Below, piece by piece: positions 1 through 32,000 of a stretch of DNA of 32,000 nt. The DNA is from Synechococcus sp. A15-24. GTDB taxonomy: Bacteria > Cyanobacteriota > Cyanobacteriia > PCC-6307 > Cyanobiaceae. Both the position numbers and the translations under genes were made by a program. The stretch is from contig NZ_CP047960.1 in NCBI RefSeq assembly GCF_014280195.1, positions 120,001 through 152,000 of the forward strand, given 5' to 3'. The notes beneath the pieces are model-generated. The model searched no databases. It had not been told where the DNA came from and saw nothing but the letters and a program-made list of their open reading frames with translations. Position 1 is the stretch's first letter. Each line of letters begins with the position of its first letter.

Positions 1-138
1 TTGGTTGCGAATAACCCGATAGTACAACAACGCGTTAATGGTTCGTTTGTACTGCTCTATGGCATGTGGGGTTGGGCGACTTTTGAAATAGTTTTCTTTA
101 ATAAAGTCGGGGCAATGACTACAGCGGTAAATTGCTAA
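1..138 (+). CDS. 3' end of an upstream CDS of unknown function (partial, runs off the window start)
   Basis: Frame +1 is open from nt 1 to TAA at 136-138 (...LLYGMWGWATFEIVFFNKVGAMTTAVNC*). The tail is hydrophobic. 45 aa is too short to assign a family. An AT-rich spacer follows. Confidence 0.3.
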   Translation: MVANNPIVQQRVNGSFVLLYGMWGWATFEIVFFNKVGAMTTAVNC

Positions 139-169
139 TTTCAACGATAACTTATAAAGTTAAGGTTTC

Positions 170-199
170 TTGACTATATGTTTTGCTTTGGGTTATACT
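170..199 (+). promoter_or_regulatory. Candidate sigma70-type promoter for the repeat-protein gene
   Basis: TTGACT (170-175), 18-nt spacer, TATACT (194-199), in the AT-rich spacer after the upstream stop. It would give a leader of about 240 nt before ATG 445. Confidence 0.3.
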
Positions 200-444
200 G
201 AAGAGTTAATGTCAGGCAATTCAAAGGCTGTGGCTGACGAGATTTTCGCGCTCCTGACGTGCCTGGACAATCGAGTCTGCTGCCCCCCGTTGGTCAGCTC
301 CCTGGACTGGCCCTCAGTTGATTGACGAACCGGACTCTTGCCTATATCTTCCTGATGTGACCTTGTGTCCGTGTCTCCAAGCCGTAGAGGCTTGAGACTT
401 GTTCACCAAGCCTCTTCCGGCCCCACGGCTCAACTCTCTCTTCC

Positions 445-3400
445 ATGGCCTTTAACAGCACCATCACAGGATCGAGCACTGGGGATACCCTGCTCGGAAC
501 CGATTCAGACCAGTACATCGCTGGCGGATCTTCCGCCGATAGTATTTCTGTATCAATTGGATACACAGGCGTTTCAGTTCAAGCTGCTGCCGGAGACGAC
601 ACCATCCGTGCTCTCGGAGCTACCTCCACACTCAAAGGTGGCAGCGGTGCTGACAGCATCTACCTGACATCAGCGCTCGACAGTTCCAATATTGCGTCTA
701 ACACTGGTAACGACTCGATTCAGCTATTCGCTACCGCTTCCAGTTCCAAAATTTGGCTGGGCTCTGGTGCTGACTCCCTCCGCGTCGCAGCCAAAGGAAC
801 TGATCTCACGATCAAGGCAGGTACTGAGGCAGATACCATTTCATTTGCCCTAGATCAAACTTCCATCTATCTGGACGGAGAAGCAGGGGACGACATTGTT
901 CACTTCGCTGAAGGCCTGACTACTGGAACCCTTTTGGGCGGCAGTGGAGCCGACAGTCTTTATCTGGATGATCCGTCCACAAACGTCAGCTTGGGCGGTG
1001 GTGATGACGATGAAGCCGATACTTTCCATCTTGCTGACACAGCCACTTCTGTCAGCATTTCTGCGGGCAGTGGCGCCGATAGCATTTTGCTTGCAGGTGG
1101 CGTCGCAGGATCTGGTCAGGTTTTAACCGGCGCTGGCAACGATACGGTTCAGGTCACAGGCACCCTGATCTCTACTTCGCTCACTGGAAATGATGGCGAT
1201 GATTTCGTCAGCATCAGCGGAAAGGCGAATTCCAGCACCCTGAAAGGTAATTCAGGTGCTGACACCATCATTATCAGCAGTGGTGGTACCGCCACGAACA
1301 TTGCCACCAACATTGGCGATGACTCGATCTCTATTGGCTCCAAGCTGACCGGGTCCAAGATCTGGGGCGGAAGCGGCTCCGACACCATCACCATTGCAAC
1401 ACTGAGTTCTGGTGTTGTTGGTGGTCAGCAAGGCGCCGACCTTGTTGTTGCTTCAAAAATTGTTTCTTCAAATGTTCAGCTCGCTGTTTCGGATGAAGGC
1501 AGTTCACTCAAAGACACTCTTTCCGTTTCTGGATTAGTTAGTAATTCCACCATTCTTTCCAGCGATGGTGACGATTCTATTAGTCTTGGAACCCTTGCCG
1601 GTGGTACCACCACCCTTCTCGATGGAGGAGATACTCTGATTGTTGGCAGCAGCCTTGGTGGCGTTATCAACATGGGTGACGGTGCTGATTTGGTTAGTGC
1701 GGCAGGTTCCGTCAGTGCTGGCACATTGATGGGCGGTAGCGGAGCTGACAGTTTCACCTTGGGTGGCGCAGCCGCAACTTCAAGTGTTGTTGGTGGTTTT
1801 GGTGCTGACACCATCCAAATTGATGGTTCTGTTAAGTCAGCGACTATCCGTGGCGGTGATGCTGCAACACCAGGTAGTGAGCTTGATGGAAACGACACAA
1901 TCACTATTAGTGGTTCCGTTTCTGCTTCCAAGATCATCACTAACGTTGGTGCCGATTCTCTGGTAATCAACTCAGCGGCTATTAATTCCACAATGTTTGG
2001 TGGAAGCGGAGATGACTCCATCAGTATCGGTTCCAACCTTTCGAAAGGTGTCCTTTACGGAAATGCCGGCGCTGACTCTCTGCTAGTCAACACCAGCTTG
2101 GCTGGTGGTGCCTCCATCATCGGTGGTTCTGCTTCTGATGATGAGGATGCAGATTCGATCTCTGTCGGCAGTATCAATTCAGGATTTATTGCTGGCGAAG
2201 GTTCCAACGACACGATTGTTGTTAACGCAGCCGCTAAGAGTGCAACCATTAAAGGTGGTAGCGGAGCTGATTCCCTTACCCTGAATGGTGCTAACACTGC
2301 CGGCAAGATTTACGGAAACGCTGGCGACGACTCCTTTAGCATCGTTGGAGTAGTAACGAGCTCCACGGTCTCTGGTGGTGACGACGACGATTCCATTGTC
2401 TTCGACAGCGCCCTTACAAAGTCCAATGTGGGCGGTGATGATGGCGATGACTTGATGTCTGTCGCTGGAACTATCACTGCAAGTTCGCTGTACGGCGGCT
2501 CCGGTGATGACAGCTTCACTTTGGGTGCGATTACTGCTGGTACTTCTGTCCTTGGTGAGGCTGGCGCAGATTCGTTCTCCATCGTCAGTGCGCTGACTTC
2601 CTCTGTTGTTGGTGGCAGCGGTAATGATTCCATCATTATTGGTGGATCTGCCTACAAGTCCTTCCTTGATTCAGGAGATGACAAGGACTTGATCAGCTTT
2701 GGCGGAACATTCACCAGTTCAACAATTTCTGCAGGTTCCGGTAACGACACCATCTCCATCGCTGCTGGTGCAGGCGGCAAGGTCACGATTAATGCTGGCG
2801 CTGGCAACGACAGCCTCGTGATCGCAAGTGGTATTTCTGGTTCGACCATCCAAGGCGCTGGCGGCAACGATCACTTCAGCATTAGTGGTGGTGTTACATC
2901 TGACAGCTTGATGGGTGGCGCTGGTAACGACAGCTTCAACTTCACCGGCTCGCAGATTTCTGCTTCCACTATCAACGTTGGTCTTGGTAAAGACTCAATC
3001 CTTGGCAGTGGTTTAGGTGACAGCTTCACCCTCACCGCTACCTCTCTGAGCGGATCAACTCAGACTGCAATTTCTTTATCGGCAACAACCTTAATAGGCG
3101 GTGCTGGGGCAGATTACATTAACGTTGCCCAGATCATTACTGCTGGTCTATTCAGTGGTGATGCTGGAGCTGACTCGATCTACTTCGCTAAGTCTGTTGT
3201 TAACACAACAGTGAGTGGCTCAAATGCTTCTGATACAGTCAGCTTGAGCGGTGCTGCAGATGATTTGGTCTTAGCGACCTTCACATCAGGCAATGTCTTC
3301 TCTGCTAGCGGTGCAGATACCATCCGCTTCAAGGGAACGGCCACCGGCGGCACAGTTGACCTTGGTGTTGGGAGTGACAGCGTTTCCATCGGTGGGGTCC

Positions 3401-4899
3401 TCAACTCGACTCAAATCAGCACGGATGCAGGCGAAGATTCGATCCACTTCGCTAGCGGTGGTACAAGCGTTTCAATCTTCGCTGGCTCCGGTAACGACGT
3501 CATAACGTTCGGTTCCGACGCAATTAGCAGCTCTGATTCCTTGCTCGGTGGTGTTGGTAACGACTCCTTCGACTTCGACAACAACGTCACCGTTTCCACC
3601 ATGCAGGGTGGTTCGGGTAATGACACCTTCGTGTTTGCTCAAACCGTTACAGGCGCGTATGTCTCAGGTGATGCTGATAAGGATTCCATCGTCTTCACCG
3701 AAGTCGTTAACGGTGGCACTTCAGTTATGGGTGGTGCTGGTAAGGACACCATCAGCTTTGCTAACGGCGCTACCAGCATCTCGATTGCTGGTGGAAGCGG
3801 TGCAGATAAGTTGACCTTCTCTGGAGCAGCTGTTGCTGGTTCCACGGTTGACCTTGGTTCCGATTCTGATGTCTTCACCCTTTCCGTTGGTGCGAGCGGT
3901 ACCACGATCATGGGTGGTGCCAACAACGACACTCTGGTGTTTAGCGGTGACCTGACAGCAAGCAGCGTGCTTGGTGGTGATGGAAATGACTCCATCTCGA
4001 TTTCTTCTGAAGTCACTTCCGGCAACTCCATCGCCGGTGGATCTGGTGCTGACACGATCTTGTTCAGCGCTGGTGTAAGTCAGGCTGCTGTCTCTGGTGA
4101 TGCTGGAGCTGACAGCATCTCGTTTGGTGGCATTGTTTCCAACACCACAGTGGTTGGTGCCTCTGATGCAGACACCATCATCTTCAGCTCTAACGCTGAC
4201 CTCGTCTCTTACGACGGCGGTTTCGGTACAGGATCTATCGTCGGCGGCTCTGGTGCTGACACACTCGTCTTCATCAACGCAGGTGATCTGAGCGGTGGCA
4301 CTATCCGAGGTGGTGCAGGCGCTGATTCCTTAGTCTTTGCTGGCAACCTTGTCTCTGGTGTGTTCGGTGGTGATGCAGGTAACGACTTCTTCACGGGATC
4401 GATCTCCGTGGGTACCAGTGGCGTCAGCTTCTGGGGTGGAACAGGAAATGATTCCTTCAACTTCACTGATCTAACAGCCGGTACCTCCTCTACTGCCTAC
4501 TTCTGGAATGAGGCTGGTACCGATTCTGTCCATTTTGCTGACGGAATCAGCTTCGGTTACGACAACTTGGGAGCGAGTCAGCATGGTGGCATTGTATTCG
4601 GTATCGATACTGATGCTGCTAACAACATCAGTTTCGGCTCAGGTCAAGGTACTGCCCTCTTTGGAACTGCCGATGGTTCCTCTGGCTTCTTTATTGGAGC
4701 CAGCGGCAACACACTGGTCAGCTACGGCTTTGGCACTGCAACAGGGGTTACGATCGTCTTTGCCGGTGGCGCTCAAGCGACCCTTGCAGGTGGTGATTTC
4801 TCTTCTGCAAGTGCGACTGGTATCTTCTCCAACGCTTCTGGTGCTGGAGCTGGTACGGGTAACTTCGGTTCTGCTACTGCAATTCCGACCTTCAGCTGA
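445..4899 (+). CDS. Giant secreted RTX-like / beta-roll repeat protein; probable T1SS substrate and cell-surface (S-layer/SwmA-like) glycoprotein
   Basis: Single uninterrupted 1484-codon ORF. The product is Gly/Ser/Ala/Thr/Asp-rich, with no Cys and only 3 Pro seen. About 65 tandem degenerate units each carry G-x-G-[AND]-D-[ST]-[ILFV] (GGSGADSIYL, GNAGDDSFSI, GSGNDTISI ...), resembling hemolysin-type Ca-binding turns. The non-repeat Gly/Phe-rich C-terminal 117 aa fits an uncleaved T1SS signal. No N-terminal signal peptide. A dedicated terminator follows. ABC/HlyD genes lie 8 kb downstream. Confidence 0.93.
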   Translation: MAFNSTITGSSTGDTLLGTDSDQYIAGGSSADSISVSIGYTGVSVQAAAGDDTIRALGATSTLKGGSGADSIYLTSALDSSNIASNTGNDSIQLFATASSSKIWLGSGADSLRVAAKGTDLTIKAGTEADTISFALDQTSIYLDGEAGDDIVHFAEGLTTGTLLGGSGADSLYLDDPSTNVSLGGGDDDEADTFHLADTATSVSISAGSGADSILLAGGVAGSGQVLTGAGNDTVQVTGTLISTSLTGNDGDDFVSISGKANSSTLKGNSGADTIIISSGGTATNIATNIGDDSISIGSKLTGSKIWGGSGSDTITIATLSSGVVGGQQGADLVVASKIVSSNVQLAVSDEGSSLKDTLSVSGLVSNSTILSSDGDDSISLGTLAGGTTTLLDGGDTLIVGSSLGGVINMGDGADLVSAAGSVSAGTLMGGSGADSFTLGGAAATSSVVGGFGADTIQIDGSVKSATIRGGDAATPGSELDGNDTITISGSVSASKIITNVGADSLVINSAAINSTMFGGSGDDSISIGSNLSKGVLYGNAGADSLLVNTSLAGGASIIGGSASDDEDADSISVGSINSGFIAGEGSNDTIVVNAAAKSATIKGGSGADSLTLNGANTAGKIYGNAGDDSFSIVGVVTSSTVSGGDDDDSIVFDSALTKSNVGGDDGDDLMSVAGTITASSLYGGSGDDSFTLGAITAGTSVLGEAGADSFSIVSALTSSVVGGSGNDSIIIGGSAYKSFLDSGDDKDLISFGGTFTSSTISAGSGNDTISIAAGAGGKVTINAGAGNDSLVIASGISGSTIQGAGGNDHFSISGGVTSDSLMGGAGNDSFNFTGSQISASTINVGLGKDSILGSGLGDSFTLTATSLSGSTQTAISLSATTLIGGAGADYINVAQIITAGLFSGDAGADSIYFAKSVVNTTVSGSNASDTVSLSGAADDLVLATFTSGNVFSASGADTIRFKGTATGGTVDLGVGSDSVSIGGVLNSTQISTDAGEDSIHFASGGTSVSIFAGSGNDVITFGSDAISSSDSLLGGVGNDSFDFDNNVTVSTMQGGSGNDTFVFAQTVTGAYVSGDADKDSIVFTEVVNGGTSVMGGAGKDTISFANGATSISIAGGSGADKLTFSGAAVAGSTVDLGSDSDVFTLSVGASGTTIMGGANNDTLVFSGDLTASSVLGGDGNDSISISSEVTSGNSIAGGSGADTILFSAGVSQAAVSGDAGADSISFGGIVSNTTVVGASDADTIIFSSNADLVSYDGGFGTGSIVGGSGADTLVFINAGDLSGGTIRGGAGADSLVFAGNLVSGVFGGDAGNDFFTGSISVGTSGVSFWGGTGNDSFNFTDLTAGTSSTAYFWNEAGTDSVHFADGISFGYDNLGASQHGGIVFGIDTDAANNISFGSGQGTALFGTADGSSGFFIGASGNTLVSYGFGTATGVTIVFAGGAQATLAGGDFSSASATGIFSNASGAGAGTGNFGSATAIPTFS
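478..4545 (+). repeat. In-frame tandem array of about 65 degenerate ~57-63-nt (19-21-aa) coding repeats
   Basis: Hand parsing of the translation from GDTLLG (aa 13) to GTDSVHFADG (aa 1367). One G-x-D-[ST]-hydrophobic core recurs every ~20 aa, with a few longer units. The units are diverged at the DNA level. Confidence 0.85.
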
Positions 4900-4920
4900 T
4901 CACTTATCGATTCGTTCTCA

Positions 4921-4946
4921 CCTCCCCTTCGGGGGAGGTTTTTTTT
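4921..4946 (+). terminator. Rho-independent terminator after the repeat-protein gene
   Basis: CCTCCCC (4921-4927) / TTCG loop / GGGGAGG (4932-4938), followed by T8 (4939-4946), 22 nt after the TGA at 4897-4899. Confidence 0.8.
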
Positions 4947-4971
4947 GTTTTGCGATATTTTGTATTGCAGC

Positions 4972-6963
4972 ATGGCCAATTTCATTCAACTTTCGAACTG
5001 GGTCACCTCCTTCTATAAAGGCGACCGTCTCTCTTCTGAAACGCAGCTCCAGGCTGCGGCTTACCTCAATTCTGAGCTTGATATCTCCTCAGAGTTGGCT
5101 GTGATCAGGCGTTCTCAAGGGCGTGACAATTCCACCTCTCCTCTTAGTTCTCCTCATTACGCTTCAGGTTCTCTTACGTTGGTCGGATCTCAATCGCTTT
5201 ACCAGCAAAGGGGAATTAGCAAAAATAGTCGTTACGAATTAGTTTTGCAGTTTCCAGAAATTGTCGATGCGATACTTCTTTATGGGCTTATAGATGTTCT
5301 TTCTTATGACACAATATGGCATGATCAAAAGTCATCGTTTTATCGTTTGGGTGAGTTGCTCGACCGTCAATTTAATGATCGACCAGATATCGTTCTTCAA
5401 TTGGTTCAGAATAAGAATGCCTTTTCGATTTTAAAAACTTTGCCATACCAAAGGATTGAATCCTCGGCCTATTATCGGAATACAGCTTGCTCTATCTATT
5501 TCTTGCATAGTCTATGGGCAAAGGGGTGTTTTGAATTAATTGTTCGCAATTATGCTAGTTATGCCTTTAATCGTCGTAGTTTTCCAAAAAGTGACTTTAT
5601 GCTTCGTTGCTTCACAAATTTAGGGCTTGACAGTCGAGTTAGTGCTTTATTTCGTGATGTTTATCATCGTTACCATAAAGAGCTACAGCTTCAGTCAATC
5701 AGTAACATGCTTTTTGTTGAGCACGGAATGGAAAAATTAGACCAGCATCGTATCTCAATTCTTGTAAAGGACTATCATAATTTGTCGCGGTTGGAAATTG
5801 CAGACCATGCTGATGTTGATCCGCCGAGTAAAATTCAGAACGCCAATCGTATGATTTCAATTCACGAGAAAAAGACGATAGCGGTTGTCTCGGCAGATCT
5901 CCGTAATCATCCTGTTGGTAGATTCTGGCTGCCAATTGTTAGTGCACTTTATCGTGATTATAATATTGTTTACGTAGCTCTTAATTCAGACCCCAACGTT
6001 GTCGATCAAACGCGTTCTCGTCTTAAATCATTGTCGACGCAGTGGTGTGATTTGTATTCCGGTGAGAATCCGTTACCGGTCCTTCGTTCGCTGGCGCCGG
6101 ATGTCCTGATTGATTTAGGTGGTCATACTGCTGACAATCAACCTGGCCTCCTGAATTTTCGTATTGCCCCTTTGCAGATCACATATCTTGGTTTTTATGG
6201 ACCCAGCTATGGCAATGAATGCGACTGGTGGGTGCTTGACCGTGAAATTGCTAGCCGTGTCGGGTCGTCCTATCACGGAGCTGAATCAATCTGGGCTTTG
6301 CCCTGTCCAAGTCTCTGTTTCGATCCTGATGTCCATGGTGTTCCTTCACCGGATAAAATTTACTACACGAATTCGTCTTCTCCTGTTTTTGGGTCATTTA
6401 ATCATACGCGTAAGTTGACGCAACAGTGTCTATCTAGATTTCATTCCGTTTTAGGTGAGTTCCCCGATTCAAAACTTCTTTTTCGTGCGCATTCCTTTTT
6501 TGATCCGCAGATTCGTCGTTGGTTTTTGTCTAAACTTGTTCAGTCTGGTGTAGCGCCTTATAAATTGTTAGCAATACCCTACGCACCTACTCCTTTTGAA
6601 GGATACTGCGATTACGGGAGAATTCACGTACATTTTGATACCTTCCCTGTTTGTGGTACTACAACAACTCTTGATTCTTTAGCAATGGGCATTCCGGTTT
6701 TAACGTCTCCGAACCATCTGTACGCAGGTGCCATCTCGTCTGCAATCATTGAACATGCCGGTTTTACTGAGTGGATTGCTGAACATCCCGATGAACTTCC
6801 CCAGAAGGCTTCTGAACTTTTTGAGCGGTATCGAACAGCTGACTCGCGGCGAGCCTTAGCTAATCACATTCGTTCATCTTCCTTGTGTGACACCTTAAAT
6901 ACACCTCGAATCTTCTCCGAACAACTCATAGAAATGATGAAATGTTCAAACCTTAGAAGATAG
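4972..6963 (+). CDS. GT41-family glycosyltransferase (OGT/SPINDLY/HMW1C-like) without recognisable TPRs
   Basis: The track's TTG start at 4945 lies in the terminator T-tract, so the first ATG at 4972 (MANFIQ...) is preferred. The C-terminal ~340 aa aligns by eye with the catalytic half of ORF 8155-10467: DLGGHTADNQP/DLAGHTAGNRL, APLQITYLGFYG/APIQATYLGYYG, FGSFNHTRKLT/LGSFNQSRKIT, DTFPVCGTTTTLDSLAMGIPVLT/DTFPYTGCTTTADALWMGVPVLT. The N-terminal ~320 aa shows no TPR periodicity. Confidence 0.8.
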   Translation: MANFIQLSNWVTSFYKGDRLSSETQLQAAAYLNSELDISSELAVIRRSQGRDNSTSPLSSPHYASGSLTLVGSQSLYQQRGISKNSRYELVLQFPEIVDAILLYGLIDVLSYDTIWHDQKSSFYRLGELLDRQFNDRPDIVLQLVQNKNAFSILKTLPYQRIESSAYYRNTACSIYFLHSLWAKGCFELIVRNYASYAFNRRSFPKSDFMLRCFTNLGLDSRVSALFRDVYHRYHKELQLQSISNMLFVEHGMEKLDQHRISILVKDYHNLSRLEIADHADVDPPSKIQNANRMISIHEKKTIAVVSADLRNHPVGRFWLPIVSALYRDYNIVYVALNSDPNVVDQTRSRLKSLSTQWCDLYSGENPLPVLRSLAPDVLIDLGGHTADNQPGLLNFRIAPLQITYLGFYGPSYGNECDWWVLDREIASRVGSSYHGAESIWALPCPSLCFDPDVHGVPSPDKIYYTNSSSPVFGSFNHTRKLTQQCLSRFHSVLGEFPDSKLLFRAHSFFDPQIRRWFLSKLVQSGVAPYKLLAIPYAPTPFEGYCDYGRIHVHFDTFPVCGTTTTLDSLAMGIPVLTSPNHLYAGAISSAIIEHAGFTEWIAEHPDELPQKASELFERYRTADSRRALANHIRSSSLCDTLNTPRIFSEQLIEMMKCSNLRR

Positions 6964-8158
6964 CTGCAAGTGGCTTGAGTAGCTCCTCAAGTTTGTCAAT
7001 TGTGTTGCTCAACGCATAATGTTTTTGAATATATTCCTTTGAATTTTTACCCCATGCCCGAAGTTTTTTCGGCTGTTTCAGGAGTTTATGAATGGCCTCT
7101 CCAAGGCCTTTTTCATCCCCTTGATAAAGGGCTCCGGTGATTCCGGGTTTGATCAATTCTTTGATCATTGCATTGTTATTTCCGATCACGGGTGTTCCAC
7201 ATGCCATGATTTCGATCAGGCTCCAGCTCAGCACGAACGCGCTCGAAAGGTAGACATGTAAGTCACTTCTCAAATACAACTTGATCAGCTGTTCATGGGG
7301 TATTCGAGGGAAGAAATGTATACGTGTCAGATCTATTTGTCCTTCAAGCTCATGCAATAAGATGTCTTTCCAGCTTCTCCCATCATCTGATGCACTAGAA
7401 TAACTGACTCCATCACCTCCAACAATGACGATGTGCACTCTTTTATTCAAGGCTTGTAGCCTAACTAAAGATCTCATGAACGTAGGGAAACCACGCATCG
7501 GCTCAAGATTTCTGCTGATGTAGGTCACAACAGGTGTATCTTCACCCAACGTTAATTCTGGTGTAAGTGTTAAGCGATTGATTCTTTGATTCTGAAACAT
7601 TGTCTCTTCTACTCCCTCATGTAATACGTTTATCTTATTCTGAAGTCTTTTGGGAAAACTATCGGCTTGAAATTGTGTTGGTAACATCGCGGTTTGCGCT
7701 TGGCTTAAAGACAATTCAACTAAACTATTTTTGTTTTGAAGATAATGCCATTGCTGTAGGGTCATTGATGCATCTGTTTGTCCTAATTGTGTAGGTCTAA
7801 GCCATAGTTCTGGCCAGAGAACTAGAGCACTGCTTGGATATATTCTTTTTAATAGTAAGGTCTCACCCCATCCTGGATGCCCCAAAATGATATCGGGAGC
7901 CCAGTCTTTCCCCTTGAGTAGATTAGCTTGTTCTGCAGCTAGCTCACTTCGATGAATCCATTCGTCGACTTCCTTTGTTAGTTGATGAATCCCGGAACAT
8001 TCCTTTTGTTTATACTCGTATCTATACGTTTCAATCTTGTCATAAATGGGTTTTCCGTGGCTGCAAATCGCTTTTACTTCGTGGCCTCTGTCCACCAGAG
8101 CTGGTGCAATATCACGAAATTGGCCTGGGAAATTTTGGTGTATACAGAGTATTTTCAC
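6953..8158 (-). CDS. GT4-family (Glycos_transf_1) glycosyltransferase
   Basis: 401-aa ORF. N-terminus MKILCIHQNFPGQF...; C-terminal block HVYLSSAFVLSWSLIEIMACGTPVIG...GITG is typical of the GT4 E-x7-E region. Its start overlaps the upstream stop by 4 nt (8155-8158). Confidence 0.85.
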   Translation of the reverse strand: MKILCIHQNFPGQFRDIAPALVDRGHEVKAICSHGKPIYDKIETYRYEYKQKECSGIHQLTKEVDEWIHRSELAAEQANLLKGKDWAPDIILGHPGWGETLLLKRIYPSSALVLWPELWLRPTQLGQTDASMTLQQWHYLQNKNSLVELSLSQAQTAMLPTQFQADSFPKRLQNKINVLHEGVEETMFQNQRINRLTLTPELTLGEDTPVVTYISRNLEPMRGFPTFMRSLVRLQALNKRVHIVIVGGDGVSYSSASDDGRSWKDILLHELEGQIDLTRIHFFPRIPHEQLIKLYLRSDLHVYLSSAFVLSWSLIEIMACGTPVIGNNNAMIKELIKPGITGALYQGDEKGLGEAIHKLLKQPKKLRAWGKNSKEYIQKHYALSNTIDKLEELLKPLAAIF

Positions 8159-10467
8159 TTGCTTTGTCTCTTTAGTGGTGAGAAACGTGCAACAGGCTCG
8201 ATATTGTGTCGAAGAGGCCAGGATGAAGCTTGACTACCTGTCAGCCGTGATAAACCTTCATTTTGTATGAGCTTTCGCCACCATATTCGAAATGTCTTTT
8301 CCAGTTCTTTAGCCATGTCGGCATGGTCCAGCAGTTGGCTCTTGCGCAGATCGCCACGTAAATGTTGTCGTGTCTGAGCTAGTTTTTCACTGTCCGACAG
8401 GAGTTCAACTGCCTTATTGCATAATTCATTTCGACTATTGCAGATCCACTCTGAATGCCCTGCGGCATTCAGAACGGCTGCCGCTTGGCGACTGACCATG
8501 GATTGTCCTGCAACCGTCAGTACAGGTACACCCATCCACAGCGCATCGGCAGTTGTTGTACATCCTGTATAAGGGAATGTATCCAATGCCAGATCTAGAT
8601 TTTTGTATTGCTCAAGATGGGCTTGCACGTTTGGGCTATGGCCATGAAGATGCAGACGTTCTGGAGCAAGTCCGAGTCGTTCAAACAACTTTTTGATTCT
8701 TTTAGCTTCTTGCTCTTCTCCAAGATTTTTAGACTTTAAATACAAATGAGCTGTAGGAATCATTTGAAGCACAGCCATCCAATTTTCGGCTGTTTCCTGG
8801 GTTATTTTACGACTCTGATTGAAGCTGCCTAACATTGCAGTCTGTTTTTTGGCCAATGGCAGTGGGCTTACATCTGGGGCCTCATCCAAAGGGCGATAGC
8901 TCATGTAGCCTCTATTAAGTTTCCAGATTGTTTCCGTGCTGTATTGATCAATCTTTTCATTTTCGGCATGCACGGTATCATCTGTTATCCAATAATCAAC
9001 TGTTTCCAGACCCGTTGTTCCGTAATAACCGAGATAGGTTGCTTGGATCGGGGCAGGCTTATGGGCTAGTACGGGAAGGCGGTTTCCTGCTGTGTGACCA
9101 GCAAGGTCAACAAGAATGTCAATTTCGTCTTGAATGATTTGTTGGATGACACTTTCATCGTCGGCAGATTGTATATCGCGCCAATGGTCTGCCTTACATT
9201 TTAATCTTTCACTATAGTCATCTCTTACCTCTCCAGCTGCGTATAAAGTGATTTCTAAATGTTGTCCTGACCATTGTTCAAGCAGCGGCTCGATAAAATA
9301 GCTGACGGCATGTCTGCAAAAATCGGGTGAAATTAATCCAATCTTCAATTTGCGATGTTGGTCTGGCCAGAGAACACGATCCCGCCAGCGCTCGTATGGT
9401 GCAGTACTGAACAACTGCCCATATTTTTTGGCCTCTTCGAACCGTTCTTTAGCTGGTTCAAGTTCATAGCCCACGAGTGTAAATAGTACATTGGAATGTG
9501 CAGCAGCATTCTCGCCCAGTTGTTTCGCACCTCTTCTGAGCCAATAGAGCGCATCTTGATAGCAGGTTATGTCCTTTAGTACGGATCCAAGGTTGTTCAT
9601 AGCAGCTCCAAATTCTGGTGATGACTTGAGTGCACGTTCAAAACAGTCCTTCGCTTTATGAATATGTCCATGTTCTCTCAACATTAGTCCAAGTGTATTA
9701 AGACAAATGGCATAGTCAGGATCTTGCTCCAATGCCTTTTGGAAGAAATCATAGGCTTTTTCTAAATCTCCTTTCCCTTTGCTGATTACGCCTAATGCGT
9801 ACAATAGATTCGGGTGTTCGTGATGGGTCTTCAGTAACGGGTGAAGTAGCTTTTCGGCTTTTAAATAATCTCGTTGTCCACAAAGTACTTGAGCGGTATT
9901 CAGTACCACGGCTAGATTATTGTCGTCATCTACGAGTTCTTGGCTTTTTGCCCAGTAGCATAGGGCATCTTCAACGTTTCCAACTTGTTGGCAGGCATTC
10001 CCAAGTTCAAGCAGTAGTTGAGATGCGTCCTTCTCGTTGCCAGAAGTCGGAAATGTTTCAAGAAAACTACCTATCTTTTCAATTACAACTTCATGTTCAT
10101 GCATTGCATTCAACGTTATGGCAAGCCCGAGGTGAGGACCACTCATCTCGGGCGCAAGGCTCACCGCTTTTTCAAAGGCCGTGCGCGATTCAGTTAAATG
10201 GCCTAGGTCTCTAAGCACGTTTCCCAAATTTCCTTGGAGCCCGGGGTCGTCTGGCTTTAGTTCCACAGCTTTTCTCTGGAAGACCAAGCCCTCTTCTGGT
10301 CGTCCTAGCTGCCTGAGTAAGGCCCCTAGATTCCGATAGCCATCAACAAGGCCTTGATCTGCCTCGACTGCCTGTCGGTAAAGCTGTTCAGCCTTGTCAA
10401 GCTGCTGTTGCTGGTGCCAGTAGCACGCCTGATTAAACAGCTCCTGACCTTGTGCGTGTCCCTCCAT
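8155..10467 (-). CDS. TPR-repeat + GT41 (O-GlcNAc-transferase/SPINDLY-like) protein glycosyltransferase
   Basis: 770-aa ORF. The N-terminal ~330 aa contains multiple TPRs (AEQLYRQAVEADQGLVDGYRNLGALL..., ALEQDPDYAICLNTLGLML...). The C-terminal GT41 blocks are ISPDFCRHAVS, DLAGHTAGNRL, IQATYLGYYGTTG, GSFNQSRKIT, DTFPYTGCTTTADALWMGVPVLT. Confidence 0.88.
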   Translation of the reverse strand: MEGHAQGQELFNQACYWHQQQQLDKAEQLYRQAVEADQGLVDGYRNLGALLRQLGRPEEGLVFQRKAVELKPDDPGLQGNLGNVLRDLGHLTESRTAFEKAVSLAPEMSGPHLGLAITLNAMHEHEVVIEKIGSFLETFPTSGNEKDASQLLLELGNACQQVGNVEDALCYWAKSQELVDDDNNLAVVLNTAQVLCGQRDYLKAEKLLHPLLKTHHEHPNLLYALGVISKGKGDLEKAYDFFQKALEQDPDYAICLNTLGLMLREHGHIHKAKDCFERALKSSPEFGAAMNNLGSVLKDITCYQDALYWLRRGAKQLGENAAAHSNVLFTLVGYELEPAKERFEEAKKYGQLFSTAPYERWRDRVLWPDQHRKLKIGLISPDFCRHAVSYFIEPLLEQWSGQHLEITLYAAGEVRDDYSERLKCKADHWRDIQSADDESVIQQIIQDEIDILVDLAGHTAGNRLPVLAHKPAPIQATYLGYYGTTGLETVDYWITDDTVHAENEKIDQYSTETIWKLNRGYMSYRPLDEAPDVSPLPLAKKQTAMLGSFNQSRKITQETAENWMAVLQMIPTAHLYLKSKNLGEEQEAKRIKKLFERLGLAPERLHLHGHSPNVQAHLEQYKNLDLALDTFPYTGCTTTADALWMGVPVLTVAGQSMVSRQAAAVLNAAGHSEWICNSRNELCNKAVELLSDSEKLAQTRQHLRGDLRKSQLLDHADMAKELEKTFRIWWRKLIQNEGLSRLTGSQASSWPLRHNIEPVARFSPLKRQSK

Positions 10468-10515
10468 ACCCCTATGGTCTCATGAAATAATCATCCCAAA
10501 TGGCTTGAGCGGACA

Positions 10516-12204
10516 ATGGTCGCGAACACAGCTCCTGGGCGAGCGTTGGAACTGTTTCACGCTGGTGAACCGCTGCAGGCCATTGAAGCTGCGCAGGAGC
10601 TTTTAACGGCCTCTTCATTGGATAATGACCAAGCTGCCGAGATGCATCACCTTATCGGTGCATGTTTTCACCAGCTTGGTCAGAACGATGATGCATTGAA
10701 ATACCTGCTTTTGGCGTCCAGACTTAATCCTTTAAATCCCACGTATTATAATACCTATGGTGTTGTTCTTCGTAAGTCCGGTCGTCTTGAAGCTGCTGTA
10801 CGCTCCTACGAGTTTGCTTTAAAATATGAACACAACTTTGCTGATTGTTTTTACAACCGTGGTAATGCCTTAGCAGAACTTAAGCGCAAGGATGAAGCTG
10901 CCCTCGAGTTTAAACAGTGTCTCCGCTTGAATCCAACCCACAATAATGCCCACCATAATCTCGCAAATATATATCGTGATCAGAACCATATCGATTTAGC
11001 CCTCGATCATTATAGGATTTCGAATGAATGTCAGCCCTACAACCCCGATATGCATTGCAATTGGGGGCTTGCTTTGCAGCTTAAAGAGCAATGGGGGGAC
11101 GCGATTGATCAGTTTGAAATAGCGATTAACCAAAAGAGCGACCATGCGCCGTCCTACGTCAATCTTGGCAGTGCACTCTCAGTCCAGGAGCGTTTCGACG
11201 AAGCATGTTCTGCGTTACGCAAGGGTGTTGAAATTGATGATTCTTGTCATGATGCAAAGTTTAATCTTGGACTAACACTTCTTACAATTGGCCAGATGGA
11301 TGAAGGTTGGAAGTTTTACGAAACACGCCTCCATCTTCCTGATAAGGTAATCACTCCTTTCCCGGGTATTCCGGTTTGGGATGGCTCAGTTAATCTGGAT
11401 AGTCCACTAATGGTGTGGGCTGAACAGGGCTATGGCGATAATATTCAATTTGTGAGGTATATACCAATATTAATGGAGATGGGGCTTGACGTTGTTTTGT
11501 CAACGCGAAAACCTTTGATGTCTTTATTTAGAGAGTGTTTATCTCCCTCGGCTCCTCCAATTGTTGAACATCGACGTCAGGATCTTAATGGTTTTCATCA
11601 TCATATTCCATTGCTGAGCCTTCCGCGTGTTCTTGGTACTCGTCTCGATACTGTTCCATTGATGCCTGGCTATCTAAAACGTCCGGAACGGATCCCTGAT
11701 CATTTGCAAATATCTCGACCCCCATTTGCCTTAAATATCGGTCTTGTCTGGGCTTCTGGCGTTGATAACAAGGAGATGTATGCAGACAAGAGCTTGCGAC
11801 TGGAGCTTTTGTTGCCTCTATTCGATCGTTGGCGTAAGGAGCGCTTGGTCTGTATTCATTCTCTGCAAGTTGGTCAAGATGCCTCACAGCTCGCACCTTG
11901 GAAGGACGAATGGGGCGTTTACGATTGGAATGATAAGCTTTCGTCATTCTTAGACACCGCCTGTGTCATTTCCCAACTGGACCTTGTTGTTTCTGTCGAT
12001 ACCGCAGTAGCGCATGTTGCTGGTGCGCTTGATAAACCAGTTTGGGTATTACTCCAACATAATGCTGATTTCCGCTGGATGCGCGGTCGTACTGACTCTC
12101 CTTGGTATAGTTCGATGAGTCTTTTCCGCCAGAAATCACTTGGTGATTGGTCATCGGCCCTTGAGAGTTTACAAGAACGTCTTGTTCATCTTCTTGGCCC
12201 ATGA
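10516..12204 (+). CDS. TPR-repeat + GT9-like (heptosyltransferase-fold) glycosyltransferase; first gene of the T1SS operon
   Basis: 562-aa ORF. N-terminal TPRs (YYNTYGVVLRKSGRLEAAVRSYEFALKYEHNFADCFYNRGNAL...). C-terminal GT9-like blocks WAEQGYGDNIQFVRYIP and LVVSVDTAVAHVAGALDKPVWVLL. Its stop overlaps the next start (ATGA at 12201-12204). Confidence 0.8.
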   Translation: MVANTAPGRALELFHAGEPLQAIEAAQELLTASSLDNDQAAEMHHLIGACFHQLGQNDDALKYLLLASRLNPLNPTYYNTYGVVLRKSGRLEAAVRSYEFALKYEHNFADCFYNRGNALAELKRKDEAALEFKQCLRLNPTHNNAHHNLANIYRDQNHIDLALDHYRISNECQPYNPDMHCNWGLALQLKEQWGDAIDQFEIAINQKSDHAPSYVNLGSALSVQERFDEACSALRKGVEIDDSCHDAKFNLGLTLLTIGQMDEGWKFYETRLHLPDKVITPFPGIPVWDGSVNLDSPLMVWAEQGYGDNIQFVRYIPILMEMGLDVVLSTRKPLMSLFRECLSPSAPPIVEHRRQDLNGFHHHIPLLSLPRVLGTRLDTVPLMPGYLKRPERIPDHLQISRPPFALNIGLVWASGVDNKEMYADKSLRLELLLPLFDRWRKERLVCIHSLQVGQDASQLAPWKDEWGVYDWNDKLSSFLDTACVISQLDLVVSVDTAVAHVAGALDKPVWVLLQHNADFRWMRGRTDSPWYSSMSLFRQKSLGDWSSALESLQERLVHLLGP

Positions 12205-12893
12205 ATGATTTTCCGTTCGATGACCGTACTTGGCATTTACTTGTCCGTTCTAGTAGAACTCGTATATTAATCGAGTCATGGATTGAGGAGCAAATCTGCA
12301 AGAGTGTTTCGCTTGAAAAAGATGTTGAAAGTTCTCTCGTTGCCTCTTTCGCATCTTCTAAGTGGATGGACGAGGCTGATGATGTCTCATATGCTGCAAC
12401 CCGTATGGCTCGGCTTCAGCGCTTTAAGCGCTCCCGTTTCCTTCCCAAGGTCGAAGAGTATTTCACGCGTACACGCTCAGCTAGAGATCAATTAATCTTT
12501 TCAATGCTCCGTTGTCGCAATTCCTCTCGTCTTCAAGAATTAGCTCTAGCGATTCGAGAAGGTGAATTAGAGCTTTCGGCAGCTGCGATCCGTTGGTCAG
12601 AGGGTCCAGAAAGTGCCCGTGGTGGCAGAATCGGTCCTGTTTTGGCATCGAATGTTGGCCATCCTGAGTTAACGAAGCGCTTACTCGTGGCCGTTGAGGG
12701 CCGTTTAATCGGCCCGTTTGATCTTGGCGACACAAATGTTCTTATTCGACTTGACAAAAGGCTTCCAGCTCGGCTAACCCATGACATGGAAGGCCAATTG
12801 ATCGACGAACTTTATCAGGAGTGGATCAGTGCTCAAATTGGCCTAGTTGAAGAGGGTGGGACAATAGACCTGATTGAGTACCTTCCAGATTGA
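12201..12893 (+). CDS. Parvulin/PpiC-like (rotamase-domain) protein, probably catalytically degenerate; T1SS accessory candidate
   Basis: 230-aa ORF with no signal peptide. The C-terminal half resembles a PpiC rotamase domain (AAIRWSEGPESARGGRIGPVLASNVGHPELTKRL...GRLIGPFDLGDTNVLIRLDKR). By eye, the two conserved parvulin His positions are not His. It is translationally coupled on both sides (ATGA at 12201, TTGA at 12890). Confidence 0.6.
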   Translation: MNDFPFDDRTWHLLVRSSRTRILIESWIEEQICKSVSLEKDVESSLVASFASSKWMDEADDVSYAATRMARLQRFKRSRFLPKVEEYFTRTRSARDQLIFSMLRCRNSSRLQELALAIREGELELSAAAIRWSEGPESARGGRIGPVLASNVGHPELTKRLLVAVEGRLIGPFDLGDTNVLIRLDKRLPARLTHDMEGQLIDELYQEWISAQIGLVEEGGTIDLIEYLPD

Positions 12894-15800
12894 CTTCGTC
12901 GTTGTCGTCCATTGTTCGGTTGTTGATGGAGCACCCGCCGCTTGACCACTTTGCGGCGGATTTGATACAGGCTGATGAACAGCAGGTTTCTGCATTGTTC
13001 GTGCCTTTAGGTGACTCTCTTGCTCAAGAACAAGTTCCCCTGTCCTCCGTGGTATTGGTTGTTGAGGGATCCCTCCGCGTCTTTGGTCGAGATGCGTCTG
13101 GTCAGGAATTTACATTGCGACGTGTTTTACCTGGGGAATGGTGGGGTGGTGTAAGTGTCTTAAATGGTCTTGCTGCTGCTGGATGTAGAACCAGCGCAGA
13201 TTCAAAAATTTTAGTTGTACCTGCTGTGGTTTGGGAACGCTGGTGGCGGGACGATCGTCGCTTGGGTGAATGGCTTTCAAAACATTCGCAGCGTGAAGAT
13301 CTTTATTCTGCCCTTAGGTCGCTTTTGGTTCAACGTGAATTGCAGGATCTGAGTCTTGCTGAACTTCTTGATAAACTCCAGCCAATATATCTTTTTTCAG
13401 AGGTTTTAAACTTAGATGATCTAAATCGTCTTGTCGAGCGTCATCCTCAGATGAGTTGGTTCCCTCAGTTTCCTGAATTATGTTTCCCTGATTTAGGTCC
13501 ACCGAGTTTTCGCGGTTTCAATGTTTCACAACTGCGAGATGCTTTGGATAACTCATCTCGAGGGTTACGTCTCGTTGGTATTCCTGTAGCTCAGCTACAG
13601 ACCCTCTTTGAAGCACCCAAGAAGCCTCGGCCTGCTGATAAATTAGCTGATGCGGTCCTCGTAGAGCAGCCAGTCTGGCAAAATCCTGATGGGTCTGAAT
13701 TATTGACCCTGGCCATGCAGCAGGACCAGGGACCAGTAACTCTTAATCGCAAAGCTCTCCAGGTCAAGCCGGTTTTTGGTTCTACCCCAGTGGAGCAGGG
13801 TTTGGCATTGCTTCAGATGGTTTGCGAGGTCCTTCAGCTGCCCTTTCGGCGTGATGTTGTTGATCGGATGCTGAATGGCATGGTGGGAGACCGCACCAGT
13901 CCGTCATTGGAAAACCTGGGTCAAATAGCTGACGCTTTAGGTCTCACGGCAGTCATGATGCAAGTTCCTGCCTCGCATCTCAATCGTGTGAGTTTGCCTG
14001 CATTGGTAGAGACCGTTGATGGAGTTCTTCTGCTTGCTGGTGATTCGGGTTATTGTCTGCGTTTGATCGACCCTCGGGAGGGTGAGAGACTCATCAGCGC
14101 AACTGAATTGCAAGACCAACAGCCGACATACCGTCTGATAACTCTCTCCCGTCGTGTTGATTCTGCGACGAAGCGCTTTGATATAAGCTATTTCTTCCCC
14201 TTTTTACGGCGATACAAGAGTTCCCTTATATTGGTTTTTGTAGCCTCAATATTTATCAATATCTTTGGCCTTGCCCAGCCTTTAATTATTCAGCAGATTA
14301 TCGACAAAGTGATTGGCCAGCAAAATTTTAGCACACTATATTTTCTTGGAGTGATGCTTATTGGAGTCAGCATTCTGTCAAACGTTCTTAATCTTATTCG
14401 CACATTTTTATTCACCGATACGACTAATCGTATTGATATTGCGACTTCTGGTAATATTTTGACTCATTTGTTCCGTTTACCTCTTAATTATTTTGATAAG
14501 CGGCCTGTTGGCGAAATTTCTACAAGAGTTGGAGAGTTAGGAAATATTCGCGGTTTTTTGACCGGTACTGCGCTGACTCTTATCCTGGATGTAATATTCG
14601 GTTTTGTTTATCTTTTTGTTTGCATTTCCTATAGTGGTTTGCTAACTGCTGTGGCTCTAGGTGTTGTTCCCCTTTACCTTGCACTTGTTTATATTATCGC
14701 GCCAGTTATTAAAAAGCAGCTTCGGATTGCCGCTGAGGCTAACGCCGCTGCAAGCGCCCTCATGGTTGAGGCGCTTAATGGAATGCAAACCGTAAAAGCT
14801 CAACATGCTGAGACGACCATCAGATGGCGTTGGCAGCAACGCTACGCACGTTTTGTTTCCAGTAACTTTCGAACCACAATTATTGGCTCCACAGCAGGTT
14901 CCATTGGTGCTTTTTTCAACGAAGTTGGCGGTCTTGCCGTTCTCTGGGTTGGTGCCTATCTGGTTTTGCAAGGGGATTTGACCATAGGCCAATTGATCGC
15001 TTTTCGAATAATCAGTGGAAACGTTGTTGGTCCTGTTATTCGTCTTGCTCAAACATGGCAGACAGTTCAGGGTCTTCAGATTTCTGTAGAACGTTTGGCT
15101 GATGTTGTAGATGCAGAACCCGAGCAACCTCTGGACGCACGTCCAATTGCTCTTCCACCGATCAACGGAAAAATCGAGTTTGACCAAGTAGATTTCCGTT
15201 TTAACGAACATGCTCCACTTGTCGTCAAACAAGTCTCATTTACAATTGAACCTGGTCAGTTTATTGGAATTGTTGGCCAAAGTGGCAGCGGAAAAAGTAC
15301 AATTATGAAGTTATTGCCAAGAATGTATAAAGCTGCTTCCGGCACAATTCGGATCGACGATTATGATATTTCTAAAGTAGATATTGATTCTTTGCGTCAG
15401 CAGATCGGAATTGTTCCTCAGGATTCAATGTTGTTCGATGGGACAATACGCGAGAACATAGCTCTCAACTCTCCGGATTCAACAGACGAAGATATTATTT
15501 ATGCAGCCAAGGTCGCTTGTGCTCATGCTTTTATAATGGATCTTCCGAACGGATATGACTCTCGTGTGGGTGAGCGTGGATCCGCTCTCTCTGGCGGACA
15601 ACGGCAAAGAGTGGCGATTGCTCGGTCAATCCTGGCACGACCGCGTTTGTTGATTCTTGACGAAGCCACGAGTGCATTGGACTATTTGACGGAACGCACT
15701 GTCTGTGAGAATCTGCGTCGTGAATTGAAAAATGATACTGTATTCTTTATAACTCATCGACTTGGTACAATCCGTAATGCTGACAATATCCTCTTAATGG

Positions 15801-15901
15801 ATAGCGGCCTTCTTCAGGAAACTGGCTCTCATGCTGAGCTTCTAAAGAAACGAGGCTTGTATTATGCCCTTTATCGCCAGCAAGATGCCTCCGTCAACTG
15901 A
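12890..15901 (+). CDS. Type I secretion ABC exporter with N-terminal cNMP-binding domain and a degenerate C39-like domain
   Basis: 1003-aa ORF with a TTG start. cNMP-binding cassette: VVEGSLRVF...PGEWWGG...CRTSA (G82-E83, R100-T101). C39-like segment: TPVEQGLALLQMV, with Gln (codon 13796-13798) where the catalytic Cys sits. Six-TM ABC_membrane region. Walker A GQSGSGKST (15275-15301), signature LSGGQRQRVAIAR, Walker B LLILDEATSALD. Confidence 0.93.
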   Translation: MTSSLSSIVRLLMEHPPLDHFAADLIQADEQQVSALFVPLGDSLAQEQVPLSSVVLVVEGSLRVFGRDASGQEFTLRRVLPGEWWGGVSVLNGLAAAGCRTSADSKILVVPAVVWERWWRDDRRLGEWLSKHSQREDLYSALRSLLVQRELQDLSLAELLDKLQPIYLFSEVLNLDDLNRLVERHPQMSWFPQFPELCFPDLGPPSFRGFNVSQLRDALDNSSRGLRLVGIPVAQLQTLFEAPKKPRPADKLADAVLVEQPVWQNPDGSELLTLAMQQDQGPVTLNRKALQVKPVFGSTPVEQGLALLQMVCEVLQLPFRRDVVDRMLNGMVGDRTSPSLENLGQIADALGLTAVMMQVPASHLNRVSLPALVETVDGVLLLAGDSGYCLRLIDPREGERLISATELQDQQPTYRLITLSRRVDSATKRFDISYFFPFLRRYKSSLILVFVASIFINIFGLAQPLIIQQIIDKVIGQQNFSTLYFLGVMLIGVSILSNVLNLIRTFLFTDTTNRIDIATSGNILTHLFRLPLNYFDKRPVGEISTRVGELGNIRGFLTGTALTLILDVIFGFVYLFVCISYSGLLTAVALGVVPLYLALVYIIAPVIKKQLRIAAEANAAASALMVEALNGMQTVKAQHAETTIRWRWQQRYARFVSSNFRTTIIGSTAGSIGAFFNEVGGLAVLWVGAYLVLQGDLTIGQLIAFRIISGNVVGPVIRLAQTWQTVQGLQISVERLADVVDAEPEQPLDARPIALPPINGKIEFDQVDFRFNEHAPLVVKQVSFTIEPGQFIGIVGQSGSGKSTIMKLLPRMYKAASGTIRIDDYDISKVDIDSLRQQIGIVPQDSMLFDGTIRENIALNSPDSTDEDIIYAAKVACAHAFIMDLPNGYDSRVGERGSALSGGQRQRVAIARSILARPRLLILDEATSALDYLTERTVCENLRRELKNDTVFFITHRLGTIRNADNILLMDSGLLQETGSHAELLKKRGLYYALYRQQDASVN

Positions 15902-17189
15902 TTCAAAACCTTCTAATCTTTCACCATCGGAAGGCTCATCACTTGTACGCCGAATCGTTAATTCTGTAATTCAGCGTTCCAATCGTAAAGTCTTTTTCGA
16001 TTCTCCGGGAATGTTGGATCAAAGCCAACACTGGGGTGGACTCGTAATTTGGACCATTGCTGCTGGTACCACCGCTGCACTCACCTGGGCATTTATCGGT
16101 AAGGTTGATCAAACTGTTTCGGCATCAGGGACTCTTGAGCCCCTTCTTGGCAAAGTTGAGGTCAAGAGTCCTAGTGGTGGTATTGTTCGCGATATATGGG
16201 TCAAAGAAGGAGAGTTAGTTGAAACCGGTGATCGTCTTGCAACAGTAGAGAATCTAGGTTTAAAAGCTCAATTAGATAATATAACTCGCCAAATAGCTCT
16301 TTTGTCCTATGAAAATCAGCTTCTAAATCTCCTGATTGATGGACAGGGCTCCTTACCAAATACTTTACCTGCCCCTCCAGCCAATATTGCAAGTGAAGAT
16401 CGTATCCGTTCAATCCAATTATCGGTACAGCAGACCGGAGCCCAGCTCCGTCAACTACGCACGCGCCGTATCTCACAAACTCAAACGTATGACTTAAGAG
16501 CACAGATGGCCATGGCTATGAAGACTCTCTTCGAGAATGGGGGGACATCTCGATTCAACTATTTATCAGCACAAGACGATGTTCAGCAAATTAGTTCTCA
16601 AATATCCCAGACCGACGAGCAGATCAATATTCTGATTGCACAGGCTGGTCGTCAGGTGAGTGCCAATACTCGCCAGTTGCTTAATCTTGAAGCTCAGCAA
16701 ATTGATTCTAAGGAAGAAAACCGTAACCTTTTACTTTCTGCTTTCGCTCCGGGTCGTATCTTTAATCTTTCAGTACAGCCTGGTTCTGTTATCGGTGCTG
16801 GGTCTGAGGTGATGAGAATAATCCCAGAAGGTGGAGTCCGTGCAAGTGTCTATCTTTCCAATGCTGATTTGGGTTTCGTGTCGGAAGGTCAAGACGTCAA
16901 ACTTTCTGTATCTTCTTTCCCTGCAGGTGAGTATGGATACCTCAAAGCTAATATTACAAGAATTGGTGCTGATTCTCTTAAGGGTAGCTCGTCTTCTCAA
17001 CAGCAGCCTGCAAATACATATCCTGTACAAGTGACGCTGCAACAAAATCCCGATAAGAAGGTATTATTAGATCGTTTGAAGCCAGGTATGCAAGTTACAG
17101 CGTTGATTGTTGTACGGAAGCGCCCAGTGATTTCGCTTCTCACTGATATGTTTACGAAGGGTTCAGAGGATCTGCAGAACAGTCGTTGA
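15864..17189 (+). CDS. HlyD-family membrane fusion (periplasmic adaptor) protein of the T1SS
   Basis: 441-aa ORF. It has an N-terminal TM helix (GGLVIWTIAAGTTAALTWAFIG), a lipoyl-like hairpin (VKSPSGGIVRDIWVKEGELVETGDRLATVEN), a long coiled-coil middle, and a C-terminal beta-barrel block (LKPGMQVTALIV). ATG 15864 has GAGG 8 nt upstream; the alternative ATG is at 15885. It overlaps the ABC gene's 3' end. Confidence 0.9.
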   Translation: MPFIASKMPPSTDSKPSNLSPSEGSSLVRRIVNSVIQRSNRKVFFDSPGMLDQSQHWGGLVIWTIAAGTTAALTWAFIGKVDQTVSASGTLEPLLGKVEVKSPSGGIVRDIWVKEGELVETGDRLATVENLGLKAQLDNITRQIALLSYENQLLNLLIDGQGSLPNTLPAPPANIASEDRIRSIQLSVQQTGAQLRQLRTRRISQTQTYDLRAQMAMAMKTLFENGGTSRFNYLSAQDDVQQISSQISQTDEQINILIAQAGRQVSANTRQLLNLEAQQIDSKEENRNLLLSAFAPGRIFNLSVQPGSVIGAGSEVMRIIPEGGVRASVYLSNADLGFVSEGQDVKLSVSSFPAGEYGYLKANITRIGADSLKGSSSSQQQPANTYPVQVTLQQNPDKKVLLDRLKPGMQVTALIVVRKRPVISLLTDMFTKGSEDLQNSR

Positions 17190-17935
17190 TGTCAGACAAT
17201 TTTTTTCAAATTTATTTATCTAATATTGACGAAGAACTGCCACCAGTACTTGCACGTCAGTCCATTCGATTTAAACAACTATATTCTAATTGCTGTTACA
17301 TGCTCCTTACTAGATCTTCCTTGCGTGATTGTCTTGTTGACATTATGCCAGCTGAGGTCCTTTTAGCCTACGACTCTTTGGTTCCGCTGGCCTACAAGTC
17401 TGATCTCGCTCGTTACTGTCTTCTATATCATTTTGGTGGTTGGTATGCTGATATTACGATCAAGCCTGAAATTGGTATGCGGTTAGGCTCTTCTATTGAC
17501 TTTGCTTATTTCTATGACTTTGGTTCCGGTCTACCGTCGATTATGCGTTCAGCACATGATGTGATGAATGCTTTTTTTTATTCTCGACCGAATCATCCGA
17601 TCCTGTCACATATGATTGAGTCTGTTTTACGCAATTGCCGCAACCATGATTATGGTGTCACAGCTCTTTGTCCCACGGGGCCGACGCTGTTTGGTCGCAT
17701 CATTGCTCAGTTTGTTCCAGCGCCTTCTCTTCTTTTCGGCCATTTTATGCCTCTTACACCGTTTCATCAAAACCAAAACAAAGCATTTGTTGGACAAGAC
17801 GGTTCTATCGTCGCCTGGCATAAATCCGCTTGGCATCGAAATCATCCTGGTGGGGGTGACTTGACCTGCTTTGGATTAAAAGGAACAAACAATTATCAGG
17901 AACTATGGGCTAAACGTTCTGTCTTTTCAATTTGA
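17189..17935 (+). CDS. GT32-like glycosyltransferase (Gly_transf_sug / OCH1-TcdB-type sugar-binding region)
   Basis: The motif YKSDLARYCLLYHFGGWYADITIKP matches the k-SD-l-RY-x-L-y-x-GG-x-Y-x-D-x-D region of that family. ATG 17189 overlaps the HlyD stop (TGATG); the track's start is TTG 17186. Confidence 0.7.
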   Translation: MSDNFFQIYLSNIDEELPPVLARQSIRFKQLYSNCCYMLLTRSSLRDCLVDIMPAEVLLAYDSLVPLAYKSDLARYCLLYHFGGWYADITIKPEIGMRLGSSIDFAYFYDFGSGLPSIMRSAHDVMNAFFYSRPNHPILSHMIESVLRNCRNHDYGVTALCPTGPTLFGRIIAQFVPAPSLLFGHFMPLTPFHQNQNKAFVGQDGSIVAWHKSAWHRNHPGGGDLTCFGLKGTNNYQELWAKRSVFSI

Positions 17936-19135
17936 TAGCAGTTTTCTTTGAACAAGTGCCTGGATTAAATTGTCCATACTTGCAACCCAGCTATATTTTT
18001 CCATTTGCTTCGCACCTTTCACCCCCCGATAATGCCATTCCTGTTTATTCTTCAGTTGTTGGCACCATAGCTCGACAAGCGTGTCTGGATTACTTTCTCC
18101 CCACATTGATCTATGATCGTAACCGTAAAACTTTGTAATTGATTCATCCACATCTTTGTTCTTGCTGATGCCTATTGCGTGCGGGATATCTCCGTCCAGT
18201 AAGTCTCGGTGACCAGTGTTGTTTGAAAGTATCGTTGGCAACCCACAAGCTAATGTCTCCATTGCCATTAAGTTTGTTCCACCCTCACAACGACTCATAA
18301 ATACAGCACTATCAGCCTGCTTCACCAGTGATGGCAGTTGACTATTTGCCATTGCTGTAGGTACAACAACATTCCGAGCTGGAATTCCTTGCTCGACCAG
18401 CCATGGATGAATATCTTTGGCTTTCCCTGTTCGGGGTAGACCTCGAATATATGGAGATGCTTCGATTGTTGATAATCCGATGTCCGCAATATTGGTCCAA
18501 CATGCAATTAGAAGAGCTTCTGGGCAATATGCCAGAAATTTTTTGAAGGCCTCAATCACGATGTCTTGCCCTTTTCTTGCCTCTAATTTTCCACCTGCAA
18601 AAATTACAAGGCTACGATCAAAAAGCTTTGGGATTGGTATAGCGTTGAATCGGCTAATGTCAATACCTTGGTGCATCATTAGACAATTTTTAAGGCCGCT
18701 GAGTTCAGCAACTTGCTGATTCCACGTTGAGCCTGTAACCACTAAATCAAACTTACGCATATGATCGATGAGTGCTTCTGGTAGCTTACTTCGTTCAAAG
18801 AATGTTACTCCAATTCGATGGTTACCACTAAATTTCTGTGCCACGAATCCATTCCCTAGCCCCTCAATTGTTAGTTCGCAATTTGTCTGTCTGATGACCT
18901 TACTGTCATTTCGATTCGCGATAATGAGGGCTTCGCTTTTTTGCTCTATCTGATCTGCCCAGAGATTCCAATGCAAGTCACAGTTTGAGCTTCTTTGGAT
19001 CGGTTCGCTCACGATTGGTTGTGCGATTGACCGGCTGATCAGTGCTTGTGCGAGTTGAATGCCGTAGCTTCCCCAACCCGTGTATGGCGTCAATGGCCAA
19101 TCGATCAGGATGCGCTGCTGATTTAATCCATCCAT
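17927..19135 (-). CDS. GT4-family glycosyltransferase
   Basis: 402-aa ORF. FAGGKLEARKGQDIVIEAFKKF... and FMSRCEGGTNLMAMETLACGLPTILSNNTGHRDLL form a GT4 E-x7-E block. Confidence 0.85.
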   Translation of the reverse strand: MDGLNQQRILIDWPLTPYTGWGSYGIQLAQALISRSIAQPIVSEPIQRSSNCDLHWNLWADQIEQKSEALIIANRNDSKVIRQTNCELTIEGLGNGFVAQKFSGNHRIGVTFFERSKLPEALIDHMRKFDLVVTGSTWNQQVAELSGLKNCLMMHQGIDISRFNAIPIPKLFDRSLVIFAGGKLEARKGQDIVIEAFKKFLAYCPEALLIACWTNIADIGLSTIEASPYIRGLPRTGKAKDIHPWLVEQGIPARNVVVPTAMANSQLPSLVKQADSAVFMSRCEGGTNLMAMETLACGLPTILSNNTGHRDLLDGDIPHAIGISKNKDVDESITKFYGYDHRSMWGESNPDTLVELWCQQLKNKQEWHYRGVKGAKQMEKYSWVASMDNLIQALVQRKLLSN

Positions 19136-19141
19136 GATTGT

Positions 19142-20017
19142 CTACGCGTCGAGCATTCCGATAAAGTTACGCCCAGCATGCTCTACGGTTAGAAATTGAC
19201 TGTTGGTTAAATGTGGTTTCATGATCTGGAACATTTTCATGACTCCCAATGTAGCTGCACTCTCAAGCGGCCCATGGAATGATGTGTCTTCGACGTCCCA
19301 GTATTCACTCTTGAAATATTTATTAGACTGCTTTTTATTTAGAAAAAAACATCCTGAATGAGTGTTGAATGGCTGTGTGAATAGAACGCTTTCCCCAAGA
19401 TGATCCATATAGAGCTCTTTGTTCATGGATTGTCTGTATTTTTCTGTGGCTTCCGGATTGTAATCACCATCGATCAGGAACCTTCGCAGGTTTTTAAGGT
19501 TTTGGCTGGTTTCAATTCGATTTGGCTGCAATAAATAGATATCTGAGAACACTCGATTGAATCTTTGTAATTTTTTAAAAAAGTCAGCGTCTCTGATGAT
19601 GATGTCATCTTCCAGGTAACAGTTGTAGTCGTACTTCGTGTAATCTTGCGCAAGAATTCGATGGCACTGAAATCCAAGATGTTTTGGCTGGTCTGGCTCA
19701 CATTCAATGCGCGTAAATGCTCCTACGTTCTCTAAATCCTCCAGTTCGTTGAGTAGGTGTTTATCCTTAGTGATACAGATGGAGATTTTTAGCTCGCTTT
19801 CTATGTCTTTCACGATTTCGACGCGTCGTTTGACATGATTCAATGCACCTGTTGGATGTCCGAACAGTCGATGCAGTTGCAGGATCAGTTCCCTTAAGGC
19901 GCTGGTCCGTCCCAGCGAATCAGGGCTTAATGACCCGTGCCTGCCCCCTCCATCAGGATTGAAGTAATGAACGACTGCAAAGTGGAGACGCACGACGACG
20001 GGTTCTTTGTGGTTCAA
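19142..20017 (-). CDS. Hypothetical protein; possible GT-A-fold glycosyltransferase
   Basis: 291-aa ORF lying 6 nt upstream of the GT4 gene on the same strand. It has an N-terminal beta-strand-like segment VVVRLHFAVVHYFNP and an acidic YLEDDIIIRD (DxD-like) motif. No family was recognised with confidence. Confidence 0.55.
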   Translation of the reverse strand: MNHKEPVVVRLHFAVVHYFNPDGGGRHGSLSPDSLGRTSALRELILQLHRLFGHPTGALNHVKRRVEIVKDIESELKISICITKDKHLLNELEDLENVGAFTRIECEPDQPKHLGFQCHRILAQDYTKYDYNCYLEDDIIIRDADFFKKLQRFNRVFSDIYLLQPNRIETSQNLKNLRRFLIDGDYNPEATEKYRQSMNKELYMDHLGESVLFTQPFNTHSGCFFLNKKQSNKYFKSEYWDVEDTSFHGPLESAATLGVMKMFQIMKPHLTNSQFLTVEHAGRNFIGMLDA

Positions 20018-20055
20018 TTTACTTCTACACCCATCGCCAGCCTGTTAGGCATCAG

Positions 20056-20289
20056 TTGTTGTCACACCCGATCCCCCTCTCAAGACGCCTTCGGCGTCTG
20101 TTCGTACGGCTCCGTATAAGCCCTTTGTCTGTCCCCTTGTTCCTCCTGTTCTTATGGTCAGGCGTGGTGGCTGCACTGGCTCGCGTTGCCGACCCCTGGA
20201 TTGTTGGCCTAGCCGCGACACCTTTGGCTTTTGCTGCCTGCTTGGCGTTGTTATGTCTTTGGGCCTATCGCAAAGATTTTTATGCCTGA
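20056..20289 (+). CDS. Possible small two-TM membrane protein (77 aa)
   Basis: TTG-start ORF with an Arg-rich N-terminus and two hydrophobic spans (LSVPLFLLFLWSGVVAALA; IVGLAATPLAFAACLALLCLWA). It lies in a GC-rich patch. Its stop overlaps ATG 20282 of the next gene (ATGCCTGA). No homology was recognised. Confidence 0.35.
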   Translation: MLSHPIPLSRRLRRLFVRLRISPLSVPLFLLFLWSGVVAALARVADPWIVGLAATPLAFAACLALLCLWAYRKDFYA

Positions 20290-21964
20290 TCCGGCAGCTT
20301 TAATGCTTCCAGGGGATGCTTTTGATGTCGACCATCAGCAGATCATCGGTCGGCGTGTTGCTGGTCGTTCCATGGCTTTGGGTTTTGCTTCGCAACTGAC
20401 TGCAGGTGATACTCTTTCTTTGATCTGTTTTAATCAACAGGAGCGTAGGCGGCTACAGGATCTTTTAATTCCTAATCTTCATCCAGAGGCTTCCCTTCGT
20501 TTTCCTGATCTTAATCCTGAGTCACTGACGGAGATCGGCGCCATTCATCTTCCAGATCCAGGTCTTTCTCGTTGGCAATTGCTGCGATCCTCCTGTCCCG
20601 CAAACGCTTTTTCGTTGACGGGTGTTATTCATACTTTGTCTTCATCCGATGTGATTAGTGAGCTGGAACGTTTGTTTTTGTCTCCTTTGTGTTCATGGGA
20701 TGCTCTTGTTTGCACATCAACTGCTGGTCGTGATGTTGTAACTGCTGTTTTCAAGTCATTTCAACAATATCTTGAGTCCCATTTTTCCTGCTCCATCACC
20801 AAACGAGACGGGCTTCAGCTTCCCATCATTCCTTTGGCTGTTTCAGACCCCTTGCCTGAGACTATGGGTTTTGACTCAGACAGACGTCGTCACAGATGTC
20901 AGTCAAGAAAGACTCTTCAAATAGACCAATCGGCTTTCGTCATCCTTTTTGTTGGTCGCCTTAGTTTTCATAGCAAGTCTCATCCTCTTCCACTATATCG
21001 AGCTGTGAATCGCCTTTCGGCGGAAAATCCTGGTCGAAAGATTGTTCTTTTAGAGTGCGGTCACATCTTTAACCAGCCTATTGAAACAGCTTATCAAGAC
21101 CTAGCGCGCCAGTTTTTGAACCTTTCGATTATTCGGCTGGGAGGCCTGGAACCAGCATCCGAGCAGGAAAAGCGTGATGCTTTTGCGGCAGCAGATGTCT
21201 TTGTCTCTCTTGCTGATAATCTTCAGGAGACTTTTGGCCTTTCAATTATTGAAGCGATGGCCGCTTCTTTGCCAGTCATTTCAACGGATTGGAATGGTTA
21301 TAAAGATCTTGTTGATAACGGCATTACTGGGTTTAGAATACCTGTTTCAATGGTGAGCAATAATTCTGATCAATATGATTGGATCGATTCTATGTATGGC
21401 CTGGGTCTTATGCCATATGACACGATGATTGGGTTAAGGAGTATGGCGGCAATTGTTGAACATCAGCCGCTTTATAGAGCCTTGCATTTGTGTCTAAACT
21501 CATCATCCTTGGTTCAACTCATGGGGGCGAATGCCCGCCAACGTTGGATCGAATCCTTTAGTTGGAGTCCAGTTTATCGTCAATATCTTGATCTTTGGTC
21601 AGAATTGGCAGATCGTCGCGTATGTTCTAGTTCGGTACGTACATCTATATCTTCTTTTCCTACCCCTACCTCAAAACCTTTTTCTCATTATCCTACAAAG
21701 CTTATAAAGCCTTATTCTGTCGTATGTGGGTCGTTGTCGGAGGTTGAACTGCTTCCGCTGTCGACGCTCCGACTGTCGATGAATTCGTCGTTTCTAGAGT
21801 CTCTTTCAAATCAACATTTAGATGCAGTGATTAATTATCTTGAGCATCATCATTGTATAGATGTTCACGCACTTACCTCCTTTGGTCTCTCGCGTTCTAA
21901 TGCCTTGGCACTCTTAGCTGCATTGATCAAGCTGGGTGTTGCAGTTTTGGATAAGGTCCAATGA
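20282..21964 (+). CDS. GT4-family glycosyltransferase with C-terminal extension
   Basis: FVILFVGRLSFHSKSHPLPLYRAV and ADVFVSLADNLQETFGLSIIEAMAASLPVISTDWNGYKDLVDNGITGF form a GT4 core. ATG 20282 is preferred to the track's TTG 20231, which would overlap the small ORF. About 150 extra C-terminal residues are of unknown function. Confidence 0.85.
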   Translation: MPDPAALMLPGDAFDVDHQQIIGRRVAGRSMALGFASQLTAGDTLSLICFNQQERRRLQDLLIPNLHPEASLRFPDLNPESLTEIGAIHLPDPGLSRWQLLRSSCPANAFSLTGVIHTLSSSDVISELERLFLSPLCSWDALVCTSTAGRDVVTAVFKSFQQYLESHFSCSITKRDGLQLPIIPLAVSDPLPETMGFDSDRRRHRCQSRKTLQIDQSAFVILFVGRLSFHSKSHPLPLYRAVNRLSAENPGRKIVLLECGHIFNQPIETAYQDLARQFLNLSIIRLGGLEPASEQEKRDAFAAADVFVSLADNLQETFGLSIIEAMAASLPVISTDWNGYKDLVDNGITGFRIPVSMVSNNSDQYDWIDSMYGLGLMPYDTMIGLRSMAAIVEHQPLYRALHLCLNSSSLVQLMGANARQRWIESFSWSPVYRQYLDLWSELADRRVCSSSVRTSISSFPTPTSKPFSHYPTKLIKPYSVVCGSLSEVELLPLSTLRLSMNSSFLESLSNQHLDAVINYLEHHHCIDVHALTSFGLSRSNALALLAALIKLGVAVLDKVQ

Positions 21965-22947
21965 GGACACAACTTTATTTTGTTTGCTATCCCGATACTG
22001 ACCACCCCATTGGCGGTGTCAAGCAGATTTATCGTCAAGTTGAGTTGTTGTGTCAATGTGGTATTGATGCCAAGGTTCTTCATGAAAAATCTGGTTTTCG
22101 TGTGTCTTGGTTCAACTCTGATGCTCCTGTTGTTGATATTGATTCCTACATCGAGGGAAGACCAAATGCCGAGACAGATTTGATTGTTTTACCTGAGACT
22201 TGGGTTGCCAATATCCCTACGTATCTCACAGGAATTAAGAAAGTTATATTCAACCAGAACGCTTACTACACCTTTGGTTTGGAAGGAAAATTTGATGCTT
22301 CGGTTTTGAATTTTTATCAGCACCCTGATGTTCTTGGCGTTGTAACTGTATCCAGAGACAATCGAAATTTTCTCGTCGCTGGATGTGGTTTGGCGGATTC
22401 ATTTGTTCATAGTGTTATTAATGGTATTGATCGTCGTTTATTTTACCCTCCTGAAGTCAAGGTACGTCGCATTGTCTTTTTCGAGCGCAAGCATTTTAAT
22501 CATGCTAATACCGTTGCCTTAATGTCACGACAGCGTGATGTTCTGCGTCACTATGAGTTCAAATCTCTCGGAAAAATGCCCCACGAACAGGTTGCACGGG
22601 AACTTCGGGAGGCTTTGGTCTTTTTGAGTTGTGGTCACCCAGAAGGTTTTGGTCTTCCATTGGCGGAAGCGATCGCATGTGGTTGTATTGCCGTCGGATA
22701 CCATGGTTTAGCTGGTCGAGATTTTTGTACTAAGGCACTGCACCATGTTGAGTATGGTGATCTCTTAGGTTTCGTAAATATTTTGGAGCAAGCTGTCTAT
22801 GAATTTGAGGCCAACACCCAAGTGGTTTCATCTGACCTTCTGCGGAATGCTGATCATATGCTTCGCGAATATAGTTTTGAGCGAGAGAAAGAAATTTGTT
22901 TAAATGTCTGGCAGAATATTGTTAACCGTTTAAGTTCCTGCGATTAA
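21961..22947 (+). CDS. GT4-like (GT-B fold) glycosyltransferase
   Basis: 328-aa ORF. ALVFLSCGHPEGFGLPLAEAIACGCIAVGYHGLAGRDF is a Glycos_transf_1-type block. Its start overlaps the upstream stop by 4 nt. Confidence 0.75.
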   Translation: MRTQLYFVCYPDTDHPIGGVKQIYRQVELLCQCGIDAKVLHEKSGFRVSWFNSDAPVVDIDSYIEGRPNAETDLIVLPETWVANIPTYLTGIKKVIFNQNAYYTFGLEGKFDASVLNFYQHPDVLGVVTVSRDNRNFLVAGCGLADSFVHSVINGIDRRLFYPPEVKVRRIVFFERKHFNHANTVALMSRQRDVLRHYEFKSLGKMPHEQVARELREALVFLSCGHPEGFGLPLAEAIACGCIAVGYHGLAGRDFCTKALHHVEYGDLLGFVNILEQAVYEFEANTQVVSSDLLRNADHMLREYSFEREKEICLNVWQNIVNRLSSCD

Positions 22948-22948
22948 A

Positions 22949-24070
22949 CTAAAGCGATTTGTTTGTTCTTCTCTGCAGATATTTTCTTATATCCCCTAAT
23001 GGTTCTTTCCAGCAGTTAAATACCTTTTGTTGGTAAATTCTTATAGTGTTCATGTACACACCTTTGCTTTGTAGAAGTTCCAGCCATCGCTCATCGGGAT
23101 GTAGAGGCAATAAGAGGTTGGTTTTTGCCTCAGATGTGGCTGCAAGGTGTCCTAGCGATGTATCGACTGTAATAATTTCATGACTATTTGCAATGAGCTG
23201 AACTGTATCCTCAAGACTCTTAATCTTCTTTCTTATTAAATTAACTTTCGGTAACATTGATTTTAATATGGCGCACTCTCGATCACTATACTCTGATATG
23301 TCATTAATTGTGATTGTCTTTTCTTCTATCTCATTGGACCAATCTTTTAGCCATTCAATGATGCTCGCAAAAGGTACGGATCTGCTAAATGAGCTGAATT
23401 GGTTTTGAGGATCTTTTTTGCACCTCCAGCATACCAAGATATTCAAAGTTTCTTCTTGCAATTCCTTATTTATTTCGTGAATGCCTTCAAATATTAACGG
23501 TAAATACATCGTTCTTTCCATCCAGTAGCGATACATTGGTGTACTTAGTTCTACTGCAAACTTGTCGCACGAATTTGCTAGCAAATGTTTGCATTTTGAG
23601 TTTTTCAAATGATCCATAACCACCTTGCTGTTTTGCCCCTCTGCCCTCATTTTTAGGTCTGGGTCCCTTCCTATTCTTCTTCGTCTCTGGTGTGCCAACA
23701 CTAATGATGCTGCTTCCAGTTGGTCTCCGATTCCTCCCACCAGCAGGATGCAAACGGCATGTCCGCAGCCTATGGCTCGATTAACGCGATCAACGGCTGC
23801 CGCCAGGTTTCCATGACTCGATAGGCTCGCCCATGTGTTGGATTTCTGTTGACCTCTTCTGGCTCGACACAATGCTTGCTTACCTATTGTTAGTGAATCA
23901 ATCTCTTGCTTTATAATTTCGGCTTCGCAGTCAGTGTGCTCCCCTAAGTATGTCAGCATTGAAATATTTTTAGCTTTTTCCTCTATCAGCTTGGCAGCTG
24001 CGGCAGCTCTCCGTTGATAGCGGATCGCTAGTTGCAGATCATTGTTGTAGAGCCACCATCCTTGTTTCAT
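22949..24070 (-). CDS. GT9-like glycosyltransferase-fold protein
   Basis: AVCILLVGGIGDQLEAASLV and ITVDTSLGHLAATSEAKTNLLLP resemble the two GT9 signature blocks. ATG 24070 (MKQGWW...) is preferred. The track's start at 24199 would overlap the upstream GT4 gene by 113 nt. Confidence 0.6.
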   Translation of the reverse strand: MKQGWWLYNNDLQLAIRYQRRAAAAAKLIEEKAKNISMLTYLGEHTDCEAEIIKQEIDSLTIGKQALCRARRGQQKSNTWASLSSHGNLAAAVDRVNRAIGCGHAVCILLVGGIGDQLEAASLVLAHQRRRRIGRDPDLKMRAEGQNSKVVMDHLKNSKCKHLLANSCDKFAVELSTPMYRYWMERTMYLPLIFEGIHEINKELQEETLNILVCWRCKKDPQNQFSSFSRSVPFASIIEWLKDWSNEIEEKTITINDISEYSDRECAILKSMLPKVNLIRKKIKSLEDTVQLIANSHEIITVDTSLGHLAATSEAKTNLLLPLHPDERWLELLQSKGVYMNTIRIYQQKVFNCWKEPLGDIRKYLQRRTNKSL

Positions 24071-24086
24071 ATTTTCTAGGATGCTT

Positions 24087-25256
24087 TCACTGGAATGTTG
24101 TTGTGTTGATGTGATGATTTGATTTGTCTTCCATGATTTCTCTAAAACACTGGTCCAGTACCTCTGCACTTCTTTCGGGCCTAAATCTAGCGAACGCATT
24201 TTGTTTTGCTTTTCGCCCCATATCCTTAACTTTTGCTATATGGCGACTGCACCATTCCAGTTGCTGATAAAGGGCATCGCTGTCTCCTGGAGGCACGAGA
24301 AGTCCATCAATGCCGTGGGTGATTACTTCAAATGCCCCACCCATACCACTACTAATTGGCAAAACTCCATTCGACATCGCCTCTGCTACGACCATTCCAA
24401 ATGCCTCCGGATAGAGAGACGGAAAGACTAGAACATCTATATCACGGTAGATATTTTTTAGCCCATGTGGCTCGACAAAACCCATCCAACGAACATTGTC
24501 TTTGATGTTTGCTCTTGCGCAATAGTCTACAAGTGCCTTTTCGTATTCTTTTGAAAAGGCATGGCCTGCAACTGTGATGTTAAATTGCTTCTTATATCTC
24601 TTCATTTTACTCGCTGCTTCCATGAGAACATGAAGTCCTTTGGAATGCATGAGAAGTCCAACAAAACCTATACGCAGCTGATCACCGCTGCACTTGCTTC
24701 TGAGCTCCTCCTCCGGTTTGCTTAGAGCTAGTGGTGGGTACACAATAGGATGGTTCTCGATATTATGTCCCATTGTTTTCAATAGGCGCTTCACCTCTCC
24801 TGACGCTGATGCAATCCTGAATGGCTTTGTGTAAGGGATCCAGTTACCTTGAAAGGGTGATCCCATAAACCCGATATGCATTATTGTTGGAATGTCTTTG
24901 GTTAAAATGTAGTCCAATAGCCCTTTGCCTAACAAGTCTAAATTACCAACAAGGCATGCACTTGGTATGTGCTCTGATATTGCATGACTTACAGTTTTTA
25001 AGTTGTGTTTGATTCGTTCTTCTTTTTCATGCCCCTCATCTAGGTTCTGAACCCCATTTTTGTACTCTCCAAGTAGTTTGAGTTTCCGTTGTATGTCATG
25101 CCTGCCTTGACCTGCCCCTAAATCTGGCTGGTCTCCTGTTAATACAACCTCAGAATATCCTCTTGCTTTCAGCCCCTCTGTAAGCCTTTCGATGCAAAGC
25201 CCAAACCCACCCAGGTTTTGTGGTGGGTAAATGTTGGTGATCACCAGCAGTTTCAT
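24087..25256 (-). CDS. GT4-family glycosyltransferase
   Basis: 389-aa ORF. MKLLVITNIYPPQNLGGFG... N-terminus and VLVFPSLYPEAFGMVVAEAMSNGVLPISSGMGGAFEVITHGIDGLLV (E-x7-E block). Confidence 0.88.
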   Translation of the reverse strand: MKLLVITNIYPPQNLGGFGLCIERLTEGLKARGYSEVVLTGDQPDLGAGQGRHDIQRKLKLLGEYKNGVQNLDEGHEKEERIKHNLKTVSHAISEHIPSACLVGNLDLLGKGLLDYILTKDIPTIMHIGFMGSPFQGNWIPYTKPFRIASASGEVKRLLKTMGHNIENHPIVYPPLALSKPEEELRSKCSGDQLRIGFVGLLMHSKGLHVLMEAASKMKRYKKQFNITVAGHAFSKEYEKALVDYCARANIKDNVRWMGFVEPHGLKNIYRDIDVLVFPSLYPEAFGMVVAEAMSNGVLPISSGMGGAFEVITHGIDGLLVPPGDSDALYQQLEWCSRHIAKVKDMGRKAKQNAFARFRPERSAEVLDQCFREIMEDKSNHHINTTTFQ

Positions 25257-25338
25257 GGCTCTATCCCACCTTCTTCTGGTACGGGTTTAGGGGACTTGTG
25301 CCACTCATTAGAATTTAGCCCTAACCCTGCGCGGCTTC

Positions 25339-26472
25339 ATGGAACGTTACCACGGTCAGGAATTGGGTGAGCGGCCCCATATCGCCGTACTTGGTTCGAG
25401 CAAGATTGGAAATTTTGTCGTAACGGTTCCGCTTTTACAAGCTCTCGCAGAGCGTTTCAATTCTCCTGTCATTGATTTTTGGGGTAGTGAGCTCACGCGA
25501 GACTTTGAGACTGAGTTACCGCAAATTAGTTGGCGTTTTTCTTGGGATCGACCTGATGGAAACCTTTTATCCTCCTTGTCTGAAGCCGCCTCACAGCGTT
25601 TATCAGAAGTTGGCCCTCTTGATTTGCTGATCAACTGCGACGGGTTTAATCCCGTAACTCAAGTCCTTGCTAGCTGGTTGCGCCCTCATTTTGTCGCGGG
25701 TGCATCGCTATCTCTCAACAGCCGTTCGTCTTTTCCATGGGGAGATCATCCTTATCAGCGTTTTCTGAATGATCCCGATTGGGATTCTCCGGCTTTTTTA
25801 GCTCGTTATCCTGACTTCTTTAAGAGCAATTATATCGGCGAGCTGCTTTGTCGTTTGGCCTTTTTGGATATGCCTGATAGTCCTTGCAGCCTCCCATCTC
25901 GTCCTCCAAGCTTTAGCACTCCAGATGTATTAATTCACGTTACAACAACACGAGCGGCGAAGATCTGGCCCGCTGCTCACTGGCAGGAAGTTCTTTCTTG
26001 GTGTAGCAGGCAAGCTATCACTGTCGGGCTTGTCGGTAGTCCCCCGAAGCGTCAACAGGAGGATTACAACGCAGGTGATCTTGAAGATATTCTCCTTTCA
26101 ACCACTGATTTGATCGACCTTCGTGGTCAAACGAGCTTGATTGAGTTGGCAGGTGCGTGCCTTCAAGCCAAAGCTGTCGTCAGTGTTGATGCTGGTCCGA
26201 TGCACATTGCAGCTGCAGTCGGCACGCCAACCCTTGCTGTTGTAGGTAATGATCCATCCGGCCTTGGAGCCAGCCCGATTCGCTTATGGATGCCACGGAG
26301 CTCGAACTGTGAGCGAACTGTTTCAACATTCAGTTGCGACGGCTGTGAAGCCGTCCGCTTCCGCAATGATTCCTGTCTCAAAGAGTCTCACTTCTGCATG
26401 GAGGGCGTCCCTGCAAGCCAGGTCATCACATGGCTTGATCGGTTGCTCCGTACCGCTGAAGTCTCTCGGTAG
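25339..26472 (+). CDS. GT9-family glycosyltransferase (heptosyltransferase-like) with C-terminal Cys/His cluster
   Basis: HIAVLGSSKIGNFVVTVPLLQAL and VVSVDAGPMHIAAAVGTPTLAVVG are GT9 blocks. The C-terminus carries C-x8-C-x2-C-x9-C-x4-H-x-CM (NCERTVSTFSCDGCEAVRFRNDSCLKESHFCMEGV). Confidence 0.8.
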   Translation: MERYHGQELGERPHIAVLGSSKIGNFVVTVPLLQALAERFNSPVIDFWGSELTRDFETELPQISWRFSWDRPDGNLLSSLSEAASQRLSEVGPLDLLINCDGFNPVTQVLASWLRPHFVAGASLSLNSRSSFPWGDHPYQRFLNDPDWDSPAFLARYPDFFKSNYIGELLCRLAFLDMPDSPCSLPSRPPSFSTPDVLIHVTTTRAAKIWPAAHWQEVLSWCSRQAITVGLVGSPPKRQQEDYNAGDLEDILLSTTDLIDLRGQTSLIELAGACLQAKAVVSVDAGPMHIAAAVGTPTLAVVGNDPSGLGASPIRLWMPRSSNCERTVSTFSCDGCEAVRFRNDSCLKESHFCMEGVPASQVITWLDRLLRTAEVSR

Positions 26473-26505
26473 GCTTAGCCCTTAATTCCGGTAGCCGCCG
26501 TCACC

Positions 26506-29310
26506 ATGCTCAAGCTCCTGCTGGGTGATCCCAATGCCCGCAAGCTGAAGCGCTACCAGCCGATCGTCTCCGACATCAATCTGCTGGAAGAGGACATCGC
26601 CCCTTTGTCTGACGACGCGTTACGTGGCAAAACGGCGGATTTCCGGGAACGGCTCACCAGTGCCGGCAGCCTGGAGAACCAACGGCCCATATTGGATGAA
26701 ATTCTGCCGGAGGCCTTTGCAGTCGTCAGGGAAGCCGGCAAACGGGTGCTCGGCATGCGCCACTTCGATGTGCAGCTGATTGGTGGAATGGTGCTCCATG
26801 AGGGCCAGATCGCTGAGATGAAAACTGGTGAAGGTAAAACTCTGGTTGCAACCCTGCCTAGTTATCTCAATGCGCTGACGGGCCGCGGTGTCCATGTGGT
26901 GACGGTGAATGATTACTTGGCTCGTCGCGATGCCGAGTGGATGGGCCAGGTGCACCGTTTCCTGGGTCTTTCCGTTGGTTTGATCCAGCAGGACATGCGT
27001 CCGGAAGAACGGCGCAGAAACTACAGCTGCGATATCACCTATGCCACCAACTCTGAGCTGGGGTTCGACTACCTGCGGGACAACATGGCCGCTGACATCA
27101 GCGAAGTGGTCCAGCGTCCGTTTCAGTACTGCGTGATTGACGAGGTGGATTCGATCCTCATCGATGAAGCGCGGACTCCACTGATCATTTCAGGTCAAGT
27201 GGAGCGTCCCCAGGAGAAGTACCAGCAGGCATCTGAAGTCGTTCAGGCCCTCGAGCGGGCGGCCGAAATGGGGAAGGAGGGCATCGATCCCGAAGGTGAT
27301 TATGAAGTTGATGAGAAACAGCGCAGCTGCACCCTCACCGATGAGGGATTCGCGAAAGCTGAGCAGATGCTCGGTGTTGATGATTTGTTTGATCCTAAGG
27401 ATCCTTGGGCTCACTACATCACCAATGCCCTCAAGGCAAAGGAATTGTTCATCAAGGATGTGAATTACATCGTTCGTGATGGTGAGGCGGTGATTGTTGA
27501 TGAGTTCACCGGTCGGGTCATGCCCGGACGTCGCTGGAGTGATGGGCAGCACCAGGCCATTGAAGCGAAGGAAAGTCTGCCGATCCAACCGGAAACACAG
27601 ACCCTGGCTTCGATCACGTACCAGAACTTCTTCCTGCTCTATCCCCGTTTGGCCGGCATGACCGGCACCGCCAAAACGGAAGAAGTGGAGTTTGAGAAGA
27701 CCTACAAGCTCCAAACCACCATTGTTCCCACCAACCGTGTGAGGGCCCGACAGGACTGGGCTGACCAGGTCTACAAAACTGAGGTGGCCAAGTGGCGAGC
27801 CGTTGCCAACGAGTCCGCTGAGATCCATAAGCAGGGTCGGCCGGTGTTGGTGGGAACCACATCAGTCGAGAAGAGCGAAGTGCTGAGCTCCCTGCTTGCA
27901 GAGCAAGAGATTCCTCACAATCTTCTGAATGCCAAGCCTGAAAATGTTGAACGCGAATCGGAAATTGTGGCCCAGGCTGGCCGTGCTGGGGCGGTCACCA
28001 TCGCAACCAATATGGCTGGTCGAGGCACCGACATCATCCTGGGCGGCAATAGCGATTACATGGCCCGTTTGAAGTTGCGGGAGGTGCTGCTGCCTCGGCT
28101 TGTGAAGCCTGAAGACGGTCATAAACCTCCACTCCCACTCCAGCGCAGCAGTGCTCCTTCTGGTTTCTCTGATGCTCCCCAGATGTCTGCAGGCAGTACC
28201 ACAGAAAGCCTATACCCCTGTCAGCTCACTGACGACTCGGATCAAGTCTTGGCTCAGTTGGCGCGCGATCTCGTGAAGGAATGGGGCGATCGCGCCCTCA
28301 CGGTGATTGAGCTTGAAGAACGAATTGCCACGGCTGCTGAAAAGGCACCAACCGACGATCTGCAGATTCAGTCCCTCAGGGAGGCCATTGCTTGCGTCAA
28401 GGCAGAGTATGACGCCGTTGTCAAACAGGAAGAAGCTCGCGTGCGTGAGGCCGGGGGGCTGCATGTGATCGGCACCGAACGCCACGAATCTCGCCGGGTC
28501 GACAACCAGCTGCGGGGTCGTGCCGGCCGTCAGGGCGATCCTGGCTCAACGCGTTTCTTCCTCTCGCTTGGCGACAACCTGTTGCGCATCTTCGGGGGCG
28601 ATCGGGTGGCTGGTCTGATGAATGCTTTCCGGGTGGAAGAAGACATGCCAATCGAATCCGGCATGCTCACCCGCTCCTTGGAGGGCGCCCAGAAGAAGGT
28701 GGAGACGTACTACTACGACATCCGCAAGCAGGTGTTTGAGTACGACGAGGTGATGAACAACCAGCGTCGCGCTGTCTATTCAGAGCGTCGGAGGGTCCTC
28801 GATGGTCGCGCTCTCAAGAAACAGGTTATTGGTTACGGAGAACGAACGATGAGCGAGATTGTTGAAGCCTATGTCAACCCCGACTTGCCCCCGGAAGAAT
28901 GGGATCTCGAGCAGCTCGTGGGCAAGGTCAAGGAGTTCATCTACCTGCTCGAGGATCTCACGGCGGAGCAAGTGAAGGGTCTTGGTATGGAGGAACTCAA
29001 AGCATTCCTGCAGGAGCAACTGCGTAACGCCTACGACATCAAGGAGGGTCAGGTTGAGCAGCAGCGTCCAGGGCTGATGCGGGAGGCGGAGCGCTTTTTC
29101 ATCCTGCAGCAGATTGATACGCTTTGGCGTGAGCATCTGCAGGCGATGGATGCCCTTCGTGAATCTGTTGGTTTGCGTGGCTATGGCCAGAAAGACCCGC
29201 TGATTGAATACAAAAATGAAGGCTATGATATGTTTCTTGAGATGATGACGAATATGCGCCGCAATGTGATCTATTCGATGTTCATGTTCCAGCCAAACTC
29301 GCCTTCATAG
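26506..29310 (+). CDS. secA: Preprotein translocase ATPase SecA
   Basis: 934-aa [20 protein letters not shown]... N-terminus, Walker [19 protein letters not shown]-like [63 protein letters not shown] is markedly higher than in the flanks. Confidence 0.98.
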
Positions 29311-29312
29311 TC

Positions 29313-29999
29313 GTGACGATTGCTTGGCTGGTTATTGGTACAAATCGCTACTTTGATCTAGCACTTGATTGTCTTCGCAGTATTAAGACTAATTACCATG
29401 GATCACAAGAACAAGAATTCATATTGTTCACTGATCAGGTAAAGAAGAACGAATCAGATTGGGTGAAAACGGTTGCCATACCGCATGAACCGTTCCCCAT
29501 GGTTACCTTACATCGATACCGATACTTTAACTCTAACGCTAGTCTTTTGGACCATTTTGACTTTATCTTTTACGTCGATGCCGATATGAAATTTGTCGAT
29601 GTAGGTGATGAAATACTTGGTGAGCGTGTTGTTACTCTTCATCCAGCTTTTGTCCACGAGACTTCAAGCAAATGTACTTTTGATCGAAATCCAGAATGTT
29701 TAGCATATGTTCCAGATTCATATGATGGTCCATATTTCCAAAATTGTTTTCAGGGTGGCAAAGCTATAGAGTTTTTAAAAATGAGTCGCCGCCTTGCTCG
29801 GAGAATCAAACGAGATCTAAAGAACCATGTTATGCCGCTGTGGCACGATGAAAGTCACATGAATTGGTACATGATTCAGAATCCCCCAACTCGCGTTTTG
29901 CATCCAGGTTATGCCTATCCTGACTGGTGGAAGGGCTTTAATTTTCCCAGGAGAATCATCAATGTTAAAAAAGATGCAGTTACACTACGCGATCTCTGA
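29313..29999 (+). CDS. GT6-family glycosyltransferase (ABO / alpha-1,3-Gal(NAc)-transferase-like)
   Basis: GTG start 2 nt after the secA stop. IAWLVIGTNRYFDLALD...EFILFTDQ; FIFYVDADMKF (D89-A-D91, nt 29577-29585); VTLHPAF; PYFQNCFQGG; LWHDESHMNWY (E180, nt 29850-29852). These are the canonical GT6 blocks. Confidence 0.85.
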   Translation: MTIAWLVIGTNRYFDLALDCLRSIKTNYHGSQEQEFILFTDQVKKNESDWVKTVAIPHEPFPMVTLHRYRYFNSNASLLDHFDFIFYVDADMKFVDVGDEILGERVVTLHPAFVHETSSKCTFDRNPECLAYVPDSYDGPYFQNCFQGGKAIEFLKMSRRLARRIKRDLKNHVMPLWHDESHMNWYMIQNPPTRVLHPGYAYPDWWKGFNFPRRIINVKKDAVTLRDL

Positions 30000-31463
30000 A
30001 TCTGCTGGACGTTGGATTAAATGATTCGCCATTCTTGCAATCATCAAATCTTCTGACCCATTTAAAAATCTTTTATGTTGATGCGCTATAGAATAGCCTT
30101 CTCTTGCAACAAGTTTTGACAGCTCCTTGCTAATTACATAGCATTTTCCAGTGTAGAAGCTGGGTATTTGACTTTCAGATTTAAATACTTTTTTTGGATC
30201 GATCGTAGCCTTCTTTTTTTTTGCCCAGGTCTCTATATTCTCGAAGGAAGGACTTTTGATCAGTTGAAATCCGCTGTAGTGATCATTAATTTCAGTTGAA
30301 TGATTGCCCTTGAGCGATGTTTTTAGTTGTGCTGTAATAAATTTCTCAAGTTCTTCTAGATCTAATGGCTGACGACCTTCAAATGCTGGGTCTTGAAAGT
30401 TGCGACGCATGCATGTTATATCGAACTTAATGATTTGAGTGAAATCAAACTCTAAATAGCAGTACTGGATAAATTTCTGAGTCTTTATACTTAAGTTGCC
30501 ATAGTTTTCGTCCGTGTCGATTGTTAAACGCCGTTCTTTTAGCTGTGTTTGATGATTACCCCCTGCCCAGATTTCCATAATTAAGCAGTTTGGATCTTTT
30601 GAAATTGCAGTGTAGAGTTTTGAATCGTAAAAAGTTTCAAGGAACTCTATATCCTTGTCACATCCGTATAAGCCAAAGATCGTTACTGGAGGCTTTTCTT
30701 TTGTTTTGTCCTCCCAATTCCAATAATGTGTGTTTGACTTATTCTTTGTATTCAATTGGCGTTGTTTTCTATGGGAAAGCATCTCTATTCTTGAAGTGTC
30801 TGGTGATAATAAATTTCTTTGGGTTGGTCGAGGCTGGCATTTGATTGATGCCTGTAGTATTGCCATCCTCTCCGCTTCTAAACAATCGATATATTCCCTG
30901 ATTACGATGTCACACTTGCCTAAGTTCACTGATTTATCTCTTCTACTCAATTTTATAAATTTTGTAAAACTTGATGTATATCTGTTAGATCTTGGTGAAA
31001 AGATGCGAATTAATCTGCTTTCCTCAAAATGGTAATAATGGCTCCACTTTCGCTTGGAATTACATTCTGGGAAAATAAATGTACTAGCAAGGAGATTTAT
31101 ATTGTCCATGCTCGTATATGGTGATATGCAGTCCCATAGACTTTTGCCAGCAGTGCGACTATGTATCCATTGTGTTGCTTTCATTTCTATAAAGGTTGAA
31201 TCAGCGTAATGTTCTTTCAGTTGATTCTTTAAGCTTTCGATTTTTAGTTCTGTCTCAGTCGTATCTTTTGTGAATGAGAATAGATCTATGACTCCGTCAC
31301 TTACGAATCTCTCTGCAATCTCAATGGAATTATCTTGTGAGCCTCGATCTACATAAATTACTTCAAGACCTTCCTTGATCCAGGCTGGCATCAGATATTT
31401 CAGTAACACTGCATTGTTTTTGCCGGTAATGATGCCAATAAATTTTGGATGTTTTGAAGCCAT
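29985..31463 (-). CDS. Two-part putative glycosyltransferase (degenerate GT2-like N-terminus; GT31/fringe-like central motif)
   Basis: 492-aa, very AT-rich ORF. The N-terminus FIGIITGKNNAVL...VIYVDRGSQDNSIEIAERF resembles a GT2 nucleotide-binding start. The central block DTDENYGNLSIKTQKFIQYCYLEFDFTQIIKFDITCM resembles the D-x-Y-x-N-L-x-x-K-T...K-x-D-D-D block of galactosyltransferase-type enzymes. The functional call is weak. Confidence 0.6.
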   Translation of the reverse strand: MASKHPKFIGIITGKNNAVLLKYLMPAWIKEGLEVIYVDRGSQDNSIEIAERFVSDGVIDLFSFTKDTTETELKIESLKNQLKEHYADSTFIEMKATQWIHSRTAGKSLWDCISPYTSMDNINLLASTFIFPECNSKRKWSHYYHFEESRLIRIFSPRSNRYTSSFTKFIKLSRRDKSVNLGKCDIVIREYIDCLEAERMAILQASIKCQPRPTQRNLLSPDTSRIEMLSHRKQRQLNTKNKSNTHYWNWEDKTKEKPPVTIFGLYGCDKDIEFLETFYDSKLYTAISKDPNCLIMEIWAGGNHQTQLKERRLTIDTDENYGNLSIKTQKFIQYCYLEFDFTQIIKFDITCMRRNFQDPAFEGRQPLDLEELEKFITAQLKTSLKGNHSTEINDHYSGFQLIKSPSFENIETWAKKKKATIDPKKVFKSESQIPSFYTGKCYVISKELSKLVAREGYSIAHQHKRFLNGSEDLMIARMANHLIQRPADSEIA

Positions 31464-31533
31464 ATGTTGTCGTGAAGCTGCTGTTTAGTGTCTTCGCGTG
31501 TGCTATGTTAATTTTTTATGACTATAAGAGCAA

Positions 31534-32000
31534 GTGCCGGTAGATCGCCAGGCAAAACTGATTTTTGTTCACATTCCCAAAACAGCGGGAACGTCAATTG
31601 AAGTTGCTCTCAATATATTTGGTGATTGGAGGAATGAGAATCTCTTAAATTTGTTTGGCCAGATTAAAAGTCCAAGTCTATTACGAAAAAATTTTTCTAG
31701 TAACTTCCTGCAGCACCTTCAATTGTATGAAATTAAGTACCTCTTGGGTGCTGAATTCGCTGATTATGAAATCTTTACTGTCGTACGTGATCCGTGGACT
31801 CGTTTTCTTTCTTCTTTCCGTCGTAAAGACCCAGATCTATGTACCTATGTTCGTTGGCGCTCTTTGTGCGAATTAGAAGACCTTTCTTTATCTGACTATT
31901 TTAAGATTGCACGTTGGGCGCGTCATCCTCATCTCAACTCGCAAGTCTCCTTCTTTCGACCAACTTCTAATTCATTGTCATTAGGGGATGTTTTGAAAAA
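31534..32000 (+). CDS. Sulfotransferase (Sulfotransfer_2-like), 5' partial, continues past the window end
   Basis: Not in the ORF track because it is truncated. The frame is open from GTG 31534 (stop at 31525-27 upstream) to nt 32000. It translates to ...KLIFVHIPKTAGTSIEVAL... (5'-PSB-like motif) and ...FTVVRDPWTRFLSSF... (3'-PB-like R-D-P-x-x-R-x-x-S). Confidence 0.75.
   Translation, partial: MPVDRQAKLIFVHIPKTAGTSIEVALNIFGDWRNENLLNLFGQIKSPSLLRKNFSSNFLQHLQLYEIKYLLGAEFADYEIFTVVRDPWTRFLSSFRRKDPDLCTYVRWRSLCELEDLSLSDYFKIARWARHPHLNSQVSFFRPTSNSLSLGDVLK

Follow-up and report, generated by a model that had tools for sequence, protein, structure and literature searches.

A conserved picocyanobacterial cassette couples a putative type I secretion substrate and its exporter to predicted protein glycosyltransferases in Synechococcus sp. 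A15-24

The DNA analysed here, a window of 32,000 nucleotides, derives from the marine clade III strain Synechococcus sp. A15-24. A repeat protein, an ABC/HlyD pair and a series of glycosyltransferase genes are encoded between positions 445 and 26472, all of them, with four small corrections, where an earlier note on this DNA had placed them. The following features were annotated, with the supporting evidence given in brackets:

170..199, + strand: promoter-like site upstream of the substrate gene, TTGACT-18-TATACT (consensus scan only, 10/12 matches; weak)
445..4899, + strand: putative T1SS substrate, 1484 aa (composition, repeat, NCBIfam, AF2, orthologues)
4920..4939, + strand: strong intrinsic terminator immediately downstream of the substrate gene (8-bp stem with 6 GC pairs, then a T-run)
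4945..6963, + strand: GT41 without recognisable TPR (Pfam GT41, E 1.6e-11)
6953..8158, - strand: GT4, Glyco_trans_4_3 plus Glycos_transf_1, cotranscribed with the TPR-GT41 (Pfam)
8155..10467, - strand: TPR-GT41, OGT/SPINDLY type (Pfam GT41, E 4e-45, plus TPR)
10516..12204, + strand: TPR plus GT9-like glycosyltransferase (TPR-GT9), first gene of the exporter operon (Pfam, AF2, Foldseek)
12201..12893, + strand: parvulin-like (PpiC-type) protein, cytoplasmic (weak Rotamase match, synteny)
12890..15901, + strand: T1SS ABC exporter (Pfam, NCBIfam, PDB)
15864..17189, + strand: membrane fusion protein of the HlyD family, with a single transmembrane segment at the N-terminus (Pfam, NCBIfam)
17186..17935, + strand: small GT32-like DXD glycosyltransferase that closes the exporter operon, Gly_transf_sug/Caps_synth (Pfam)
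17927..19135, - strand: GT4 (Pfam)
19142..20017, - strand: conserved 291-aa protein (homologues in L001, L002 and L118)
20231..21964, + strand: GT4 with a hydrophobic C-terminal segment (family match)
21961..22947, + strand: GT4-like, marginal (28.5 bits against a cut-off of 26.4)
22949..24199, - strand: possible GT9-like (19.3 bits against a Pfam cut-off of 22; motif VDTSLGHLAA)
24087..25256, - strand: GT4 (E 3.7e-33)
25339..26472, + strand: GT9, last gene ahead of secA (E 9e-21)

While 12 glycosyltransferase genes had been claimed for this region, family matches yielded 11, 10 of which exceed the Pfam curated cut-off and 1 of which (22949-24199) falls below it. As described earlier, two of the transferases (8155-10467 and 10516-12204) carry TPR modules, matched by Pfam TPR families, and two (TPR-GT9 and the GT32-like enzyme) are encoded together with the ABC/HlyD pair, in an operon of 5 genes with overlapping stop and start codons: TPR-GT9, parvulin-like, ABC, HlyD and GT32-like. 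The TPR-GT9 gene is, through such an overlap, translationally coupled to the exporter genes, and the TPR-GT41 gene is divergent from the operon. Apart from the hydrophobic C-terminal stretch of the 20231-21964 product, no transmembrane segments were found in the transferases. A Pfam/NCBIfam scan of the window agreed with the earlier note in finding no Wzx/Wzy, priming transferase, ligase or sugar-nucleotide genes, and it also detected neither Wzm/Wzt nor TolC. The term "self-contained", which had been applied to the module, is therefore not appropriate, as the window lacks TolC and genes for the synthesis of sugar nucleotides.

The 445-4899 product is composed largely of Gly (17.9%), Ser (16.4%), Ala (10.9%), Thr (9.7%) and Asp (9.2%). 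Its description as Ser/Thr/Asn-rich thus holds for Ser and Thr (together 26%) but not for Asn (4.4%), with Gly, Ala and Asp being abundant as well. The protein is acidic (pI 4.05, 136 Asp), contains 0 Cys and 3 Pro, lacks a Sec signal or hydrophobic N-terminal segment, and carries RTX-like repeats of approximately 20 residues (consensus GGsGaDSIsi.G..tsstI., with a GGxGxD core). Its C-terminus, ...NFGSATAIPTFS, is conserved in orthologues, among which the extreme residues are kept as ..AIPTFS or ..VPVFS; the corresponding domain is rare (61 representatives in 1.84 billion proteins) and nearly always protein-terminal. Together, these features support the proposed character of a T1SS substrate. 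The Pfam RTX model gave no match to the protein, and the NCBIfam calcium-repeat model matched with an E-value of 2e-19, well under the cut-off of that model. The AF2 model is a beta-solenoid (pLDDT 67), for which Foldseek returned the Ca-dependent beta-helix of PDB 3p4g as the nearest structure, in a weak match (E 0.035); the protein is probably a calcium-binding beta-helix. An N-glycosylation reading is not supported, since the excess of N-x-S/T sequons is wholly accounted for by the N-D-[ST] contained in the RTX-like motif. The terminator that directly follows the gene was the top-ranked site in the terminator scan and marks the substrate gene as its own transcription unit; starting from the promoter-like site, its leader would comprise approximately 245 nt.

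The ABC protein combines, in this order, a cNMP-binding-like domain, a linker, a C39-like domain, and HlyB-type membrane and ATPase domains, with 672 bits against the NCBIfam HlyB model and an E-value of 1e-147 against PDB HlyB. Its C39-like domain is catalytically dead in all homologues examined, with the Cys replaced (EQG for ECG) and the His deleted. For the parvulin-like protein, the Rotamase match is weak here (E 0.006) and stronger in a Prochlorococcus homologue (9e-8), and the match to the SurA parvulin domain is marginal. The protein is 100% identical to one from Synechococcus sp. A15-24. Its gene lies ahead of the ABC gene in all related loci with preserved upstream sequence, including Prochlorococcus, and we propose that the protein serves this ABC/HlyD exporter as a dedicated chaperone or adaptor.

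Among the core transferases, the TPR-GT41 matched SPINDLY (1.4e-93), the OGT of T. terrenum (5djs, 5e-71) and human OGT in the PDB, has no predicted transmembrane segment, and is predicted from its sequence to be a protein O-glycosyltransferase. For the 4945-6963 GT41, the alignment of the C-terminal 372 aa spans the SPINDLY catalytic domain in full (E 1.3e-32), with the motifs FGSFN..K and DTFP..GTTTT preserved; the N-terminal 300 aa of this enzyme received no assignment in domain family searches. The earlier note had regarded GT41 as protein-directed on account of both OGT and HMW1C/NGT. Catalytic domain and motifs uphold the OGT/SPINDLY branch, whereas an NGT identity of the TPR-GT41 was rejected, the NGT model scoring 21.5 bits against a cut-off of 1000. 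To our knowledge, all characterised GT41 members of the OGT/SPINDLY branch modify proteins, and the placement of the pair in this branch favours cytoplasmic glycosylation of the exported protein. The TPR-GT9 matched the Pfam GT9 family (24.5 bits across 29 residues) in addition to TPR families, and its C-terminal domain was modelled by AF2 with a pLDDT of 90.5. In Foldseek, this domain was closest to GT9 3tov, WaaF and WaaC, with TibC at rank 10; a specific kinship with TibC, as suggested earlier, is thus not borne out, the fold being closer to LPS heptosyltransferases.

A core of 8 genes (substrate, GT41-like, GT4, TPR-GT41, TPR-GT9, parvulin-like, ABC and HlyD) stays together in marine and freshwater genomes and in Vulcanococcus, with the same gene order in at least 4 other picocyanobacterial lineages and core protein identities of 38-71%, which supports the unit suggested earlier. 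Orthologous substrates lie by the same cassette on marine metagenome contigs (L032-L036; 40-48% identity) and in S. lacustris (L117 and L118; 38% identity over 1252 aa), where the cassette lacks the GT41-like gene; in Vulcanococcus (L006), a Pfam-positive RTX protein is encoded beside it. The cassette versions of freshwater S. lacustris and Vulcanococcus are smaller or distant. Individual members recur accordingly: the 4945-6963 GT41 in L001, L002, L006 and L032, the 6953-8158 GT4 in L001, L002, L032 and L118 (45-56% identity), and the TPR-GT9, as the immediate upstream neighbour of the parvulin-like gene, in L001-L003, L006, L007, L032 and L118. The GT32-like gene is a variable member, present in L001 and L002 and absent from L032 and L118. 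Moreover, the gene calls for L032 and L118 show the same stop/start overlaps as this operon. As judged from these comparisons, the gene arrangement is not due to chance. Prochlorococcus retains substrate, parvulin-like, ABC and HlyD genes, with giant Cys-free S/T-rich proteins encoded directly upstream of the latter three and TolC adjacent; one of these loci also has a TPR-GT41. In some genomes (L009), the exporter trio has no neighbouring transferases, and glycosylation is thus not obligatory for this exporter family.

Building on the observed domain identities, dead peptidase domain, operon coupling, synteny with orthologous substrates and conserved substrate C-terminus, our best explanation is that the repeat protein is O-glycosylated in the cytoplasm by cassette transferases and then exported by T1SS. 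We give this explanation about an even chance. On this view, the locus would be a picocyanobacterial cell-surface cassette that is mobile by horizontal transfer. The monocistronic 445-4899 gene would give a calcium-binding beta-helical surface protein without Sec signal, probably a coat component of the S-layer or adhesin type. Soluble transferases in the cytoplasm (the two OGT/SPINDLY-type GT41, the TPR-GT9 and a GT4) would grip the Ser/Thr-rich repeats of this protein via TPR arms and add sugars, putatively O-linked, ahead of export. The parvulin-like protein may keep the chain export-competent or pass it to the exporter, an HlyB-type system that would consist of the ABC protein, HlyD and a TolC encoded elsewhere and would export the chain unfolded, C-terminus first. 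The non-catalytic C39-like domain would dock the substrate, and the N-terminal cNMP-like domain could serve as a sensor through which a ligand gates the exporter. The pairing of substrate and exporter, and their genetic coupling to protein-type transferases, are supported at the sequence level. We strongly infer that the repeat protein is the cargo of the exporter and, with moderate confidence, consider it the acceptor of the transferases; its glycosylation would then likely precede export. That a glycan must pass a T1SS channel, raised earlier as a difficulty, is less paradoxical than claimed, given the glycosylated cargos of other narrow export channels. Serine-rich repeat adhesins are glycosylated before such transit. 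Furthermore, flagellin glycosylation precedes secretion, with FlmG (TPR plus GT-B) acting in the cytoplasm (PMC7591256).

Several known systems share parts of this arrangement. SwmA of Synechococcus WH8102 (approximately 835 aa) requires glycosyltransferase genes and an ABC/HlyD transporter for production and localisation. There, the transporter genes and the transferase genes occupy different clusters; here, substrate, transferases and exporter are encoded in a single, operon-coupled cassette. The protein described here is larger (1484 aa) and has a 20-residue repeat with one GGxGxD per unit, which sets it apart from SwmA as described. Both are RTX-type surface proteins of clade III Synechococcus; SwmA is glycosylated (PMC3034196, PMC2943079) and has been reported, with oscillin, as a glycosylated cyanobacterial RTX protein (PMC3034196), but A15-24 reportedly has neither swmA nor swmB (PMC7522525). 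The exporter resembles HlyB/HlyD/TolC of E. coli haemolysin in its HlyB-like membrane and ATPase domains, inactive C39-like domain and HlyD partner, as does the cargo (acidic, Cys-free, rich in Gly/Asp repeats, with a C-terminal signal region). It differs in the extra N-terminal cNMP-binding-like domain (approximately 300 aa), in an operon with parvulin-like and glycosyltransferase genes, in having no acyltransferase, and in TolC being unlinked in the window. The combination of cNMP-binding-like, C39-type and ABC exporter domains is rare and is shared with the cyanobacterial HetC of Nostoc PCC 7120, in which the cNMP-like domain binds ppGpp and is needed for function (PMC10986499). However, HetC is a PCAT because its cysteine peptidase domain is active, while the catalytic Cys and His are absent here, as in HlyB.

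The TPR transferases are comparable in architecture to Caulobacter FlmG, a soluble cytoplasmic enzyme with N-terminal TPR and C-terminal GT-B, whose cargo leaves through the flagellar type III apparatus rather than by type I secretion (PMC7591256). Like OGT/SPINDLY enzymes, including S. elongatus Ogt, both GT41 have the full catalytic domain and motifs, and one has TPR. PilA, a pilin, depends on this Ogt for its glycosylation, which sets a precedent in cyanobacteria for the modification of a surface-exposed protein (PMC9306852), but here two GT41 paralogues lie inside a secretion cassette that also encodes a candidate for a dedicated acceptor. In concept, the locus also resembles HMW1C/NGT and TibC/AAH (BAHT), where an adjacent enzyme with a GT41 or GT9-like fold glycosylates a large repetitive beta-helical surface protein in the cytoplasm. 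It departs from them in the NGT score, in having no sequon signal past the repeat motif, in TibC ranking below LPS heptosyltransferases in the fold search, and in type I secretion as opposed to two-partner secretion or autotransporter export.

Another reading, possible but clearly short of an even chance, follows the RsaA locus of Caulobacter, where an RTX-type S-layer protein, a type I exporter and many glycosyltransferase genes also lie together. In C. crescentus, rsaA and rsaDE are followed by O-antigen genes required for S-layer attachment. Here, T1SS would accordingly export an unglycosylated RTX-like S-layer protein, and the transferases would build LPS O-antigen/core or another surface polysaccharide, anchoring the protein via Ca2+ or being merely co-located. 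This is consistent with the presence of GT4 and GT9, typical LPS/polysaccharide families that act mostly on lipid-linked or LPS acceptors, with the proximity of the TPR-GT9 fold to WaaF and WaaC, and with the GT4 plus Wzt/Wzm cluster that adjoins the cassette in L032-L036. Furthermore, the downstream block (17927-26472) differs between lineages, and relatives carry a Wzm/Wzt polysaccharide cluster at the same position, among them one whose SecA is 94% identical and in which secA is preceded by genes for GT4, GT2 and Wzm/Wzt. However, the two GT41, whose characterised OGT/SPINDLY-type relatives known to us act on proteins, and the TPR-GT9 form the conserved and operon-coupled part of the cassette, and the Caulobacter locus involves no GT41 or TPR transferases. 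TPR arms are protein-binding modules, and neither Wzm/Wzt nor Wzx/Wzy, a priming transferase or a ligase is encoded in the window. This reading suits the downstream block much better than the core.

It is improbable that the TPR transferases act on another protein (for instance a pilin, a part of the exporter or a regulator in the cytoplasm) and leave the repeat protein unmodified. PilA is the only reported cyanobacterial GT41 target that we found (PMC9306852), and the TPR-GT9 family is broad (1497 matches, including Nostoc, Nitrospira and alphaproteobacteria) and hence not confined to type I secretion contexts. Yet the cassette encodes no pilin or other candidate acceptor, and the transferases stay strictly adjacent to substrate and exporter across lineages where all else changes. 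Even less probable, to a degree that we consider slight, is that unrelated surface genes came to lie together by chance in a hypervariable island, with transferases and exporter functionally unlinked. While the region is island-like, with a GC content of 45% compared to 56% for secA, and picocyanobacterial islands gather glycosyltransferases (PMC7522525, PMC2441476), the recurrence of the 8-gene order and the stop/start overlaps at the identities given above contradicts this.

Outside the preferred cytoplasmic glycosylation of the repeat protein by the core, the downstream block, being variable and at the Wzm/Wzt position of relatives, may act on LPS; whether it serves an LPS or other polysaccharide pathway or extends the same glycan is uncertain. 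Its 17927-19135 GT4 is conserved solely in freshwater S. lacustris and UW140 loci. The 19142-20017 product, at 62-66% identity in L001, L002 and L118, had no Pfam, NCBIfam or PDB match, and for the 25339-26472 GT9 every match to NCBIfam heptosyltransferase models lay under the cut-off. Beyond secA (29313-32000), the window contains 2 more glycosyltransferase-like genes and 1 sulfotransferase gene.

Re-annotation of the window confirmed the presence and position of all genes listed in the earlier note. The repeat protein (1484 aa, encoded at 445-4899) has a pI of 4.05, contains no Cys, and harbors 136 Asp versus 13 Glu. Its reported Ser/Thr richness was confirmed (26% Ser+Thr), and the description as Asn-rich had to be dropped, as Asn accounts for only 4.4% of the residues. 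The repeat unit comprises 20 residues (GGsGaDSIsi.G..tsstI.) with a single GGxGxD core, each repeat joining an RTX-like Ca-binding half to a Ser/Thr-rich half. No Pfam family, including the RTX nonapeptide family PF00353, was matched at E<=0.01, and an NCBIfam calcium-repeat model gave an E-value of 2e-19 at a score far under the model cut-off. Judged by its sequence, the protein is therefore an RTX-like variant and not a canonical RTX member. An AlphaFold single-sequence model represents the repeat part as a regular beta-solenoid (pLDDT 80-90); among solved structures, the Ca-dependent beta-helix 3p4g comes nearest, with a non-significant E-value, and a Foldseek-type fold search with this model returned nothing at E<=0.001. 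No hydrophobic segment was found at the N-terminus, and the acidic composition, the Gly/Asp repeats, the predicted lack of a Sec signal, and a conserved, apparently uncleaved C-terminal signal fit the features of T1SS cargo. The gene forms a separate transcription unit followed by a strong terminator at 4920-4939, the sole standout in promoter and terminator scans whose total counts were at shuffle level.

Four proteins were looked up by exact sequence (the repeat protein, SecA, the ABC exporter, and the parvulin-like protein of A15-24), and none was on record. In a word-indexed search, the whole repeat protein matched unrelated RTX giants only at the level of the repeats (24-34% identity); the true substrate orthologues escaped this search and were found via synteny. 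The extreme C-termini of these orthologues are conserved (NFGSATAIPTFS, NFGTAVAIPTFS, and FSANTVPVFS), and when the final 175 residues of the substrate were used as query in an exhaustive search, only 61 representatives were found among 1.84 billion proteins, with the matches located nearly always at the C-terminus of the protein.

The exporter genes belong to a five-gene operon with stop-to-start overlaps, which encodes a TPR-GT9 protein (10516-12204), a parvulin-like protein (12201-12893), the ABC protein (12890-15901), the HlyD protein (15864-17189), and a GT32-like protein (17186-17935); a 48-bp gap separates this operon from the divergently transcribed genes for TPR-GT41 (8155-10467) and GT4 (6953-8158). 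The ABC protein matches HlyB (PDB 7sgr) with an E-value of 1.2e-147 and NCBIfam TIGR01846 with 672.6 bits (E 6e-202; curated cut-off 725.55). The protein resembles HlyB across the whole of its membrane and ATPase domains, and cNMP-binding-like and C39-like domains lie N-terminal to them. A precedent is HetC of Nostoc, an exporter of this kind whose cNMP-like domain binds ppGpp (PMC10986499). In the C39-like domain of the window protein and of eight homologues, EQG replaces the ECG/DCG of the peptidase and the His-containing segment is deleted; Pfam Peptidase_C39 does not match the ABC protein. Such a C39-like domain, having lost both catalytic residues, marks members of the HlyB class, whose RTX-type cargo carries a C-terminal signal that is not cleaved. 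A leader-cleaving, bacteriocin-type exporter acting on a double-glycine leader was rejected on this basis. The HlyD protein is recognized by HlyD_3 (E 2.4e-21) and TIGR01843 (E 8.5e-47), and its gene overlaps that of the ABC protein by 38 bp. Within the 32-kb window, no gene of the OEP family was found, and TolC for the A15-24 exporter is presumably encoded elsewhere in the genome, an arrangement that is common among type I systems.

A divergent cytoplasmic parvulin-like protein precedes the ABC gene in every related locus that keeps its upstream sequence; the one encoded in the window is 100% identical to an annotated protein of Synechococcus sp. A15-24. Since the substrate contains only 3 prolines, a role as chaperone or adaptor, and not in prolyl isomerization, is suggested for this protein. 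We know of no described type I system with a parvulin-like partner, and the literature searched yielded nothing on type I operons that combine translationally coupled TPR-transferases with a gene for a parvulin-like protein.

The earlier suggestion that substrate, T1SS, and glycosyltransferase genes form a unit was borne out by synteny, as this core recurs intact in marine contigs and in partial or distant versions elsewhere. In five marine metagenome contigs, the order substrate, GT41-like (4945-6963 in the window), GT4, TPR-GT41, TPR-GT9, parvulin-like, ABC, and HlyD is kept, the substrates being 40-48% identical to that of the window over the C-terminal half. Freshwater S. lacustris genomes encode a 1748-aa substrate (38% identity over 1252 aa); the genes after it include most transferases of the downstream block in the window, and the GT41-like and GT32-like genes are missing. 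A more distant version in Vulcanococcus includes a 557-aa protein that matches Pfam RTX PF00353 (E 3.7e-20). Two MAG contigs (L001 and L002) stop some 240 bp short of the GT41-like gene on its upstream side, consistent with the assembly having broken within the repeat gene. In Prochlorococcus (L011-L014), the gene immediately preceding those for the parvulin-like, ABC, and HlyD proteins encodes a giant protein that is rich in Ser/Thr and lacks Cys (2881 aa or more in L011). These giants have a C-terminal motif of their own in common, and a TolC-type OEP gene adjoins in L012 and L014. One Prochlorococcus locus carries TPR-GT41 and sugar-nucleotide enzymes as well, and in a further related locus (L009), the exporter trio of parvulin-like, ABC, and HlyD occurs without transferases. 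Together, the conserved loci and the conserved substrate C-termini strongly support the pairing of cargo and exporter; that the ABC/HlyD proteins export the repeat protein is thus very likely. Judging from gene order, transferases are coupled to this pair in the window's own clade.

Several of these loci showed additional features. A DUF2827 gene lies between HlyD and TolC in the Prochlorococcus locus L014, with an ORF of similar size at that position in L013. On a Tara scaffold (L035:1-2150), an intact 1885-aa substrate gene ends at 659 and is followed by a second, degraded copy of the substrate's C-terminal part, in which stop codons occur upstream while the last 271 aa are intact and nearly identical; this copy may be a trace of cassette exchange in a surface-protein gene. 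A contig labelled as an uncultured Klebsiella sp. MAG (L003, CAYFMB010000077.1) encodes an ABC protein 67% identical to that of the window together with TPR-GT9, parvulin-like, and HlyD proteins, and is probably mis-binned, since it carries a picocyanobacterial cassette.

Regarding the glycosyltransferases, 11 genes with matching family assignments were counted in the interval 445-26472 instead of the 12 reported before, 10 of these 11 scoring above curated cut-offs. TPR-GT41 is well supported by Pfam GT41 (E 4e-45), SPINDLY (1.4e-93), and 5djs (5e-71), and the GT41-like protein aligns to SPINDLY residues 484-824 (E 1.3e-32). In both proteins, the entire catalytic domain could be aligned to SPINDLY, bacterial OGT, and human OGT, and the nucleotide-sugar motifs FGSFN..K and DTFP..GTTTT are kept in the alignment to SPINDLY. 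An N-terminal TPR superhelix is present in the product of 8155-10467; no TPR was detected in that of 4945-6963, whose N-terminal 302 aa match no family. The GT41 pair is thus predicted to represent candidate Ser/Thr protein transferases of the OGT/SPINDLY type. The proposed reading as NGT/HMW1C did not hold, with NF049992 reaching only 21.5 bits against a cut-off of 1000. While the substrate contains 29 N-X-S/T sequons versus 17 expected, 13 of them are the N-D-[ST] of the RTX-like motif, and the Prochlorococcus counterparts show z-scores between -0.1 and 1.2. With the sequon excess derived from the repeat motif and the NGT model unmatched, N-glycosylation was rejected, and O-linkage to Ser/Thr would be expected if the protein is glycosylated.

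The TPR-GT9 protein (562 aa) consists of TPRs (residues 9-270) and a GT-B domain (270-562) and has no transmembrane segment. By sequence, it is a marginal GT9 member (Pfam 24.5 bits; best PDB profile E 0.7), and an AF2 model of its C-terminal domain (pLDDT 90.5) confidently shows a GT9-type GT-B fold, for which Foldseek returned 3tov (3.4e-07), WaaF (3.6e-07), and WaaC (1e-06). The suggested kinship to TibC/AAH heptosyltransferases is supported neither by the sequence profile nor by the fold ranking, in which TibC appeared at rank 10 (E 5.8e-05, TM 0.54, 10-12% identity), below the LPS heptosyltransferases; an iron-finger motif and dodecameric assembly are features of the TibC/AAH proteins according to the PDB titles of 4rap and 4rb4. 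Except for one C-terminal hydrophobic stretch, no transmembrane segments were found in the transferases. The window encodes no ABC-2 exporter and, as noted before, no flippase or polymerase for polysaccharides, no priming transferase, no ligase, and no sugar-nucleotide enzyme. A 291-aa protein from the downstream block (19142-20017, minus strand) has no relative in Pfam, NCBIfam, or PDB and is 62-66% identical to proteins in freshwater loci.

A chance co-location of transferases and exporter is excluded by the synteny. The main rival explanation follows the Caulobacter RsaA paradigm, in which an unglycosylated S-layer is anchored by an LPS glycan, itself the product of transferases encoded in the locus. 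The occurrence of GT4 and GT9 families is in line with this, as are the variability of the block 17927-26472 and the presence of Wzm/Wzt clusters: a close relative with a 94% identical SecA (L108:1-10000) carries GT4, GT2, and a Wzt/Wzm ABC-2 exporter upstream of secA, with the cassette absent, and the same GT4-Wzt-Wzm-GT4 set follows the cassette in a marine cassette-bearing lineage (L032:15502-20699). This rival accounts better for the downstream block than for the GT41/TPR core. Whether the repeat protein is glycosylated before export appears to us about evenly balanced, and our best reading is a surface-coat cassette in which an RTX-like beta-helical protein would be O-glycosylated in the cytoplasm by TPR-guided enzymes and leave through a dedicated HlyB-type exporter, aided by a parvulin-like helper.

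In the most far-reaching version of this reading, the OGT/SPINDLY-type GT41 and TPR-GT9 enzymes would O-glycosylate the unfolded repeat protein in the cytoplasm, guided by their TPRs, and the parvulin-like partner would keep it export-competent. A ligand-sensing cNMP-like domain of the ABC protein might then gate release, upon which the glycosylated chain would pass the ABC-HlyD-TolC conduit. Such a module may occur broadly among picocyanobacteria, the substrates of Prochlorococcus being giants, and could supply the surface coat of a clade III Synechococcus that lost the SwmA/SwmB motility coat. The joint proposal of a dedicated glyco-T1SS, including cNMP-like gating, a picocyanobacteria-wide distribution, and a replacement coat, is put forward only tentatively, and we consider it somewhat improbable as a whole.

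Serine-rich adhesins are glycosylated before they pass a narrow export channel. The same order of events is described for flagellin (PMC7591256), and the paradox of a bulky glycan crossing a T1SS channel, raised in the earlier note, is thereby softened. FlmG, whose TPR domain binds flagellin and which glycosylates it before export, is, as described, similar in architecture to the TPR-GT9 protein of the window (soluble, TPR plus C-terminal GT-B, about 560-600 aa; PMC7591256), and Ogt, a GT41 protein of S. elongatus, is required for pilin glycosylation (PMC9306852).

The unit described here joins the exporter to a candidate acceptor, to a chaperone-like protein, and to four transferases that are candidates for acting on protein, all in one conserved and operon-coupled arrangement. 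SwmA requires an ABC/HlyD transporter as well as transferase genes, and to our knowledge, it has not been worked out genetically how RTX-type glycoproteins such as SwmA and oscillin acquire their sugars and cross the envelope. Both are glycosylated cyanobacterial RTX proteins already on record (PMC3034196). As a compact and reconstitutable system, the cassette lends itself to asking if glycosylated chains can travel through a type I conduit, and it could show how TPR arms choose repeat substrates and whether the cNMP-like domain regulates type I export. It merits moderate-to-high interest, since it is compact, conserved, and open to direct tests. Grazing, phage adsorption, and aggregation of picocyanobacteria are determined by their surfaces, as is possibly the nucleation of calcium carbonate.

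A15-24 is one of only two clade III strains without swmA and swmB (Doré et al., PMC7522525). With 45% GC next to 56% in the adjoining core gene secA, the studied interval is island-like. The GC content of the cassette (44.9%, window 4945-26472) is close to that of the S. lacustris cassette (44.6%, L118:4683-20684) and far below that of the host secA, which is compatible with the block having moved as a whole between picocyanobacteria of freshwater and marine habitats; the cassette version of UW140 has 60% GC. An exchange of this surface-coat module, as an island beside secA, between marine and freshwater picocyanobacteria is probable. Furthermore, parvulin-like, ABC, and HlyD genes lie upstream of secA in several Prochlorococcus-like contigs, and given the varied surface genes near secA across relatives, the region looks like a recurrent site for surface structures. 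Within the window (26506-32000), secA is flanked on both sides by low-GC glycan genes, those downstream being as follows:

29313-29999, GT6 gene
29985-31463, minus strand, GT2-like/Galactosyl_T-like gene
from 31528, running past the window end, Sulfotransfer_2 ORF

These three genes hint at sulfated surface glycans. No tRNA, Rfam family, or DNA-level tandem repeat was found in the window. At its upstream edge (1-135), it contains the final 45 codons of a plus-strand ORF entering from upstream and ending in GMWGWATFEIVFFNKVGAMTTAVNC*.

What the first reader, a model, noticed from the sequence alone, without database searches (positions are those of the whole stretch)
445..4899. 'Half-RTX' solenoid: about 65 units of ~20 aa with one Ca-binding-like turn per unit, no Cys and almost no Pro
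Seen:
- Instead of tandem GGxGxDxUx nonapeptides, only one G-x-G-x-D-[ST]-[ILF] turn recurs every 19-21 aa. The other half of each unit is a Ser/Thr/Gly-rich strand (for example ...TSSTVSGG, ...SASKIITNV).
- A few units carry insertions (acidic DDDE/SDDED loops, and a ~40-aa unit near aa 905).
- No Cys, 3 Pro, and a 117-aa non-repeat Gly/Phe-rich C-terminus.
- The DNA units are diverged, so the array should be recombinationally stable.

Established: RTX beta-rolls use 18 aa (two nonapeptides) per turn. AIDA-I-type beta-helices use ~19-aa units.

Inference: a one-sided Ca-binding beta-solenoid. At about 4.8 A per unit it would be a rod of about 30 nm, suited to an S-layer or spicule-like surface structure.
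Basis: partly seen in the sequence, partly recalled or inferred. Interest (0 to 1): 0.75.

Follow-up and report, generated by a model that had tools for sequence, protein, structure and literature searches.

The report
One-sided calcium beta-roll surface rod
This gene encodes a 1484-residue secreted protein of a picocyanobacterium, made almost entirely of about 60 twenty-residue coils with one calcium-binding turn each; the fold is already known from an Antarctic bacterial ice-binding adhesin, and here it sits in a conserved cluster with its own export pump and protein-glycosylating enzymes, so it is probably a sugar-coated cell-surface rod.

Summary
ORF 445-4899 (+) encodes a 1484-aa, 141.8-kDa protein with pI 4.05, no Cys and 3 Pro. 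It has a very strong 20-residue period (z about 14) and one G-x-G-x-D turn per unit.

The "half-RTX" fold is real but not new. The only solved structure matched by sequence is 3P4G, region IV of the Marinomonas ice-binding adhesin (E 5e-8). That is the published one-sided Ca2+ beta-roll with 19 residues per turn. An AlphaFold model built on true homologues (pLDDT 86.7; 92-97 in the coils) shows the same alternation of 4- and 3-residue strands. This protein is a 20-residue variant with one extra residue in the non-Ca loop, and it is about five times longer.

The gene heads a conserved picocyanobacterial cluster: substrate, two GT41 (OGT/SPINDLY-like) protein glycosyltransferases, further soluble glycosyltransferases, a PpiC-like protein, a HlyB-type ABC exporter with a cNMP-binding domain, and a HlyD adaptor. 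Family members have conserved ends (C-terminus ...NFG-A--IPTFS) and variable length (557-1731 aa). They routinely break metagenome assemblies.

Most likely it is a type I-secreted, Ca2+-folded, glycosylated surface fibril or S-layer-like protein. Calcium dependence, glycosylation and localisation are inferred, not shown.

The parts
170..199 (+). Promoter-like site (TTGACT-18-TATACT), about 245 nt upstream of the start codon; candidate only
   Evidence: 10 of 12 matches, but the number of such sites in the region is no higher than in shuffles. The upstream DNA is not conserved with L032 or L006.
445..4899 (+). Gene for the 1484-aa repeat protein (141.8 kDa, pI 4.05, net charge about -118)
   Evidence: The start is supported by the conserved N-terminus MA(T)FNSTI-GS-TGDTLLGT-SDQ in L032 and L033.
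445..519 (+). Conserved N-terminal 25 residues; no signal peptide and no hydrophobic segment
   Evidence: conservation; maximum 19-residue hydropathy 1.26, no TM-like peak.
517..4530 (+). About 60-65 coils of 20 residues (aa 25-1362). Each parses as [x-G-x-G-x-D] Ca-type turn, [X-U-X-U] strand, 7-residue Gly/Ser/Thr loop, [X-U-X] strand
   Evidence: period and consensus; 3P4G E 5e-8 over aa 665-852; model pLDDT 92-97 with strands on XUXU and XUX.
4399..4896 (+). Family-specific C-terminal module (aa 1319-1484): GVSFWGG-GND-F-F, TAYFWNEAGTDS, then about 110 residues of longer strands. Probable C-cap of the roll plus the secretion signal
   Evidence: invariant T, F, W, N and D in TAYFWNE-G-D. 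64 cluster representatives match (31 at E<=1e-10); modelled at pLDDT about 57-95; no PDB relative by sequence.
4852..4896 (+). Extreme C-terminus GTGNFGSATAIPTFS; motif (T)(A/G)NFG-A--[IMFL]P[TS]FS-COOH, conserved across the family. Candidate type I secretion signal
   Evidence: P at 90% or more; the final F invariant in A1 and at 90% or more in A2.
4920..4949 (+). Intrinsic terminator-like hairpin (8-bp stem, 6 G-C pairs) plus T-run, 21 nt after the stop codon
4972..6963 (+). GT41-family glycosyltransferase without TPR, always the next gene after the repeat gene. The listed TTG start at 4945 overlaps the terminator, so the ATG at 4972 is more likely
   Evidence: SPINDLY catalytic domain E 3e-32; bacterial OGT homologue 5DJS E 5e-26; synteny in L001, L002, L032, L034-L037, L006; soluble.
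6953..8158 (-). GT4 glycosyltransferase, conserved in the cluster
8155..10467 (-). TPR + GT41 protein glycosyltransferase (OGT/SPINDLY-like)
   Evidence: SPINDLY E 1.4e-93, human OGT E 4e-70, XcOGT E 1e-34; synteny.
10516..12204 (+). TPR protein with a weak GT9 (heptosyltransferase-family) C-terminal domain
12201..12893 (+). 230-aa protein, weakly PpiC/parvulin-like, always directly upstream of the ABC gene, also in Prochlorococcus
   Evidence: TIGR04500, E 4e-5; Rotamase 17.9 bits, below cut-off; synteny L001-L014.
12890..15901 (+). Type I secretion ABC exporter: N-terminal cNMP-binding domain, C39-like domain without the catalytic Cys, six-helix membrane domain, ATPase
   Evidence: cNMP_binding, ABC_membrane, ABC_tran; TIGR01846 HlyB type, 672.6 bits, cut-off 725.6; C39 18 bits; 'VEQGLALL' where active C39 peptidases have Cys-Gly.
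15864..17189 (+). HlyD-family periplasmic adaptor with one N-terminal TM segment
   Evidence: (TIGR01843, 160 bits, cut-off 208.7).
17186..26472 (.). Eight further genes: seven soluble glycosyltransferases (DXD-type, four GT4, two GT9-like) and one unknown. No polysaccharide flippase, polymerase or ABC exporter

Best explanation
The gene encodes the substrate of the type I secretion system that lies 8 kb downstream.

Export and folding. In the low-calcium cytoplasm the polypeptide stays unfolded. It is recognised through its C-terminal module (ending ...NFG-A--IPTFS) by the HlyB-type ABC exporter and HlyD adaptor, and is threaded out C-terminus first. Outside the cell the C-terminal module folds as a cap. 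The 20-residue units then stack one by one into a two-sheet beta-roll. Each x-G-x-G-x-D turn shares a Ca2+ ion with the turn of the next coil. All ions therefore sit along one edge, as in region IV of the Marinomonas ice-binding adhesin. The opposite edge is a 7-residue Gly/Ser/Thr loop that lacks the Asp.

Product. The result is an acidic rod of about 60 coils (up to about 30 nm if uninterrupted), with flat faces covered in Ser and Thr.

Glycosylation and role. The two soluble OGT-like GT41 enzymes and the other soluble glycosyltransferases of the cluster probably glycosylate these Ser/Thr residues in the cytoplasm before export. The mature product would be a glycosylated cell-surface fibril or S-layer-like coat protein of the picocyanobacterium. 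Its length differs between strains.

Shown: the repeat anatomy, the homology and fold match, and the conserved gene cluster. Inferred: calcium binding, secretion by this pump, glycosylation, and surface location.
For: Repeat anatomy.

Fold:
- 3P4G is the only significant PDB sequence match (E 5e-8).
- 3P4G and the CyaA RTX domain are the top fold matches.
- The family profile matches only CyaA RTX in the PDB.
- The AlphaFold model from 36 family sequences has pLDDT 86.7 and pTM 0.86. Its 4-residue strands lie on XUXU after each Asp and its 3-residue strands on XUX before each turn. That is the geometry described for MpIBP region IV (PMC6891781; PMC3492233).

Secretion:
- No signal peptide or TM segment; pI 4.05.
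- The ABC exporter matches the HlyB type best (672.6 bits) and the adaptor matches HlyD.
- The C39-like domain lacks the catalytic Cys.
- The gene order substrate, GT41, GT4, TPR-GT41, TPR-GT9, PpiC-like, ABC, MFP recurs in L001, L002, L006, L007, L032 and L034-L037.
- The C-terminus is conserved across 64 cluster representatives.
- Vectorial Ca-driven folding and C-caps are established for RTX proteins (PMC6891781).

Glycosylation:
- TPR-GT41 matches SPINDLY at E 1.4e-93 and OGT at E 4e-70. The adjacent GT41 matches SPINDLY at E 3e-32.
- All glycosyltransferases are soluble, and the window has no polysaccharide export genes.
- The protein is 26% Ser+Thr.
- Across loci, the adjacent GT41 is the most divergent of the conserved neighbours (39-52% identity, against 45-71% for the others). 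The repeat protein itself is only 32-35% identical in the two full-length relatives.
- The cyanobacterial RTX surface proteins SwmA and oscillin are reported as glycosylated (PMC3034196).

Surface fibril: both ends are conserved while the length varies (557, 1182, 1484 and 1731 aa). The gene has its own strong terminator.
Against: - No experiment bears on any step.
- The ABC and adaptor scores fall just below NCBIfam's trusted cut-offs.
- No outer-membrane TolC-like gene is in the window.
- Glycosylation of a type I substrate before export has no well-established mechanistic precedent. A heavily glycosylated chain might not pass the channel.
- The glycosyltransferases could instead build a surface glycan. 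From my own knowledge, O-antigen genes flank the Caulobacter S-layer gene.
- Global superposition on 3P4G is poor (TM 0.3-0.48, rmsd 8-12 A). This is expected for long solenoids but is not a tight match.
- Irregular stretches (aa 335-379, 853-892, 933-945) were low-confidence in the single-sequence model.
- L033 carries a homologue without the same neighbours.
Confidence: 0.6

Rival explanations
1. The protein is secreted and folds as described, but the glycosyltransferase island is not aimed at it. The enzymes build a lipopolysaccharide O-antigen or another surface glycan, perhaps the one that anchors the protein, and the protein itself is unglycosylated.
For: The low-GC island of GT4, GT9 and GT6 genes looks like a typical surface-polysaccharide island. 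GT9 is the heptosyltransferase family of LPS core synthesis. From my own knowledge, O-antigen genes required for S-layer attachment flank the Caulobacter rsaA transport genes.
Against: The window has no priming transferase, flippase, polymerase or polysaccharide ABC exporter, and every glycosyltransferase is soluble. Two of the conserved neighbours belong to GT41, whose characterised members (OGT, SPINDLY, HMW1C-type enzymes) all act on proteins (own knowledge). The GT41 gene immediately after the substrate gene is conserved in position in every locus.
Confidence: 0.25
2. It is a released or loosely bound adhesin or aggregation factor that glues cells into microcolonies or to particles, rather than a structural coat.
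For: Many long T1SS beta-roll proteins are adhesins. One hit with the same 20-22-residue turn spacing is annotated as a retention-module protein, as in RTX adhesins (P0061). Freshwater picocyanobacteria form microcolonies (PMC8955281).
Against: There is no retention module, no Ig-like extender domains and no ligand-binding domain. The protein is nothing but roll plus cap. No LapG/LapD-type genes are in the window.
Confidence: 0.2
3. It is an ice-binding or antifreeze protein like its closest solved relative, useful under lake or sea ice.
For: The closest structure is an ice-binding domain. The closest ABC homologue (86% identity) is in a Synechococcaceae MAG named WB9_2_112, which I recall, unverified, as coming from under-ice Lake Baikal. 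The roll faces carry Ser/Thr ladders.
Against: The ice-binding array of MpIBP is the Thr and Asx of x-G-T-G-N-D. Here GTGND occurs once in about 60 coils, and those positions are mostly Ser/Ala and Ala/Asp/Asn. The closest C-terminal fragment (87% identity) is from a Tara Oceans station 9 surface sample, which I recall, unverified, as Mediterranean. Ser is a poor substitute for Thr in known ice-binding faces (own knowledge).
Confidence: 0.04
4. It is a canonical RTX toxin or bacteriocin, or simply a disordered low-complexity Gly/Ser/Asp protein without a defined fold.
For: Weak HemolysinCabind similarity; the composition is strongly biased.
Against: There is no hydrophobic pore-forming, acylation or enzymatic domain, and no acyltransferase gene. 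The strict 20-residue register places hydrophobic residues at positions 2, 6, 11 and 20. The alignment-based model is confident.
Confidence: 0.04

Closest known systems
Region IV of the Marinomonas primoryensis ice-binding adhesin MpIBP/MpAFP (PDB 3P4G)
   Same: Continuous beta-roll with one x-G-x-G-x-D Ca-type turn per coil, so the ions lie on one edge only. After the turn comes a 4-residue XUXU strand, and before it a 3-residue XUX strand. It is part of a type I-secreted protein. Sequence match E 5e-8, and it is among the top fold matches.
   Different: - Coils of 20 rather than 19 residues; the second loop has 7 residues rather than 6.
- About 60 coils rather than 12-13.
- The roll is essentially the whole protein, rather than 2% of a 1.5-MDa adhesin.
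- The Thr/Asn ice-binding array is absent.
- No retention module or Ig-like extender.
- Cyanobacterial host, with a glycosyltransferase-rich cluster.
Canonical RTX beta-roll proteins (HlyA, CyaA, alkaline protease, LipA)
   Same: GGxGxD Ca-type turn followed by a short strand with an inward hydrophobic residue. Acidic, with no signal peptide, a C-terminal cap and signal, and a HlyB/HlyD-type exporter nearby. Roll 2 of Serratia LipA also has Ca2+ on one edge only.
   Different: No tandem nonapeptides: only one of 52 turn spacings is 10 residues and none is 9. Pfam HemolysinCabind is below threshold. There is no passenger enzyme or toxin domain.
Cyanobacterial RTX surface proteins: SwmA (Synechococcus WH8102 S-layer), oscillin (Phormidium surface fibrils), Sll1951 (Synechocystis)
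   Same: Gly/Asp-repeat proteins of cyanobacterial cell surfaces. SwmA and oscillin are reported as glycosylated, and oscillin is a rod-shaped fibril protein made almost entirely of repeats (PMC3034196). SwmA lies in an island with a glycosyltransferase (PMC7522525).
   Different: None appeared among the 112 hits. swmA is reported as specific to marine clade III, whereas this family is in the S. lacustris/Cyanobium-type lineage.
Glycosylated autotransporter beta-helices AIDA-I and TibA with their heptosyltransferases (PDB 4Q1Q)
   Same: Solenoid of about 19-residue units whose Ser residues are glycosylated in the cytoplasm by a dedicated soluble enzyme encoded next to it (own knowledge). GT9-family genes are present in this cluster.
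   Different: Those use type V secretion (signal peptide plus beta-barrel), are three-sided helices and bind no Ca2+. The fold match is weak (rank 34, probability 0.13).
HetC of Nostoc PCC 7120 (for the exporter only)
   Same: ABC exporter with an N-terminal cNMP-binding domain followed by a C39-type domain. The HetC cNMP domain binds ppGpp in vitro and is required in vivo (PMC10986499).
   Different: HetC has an active C39 peptidase. Here the catalytic Cys position is Gln, and the best family match is the HlyB type.

Membership tests
Canonical RTX (Pfam PF00353 HemolysinCabind) | Tandem nonapeptides GGxGxDxUx scoring above the Pfam gathering threshold | tested here: not met
   13.2 bits against a cut-off of 23. 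Turn spacing is 19-22 residues, with only one spacing of 10.
Canonical RTX (Pfam PF00353 HemolysinCabind) | Substrate of a HlyB/HlyD-type type I secretion system, with a C-terminal uncleaved signal and no N-terminal signal peptide | tested here: inconclusive
   A HlyB-type ABC (672.6 bits, cut-off 725.6) and a HlyD adaptor (160 bits, cut-off 208.7) sit in a conserved cluster. The protein has no signal peptide and a conserved C-terminus. Actual secretion is not testable here.
One-sided (non-canonical) RTX beta-roll of the MpIBP region IV type | Repeat of 19-21 residues with a single x-G-x-G-x-D turn, then XUXU, a second loop without Asp, then XUX | tested here: met
   Unit consensus and register, compared with the published motif. 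The coil is 20 residues and the second loop has 7.
One-sided (non-canonical) RTX beta-roll of the MpIBP region IV type | Detectable sequence and fold similarity to 3P4G | tested here: met
   phmmer E 5e-8. Foldseek probability 0.96-1.00 with E 2e-3 to 7e-2 and TM 0.3-0.48.
One-sided (non-canonical) RTX beta-roll of the MpIBP region IV type | Ca2+-dependent folding with one ion per coil along one edge | not testable with these tools
   Asp is invariant in regular units, but no ions are modelled and no experiment is available.
One-sided (non-canonical) RTX beta-roll of the MpIBP region IV type | Ice-binding array of Thr and Asx in the Ca turn (functional subclass) | tested here: not met
   GTGND occurs once. 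Those positions are mostly Ser/Ala and Ala/Asp/Asn.
LapA/MpIBP-type RTX adhesins | N-terminal retention module and tandem Ig-like extender domains | tested here: not met
   Only 25 residues precede the first coil. No such domain is found in Pfam or NCBIfam.
AIDA-type autotransporter beta-helix | N-terminal signal peptide and C-terminal autotransporter beta-barrel | tested here: not met
   No PF03797 match and no hydrophobic N-terminus.
S-layer protein secreted by type I secretion (RsaA, SwmA type) | Forms a two-dimensional lattice as the outermost, abundant envelope protein | not testable with these tools
   There are only weak fold matches to RsaA (probability 0.28 or less). Length variation of 557-1731 aa between family members argues against a fixed lattice unit, but this is inference.
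S-layer protein secreted by type I secretion (RsaA, SwmA type) | Sequence similarity to SwmA or Sll1951 | not tested
NCBIfam NF046115, SMc04171 family calcium-binding repeat protein | Score above the equivalog cut-off | tested here: not met
   70 bits against a cut-off of 625.

The most novel reading that the evidence does not exclude
Picocyanobacteria have a dedicated 'glyco-type-I-secretion' pathway. A Ser/Thr-faced one-sided calcium beta-roll rod is decorated in the cytoplasm by a battery of soluble glycosyltransferases led by two OGT-like GT41 enzymes. It is then exported through a HlyB-type pump gated by a nucleotide-binding domain, and it forms the outermost glycoprotein coat. In freshwater lineages this coat would be the so far gene-less Ca2+-binding S-layer that templates calcite in lake whitings, and a main interface with phages and grazers. 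It would also show that type I secretion can carry pre-glycosylated chains.
Probability: 0.2. Interest if true: 0.7.

Novelty: new variant of a known kind. Interest (0 to 1): 0.45.

Why it matters
The fold itself is not a discovery. One-sided calcium beta-rolls have been known since the MpIBP region IV structure and are covered in reviews.

What is new is an unannotated protein family specific to picocyanobacteria. It is built almost entirely from a 20-residue version of that roll, at five times the known length. It is locked into a conserved cluster with protein-type glycosyltransferases and a nucleotide-sensing type I exporter. The core of that cluster (PpiC-like protein, ABC exporter, adaptor) reaches as far as Prochlorococcus.

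If the protein is the surface coat or fibril of these very abundant lake and coastal phototrophs, it would give three things:
- a molecular handle on cell-surface properties that matter for grazing, phage adsorption, aggregation and possibly calcite nucleation;
- a test case for glycosylation upstream of type I secretion;
- a reason why this layer has been overlooked, since the gene nearly always breaks short-read assemblies (all 64 family representatives are fragments).

Tried and rejected
- Exact look-ups of the repeat protein, SecA and the ABC exporter found nothing on record, so the source genome could not be named. The nearest relatives are Synechococcus lacustris, Synechococcus sp. UW140 and a Synechococcaceae MAG.
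- Rfam and tRNA scans of the window found nothing.
- The full-length homology search returned only hits of about 26% identity driven by the repeats. True relatives came from the metagenome scan and the C-terminal search.
- A double-glycine leader processed by a C39 peptidase was considered, because the N-terminus reads ...YIAGG. I rejected it: the position is not conserved (SAG and EAS in homologues), it is simply the first Ca-type turn, and the exporter's C39-like domain lacks the Cys.
- The ice-binding reading was rejected on the motif count.
- The retention-module adhesin and autotransporter readings were rejected for lack of their domains.
- DNA-level tandem repeats: none.
- Conservation of the upstream region: none.
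- The SwmA, SwmB and GL24 S-layer papers are not held, so cluster-by-cluster comparison with Synechococcus WH8102 rests on memory and was not used as evidence.

Full report
OBSERVATION

The ORF is at 445..4899 on the + strand and encodes 1484 residues. Its composition is extreme: Gly 265, Ser 243, Ala 162, Thr 144, Asp 136, with no Cys, 3 Pro and 5 Arg. The mass is 141.8 kDa, the pI is 4.05, the net charge is about -118, and Ser+Thr make up 26%.

Residue-identity autocorrelation over aa 1-1362 peaks at lag 20 (z = 13.9 against 200 shuffles), lag 40 (10.3) and lag 60 (5.3). Lag 9 reaches only z = 3.

A unit HMM gives the consensus S-[IFL]-x-G-x-[AVL]-T-S-S-T-[IVL]-x-G-G-S-G-A-D-S-[IFL]. Asp is invariant at position 18 and hydrophobic residues sit at positions 2, 6, 11 and 20. 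The HMM finds about 60 units between aa 25 and 1338.

The turn G-x-D-x-hydrophobic occurs 53 times. The spacings are almost all 19-22 residues, and only one is 10, so there are no tandem nonapeptides. Pfam's RTX model stays below threshold, at 13.2 against 23 bits.

The acidic insertions and two long irregular units (aa 335-379 and 853-892) are present. At the DNA level there is no tandem array, and the repeat families are only 60-80% identical.

FOLD

The only significant match among all solved structures is 3P4G, region IV of the Marinomonas primoryensis ice-binding adhesin (E 5e-8, aa 665-852 against residues 80-261).

The literature describes that domain as 12-13 repeats of 19-21 residues with consensus xGTGNDxuxuGGxuxGxux, folding as a Ca2+-bound solenoid (PMC3492233). 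[quoted passage not shown] It has 19 residues per turn, parsed XGTGND-XUXU-GGXUXG-XUX, with one sheet of 4-residue strands and one of 3-residue strands. Roll 2 of Serratia LipA is likewise one-sided (PMC6891781).

A single-sequence AlphaFold model of aa 501-1084 was only moderately confident (pLDDT 58). It was still regular, and its top four PDB matches were the 3P4G chains.

After true homologues were found, a model of aa 1104-1484 built on 36 family sequences reached pLDDT 86.7 and pTM 0.86, with 92-97 across the coils. Its best PDB matches are the CyaA RTX domain and 3P4G.

Mapping the model's strands onto the sequence gives a clear pattern. The four residues after each Asp (X-U-X-U) form the longer strand. 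The three residues before each G-G-x-G-x-D turn (X-U-X) form the shorter one. The unit therefore parses as [x-G-x-G-x-D]-[XUXU]-[7-residue loop]-[XUX] = 20 residues. This is the MpIBP arrangement with one extra residue in the loop that does not bind calcium. At the position equivalent to the Asp, the second loop has Ser, Gly or Ala.

The 'half-RTX' reading is thus correct, but it is a published kind of fold. The same spacing of one turn per 19-20 residues also appears in several unrelated giant proteins among the database hits. One has an autotransporter domain and one is annotated as a retention-module protein.

GENOMIC CONTEXT

Downstream of the gene, after a strong terminator-like hairpin at 4920-4939, the genes run as follows:
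- a GT41 glycosyltransferase, matching the SPINDLY catalytic domain at E 3e-32;
- a GT4;
- a TPR-GT41, matching SPINDLY at E 1.4e-93 and human OGT at E 4e-70;
- a TPR protein with a weak GT9 domain;
- a 230-aa weakly PpiC-like protein;
- a 1003-aa ABC exporter with an N-terminal cNMP-binding domain, a C39-like region that reads Gln-Gly where active peptidases have Cys-Gly, and a best match to the HlyB type I secretion family (672.6 bits, cut-off 725.6);
- a HlyD-family adaptor;
- eight more genes, seven of them glycosyltransferases;
- SecA;
- a GT6.

All the glycosyltransferases lack TM segments. The window contains no polysaccharide flippase, polymerase or exporter, so the type I system is the only export machinery in the island.

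FAMILY AND DISTRIBUTION

Relatives of the ABC exporter are found in Synechococcus sp. UW140 and S. lacustris (71% identity), a Synechococcaceae MAG (86%), Cyanobium, Vulcanococcus (44%) and Prochlorococcus (about 39-46%).

The loci of UW140 and S. lacustris are colinear with window 6.1-25.8 kb. Both contigs end exactly where the repeat gene should be.

A metagenome scan recovered two full-length homologues: L032 (1731 aa, 35% identity) and L033 (1182 aa, 32%). It also recovered C-terminal fragments at 49-63% identity.

In L032 and L034-L037 the repeat gene is followed by the same GT41, GT4 and TPR-GT41 genes. Where the contig continues, these are followed by TPR-GT9, the PpiC-like gene and the ABC gene. 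Vulcanococcus (L006) has the same order around a 557-aa homologue with a different C-terminus.

An exhaustive search with the last 188 residues found 64 cluster representatives, 31 of them at E<=1e-10. All are fragments of at most 646 aa, and most end at the same C-terminus. Those looked up are unnamed or 'hypothetical'. One fragment at 87% identity comes from a Tara Oceans surface sample.

Family members share three features:
- the N-terminus MA(T)FNSTI-GS-TGDTLLGT-SDQ;
- a junction GVSFWGG-GND-F-F ... TAYFWNE-G-DS, with invariant T, F, W, N and D;
- an extreme C-terminus (T)(A/G)NFG-A--[IMFL]P[TS]FS.

The C-terminal module has no relative among solved structures by sequence.

MECHANISM (inferred from the above and from established RTX biology)

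1. The protein has no signal peptide and is highly acidic. It would stay unfolded at cytoplasmic calcium levels.
2. Its conserved C-terminus is the likely signal for the HlyB-type exporter and adaptor encoded in the same conserved cluster.
3. As described for RTX proteins, the C-terminal cap would fold first outside the cell. Calcium-driven stacking of coils would then prevent back-sliding (PMC6891781).
4. The product would be a stiff two-sheet rod with calcium along one edge and Ser/Thr-rich faces. At about 4.8 A per coil, 60 coils give roughly 30 nm if the three or four irregular stretches do not kink it.
5. The two GT41 enzymes belong to a family whose characterised members act on proteins (own knowledge). 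They are soluble, and one is invariably the next gene. It is also the most divergent of the conserved neighbours (39-52% identity, against 45-71% for the others), and the repeat protein itself is only 32-35% identical in its two full-length relatives. I therefore think Ser/Thr glycosylation of this substrate before export is more likely than not.
6. The alternative is that the island makes an anchoring glycan. This is a serious rival, which I rate at 0.25.
7. Conserved ends with a variable number of coils (about 20 to 75) fit a surface fibril or spacer better than a fixed lattice unit. An S-layer-like coat is not excluded.

Reported cyanobacterial analogues are SwmA (a glycosylated S-layer protein), oscillin (a rod-shaped, glycosylated fibril protein made of repeats) and Sll1951 (PMC3034196). 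Some Synechococcus S-layers bind Ca2+ and template calcite, and freshwater Cyanobium makes rigid spinae (PMC8955281). The searched literature names no gene for either.

READINGS REJECTED

- Ice binding: the Thr/Asn array is missing, and GTGND occurs once.
- Retention-module adhesin and autotransporter: their domains are absent.
- Double-glycine leader and active C39 export.
- Toxin: there is no extra domain.
- Disorder: the model is confident.

NOVELTY AND SCORE

The fold is known. The protein is a new, unannotated, lineage-specific family that uses a 20-residue variant of that fold at unprecedented length. It is paired with OGT-like enzymes and a nucleotide-sensing type I exporter. I file it as a new variant of a known kind, with interest 0.45. 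It is not low, because the conserved cluster in very abundant phototrophs is uncharacterised and experimentally tractable.

LIMITS

- Calcium binding, secretion, glycosylation and localisation are all inferred.
- The SwmA, Sll1951 and oscillin sequences could not be compared.
- Model coordinates could not be inspected for handedness or rise per coil.

Noticed in passing
window 12890-13240 (N-terminus of the ABC exporter): The type I secretion ABC exporter carries an N-terminal cyclic-nucleotide-binding domain. HetC of Nostoc has the same layout, and its domain binds ppGpp in vitro. Export of the surface protein may be gated by a nucleotide signal.
   Followed up: partly
window 12201-12893; also L001-L014: A 230-aa protein, weakly PpiC/parvulin-like (Rotamase 17.9 bits; TIGR04500 E 4e-5), sits directly upstream of the ABC gene in every related locus, including Prochlorococcus. 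It may be an accessory factor of this secretion system.
   Followed up: partly
L001 position 1 and L002 position 1 (contig ends), corresponding to about window 4800: In two related MAGs the contig ends exactly at the repeat gene. All 64 representatives of the C-terminal family are fragments. The gene is systematically lost or truncated in short-read assemblies.
   Followed up: yes
window 26506-29310 against its flanks: SecA has G+C of about 0.56, while the glycosyltransferase genes on both sides have 0.37-0.48. A core gene is embedded in a low-GC glycosylation island. A GT6-family gene starts 3 nt after the secA stop.
   Followed up: no
L003 (CAYFMB010000077.1): A contig labelled as an uncultured Klebsiella MAG carries the picocyanobacterial TPR-GT9, PpiC-like, ABC and adaptor genes at 50-67% protein identity to the window. 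It is probably a mis-binned contig.
   Followed up: no
P0020 and P0061 (database hits): The same spacing of one Ca-type turn per about 20 residues occurs in a protein with an autotransporter beta-domain (P0020) and in a Campylobacter protein annotated by its source as retention-module-containing (P0061). The one-sided roll seems to be used by substrates of different secretion systems and is largely unannotated.
   Followed up: partly
window 1149-4466, minus strand: Several ORFs of 81-186 aa antisense to the repeat gene translate to Pro/Ser/Ala/Glu-rich strings. They are shadows of the biased coding strand, not genes.
   Followed up: no
L006 1218-2891 (Vulcanococcus MAG): A 557-aa homologue with about 15-20 coils sits in the same gene order, but it ends ...SSTITSLG instead of ...IPTFS. 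The substrate's C-terminus differs in this locus, where the exporter is also more distant (about 44-53% identity).
   Followed up: partly
L033 1-9154: A 1182-aa family member with the conserved N- and C-termini lies between two large genes that do not match any window protein. The contig G+C is 0.41. Not every copy sits next to the GT41 genes.
   Followed up: no

Follow-up and report, generated by a model that had tools for sequence, protein, structure and literature searches.

An HlyB-type secretion transporter of Synechococcus sp. A15-24 with a dead C39-like domain and a cyclic nucleotide-binding fold that lacks the residues for binding cAMP or cGMP

Background

Several cyanobacterial ABC transporters related to the one described here have been studied in other laboratories. 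In Synechocystis sp. PCC 6803, Sll1180/Sll1181 has been published as the system that exports Sll1951, an RTX protein of the S-layer (Agarwal et al. 2018, as cited in PMC11594277). In HetC of Nostoc PCC 7120 an N-terminal domain of the cNMP type precedes a C39 fold and an ABC half-transporter; deletion of its residues 2-278 abolishes function, and an N-terminal fragment that includes this domain gave no sign of binding cAMP or 2-OG in nanoDSF experiments, whereas ppGpp (Kd 59 µM) did bind, as did GTP and GDP (PMC10986499). The domain organisation of PteB from Synechococcus elongatus PCC 7942 has been described as similar (PMC4997328), the cNMP-type domain itself being documented for HetC. The concept of the C39-like domain (CLD) is treated in PMC6363468. 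Here we analyze a related gene in a 32,000-nt stretch of the Synechococcus sp. A15-24 genome (the window), which an earlier note, made from the letters alone, had interpreted as encoding a type I secretion (T1SS) transporter that cAMP/cGMP, or another ligand, may gate. The features of the locus are listed in Table 1.

Table 1. Features of the transporter locus (positions within the window)
Feature	Coordinates	Strand	Details
Probable cargo, RTX-like repeat protein	445..4899	+	1484 aa, 0 Cys, pI 4.05
Intrinsic terminator	4920..4947	+	ACCTCCCC-TTCG-GGGGAGGT then T8; directly 3' of cargo gene
Glycosyltransferase (GT) island, upstream part	4945..10467		GT41 4945..6963 +; GT4 6953..8158 -; TPR-GT41 8155..10467 -
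TPR + GT9-like glycosyltransferase, first gene of operon	10516..12204	+	Pfam; 4-nt overlap with next gene
PpiC/parvulin-like protein	12201..12893	+	230 aa; Pfam Rotamase 17.9 bits (below cut-off), weak TIGR04500
T1SS ABC transporter gene	12890..15901	+	1003 aa: CNB-like, middle, C39-like, transmembrane (TMD) and nucleotide-binding (NBD) domains
CNB-fold domain	12947..13330	+	aa ~20-147: β-barrel aa 34-111 plus αB and αC helices
Degenerate phosphate-binding cassette (PBC)	13139..13192	+	aa 84-101, WWGGVSVLNGLAAAGCRT; alignments and model
Middle α/β domain	13337..13609	+	aa ~150-240; dedicated model pLDDT 88.7, pTM 0.80
C39-like domain, catalytically dead	13775..14152	+	aa ~296-421; Pfam, alignments, AlphaFold model
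ABC transmembrane domain	14225..15034	+	aa 446-715; Pfam ABC_membrane 159 bits
Nucleotide-binding domain	15224..15883	+	Pfam ABC_tran; motif reading
HlyD-family membrane-fusion protein	15864..17189	+	Pfam HlyD_3, TIGR01843; 38-nt overlap with ABC gene
DXD-type glycosyltransferase, last gene of operon	17186..17935	+	Pfam; 4-nt overlap
Glycosyltransferase island, downstream part	17927..26472		GT4/GT1 and GT9-like genes; 291-aa protein 19142..20017 -

The transporter and its C39-like domain

The open reading frame of the transporter is real, and the codons on which the earlier note relied are in frame (GGGGAA for G82-E83, AGAACC for R100-T101 and CAG for Q303); its TTG start codon lies within the overlap with the stop of the preceding gene. 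Four domains, namely CNB fold, C39 fold, ABC_membrane and ABC_tran, are borne out by searches with Pfam and with profiles and by an AlphaFold model. In Pfam, ABC_membrane and ABC_tran are strong matches and cNMP_binding is above its threshold, but Peptidase_C39 (aa 302-410) reached only 15.1 bits against a cut-off of 22. The NBD, in which the Walker A (GQSGSGKS), signature (LSGGQ), Walker B with catalytic Glu (LLILDE) and H-loop (ITHR) motifs are all intact, is ATPase-competent, and the TMD is of the six-helix type. The closest solved transporter is E. coli HlyB (E=1e-147), in an alignment that extends into the HlyB C39-like domain, and the top NCBIfam match is TIGR01846, at a score (672.6) below its trusted cut-off of 725.55. 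With these matches and the overlapping HlyD gene, the assignment to an HlyB-type T1SS stands, and the product can be described as the inner-membrane ABC component of an HlyB-type (C39-like-domain) T1SS of a picocyanobacterium. It belongs, as an unexceptional member, to a family of T1SS pumps that is widespread among cyanobacteria. Its middle domain, behind which lies a disordered linker (aa 245-281), matched no PDB sequence and had no PDB neighbour by Foldseek (best E=1.4).

The modelled C39 region superimposes on the LahT150 C39 protease with a TM score of 0.79 (rmsd 2.8 Å). The two motifs singled out in the earlier note, VEQGLALLQMV (aa 301) and DGVLLLAG (aa 377), are in frame, and its reading of a C39-like domain with Gln for the catalytic Cys and no His is borne out by mapping on active-type relatives, in which the positions equivalent to Q303, G378 and D394 are Cys, His and Asp. 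The oxyanion Gln is likewise replaced (G297), and of the triad the Asp (D394) is retained. Since the domain lacks both Cys and His, it is reasonable to suppose, as the note did, that the substrate is exported uncleaved.

The CNB-like domain

The proposal of a cNMP-binding domain with an intact phosphate-binding cassette was right about the fold and wrong about the cassette. The fold is supported by Pfam (cNMP_binding, aa 39-117, 35.6 bits; cut-off 27.5), by comparison of the family profile with solved CNB domains (PKG CNB-B, E=1e-16; Thermus CAP, 4e-14; PKA RIα, 5e-12) and by the AlphaFold model (pLDDT >90 over this domain), which resembles PKA CNB-B (TM 0.76, rmsd 2.6 Å). Other matches to the fold or profile include NtcA and trypanosome PKA regulatory subunits with inosine (6hyi). 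The G-E and R-T pairs that had been taken as cassette hallmarks reflect an error of register. Four independent lines, namely the profile-to-PKG alignment, phmmer to Thermus CAP, hhalign against six canonical CNBs (probability 98.8%) and the secondary structure of the model, agree that the canonical F-G-E falls at W85-G86-G87 and its R-[S/T] counterpart at A95-A96. In terms of CRP, G71-E72 corresponds to G86-G87, R82-S83 to A95-A96 and R87-A88 to R100-T101, and the modelled PBC helix (87-92), β7 (98-101) and turn (102-104) fit this register. G82-E83 is the structural G-[D/E] that precedes β6 and not the G-E of the PBC, and R100-T101 lies in β7; if R100 were counted, the spacing from Gly to Arg would be 14, as compared to a canonical 10-11. 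The sole dissent comes from a weaker pairwise alignment with Mtb Crp (E=0.4), in which R-T-S is matched once a gap of four residues is opened.

With Gly in place of the Glu and Ala-Ala in place of the Arg-Ser/Thr, the PBC cannot be called intact, and this condition extends beyond the A15-24 protein. We compared 82 close homologues and 150 family representatives, with PBC-position counts given over 125 of the latter. Neither set has Arg or Lys at the PBC-Arg position; Glu at the PBC-Glu position is absent from all 82 close homologues and rare in the wider family (5/125). Both cNMP-contacting positions have therefore been lost or were never present, and the domain, though real as a fold, is without the residues that bind cAMP or cGMP and is very unlikely to be a sensor of either.

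Conservation in the domain is partly specific to the clade. Apart from R63, a generic Crp-type residue, the invariant CNB residues are generic structural glycines (G41, G60, G82 and G86). C99-R100-T101 is strongly conserved within the clade of the A15-24 protein, as P-C-E is in sister clades, the PBC residues being A-A-A in the former and P-C-E in the latter. R100 is invariant among the close homologues and T101 is found in 73 of them, and R100 is absent from sister clades that include Sll1180 and Prochlorococcus. On account of its invariance in all 82 sequences R100 is functionally important, and it may line some pocket.

The operon and its probable cargo

The transporter gene is the third of an overlapping operon in the order TPR-GT9, PpiC-like, ABC, HlyD and DXD-GT (overlaps of -4, -4, -38 and -4 nt), in which the HlyD partner is translationally coupled to the ABC gene. 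The operon sits in an island of >10 GT genes with the probable cargo gene nearby, and this arrangement is kept in freshwater and marine relatives. In related loci the HlyD gene again lies downstream of the ABC gene; a TPR-GT9 gene upstream of the triad is kept in seven (L001, L002, L003, L006, L007, L032 and L035) and the DXD-type gene in L001 and L002, and the upstream part of the island is collinear in L001, L002, L032 and L033. The PpiC-like gene is found directly 5' of the ABC gene in all related picocyanobacterial loci with enough upstream DNA, and its product, which matches the SurA parvulin only faintly (E=0.58), accompanies the picocyanobacterial transporter as a conserved partner. The downstream part of the island has a GC content of 42-48%, as compared to 56-58% for the adjoining secA, and its conserved 291-aa protein has no family match.

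Separated from the transporter by ~8 kb of glycosyltransferase genes is a gene whose product is the probable cargo; the link is one of adjacency and synteny and hence circumstantial. This protein contains 20 strict GGxGxDxUx nonapeptides (shuffled sequences: mean 0.18, maximum 2) and has no obvious signal peptide, and its C-terminal ~135 aa are non-repeat and conserved. Its repeats have a period of ~20 residues rather than 9, and Pfam HemolysinCabind scores 13.2 bits, below the threshold of 23. A marine orthologue at the same position (L032) is 49% identical over 493 aa and best conserved over the last 135 aa (63%), with the same AIPTFS tail and an analogous hairpin and T-run 3' of the gene; in A15-24 the corresponding terminator was top-ranked in prediction. 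An RTX-like ORF also occurs within the cluster in relatives (L006; Vulcanococcus), and Cys-free G/S/D/T/A-rich ORFs lie upstream of the Prochlorococcus triads. The window yielded no double-glycine leader peptides and no TolC gene.

Interpretation

The explanation that we prefer, with a probability of roughly 0.72, is that an HlyB-type T1SS exports the RTX-like surface protein and that its CNB-fold module is not a cAMP/cGMP sensor. By analogy with HlyB, the dead C39-like domain would tether the unfolded RTX-like protein, which would leave uncleaved via ABC-HlyD and a TolC-like channel encoded elsewhere, probably after glycosylation by the neighbouring TPR-GT41, GT4 and GT9 enzymes, and would become a surface or S-layer-type protein. 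In this view the CNB-fold module is an appendage of ancestral origin in the cyanobacterial family of these transporters, and its role is most likely regulatory or docking; as suggested by HetC it may bind a non-cyclic ligand (guanine nucleotides, ppGpp), or it may instead hold the two C39-like domains in position by way of a helical dimer like that of Crp.

A possible view, at well under even odds, is that no small molecule binds to the CNB-like or the middle domain and that the two, retained from an ancestral Crp-like fusion, make up a module for structure, dimerisation or docking that serves the cargo, the PpiC-like protein or HlyD. The family-wide degeneration of both ligand-contacting positions, the glycine-dominated set of invariant residues, the long predicted αB/αC helices that resemble the Crp dimer helix, and the middle domain, predicted with confidence and lacking any known neighbour, are all consistent with this. 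Against it, the HetC fragment binds nucleotides, and the strong clade-specific conservation of C99-R100-T101 and of P-C-E points to a specific functional site, not just a scaffold.

We consider it doubtful that the module is a sensor, whether of non-cyclic nucleotides ((p)ppGpp, GTP/GDP) or of an anionic metabolite, that ties surface-protein export to nutrient status as has been proposed for HetC. The HetC fragment binds such ligands and HetC's N-terminal part is essential, other CNB folds with an altered PBC (the trypanosome PKA/inosine case, NtcA) take other ligands, and retention of the module from Synechocystis to Prochlorococcus implies selection. Also in its favour, marine Synechococcus nearly loses its T1SS-type exoproteins in the dark (PMC4949707), though this effect could be transcriptional or energetic. 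The HetC affinity is weak, however; it was located to a 480-aa fragment rather than to the CNB domain specifically, and HetC is a distantly related paralogue whose protease is active. Variation by clade of the PBC positions that line the pocket (P-C-E versus A-A-A) speaks against a single conserved ligand.

It is highly improbable that the ABC-HlyD pair carries a glycan or glycolipid, produced by the glycosyltransferases around it, in place of a protein. The transporter genes do overlap glycosyltransferase genes on both sides, and NCBIfam also weakly matches the HepA and MsbA families, but HlyB-type protein exporters are much the best matches, the peptide-binding C39 fold is kept, a protein is what the homologue Sll1180 exports, the locus has a conserved gene for an RTX-like cargo, and TPR-GT41 enzymes are typically protein glycosyltransferases.

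Gating of secretion by cAMP or cGMP through an intact PBC, as the earlier note envisaged, can hardly be credited: the genuine fold, the gapped Mtb Crp match and the conserved R100-T101 speak for it, but three alignments and the model put its key positions on Gly and Ala-Ala, the close homologues lack the Glu and the wider family the Arg, sister clades lack R100, and the HetC fragment bound no cAMP (PMC10986499). What the note observed is partly confirmed and what it proposed is partly supported. Another ligand, for which the note allowed, may yet regulate the transporter, and the suggested link to motility or light signalling is speculative.

Comparison with known systems

The CNB-like domain shares with canonical CNBs (CRP/CAP, PKA, PKG, MloK1) the β-barrel-plus-helices fold and the conserved structural glycines, and differs in having W-G-G for F-G-E and A-A for R-[S/T]. 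HlyB (PDB 7sgr, 8dck, 3zua) aligns from its residue 50 to its end and likewise combines an inactive C39-like domain with an HlyD partner and an RTX-type cargo with a presumed C-terminal signal. It has no CNB-like or middle domain, whereas the A15-24 protein carries ~290 extra N-terminal residues and falls below the TIGR01846 cut-off. HlyB reportedly has Tyr at the Cys position and keeps the His, as against Gln and Gly here.

HetC and PteB differ from the A15-24 transporter in being active proteases with catalytic Cys and His; hetC is without an adjacent MFP gene, and PteB exports small double-glycine-leader proteins, for which there are no genes near the A15-24 transporter. The cargo is likened, by description and not by sequence, to SwmA-type RTX S-layer glycoproteins of marine Synechococcus (PMC3034196), being large, acidic and Cys-free, with Gly/Asp repeats, no signal peptide and a gene among glycosyltransferases; its 20-aa repeat period and sub-threshold Pfam RTX score set it apart.

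The protein that we take to be Sll1180 (P0270, identified by annotation, length and gene order, not by locus tag) is 49% identical to the A15-24 transporter over 721 aa and has the same order of cNMP_binding, Peptidase_C39, ABC_membrane and ABC_tran, a Cys-less C39-like domain, a degenerate PBC, an HlyD gene directly downstream and a large RTX-type surface protein as cargo. The two differ at the Cys/His/Asp positions (Ala/Ser/Val in Sll1180, Gln/Gly/Asp in A15-24) and in the PBC, which reads V-P-C-E-T (P-C-E) in Sll1180 and A-A-A followed by C-R-T here; their CNB parts are only ~20% identical, and the Sll1180 gene is neither preceded by a PpiC-like gene nor surrounded by a glycosyltransferase island.

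Transporter class and an inactive peptidase domain

The ABC gene (its product is the query below) has an intact reading frame and takes third place in a row of five genes that overlap by 4, 4, 38 and 4 nt. Its TTG start lies across the preceding gene's stop codon and is supported by the N-terminus MT(S/A)S(L/I)SSR that the homologues have in common. The codons cited in an earlier note on this DNA are in frame as described there (G82-E83, R100-T101, Q303 and the stretches VEQGLALLQMV and DGVLLLAG), and three of the four Pfam domains that it proposed to look for score over their cut-offs, the exception being Peptidase_C39. The ATPase is competent, with Walker A, signature, Walker B with its Glu, and H-loop all present in the nucleotide-binding domain (NBD). 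The top NCBIfam model is TIGR01846 (type_I_sec_HlyB; 672.6 bits, under its cut-off of 725.55), and the adjoining gene is of the HlyD family (HlyD_3, 76.9 bits; TIGR01843, 160 bits, under its cut-off of 208.65). A transmembrane domain (TMD) of the type-I exporter kind, an intact NBD, a Cys-less C39 fold and the neighboring HlyD gene together identify the product, an ABC half-transporter, as a HlyB-type ABC transporter of a type I secretion system (T1SS), as had been proposed.

Features of the window that are referred to in the text (aa, residues of the ABC gene product)
Feature	Position	Strand	Remarks
RTX-like cargo candidate	445..4899	+	1484 aa; left end of island
Intrinsic terminator	4920..4947	+	directly 3' of cargo gene
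Low-GC island, left part	4945..26472		GC 37-48%, both parts
TPR-GT9	10516..12204	+	operon gene 1
PpiC-like	12201..12893	+	operon gene 2; 230 aa
ABC	12890..15901	+	operon gene 3; 1003 aa
cNMP_binding	aa 39-117		Pfam 35.6 bits, cut-off 27.5
A-[A/S]-A to C-R-T segment	aa 95-101; 13172..13192	+
Middle domain	aa ~150-240; 13337..13609	+
Disordered linker	aa 245-281
Peptidase_C39	aa 302-410		Pfam 15.1 bits, cut-off 22 (below threshold)
ABC_membrane	aa 446-715		Pfam 159 bits, cut-off 28
ABC_tran	aa 779-928		Pfam 121.3 bits, cut-off 25
HlyD	15864..17189	+	operon gene 4
DXD glycosyltransferase	17186..17935	+	operon gene 5
291-aa protein	19142..20017	-
secA	26506..29310		GC 56-58%
Low-GC island, right part	29313..31463

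The C39-like domain is a dead protease. In an HMM alignment that includes the active-type relatives P0113 and P0240, which read D-C-G-A-A-C-L, (K/Y)-H-x-x-V and A-D-P at the catalytic sites, the query reads E-Q-G-L-A-L-L, D-G-V-L-L and I-D-P. The position of the catalytic Cys is therefore Gln303 and that of the catalytic His is Gly378, just as the earlier note had read them; the oxyanion Gln position is Gly297, and the Asp (D394) is the sole catalytic residue that is kept, so that no complete triad is present. Gln303 recurs in 80 of 82 close homologues, none of which has His at position 378, and Cys occupies position 303 in only 3 of the 110 family representatives that cover the site. A single-sequence search of the domain alone against the PDB gave no match and only a fold search detects it: the C39-like part of the AlphaFold model superimposes on LahT150, the double-glycine protease of an AMS/PCAT transporter, with a TM score of 0.79 and an rmsd of 2.8 Å over 144 columns (Foldseek). 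When every small ORF on either strand was searched with a regular expression, a simple pattern that divergent leaders could escape, no double-glycine-leader ORF appeared in the window, and a cargo of that kind was rejected on this result. With neither the catalytic Cys nor the His (Q303, G378), and with no such leader genes nearby, the query falls outside the HetC/PteB-type PCATs.

Glycosyltransferase island and its conservation

More than 10 glycosyltransferase genes (GT41 with TPR, GT4/GT1, GT9 and GT6) surround the operon. The GC content of the island around it is 42-48%, as compared to 56-58% in secA, and low-GC DNA of the island lies on both sides of secA. The PpiC-like protein gives sub-threshold matches to Rotamase and TIGR04500 and a faint match to SurA-parvulin. 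Wherever a related picocyanobacterial locus extends far enough upstream, the gene for this protein (27-53% identity) directly precedes the ABC gene; it has no counterpart beside Synechocystis Sll1180, and its product may be an accessory or chaperone of the T1SS peculiar to this lineage. The 291-aa protein has no Pfam or PHROGs family. Its counterparts in two related loci (L001 and L002) are 64-66% identical to it and hold the same place in the island, and three other loci (L032, L033 and L035) have a gene of 287-293 aa without a Pfam match there. The PpiC-like protein, the cargo candidate and the 291-aa protein were compared with PHROGs and none gave a match, and no TolC-like outer-membrane channel was seen among the large ORFs of the window.

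The nearest genomes are those of the freshwater picocyanobacteria Synechococcus sp. UW140 and S. lacustris (71% identity), followed by Cyanobium, Vulcanococcus and Prochlorococcus. Every locus long enough to reveal it has the PpiC-like/ABC/HlyD triad, even where ABC identity falls to 39%. The island is collinear over its full length in L001, L002, L032, L033 and L035, and its part left of secA is collinear in freshwater MAGs and in one marine contig from Tara Oceans. The T1SS genes are tightly coupled to those for TPR-GT41 and other glycosyltransferases and have a conserved parvulin-like partner, which suggests that RTX-type surface proteins are first glycosylated and then exported.

Two archived sequences call for separate comment. 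A contig labeled as belonging to an "uncultured Klebsiella sp." MAG (L003, CAYFMB010000077.1) carries the cyanobacterial TPR-GT9/PpiC-like/ABC/HlyD operon, with an ABC protein 67% identical to the query; it almost certainly comes from a picocyanobacterium and was mis-binned. The 1006-aa homologue P0084 has a scrambled NBD sequence (…ADGRCSNRQRMLIRCFATYKELNLKMS…) at the expected Walker A region, which looks like the product of frameshifts or assembly errors in a metagenomic copy.

A candidate cargo protein

The large ORF at the left end of the island encodes a protein with no Cys, a pI of 4.05 and a content of 64% Gly/Ser/Ala/Thr/Asp; RTX proteins that are acidic and free of Cys are the classic S-layer and T1SS cargo (PMC3034196). 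It contains 20 strict RTX nonapeptides (GGxGxDxUx), whereas shuffled sequences have 0.18 on average and never more than 2. The prevailing spacing of the nonapeptides is 20 residues rather than 9. There are 29 N-x-S/T sequons, no obvious signal peptide was found, and no Pfam family reaches threshold (HemolysinCabind, 13.2 bits, is below it).

This RTX-like neighbor is syntenic. Its orthologue in the marine-metagenome locus L032 lies at the same position and shares 49% identity with it over 493 aa (E=2e-104), the best conserved part being the last 135 non-repeat residues (63%), with the shared C-terminal tail GTGNFG-x-A-x-AIPTFS. The Vulcanococcus cluster holds an RTX-like Cys-free ORF as well, and in two loci of Prochlorococcus ORFs that lack Cys and are rich in G/S/D/T/A lie directly upstream of the triad. 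The terminator that follows the cargo gene (8-bp GC-rich stem, TTCG loop, T8) is the strongest of the region, and an analogous one follows the orthologue (just after L032 1477), which suggests a separate, perhaps highly expressed, monocistronic cargo gene.

Five MAG or SAG contigs (L001, L002, L013, L014 and L033) stop at or inside the repetitive cargo-gene position. These ends are consistent with repeat-induced assembly breaks, and such cargo genes are therefore probably under-represented in picocyanobacterial MAGs.

By analogy with HlyB and Sll1180, the C39-like domain would tether the unfolded RTX-like protein, which would be exported uncleaved through an ABC-HlyD-TolC channel, probably after glycosylation in the cytoplasm by the TPR-GT41 and other glycosyltransferases; the PpiC-like protein might conceivably act as a chaperone for this cargo.

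A cyclic-nucleotide-binding fold with a degenerate cassette

The N-terminal cyclic-nucleotide-binding (CNB) fold that the earlier note had recognized is borne out by three kinds of evidence. Pfam cNMP_binding scores over its cut-off; a profile of 24 N-terminal domains matches PKG CNB-B (E=1e-16), Thermus CAP (4e-14), PKA RIα (5e-12), MloK1 (2e-10) and NtcA (1e-7) in the PDB; and the CNB part of the AlphaFold model of aa 1-440 (mean pLDDT 82.9, and >90 across the CNB domain) fits PKA RIα CNB-B with a TM score of 0.76 and an rmsd of 2.6 Å. The fold is that of an eight-stranded β-barrel, and its structural glycines G41, G60, G82 and G86 are invariant.

The phosphate-binding cassette (PBC) within this fold is degenerate. 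In the canonical cassette, G-[D/E]-x-[F/I]-G-E-(helix)-x-x-R-[S/T]-A, the Arg comes 10-11 residues after the second Gly; the Glu of F-G-E binds the ribose 2'-OH, and the Arg before Ser/Thr/Ala binds the cyclic phosphate. We set the register of the query by four lines of evidence, namely the profile-to-PKG alignment, the best single-sequence PDB alignment (Thermus CAP), an hhalign comparison of six canonical CNB domains with the family alignment (probability 98.8%) and the secondary structure of the model. In all four, CRP G67-D68 falls on query G82-E83, CRP G71-E72 on G86-G87 and CRP R82-S83 on A95-A96, and query R100-T101 falls on CRP R87-A88. The dipeptides that had been taken as the hallmarks of an intact cassette were thus read out of register: the G-E is G82-E83, at the first Gly and Asp/Glu of the canonical pattern, the PBC Glu is replaced by G87 and the Arg-Ser/Thr by A95-A96. 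The placement of R100, like that of R63, rests on secondary structure and alignment register: the PBC helix spans aa 87-92, β7 aa 98-101 and the hairpin turn aa 102-104, so that R100, 14 residues past G86 and within β7, is two residues from the turn, whereas CAP R82 is seven residues before its own. R-T-S is lined up in just a single, weaker pairwise alignment (Mtb Crp, E=0.4), and there by way of a four-residue gap.

The same state prevails across the family, which comprises ~200 clusters at 50% identity (203 matches to the N-terminal profile at E ≤ 1e-30). Among the 82 close homologues, a length-filtered set from which unrelated eukaryotic ABCB proteins were excluded, the PBC Glu position (aa 87) is Leu in 56, Gly in 8, Ala in 8, Cys in 4 and His in 2, and never Glu, and the PBC Arg position (aa 95) is Ala in 50 and Ser in 32; the family representatives have Glu at the former in 5 of 125 cases and Arg or Lys at the latter in 0 of 125. 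All four sites are covered in 71 representatives, of which 62 lack Glu, Arg, Cys and His together; the degenerate state is therefore the family norm and no peculiarity of this gene.

Most family members, including Sll1180, have P-C-E where canonical CNB domains carry P-R-[S/T]. The picocyanobacterial clade has A-[A/S]-A at that site, and C-R-T (C99-R100-T101 in the query) is near-invariant three residues later; the difference could come from a shifted register or from exchanged charges at a single functional site. R63 is also near-invariant (114/117 in the family alignment). Because active-type relatives and Thermus CAP (GKVRLF) carry it too, it is a feature of Crp-type domains in general, and a role as a ligand residue particular to this family was rejected.

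What the N-terminal module might do

The N-terminal fragment of the Nostoc paralogue HetC binds ppGpp (Kd 59 µM), GTP and GDP, and neither cAMP nor 2-OG, and deletion of HetC residues 2-278 abolishes function (PMC10986499). With this precedent and a degenerate cassette, gating of the transporter by cAMP or cGMP, as the earlier note had suggested, is unlikely. The middle domain that follows the CNB domain is confidently predicted as an α/β structure (dedicated model, pLDDT 88.7, pTM 0.80) with no PDB sequence match and no Foldseek neighbor in the PDB. It was rejected as a Crp-type wHTH because whole-Crp Foldseek matches of ~250 columns have an rmsd of 13-17 Å and the dedicated model has no PDB neighbor.

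The module formed by the CNB-like and middle domains might regulate export or serve as a scaffold for it. A more specific reading, to which we give roughly one chance in five, is that it is a sensor of a non-cyclic ligand that gates T1SS export of a glycosylated surface protein across the picocyanobacteria, including Prochlorococcus, and that C99-R100-T101 (P-C-E in other cyanobacteria) forms the site for the ligand or an effector. Such a ligand could be, for example, (p)ppGpp/GTP or a metabolite of carbon or nitrogen. SwmA, SwmB and haemolysin/T1SS-type proteins are nearly undetectable in the exoproteomes of marine Synechococcus in the dark (PMC4949707). This loss is a physiological hint of regulated T1SS output in marine Synechococcus.

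The analysis is mainly a correction, in that a Pfam cNMP_binding match and two dipeptides are not enough to define a cyclic-nucleotide sensor. On the whole, the observation in the earlier note was confirmed, and its interpretation supported, only in part. We know of no T1SS ABC transporter with a demonstrated ligand-gated appendage, and a conserved N-terminal module of ~290 residues, half of it without a structural neighbor, is therefore a reasonable biochemical target, which moreover belongs to the exporter of a putative major surface protein in globally abundant phototrophs.

Comparison with known systems

E. coli HlyB is by far the nearest solved transporter (E=1e-147), and the alignment with it starts within its C39-like domain, whereas PCAT1 aligns to the query from the TMD onward only. 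In HlyB the C39-like domain is essential and binds the unfolded substrate (PMC6363468). A cNMP-type domain ahead of a C39 domain has already been described for Nostoc HetC, an active protease (PMC10986499), and a similar domain organization for PteB of S. elongatus, which is active as well (PMC4997328).

The closest parallel is with Synechocystis PCC 6803, in which Sll1180 and Sll1181 are described, in the account of Agarwal et al. (2018) that PMC11594277 cites, as a T1SS whose cargo, the S-layer RTX protein Sll1951, is exported by way of the TolC homologue Slr1270, which is encoded elsewhere. The Synechocystis "HlyB family" protein P0270 (BAA18265.1) is of the same N-terminal family as the query, has the same four Pfam domains and is 49% identical to it over 721 aa; like the query it is Cys-less, with Ala at the C39 Cys position, and has a degenerate PBC, with V-P-C-E-T in the cassette. 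Its gene is followed 3' by a HlyD-type gene and then by a Rieske gene, an order that we take to be sll1180-sll1181-sll1182, and the Sll1180 cluster representative matches the ~445-aa N-terminal profile over positions 1-447 (E=4.8e-86). The ABC gene is a member of the Sll1180-type cyanobacterial S-layer/RTX T1SS, and the degenerate cassette is general to this family of transporters, the experimentally studied Sll1180 included.
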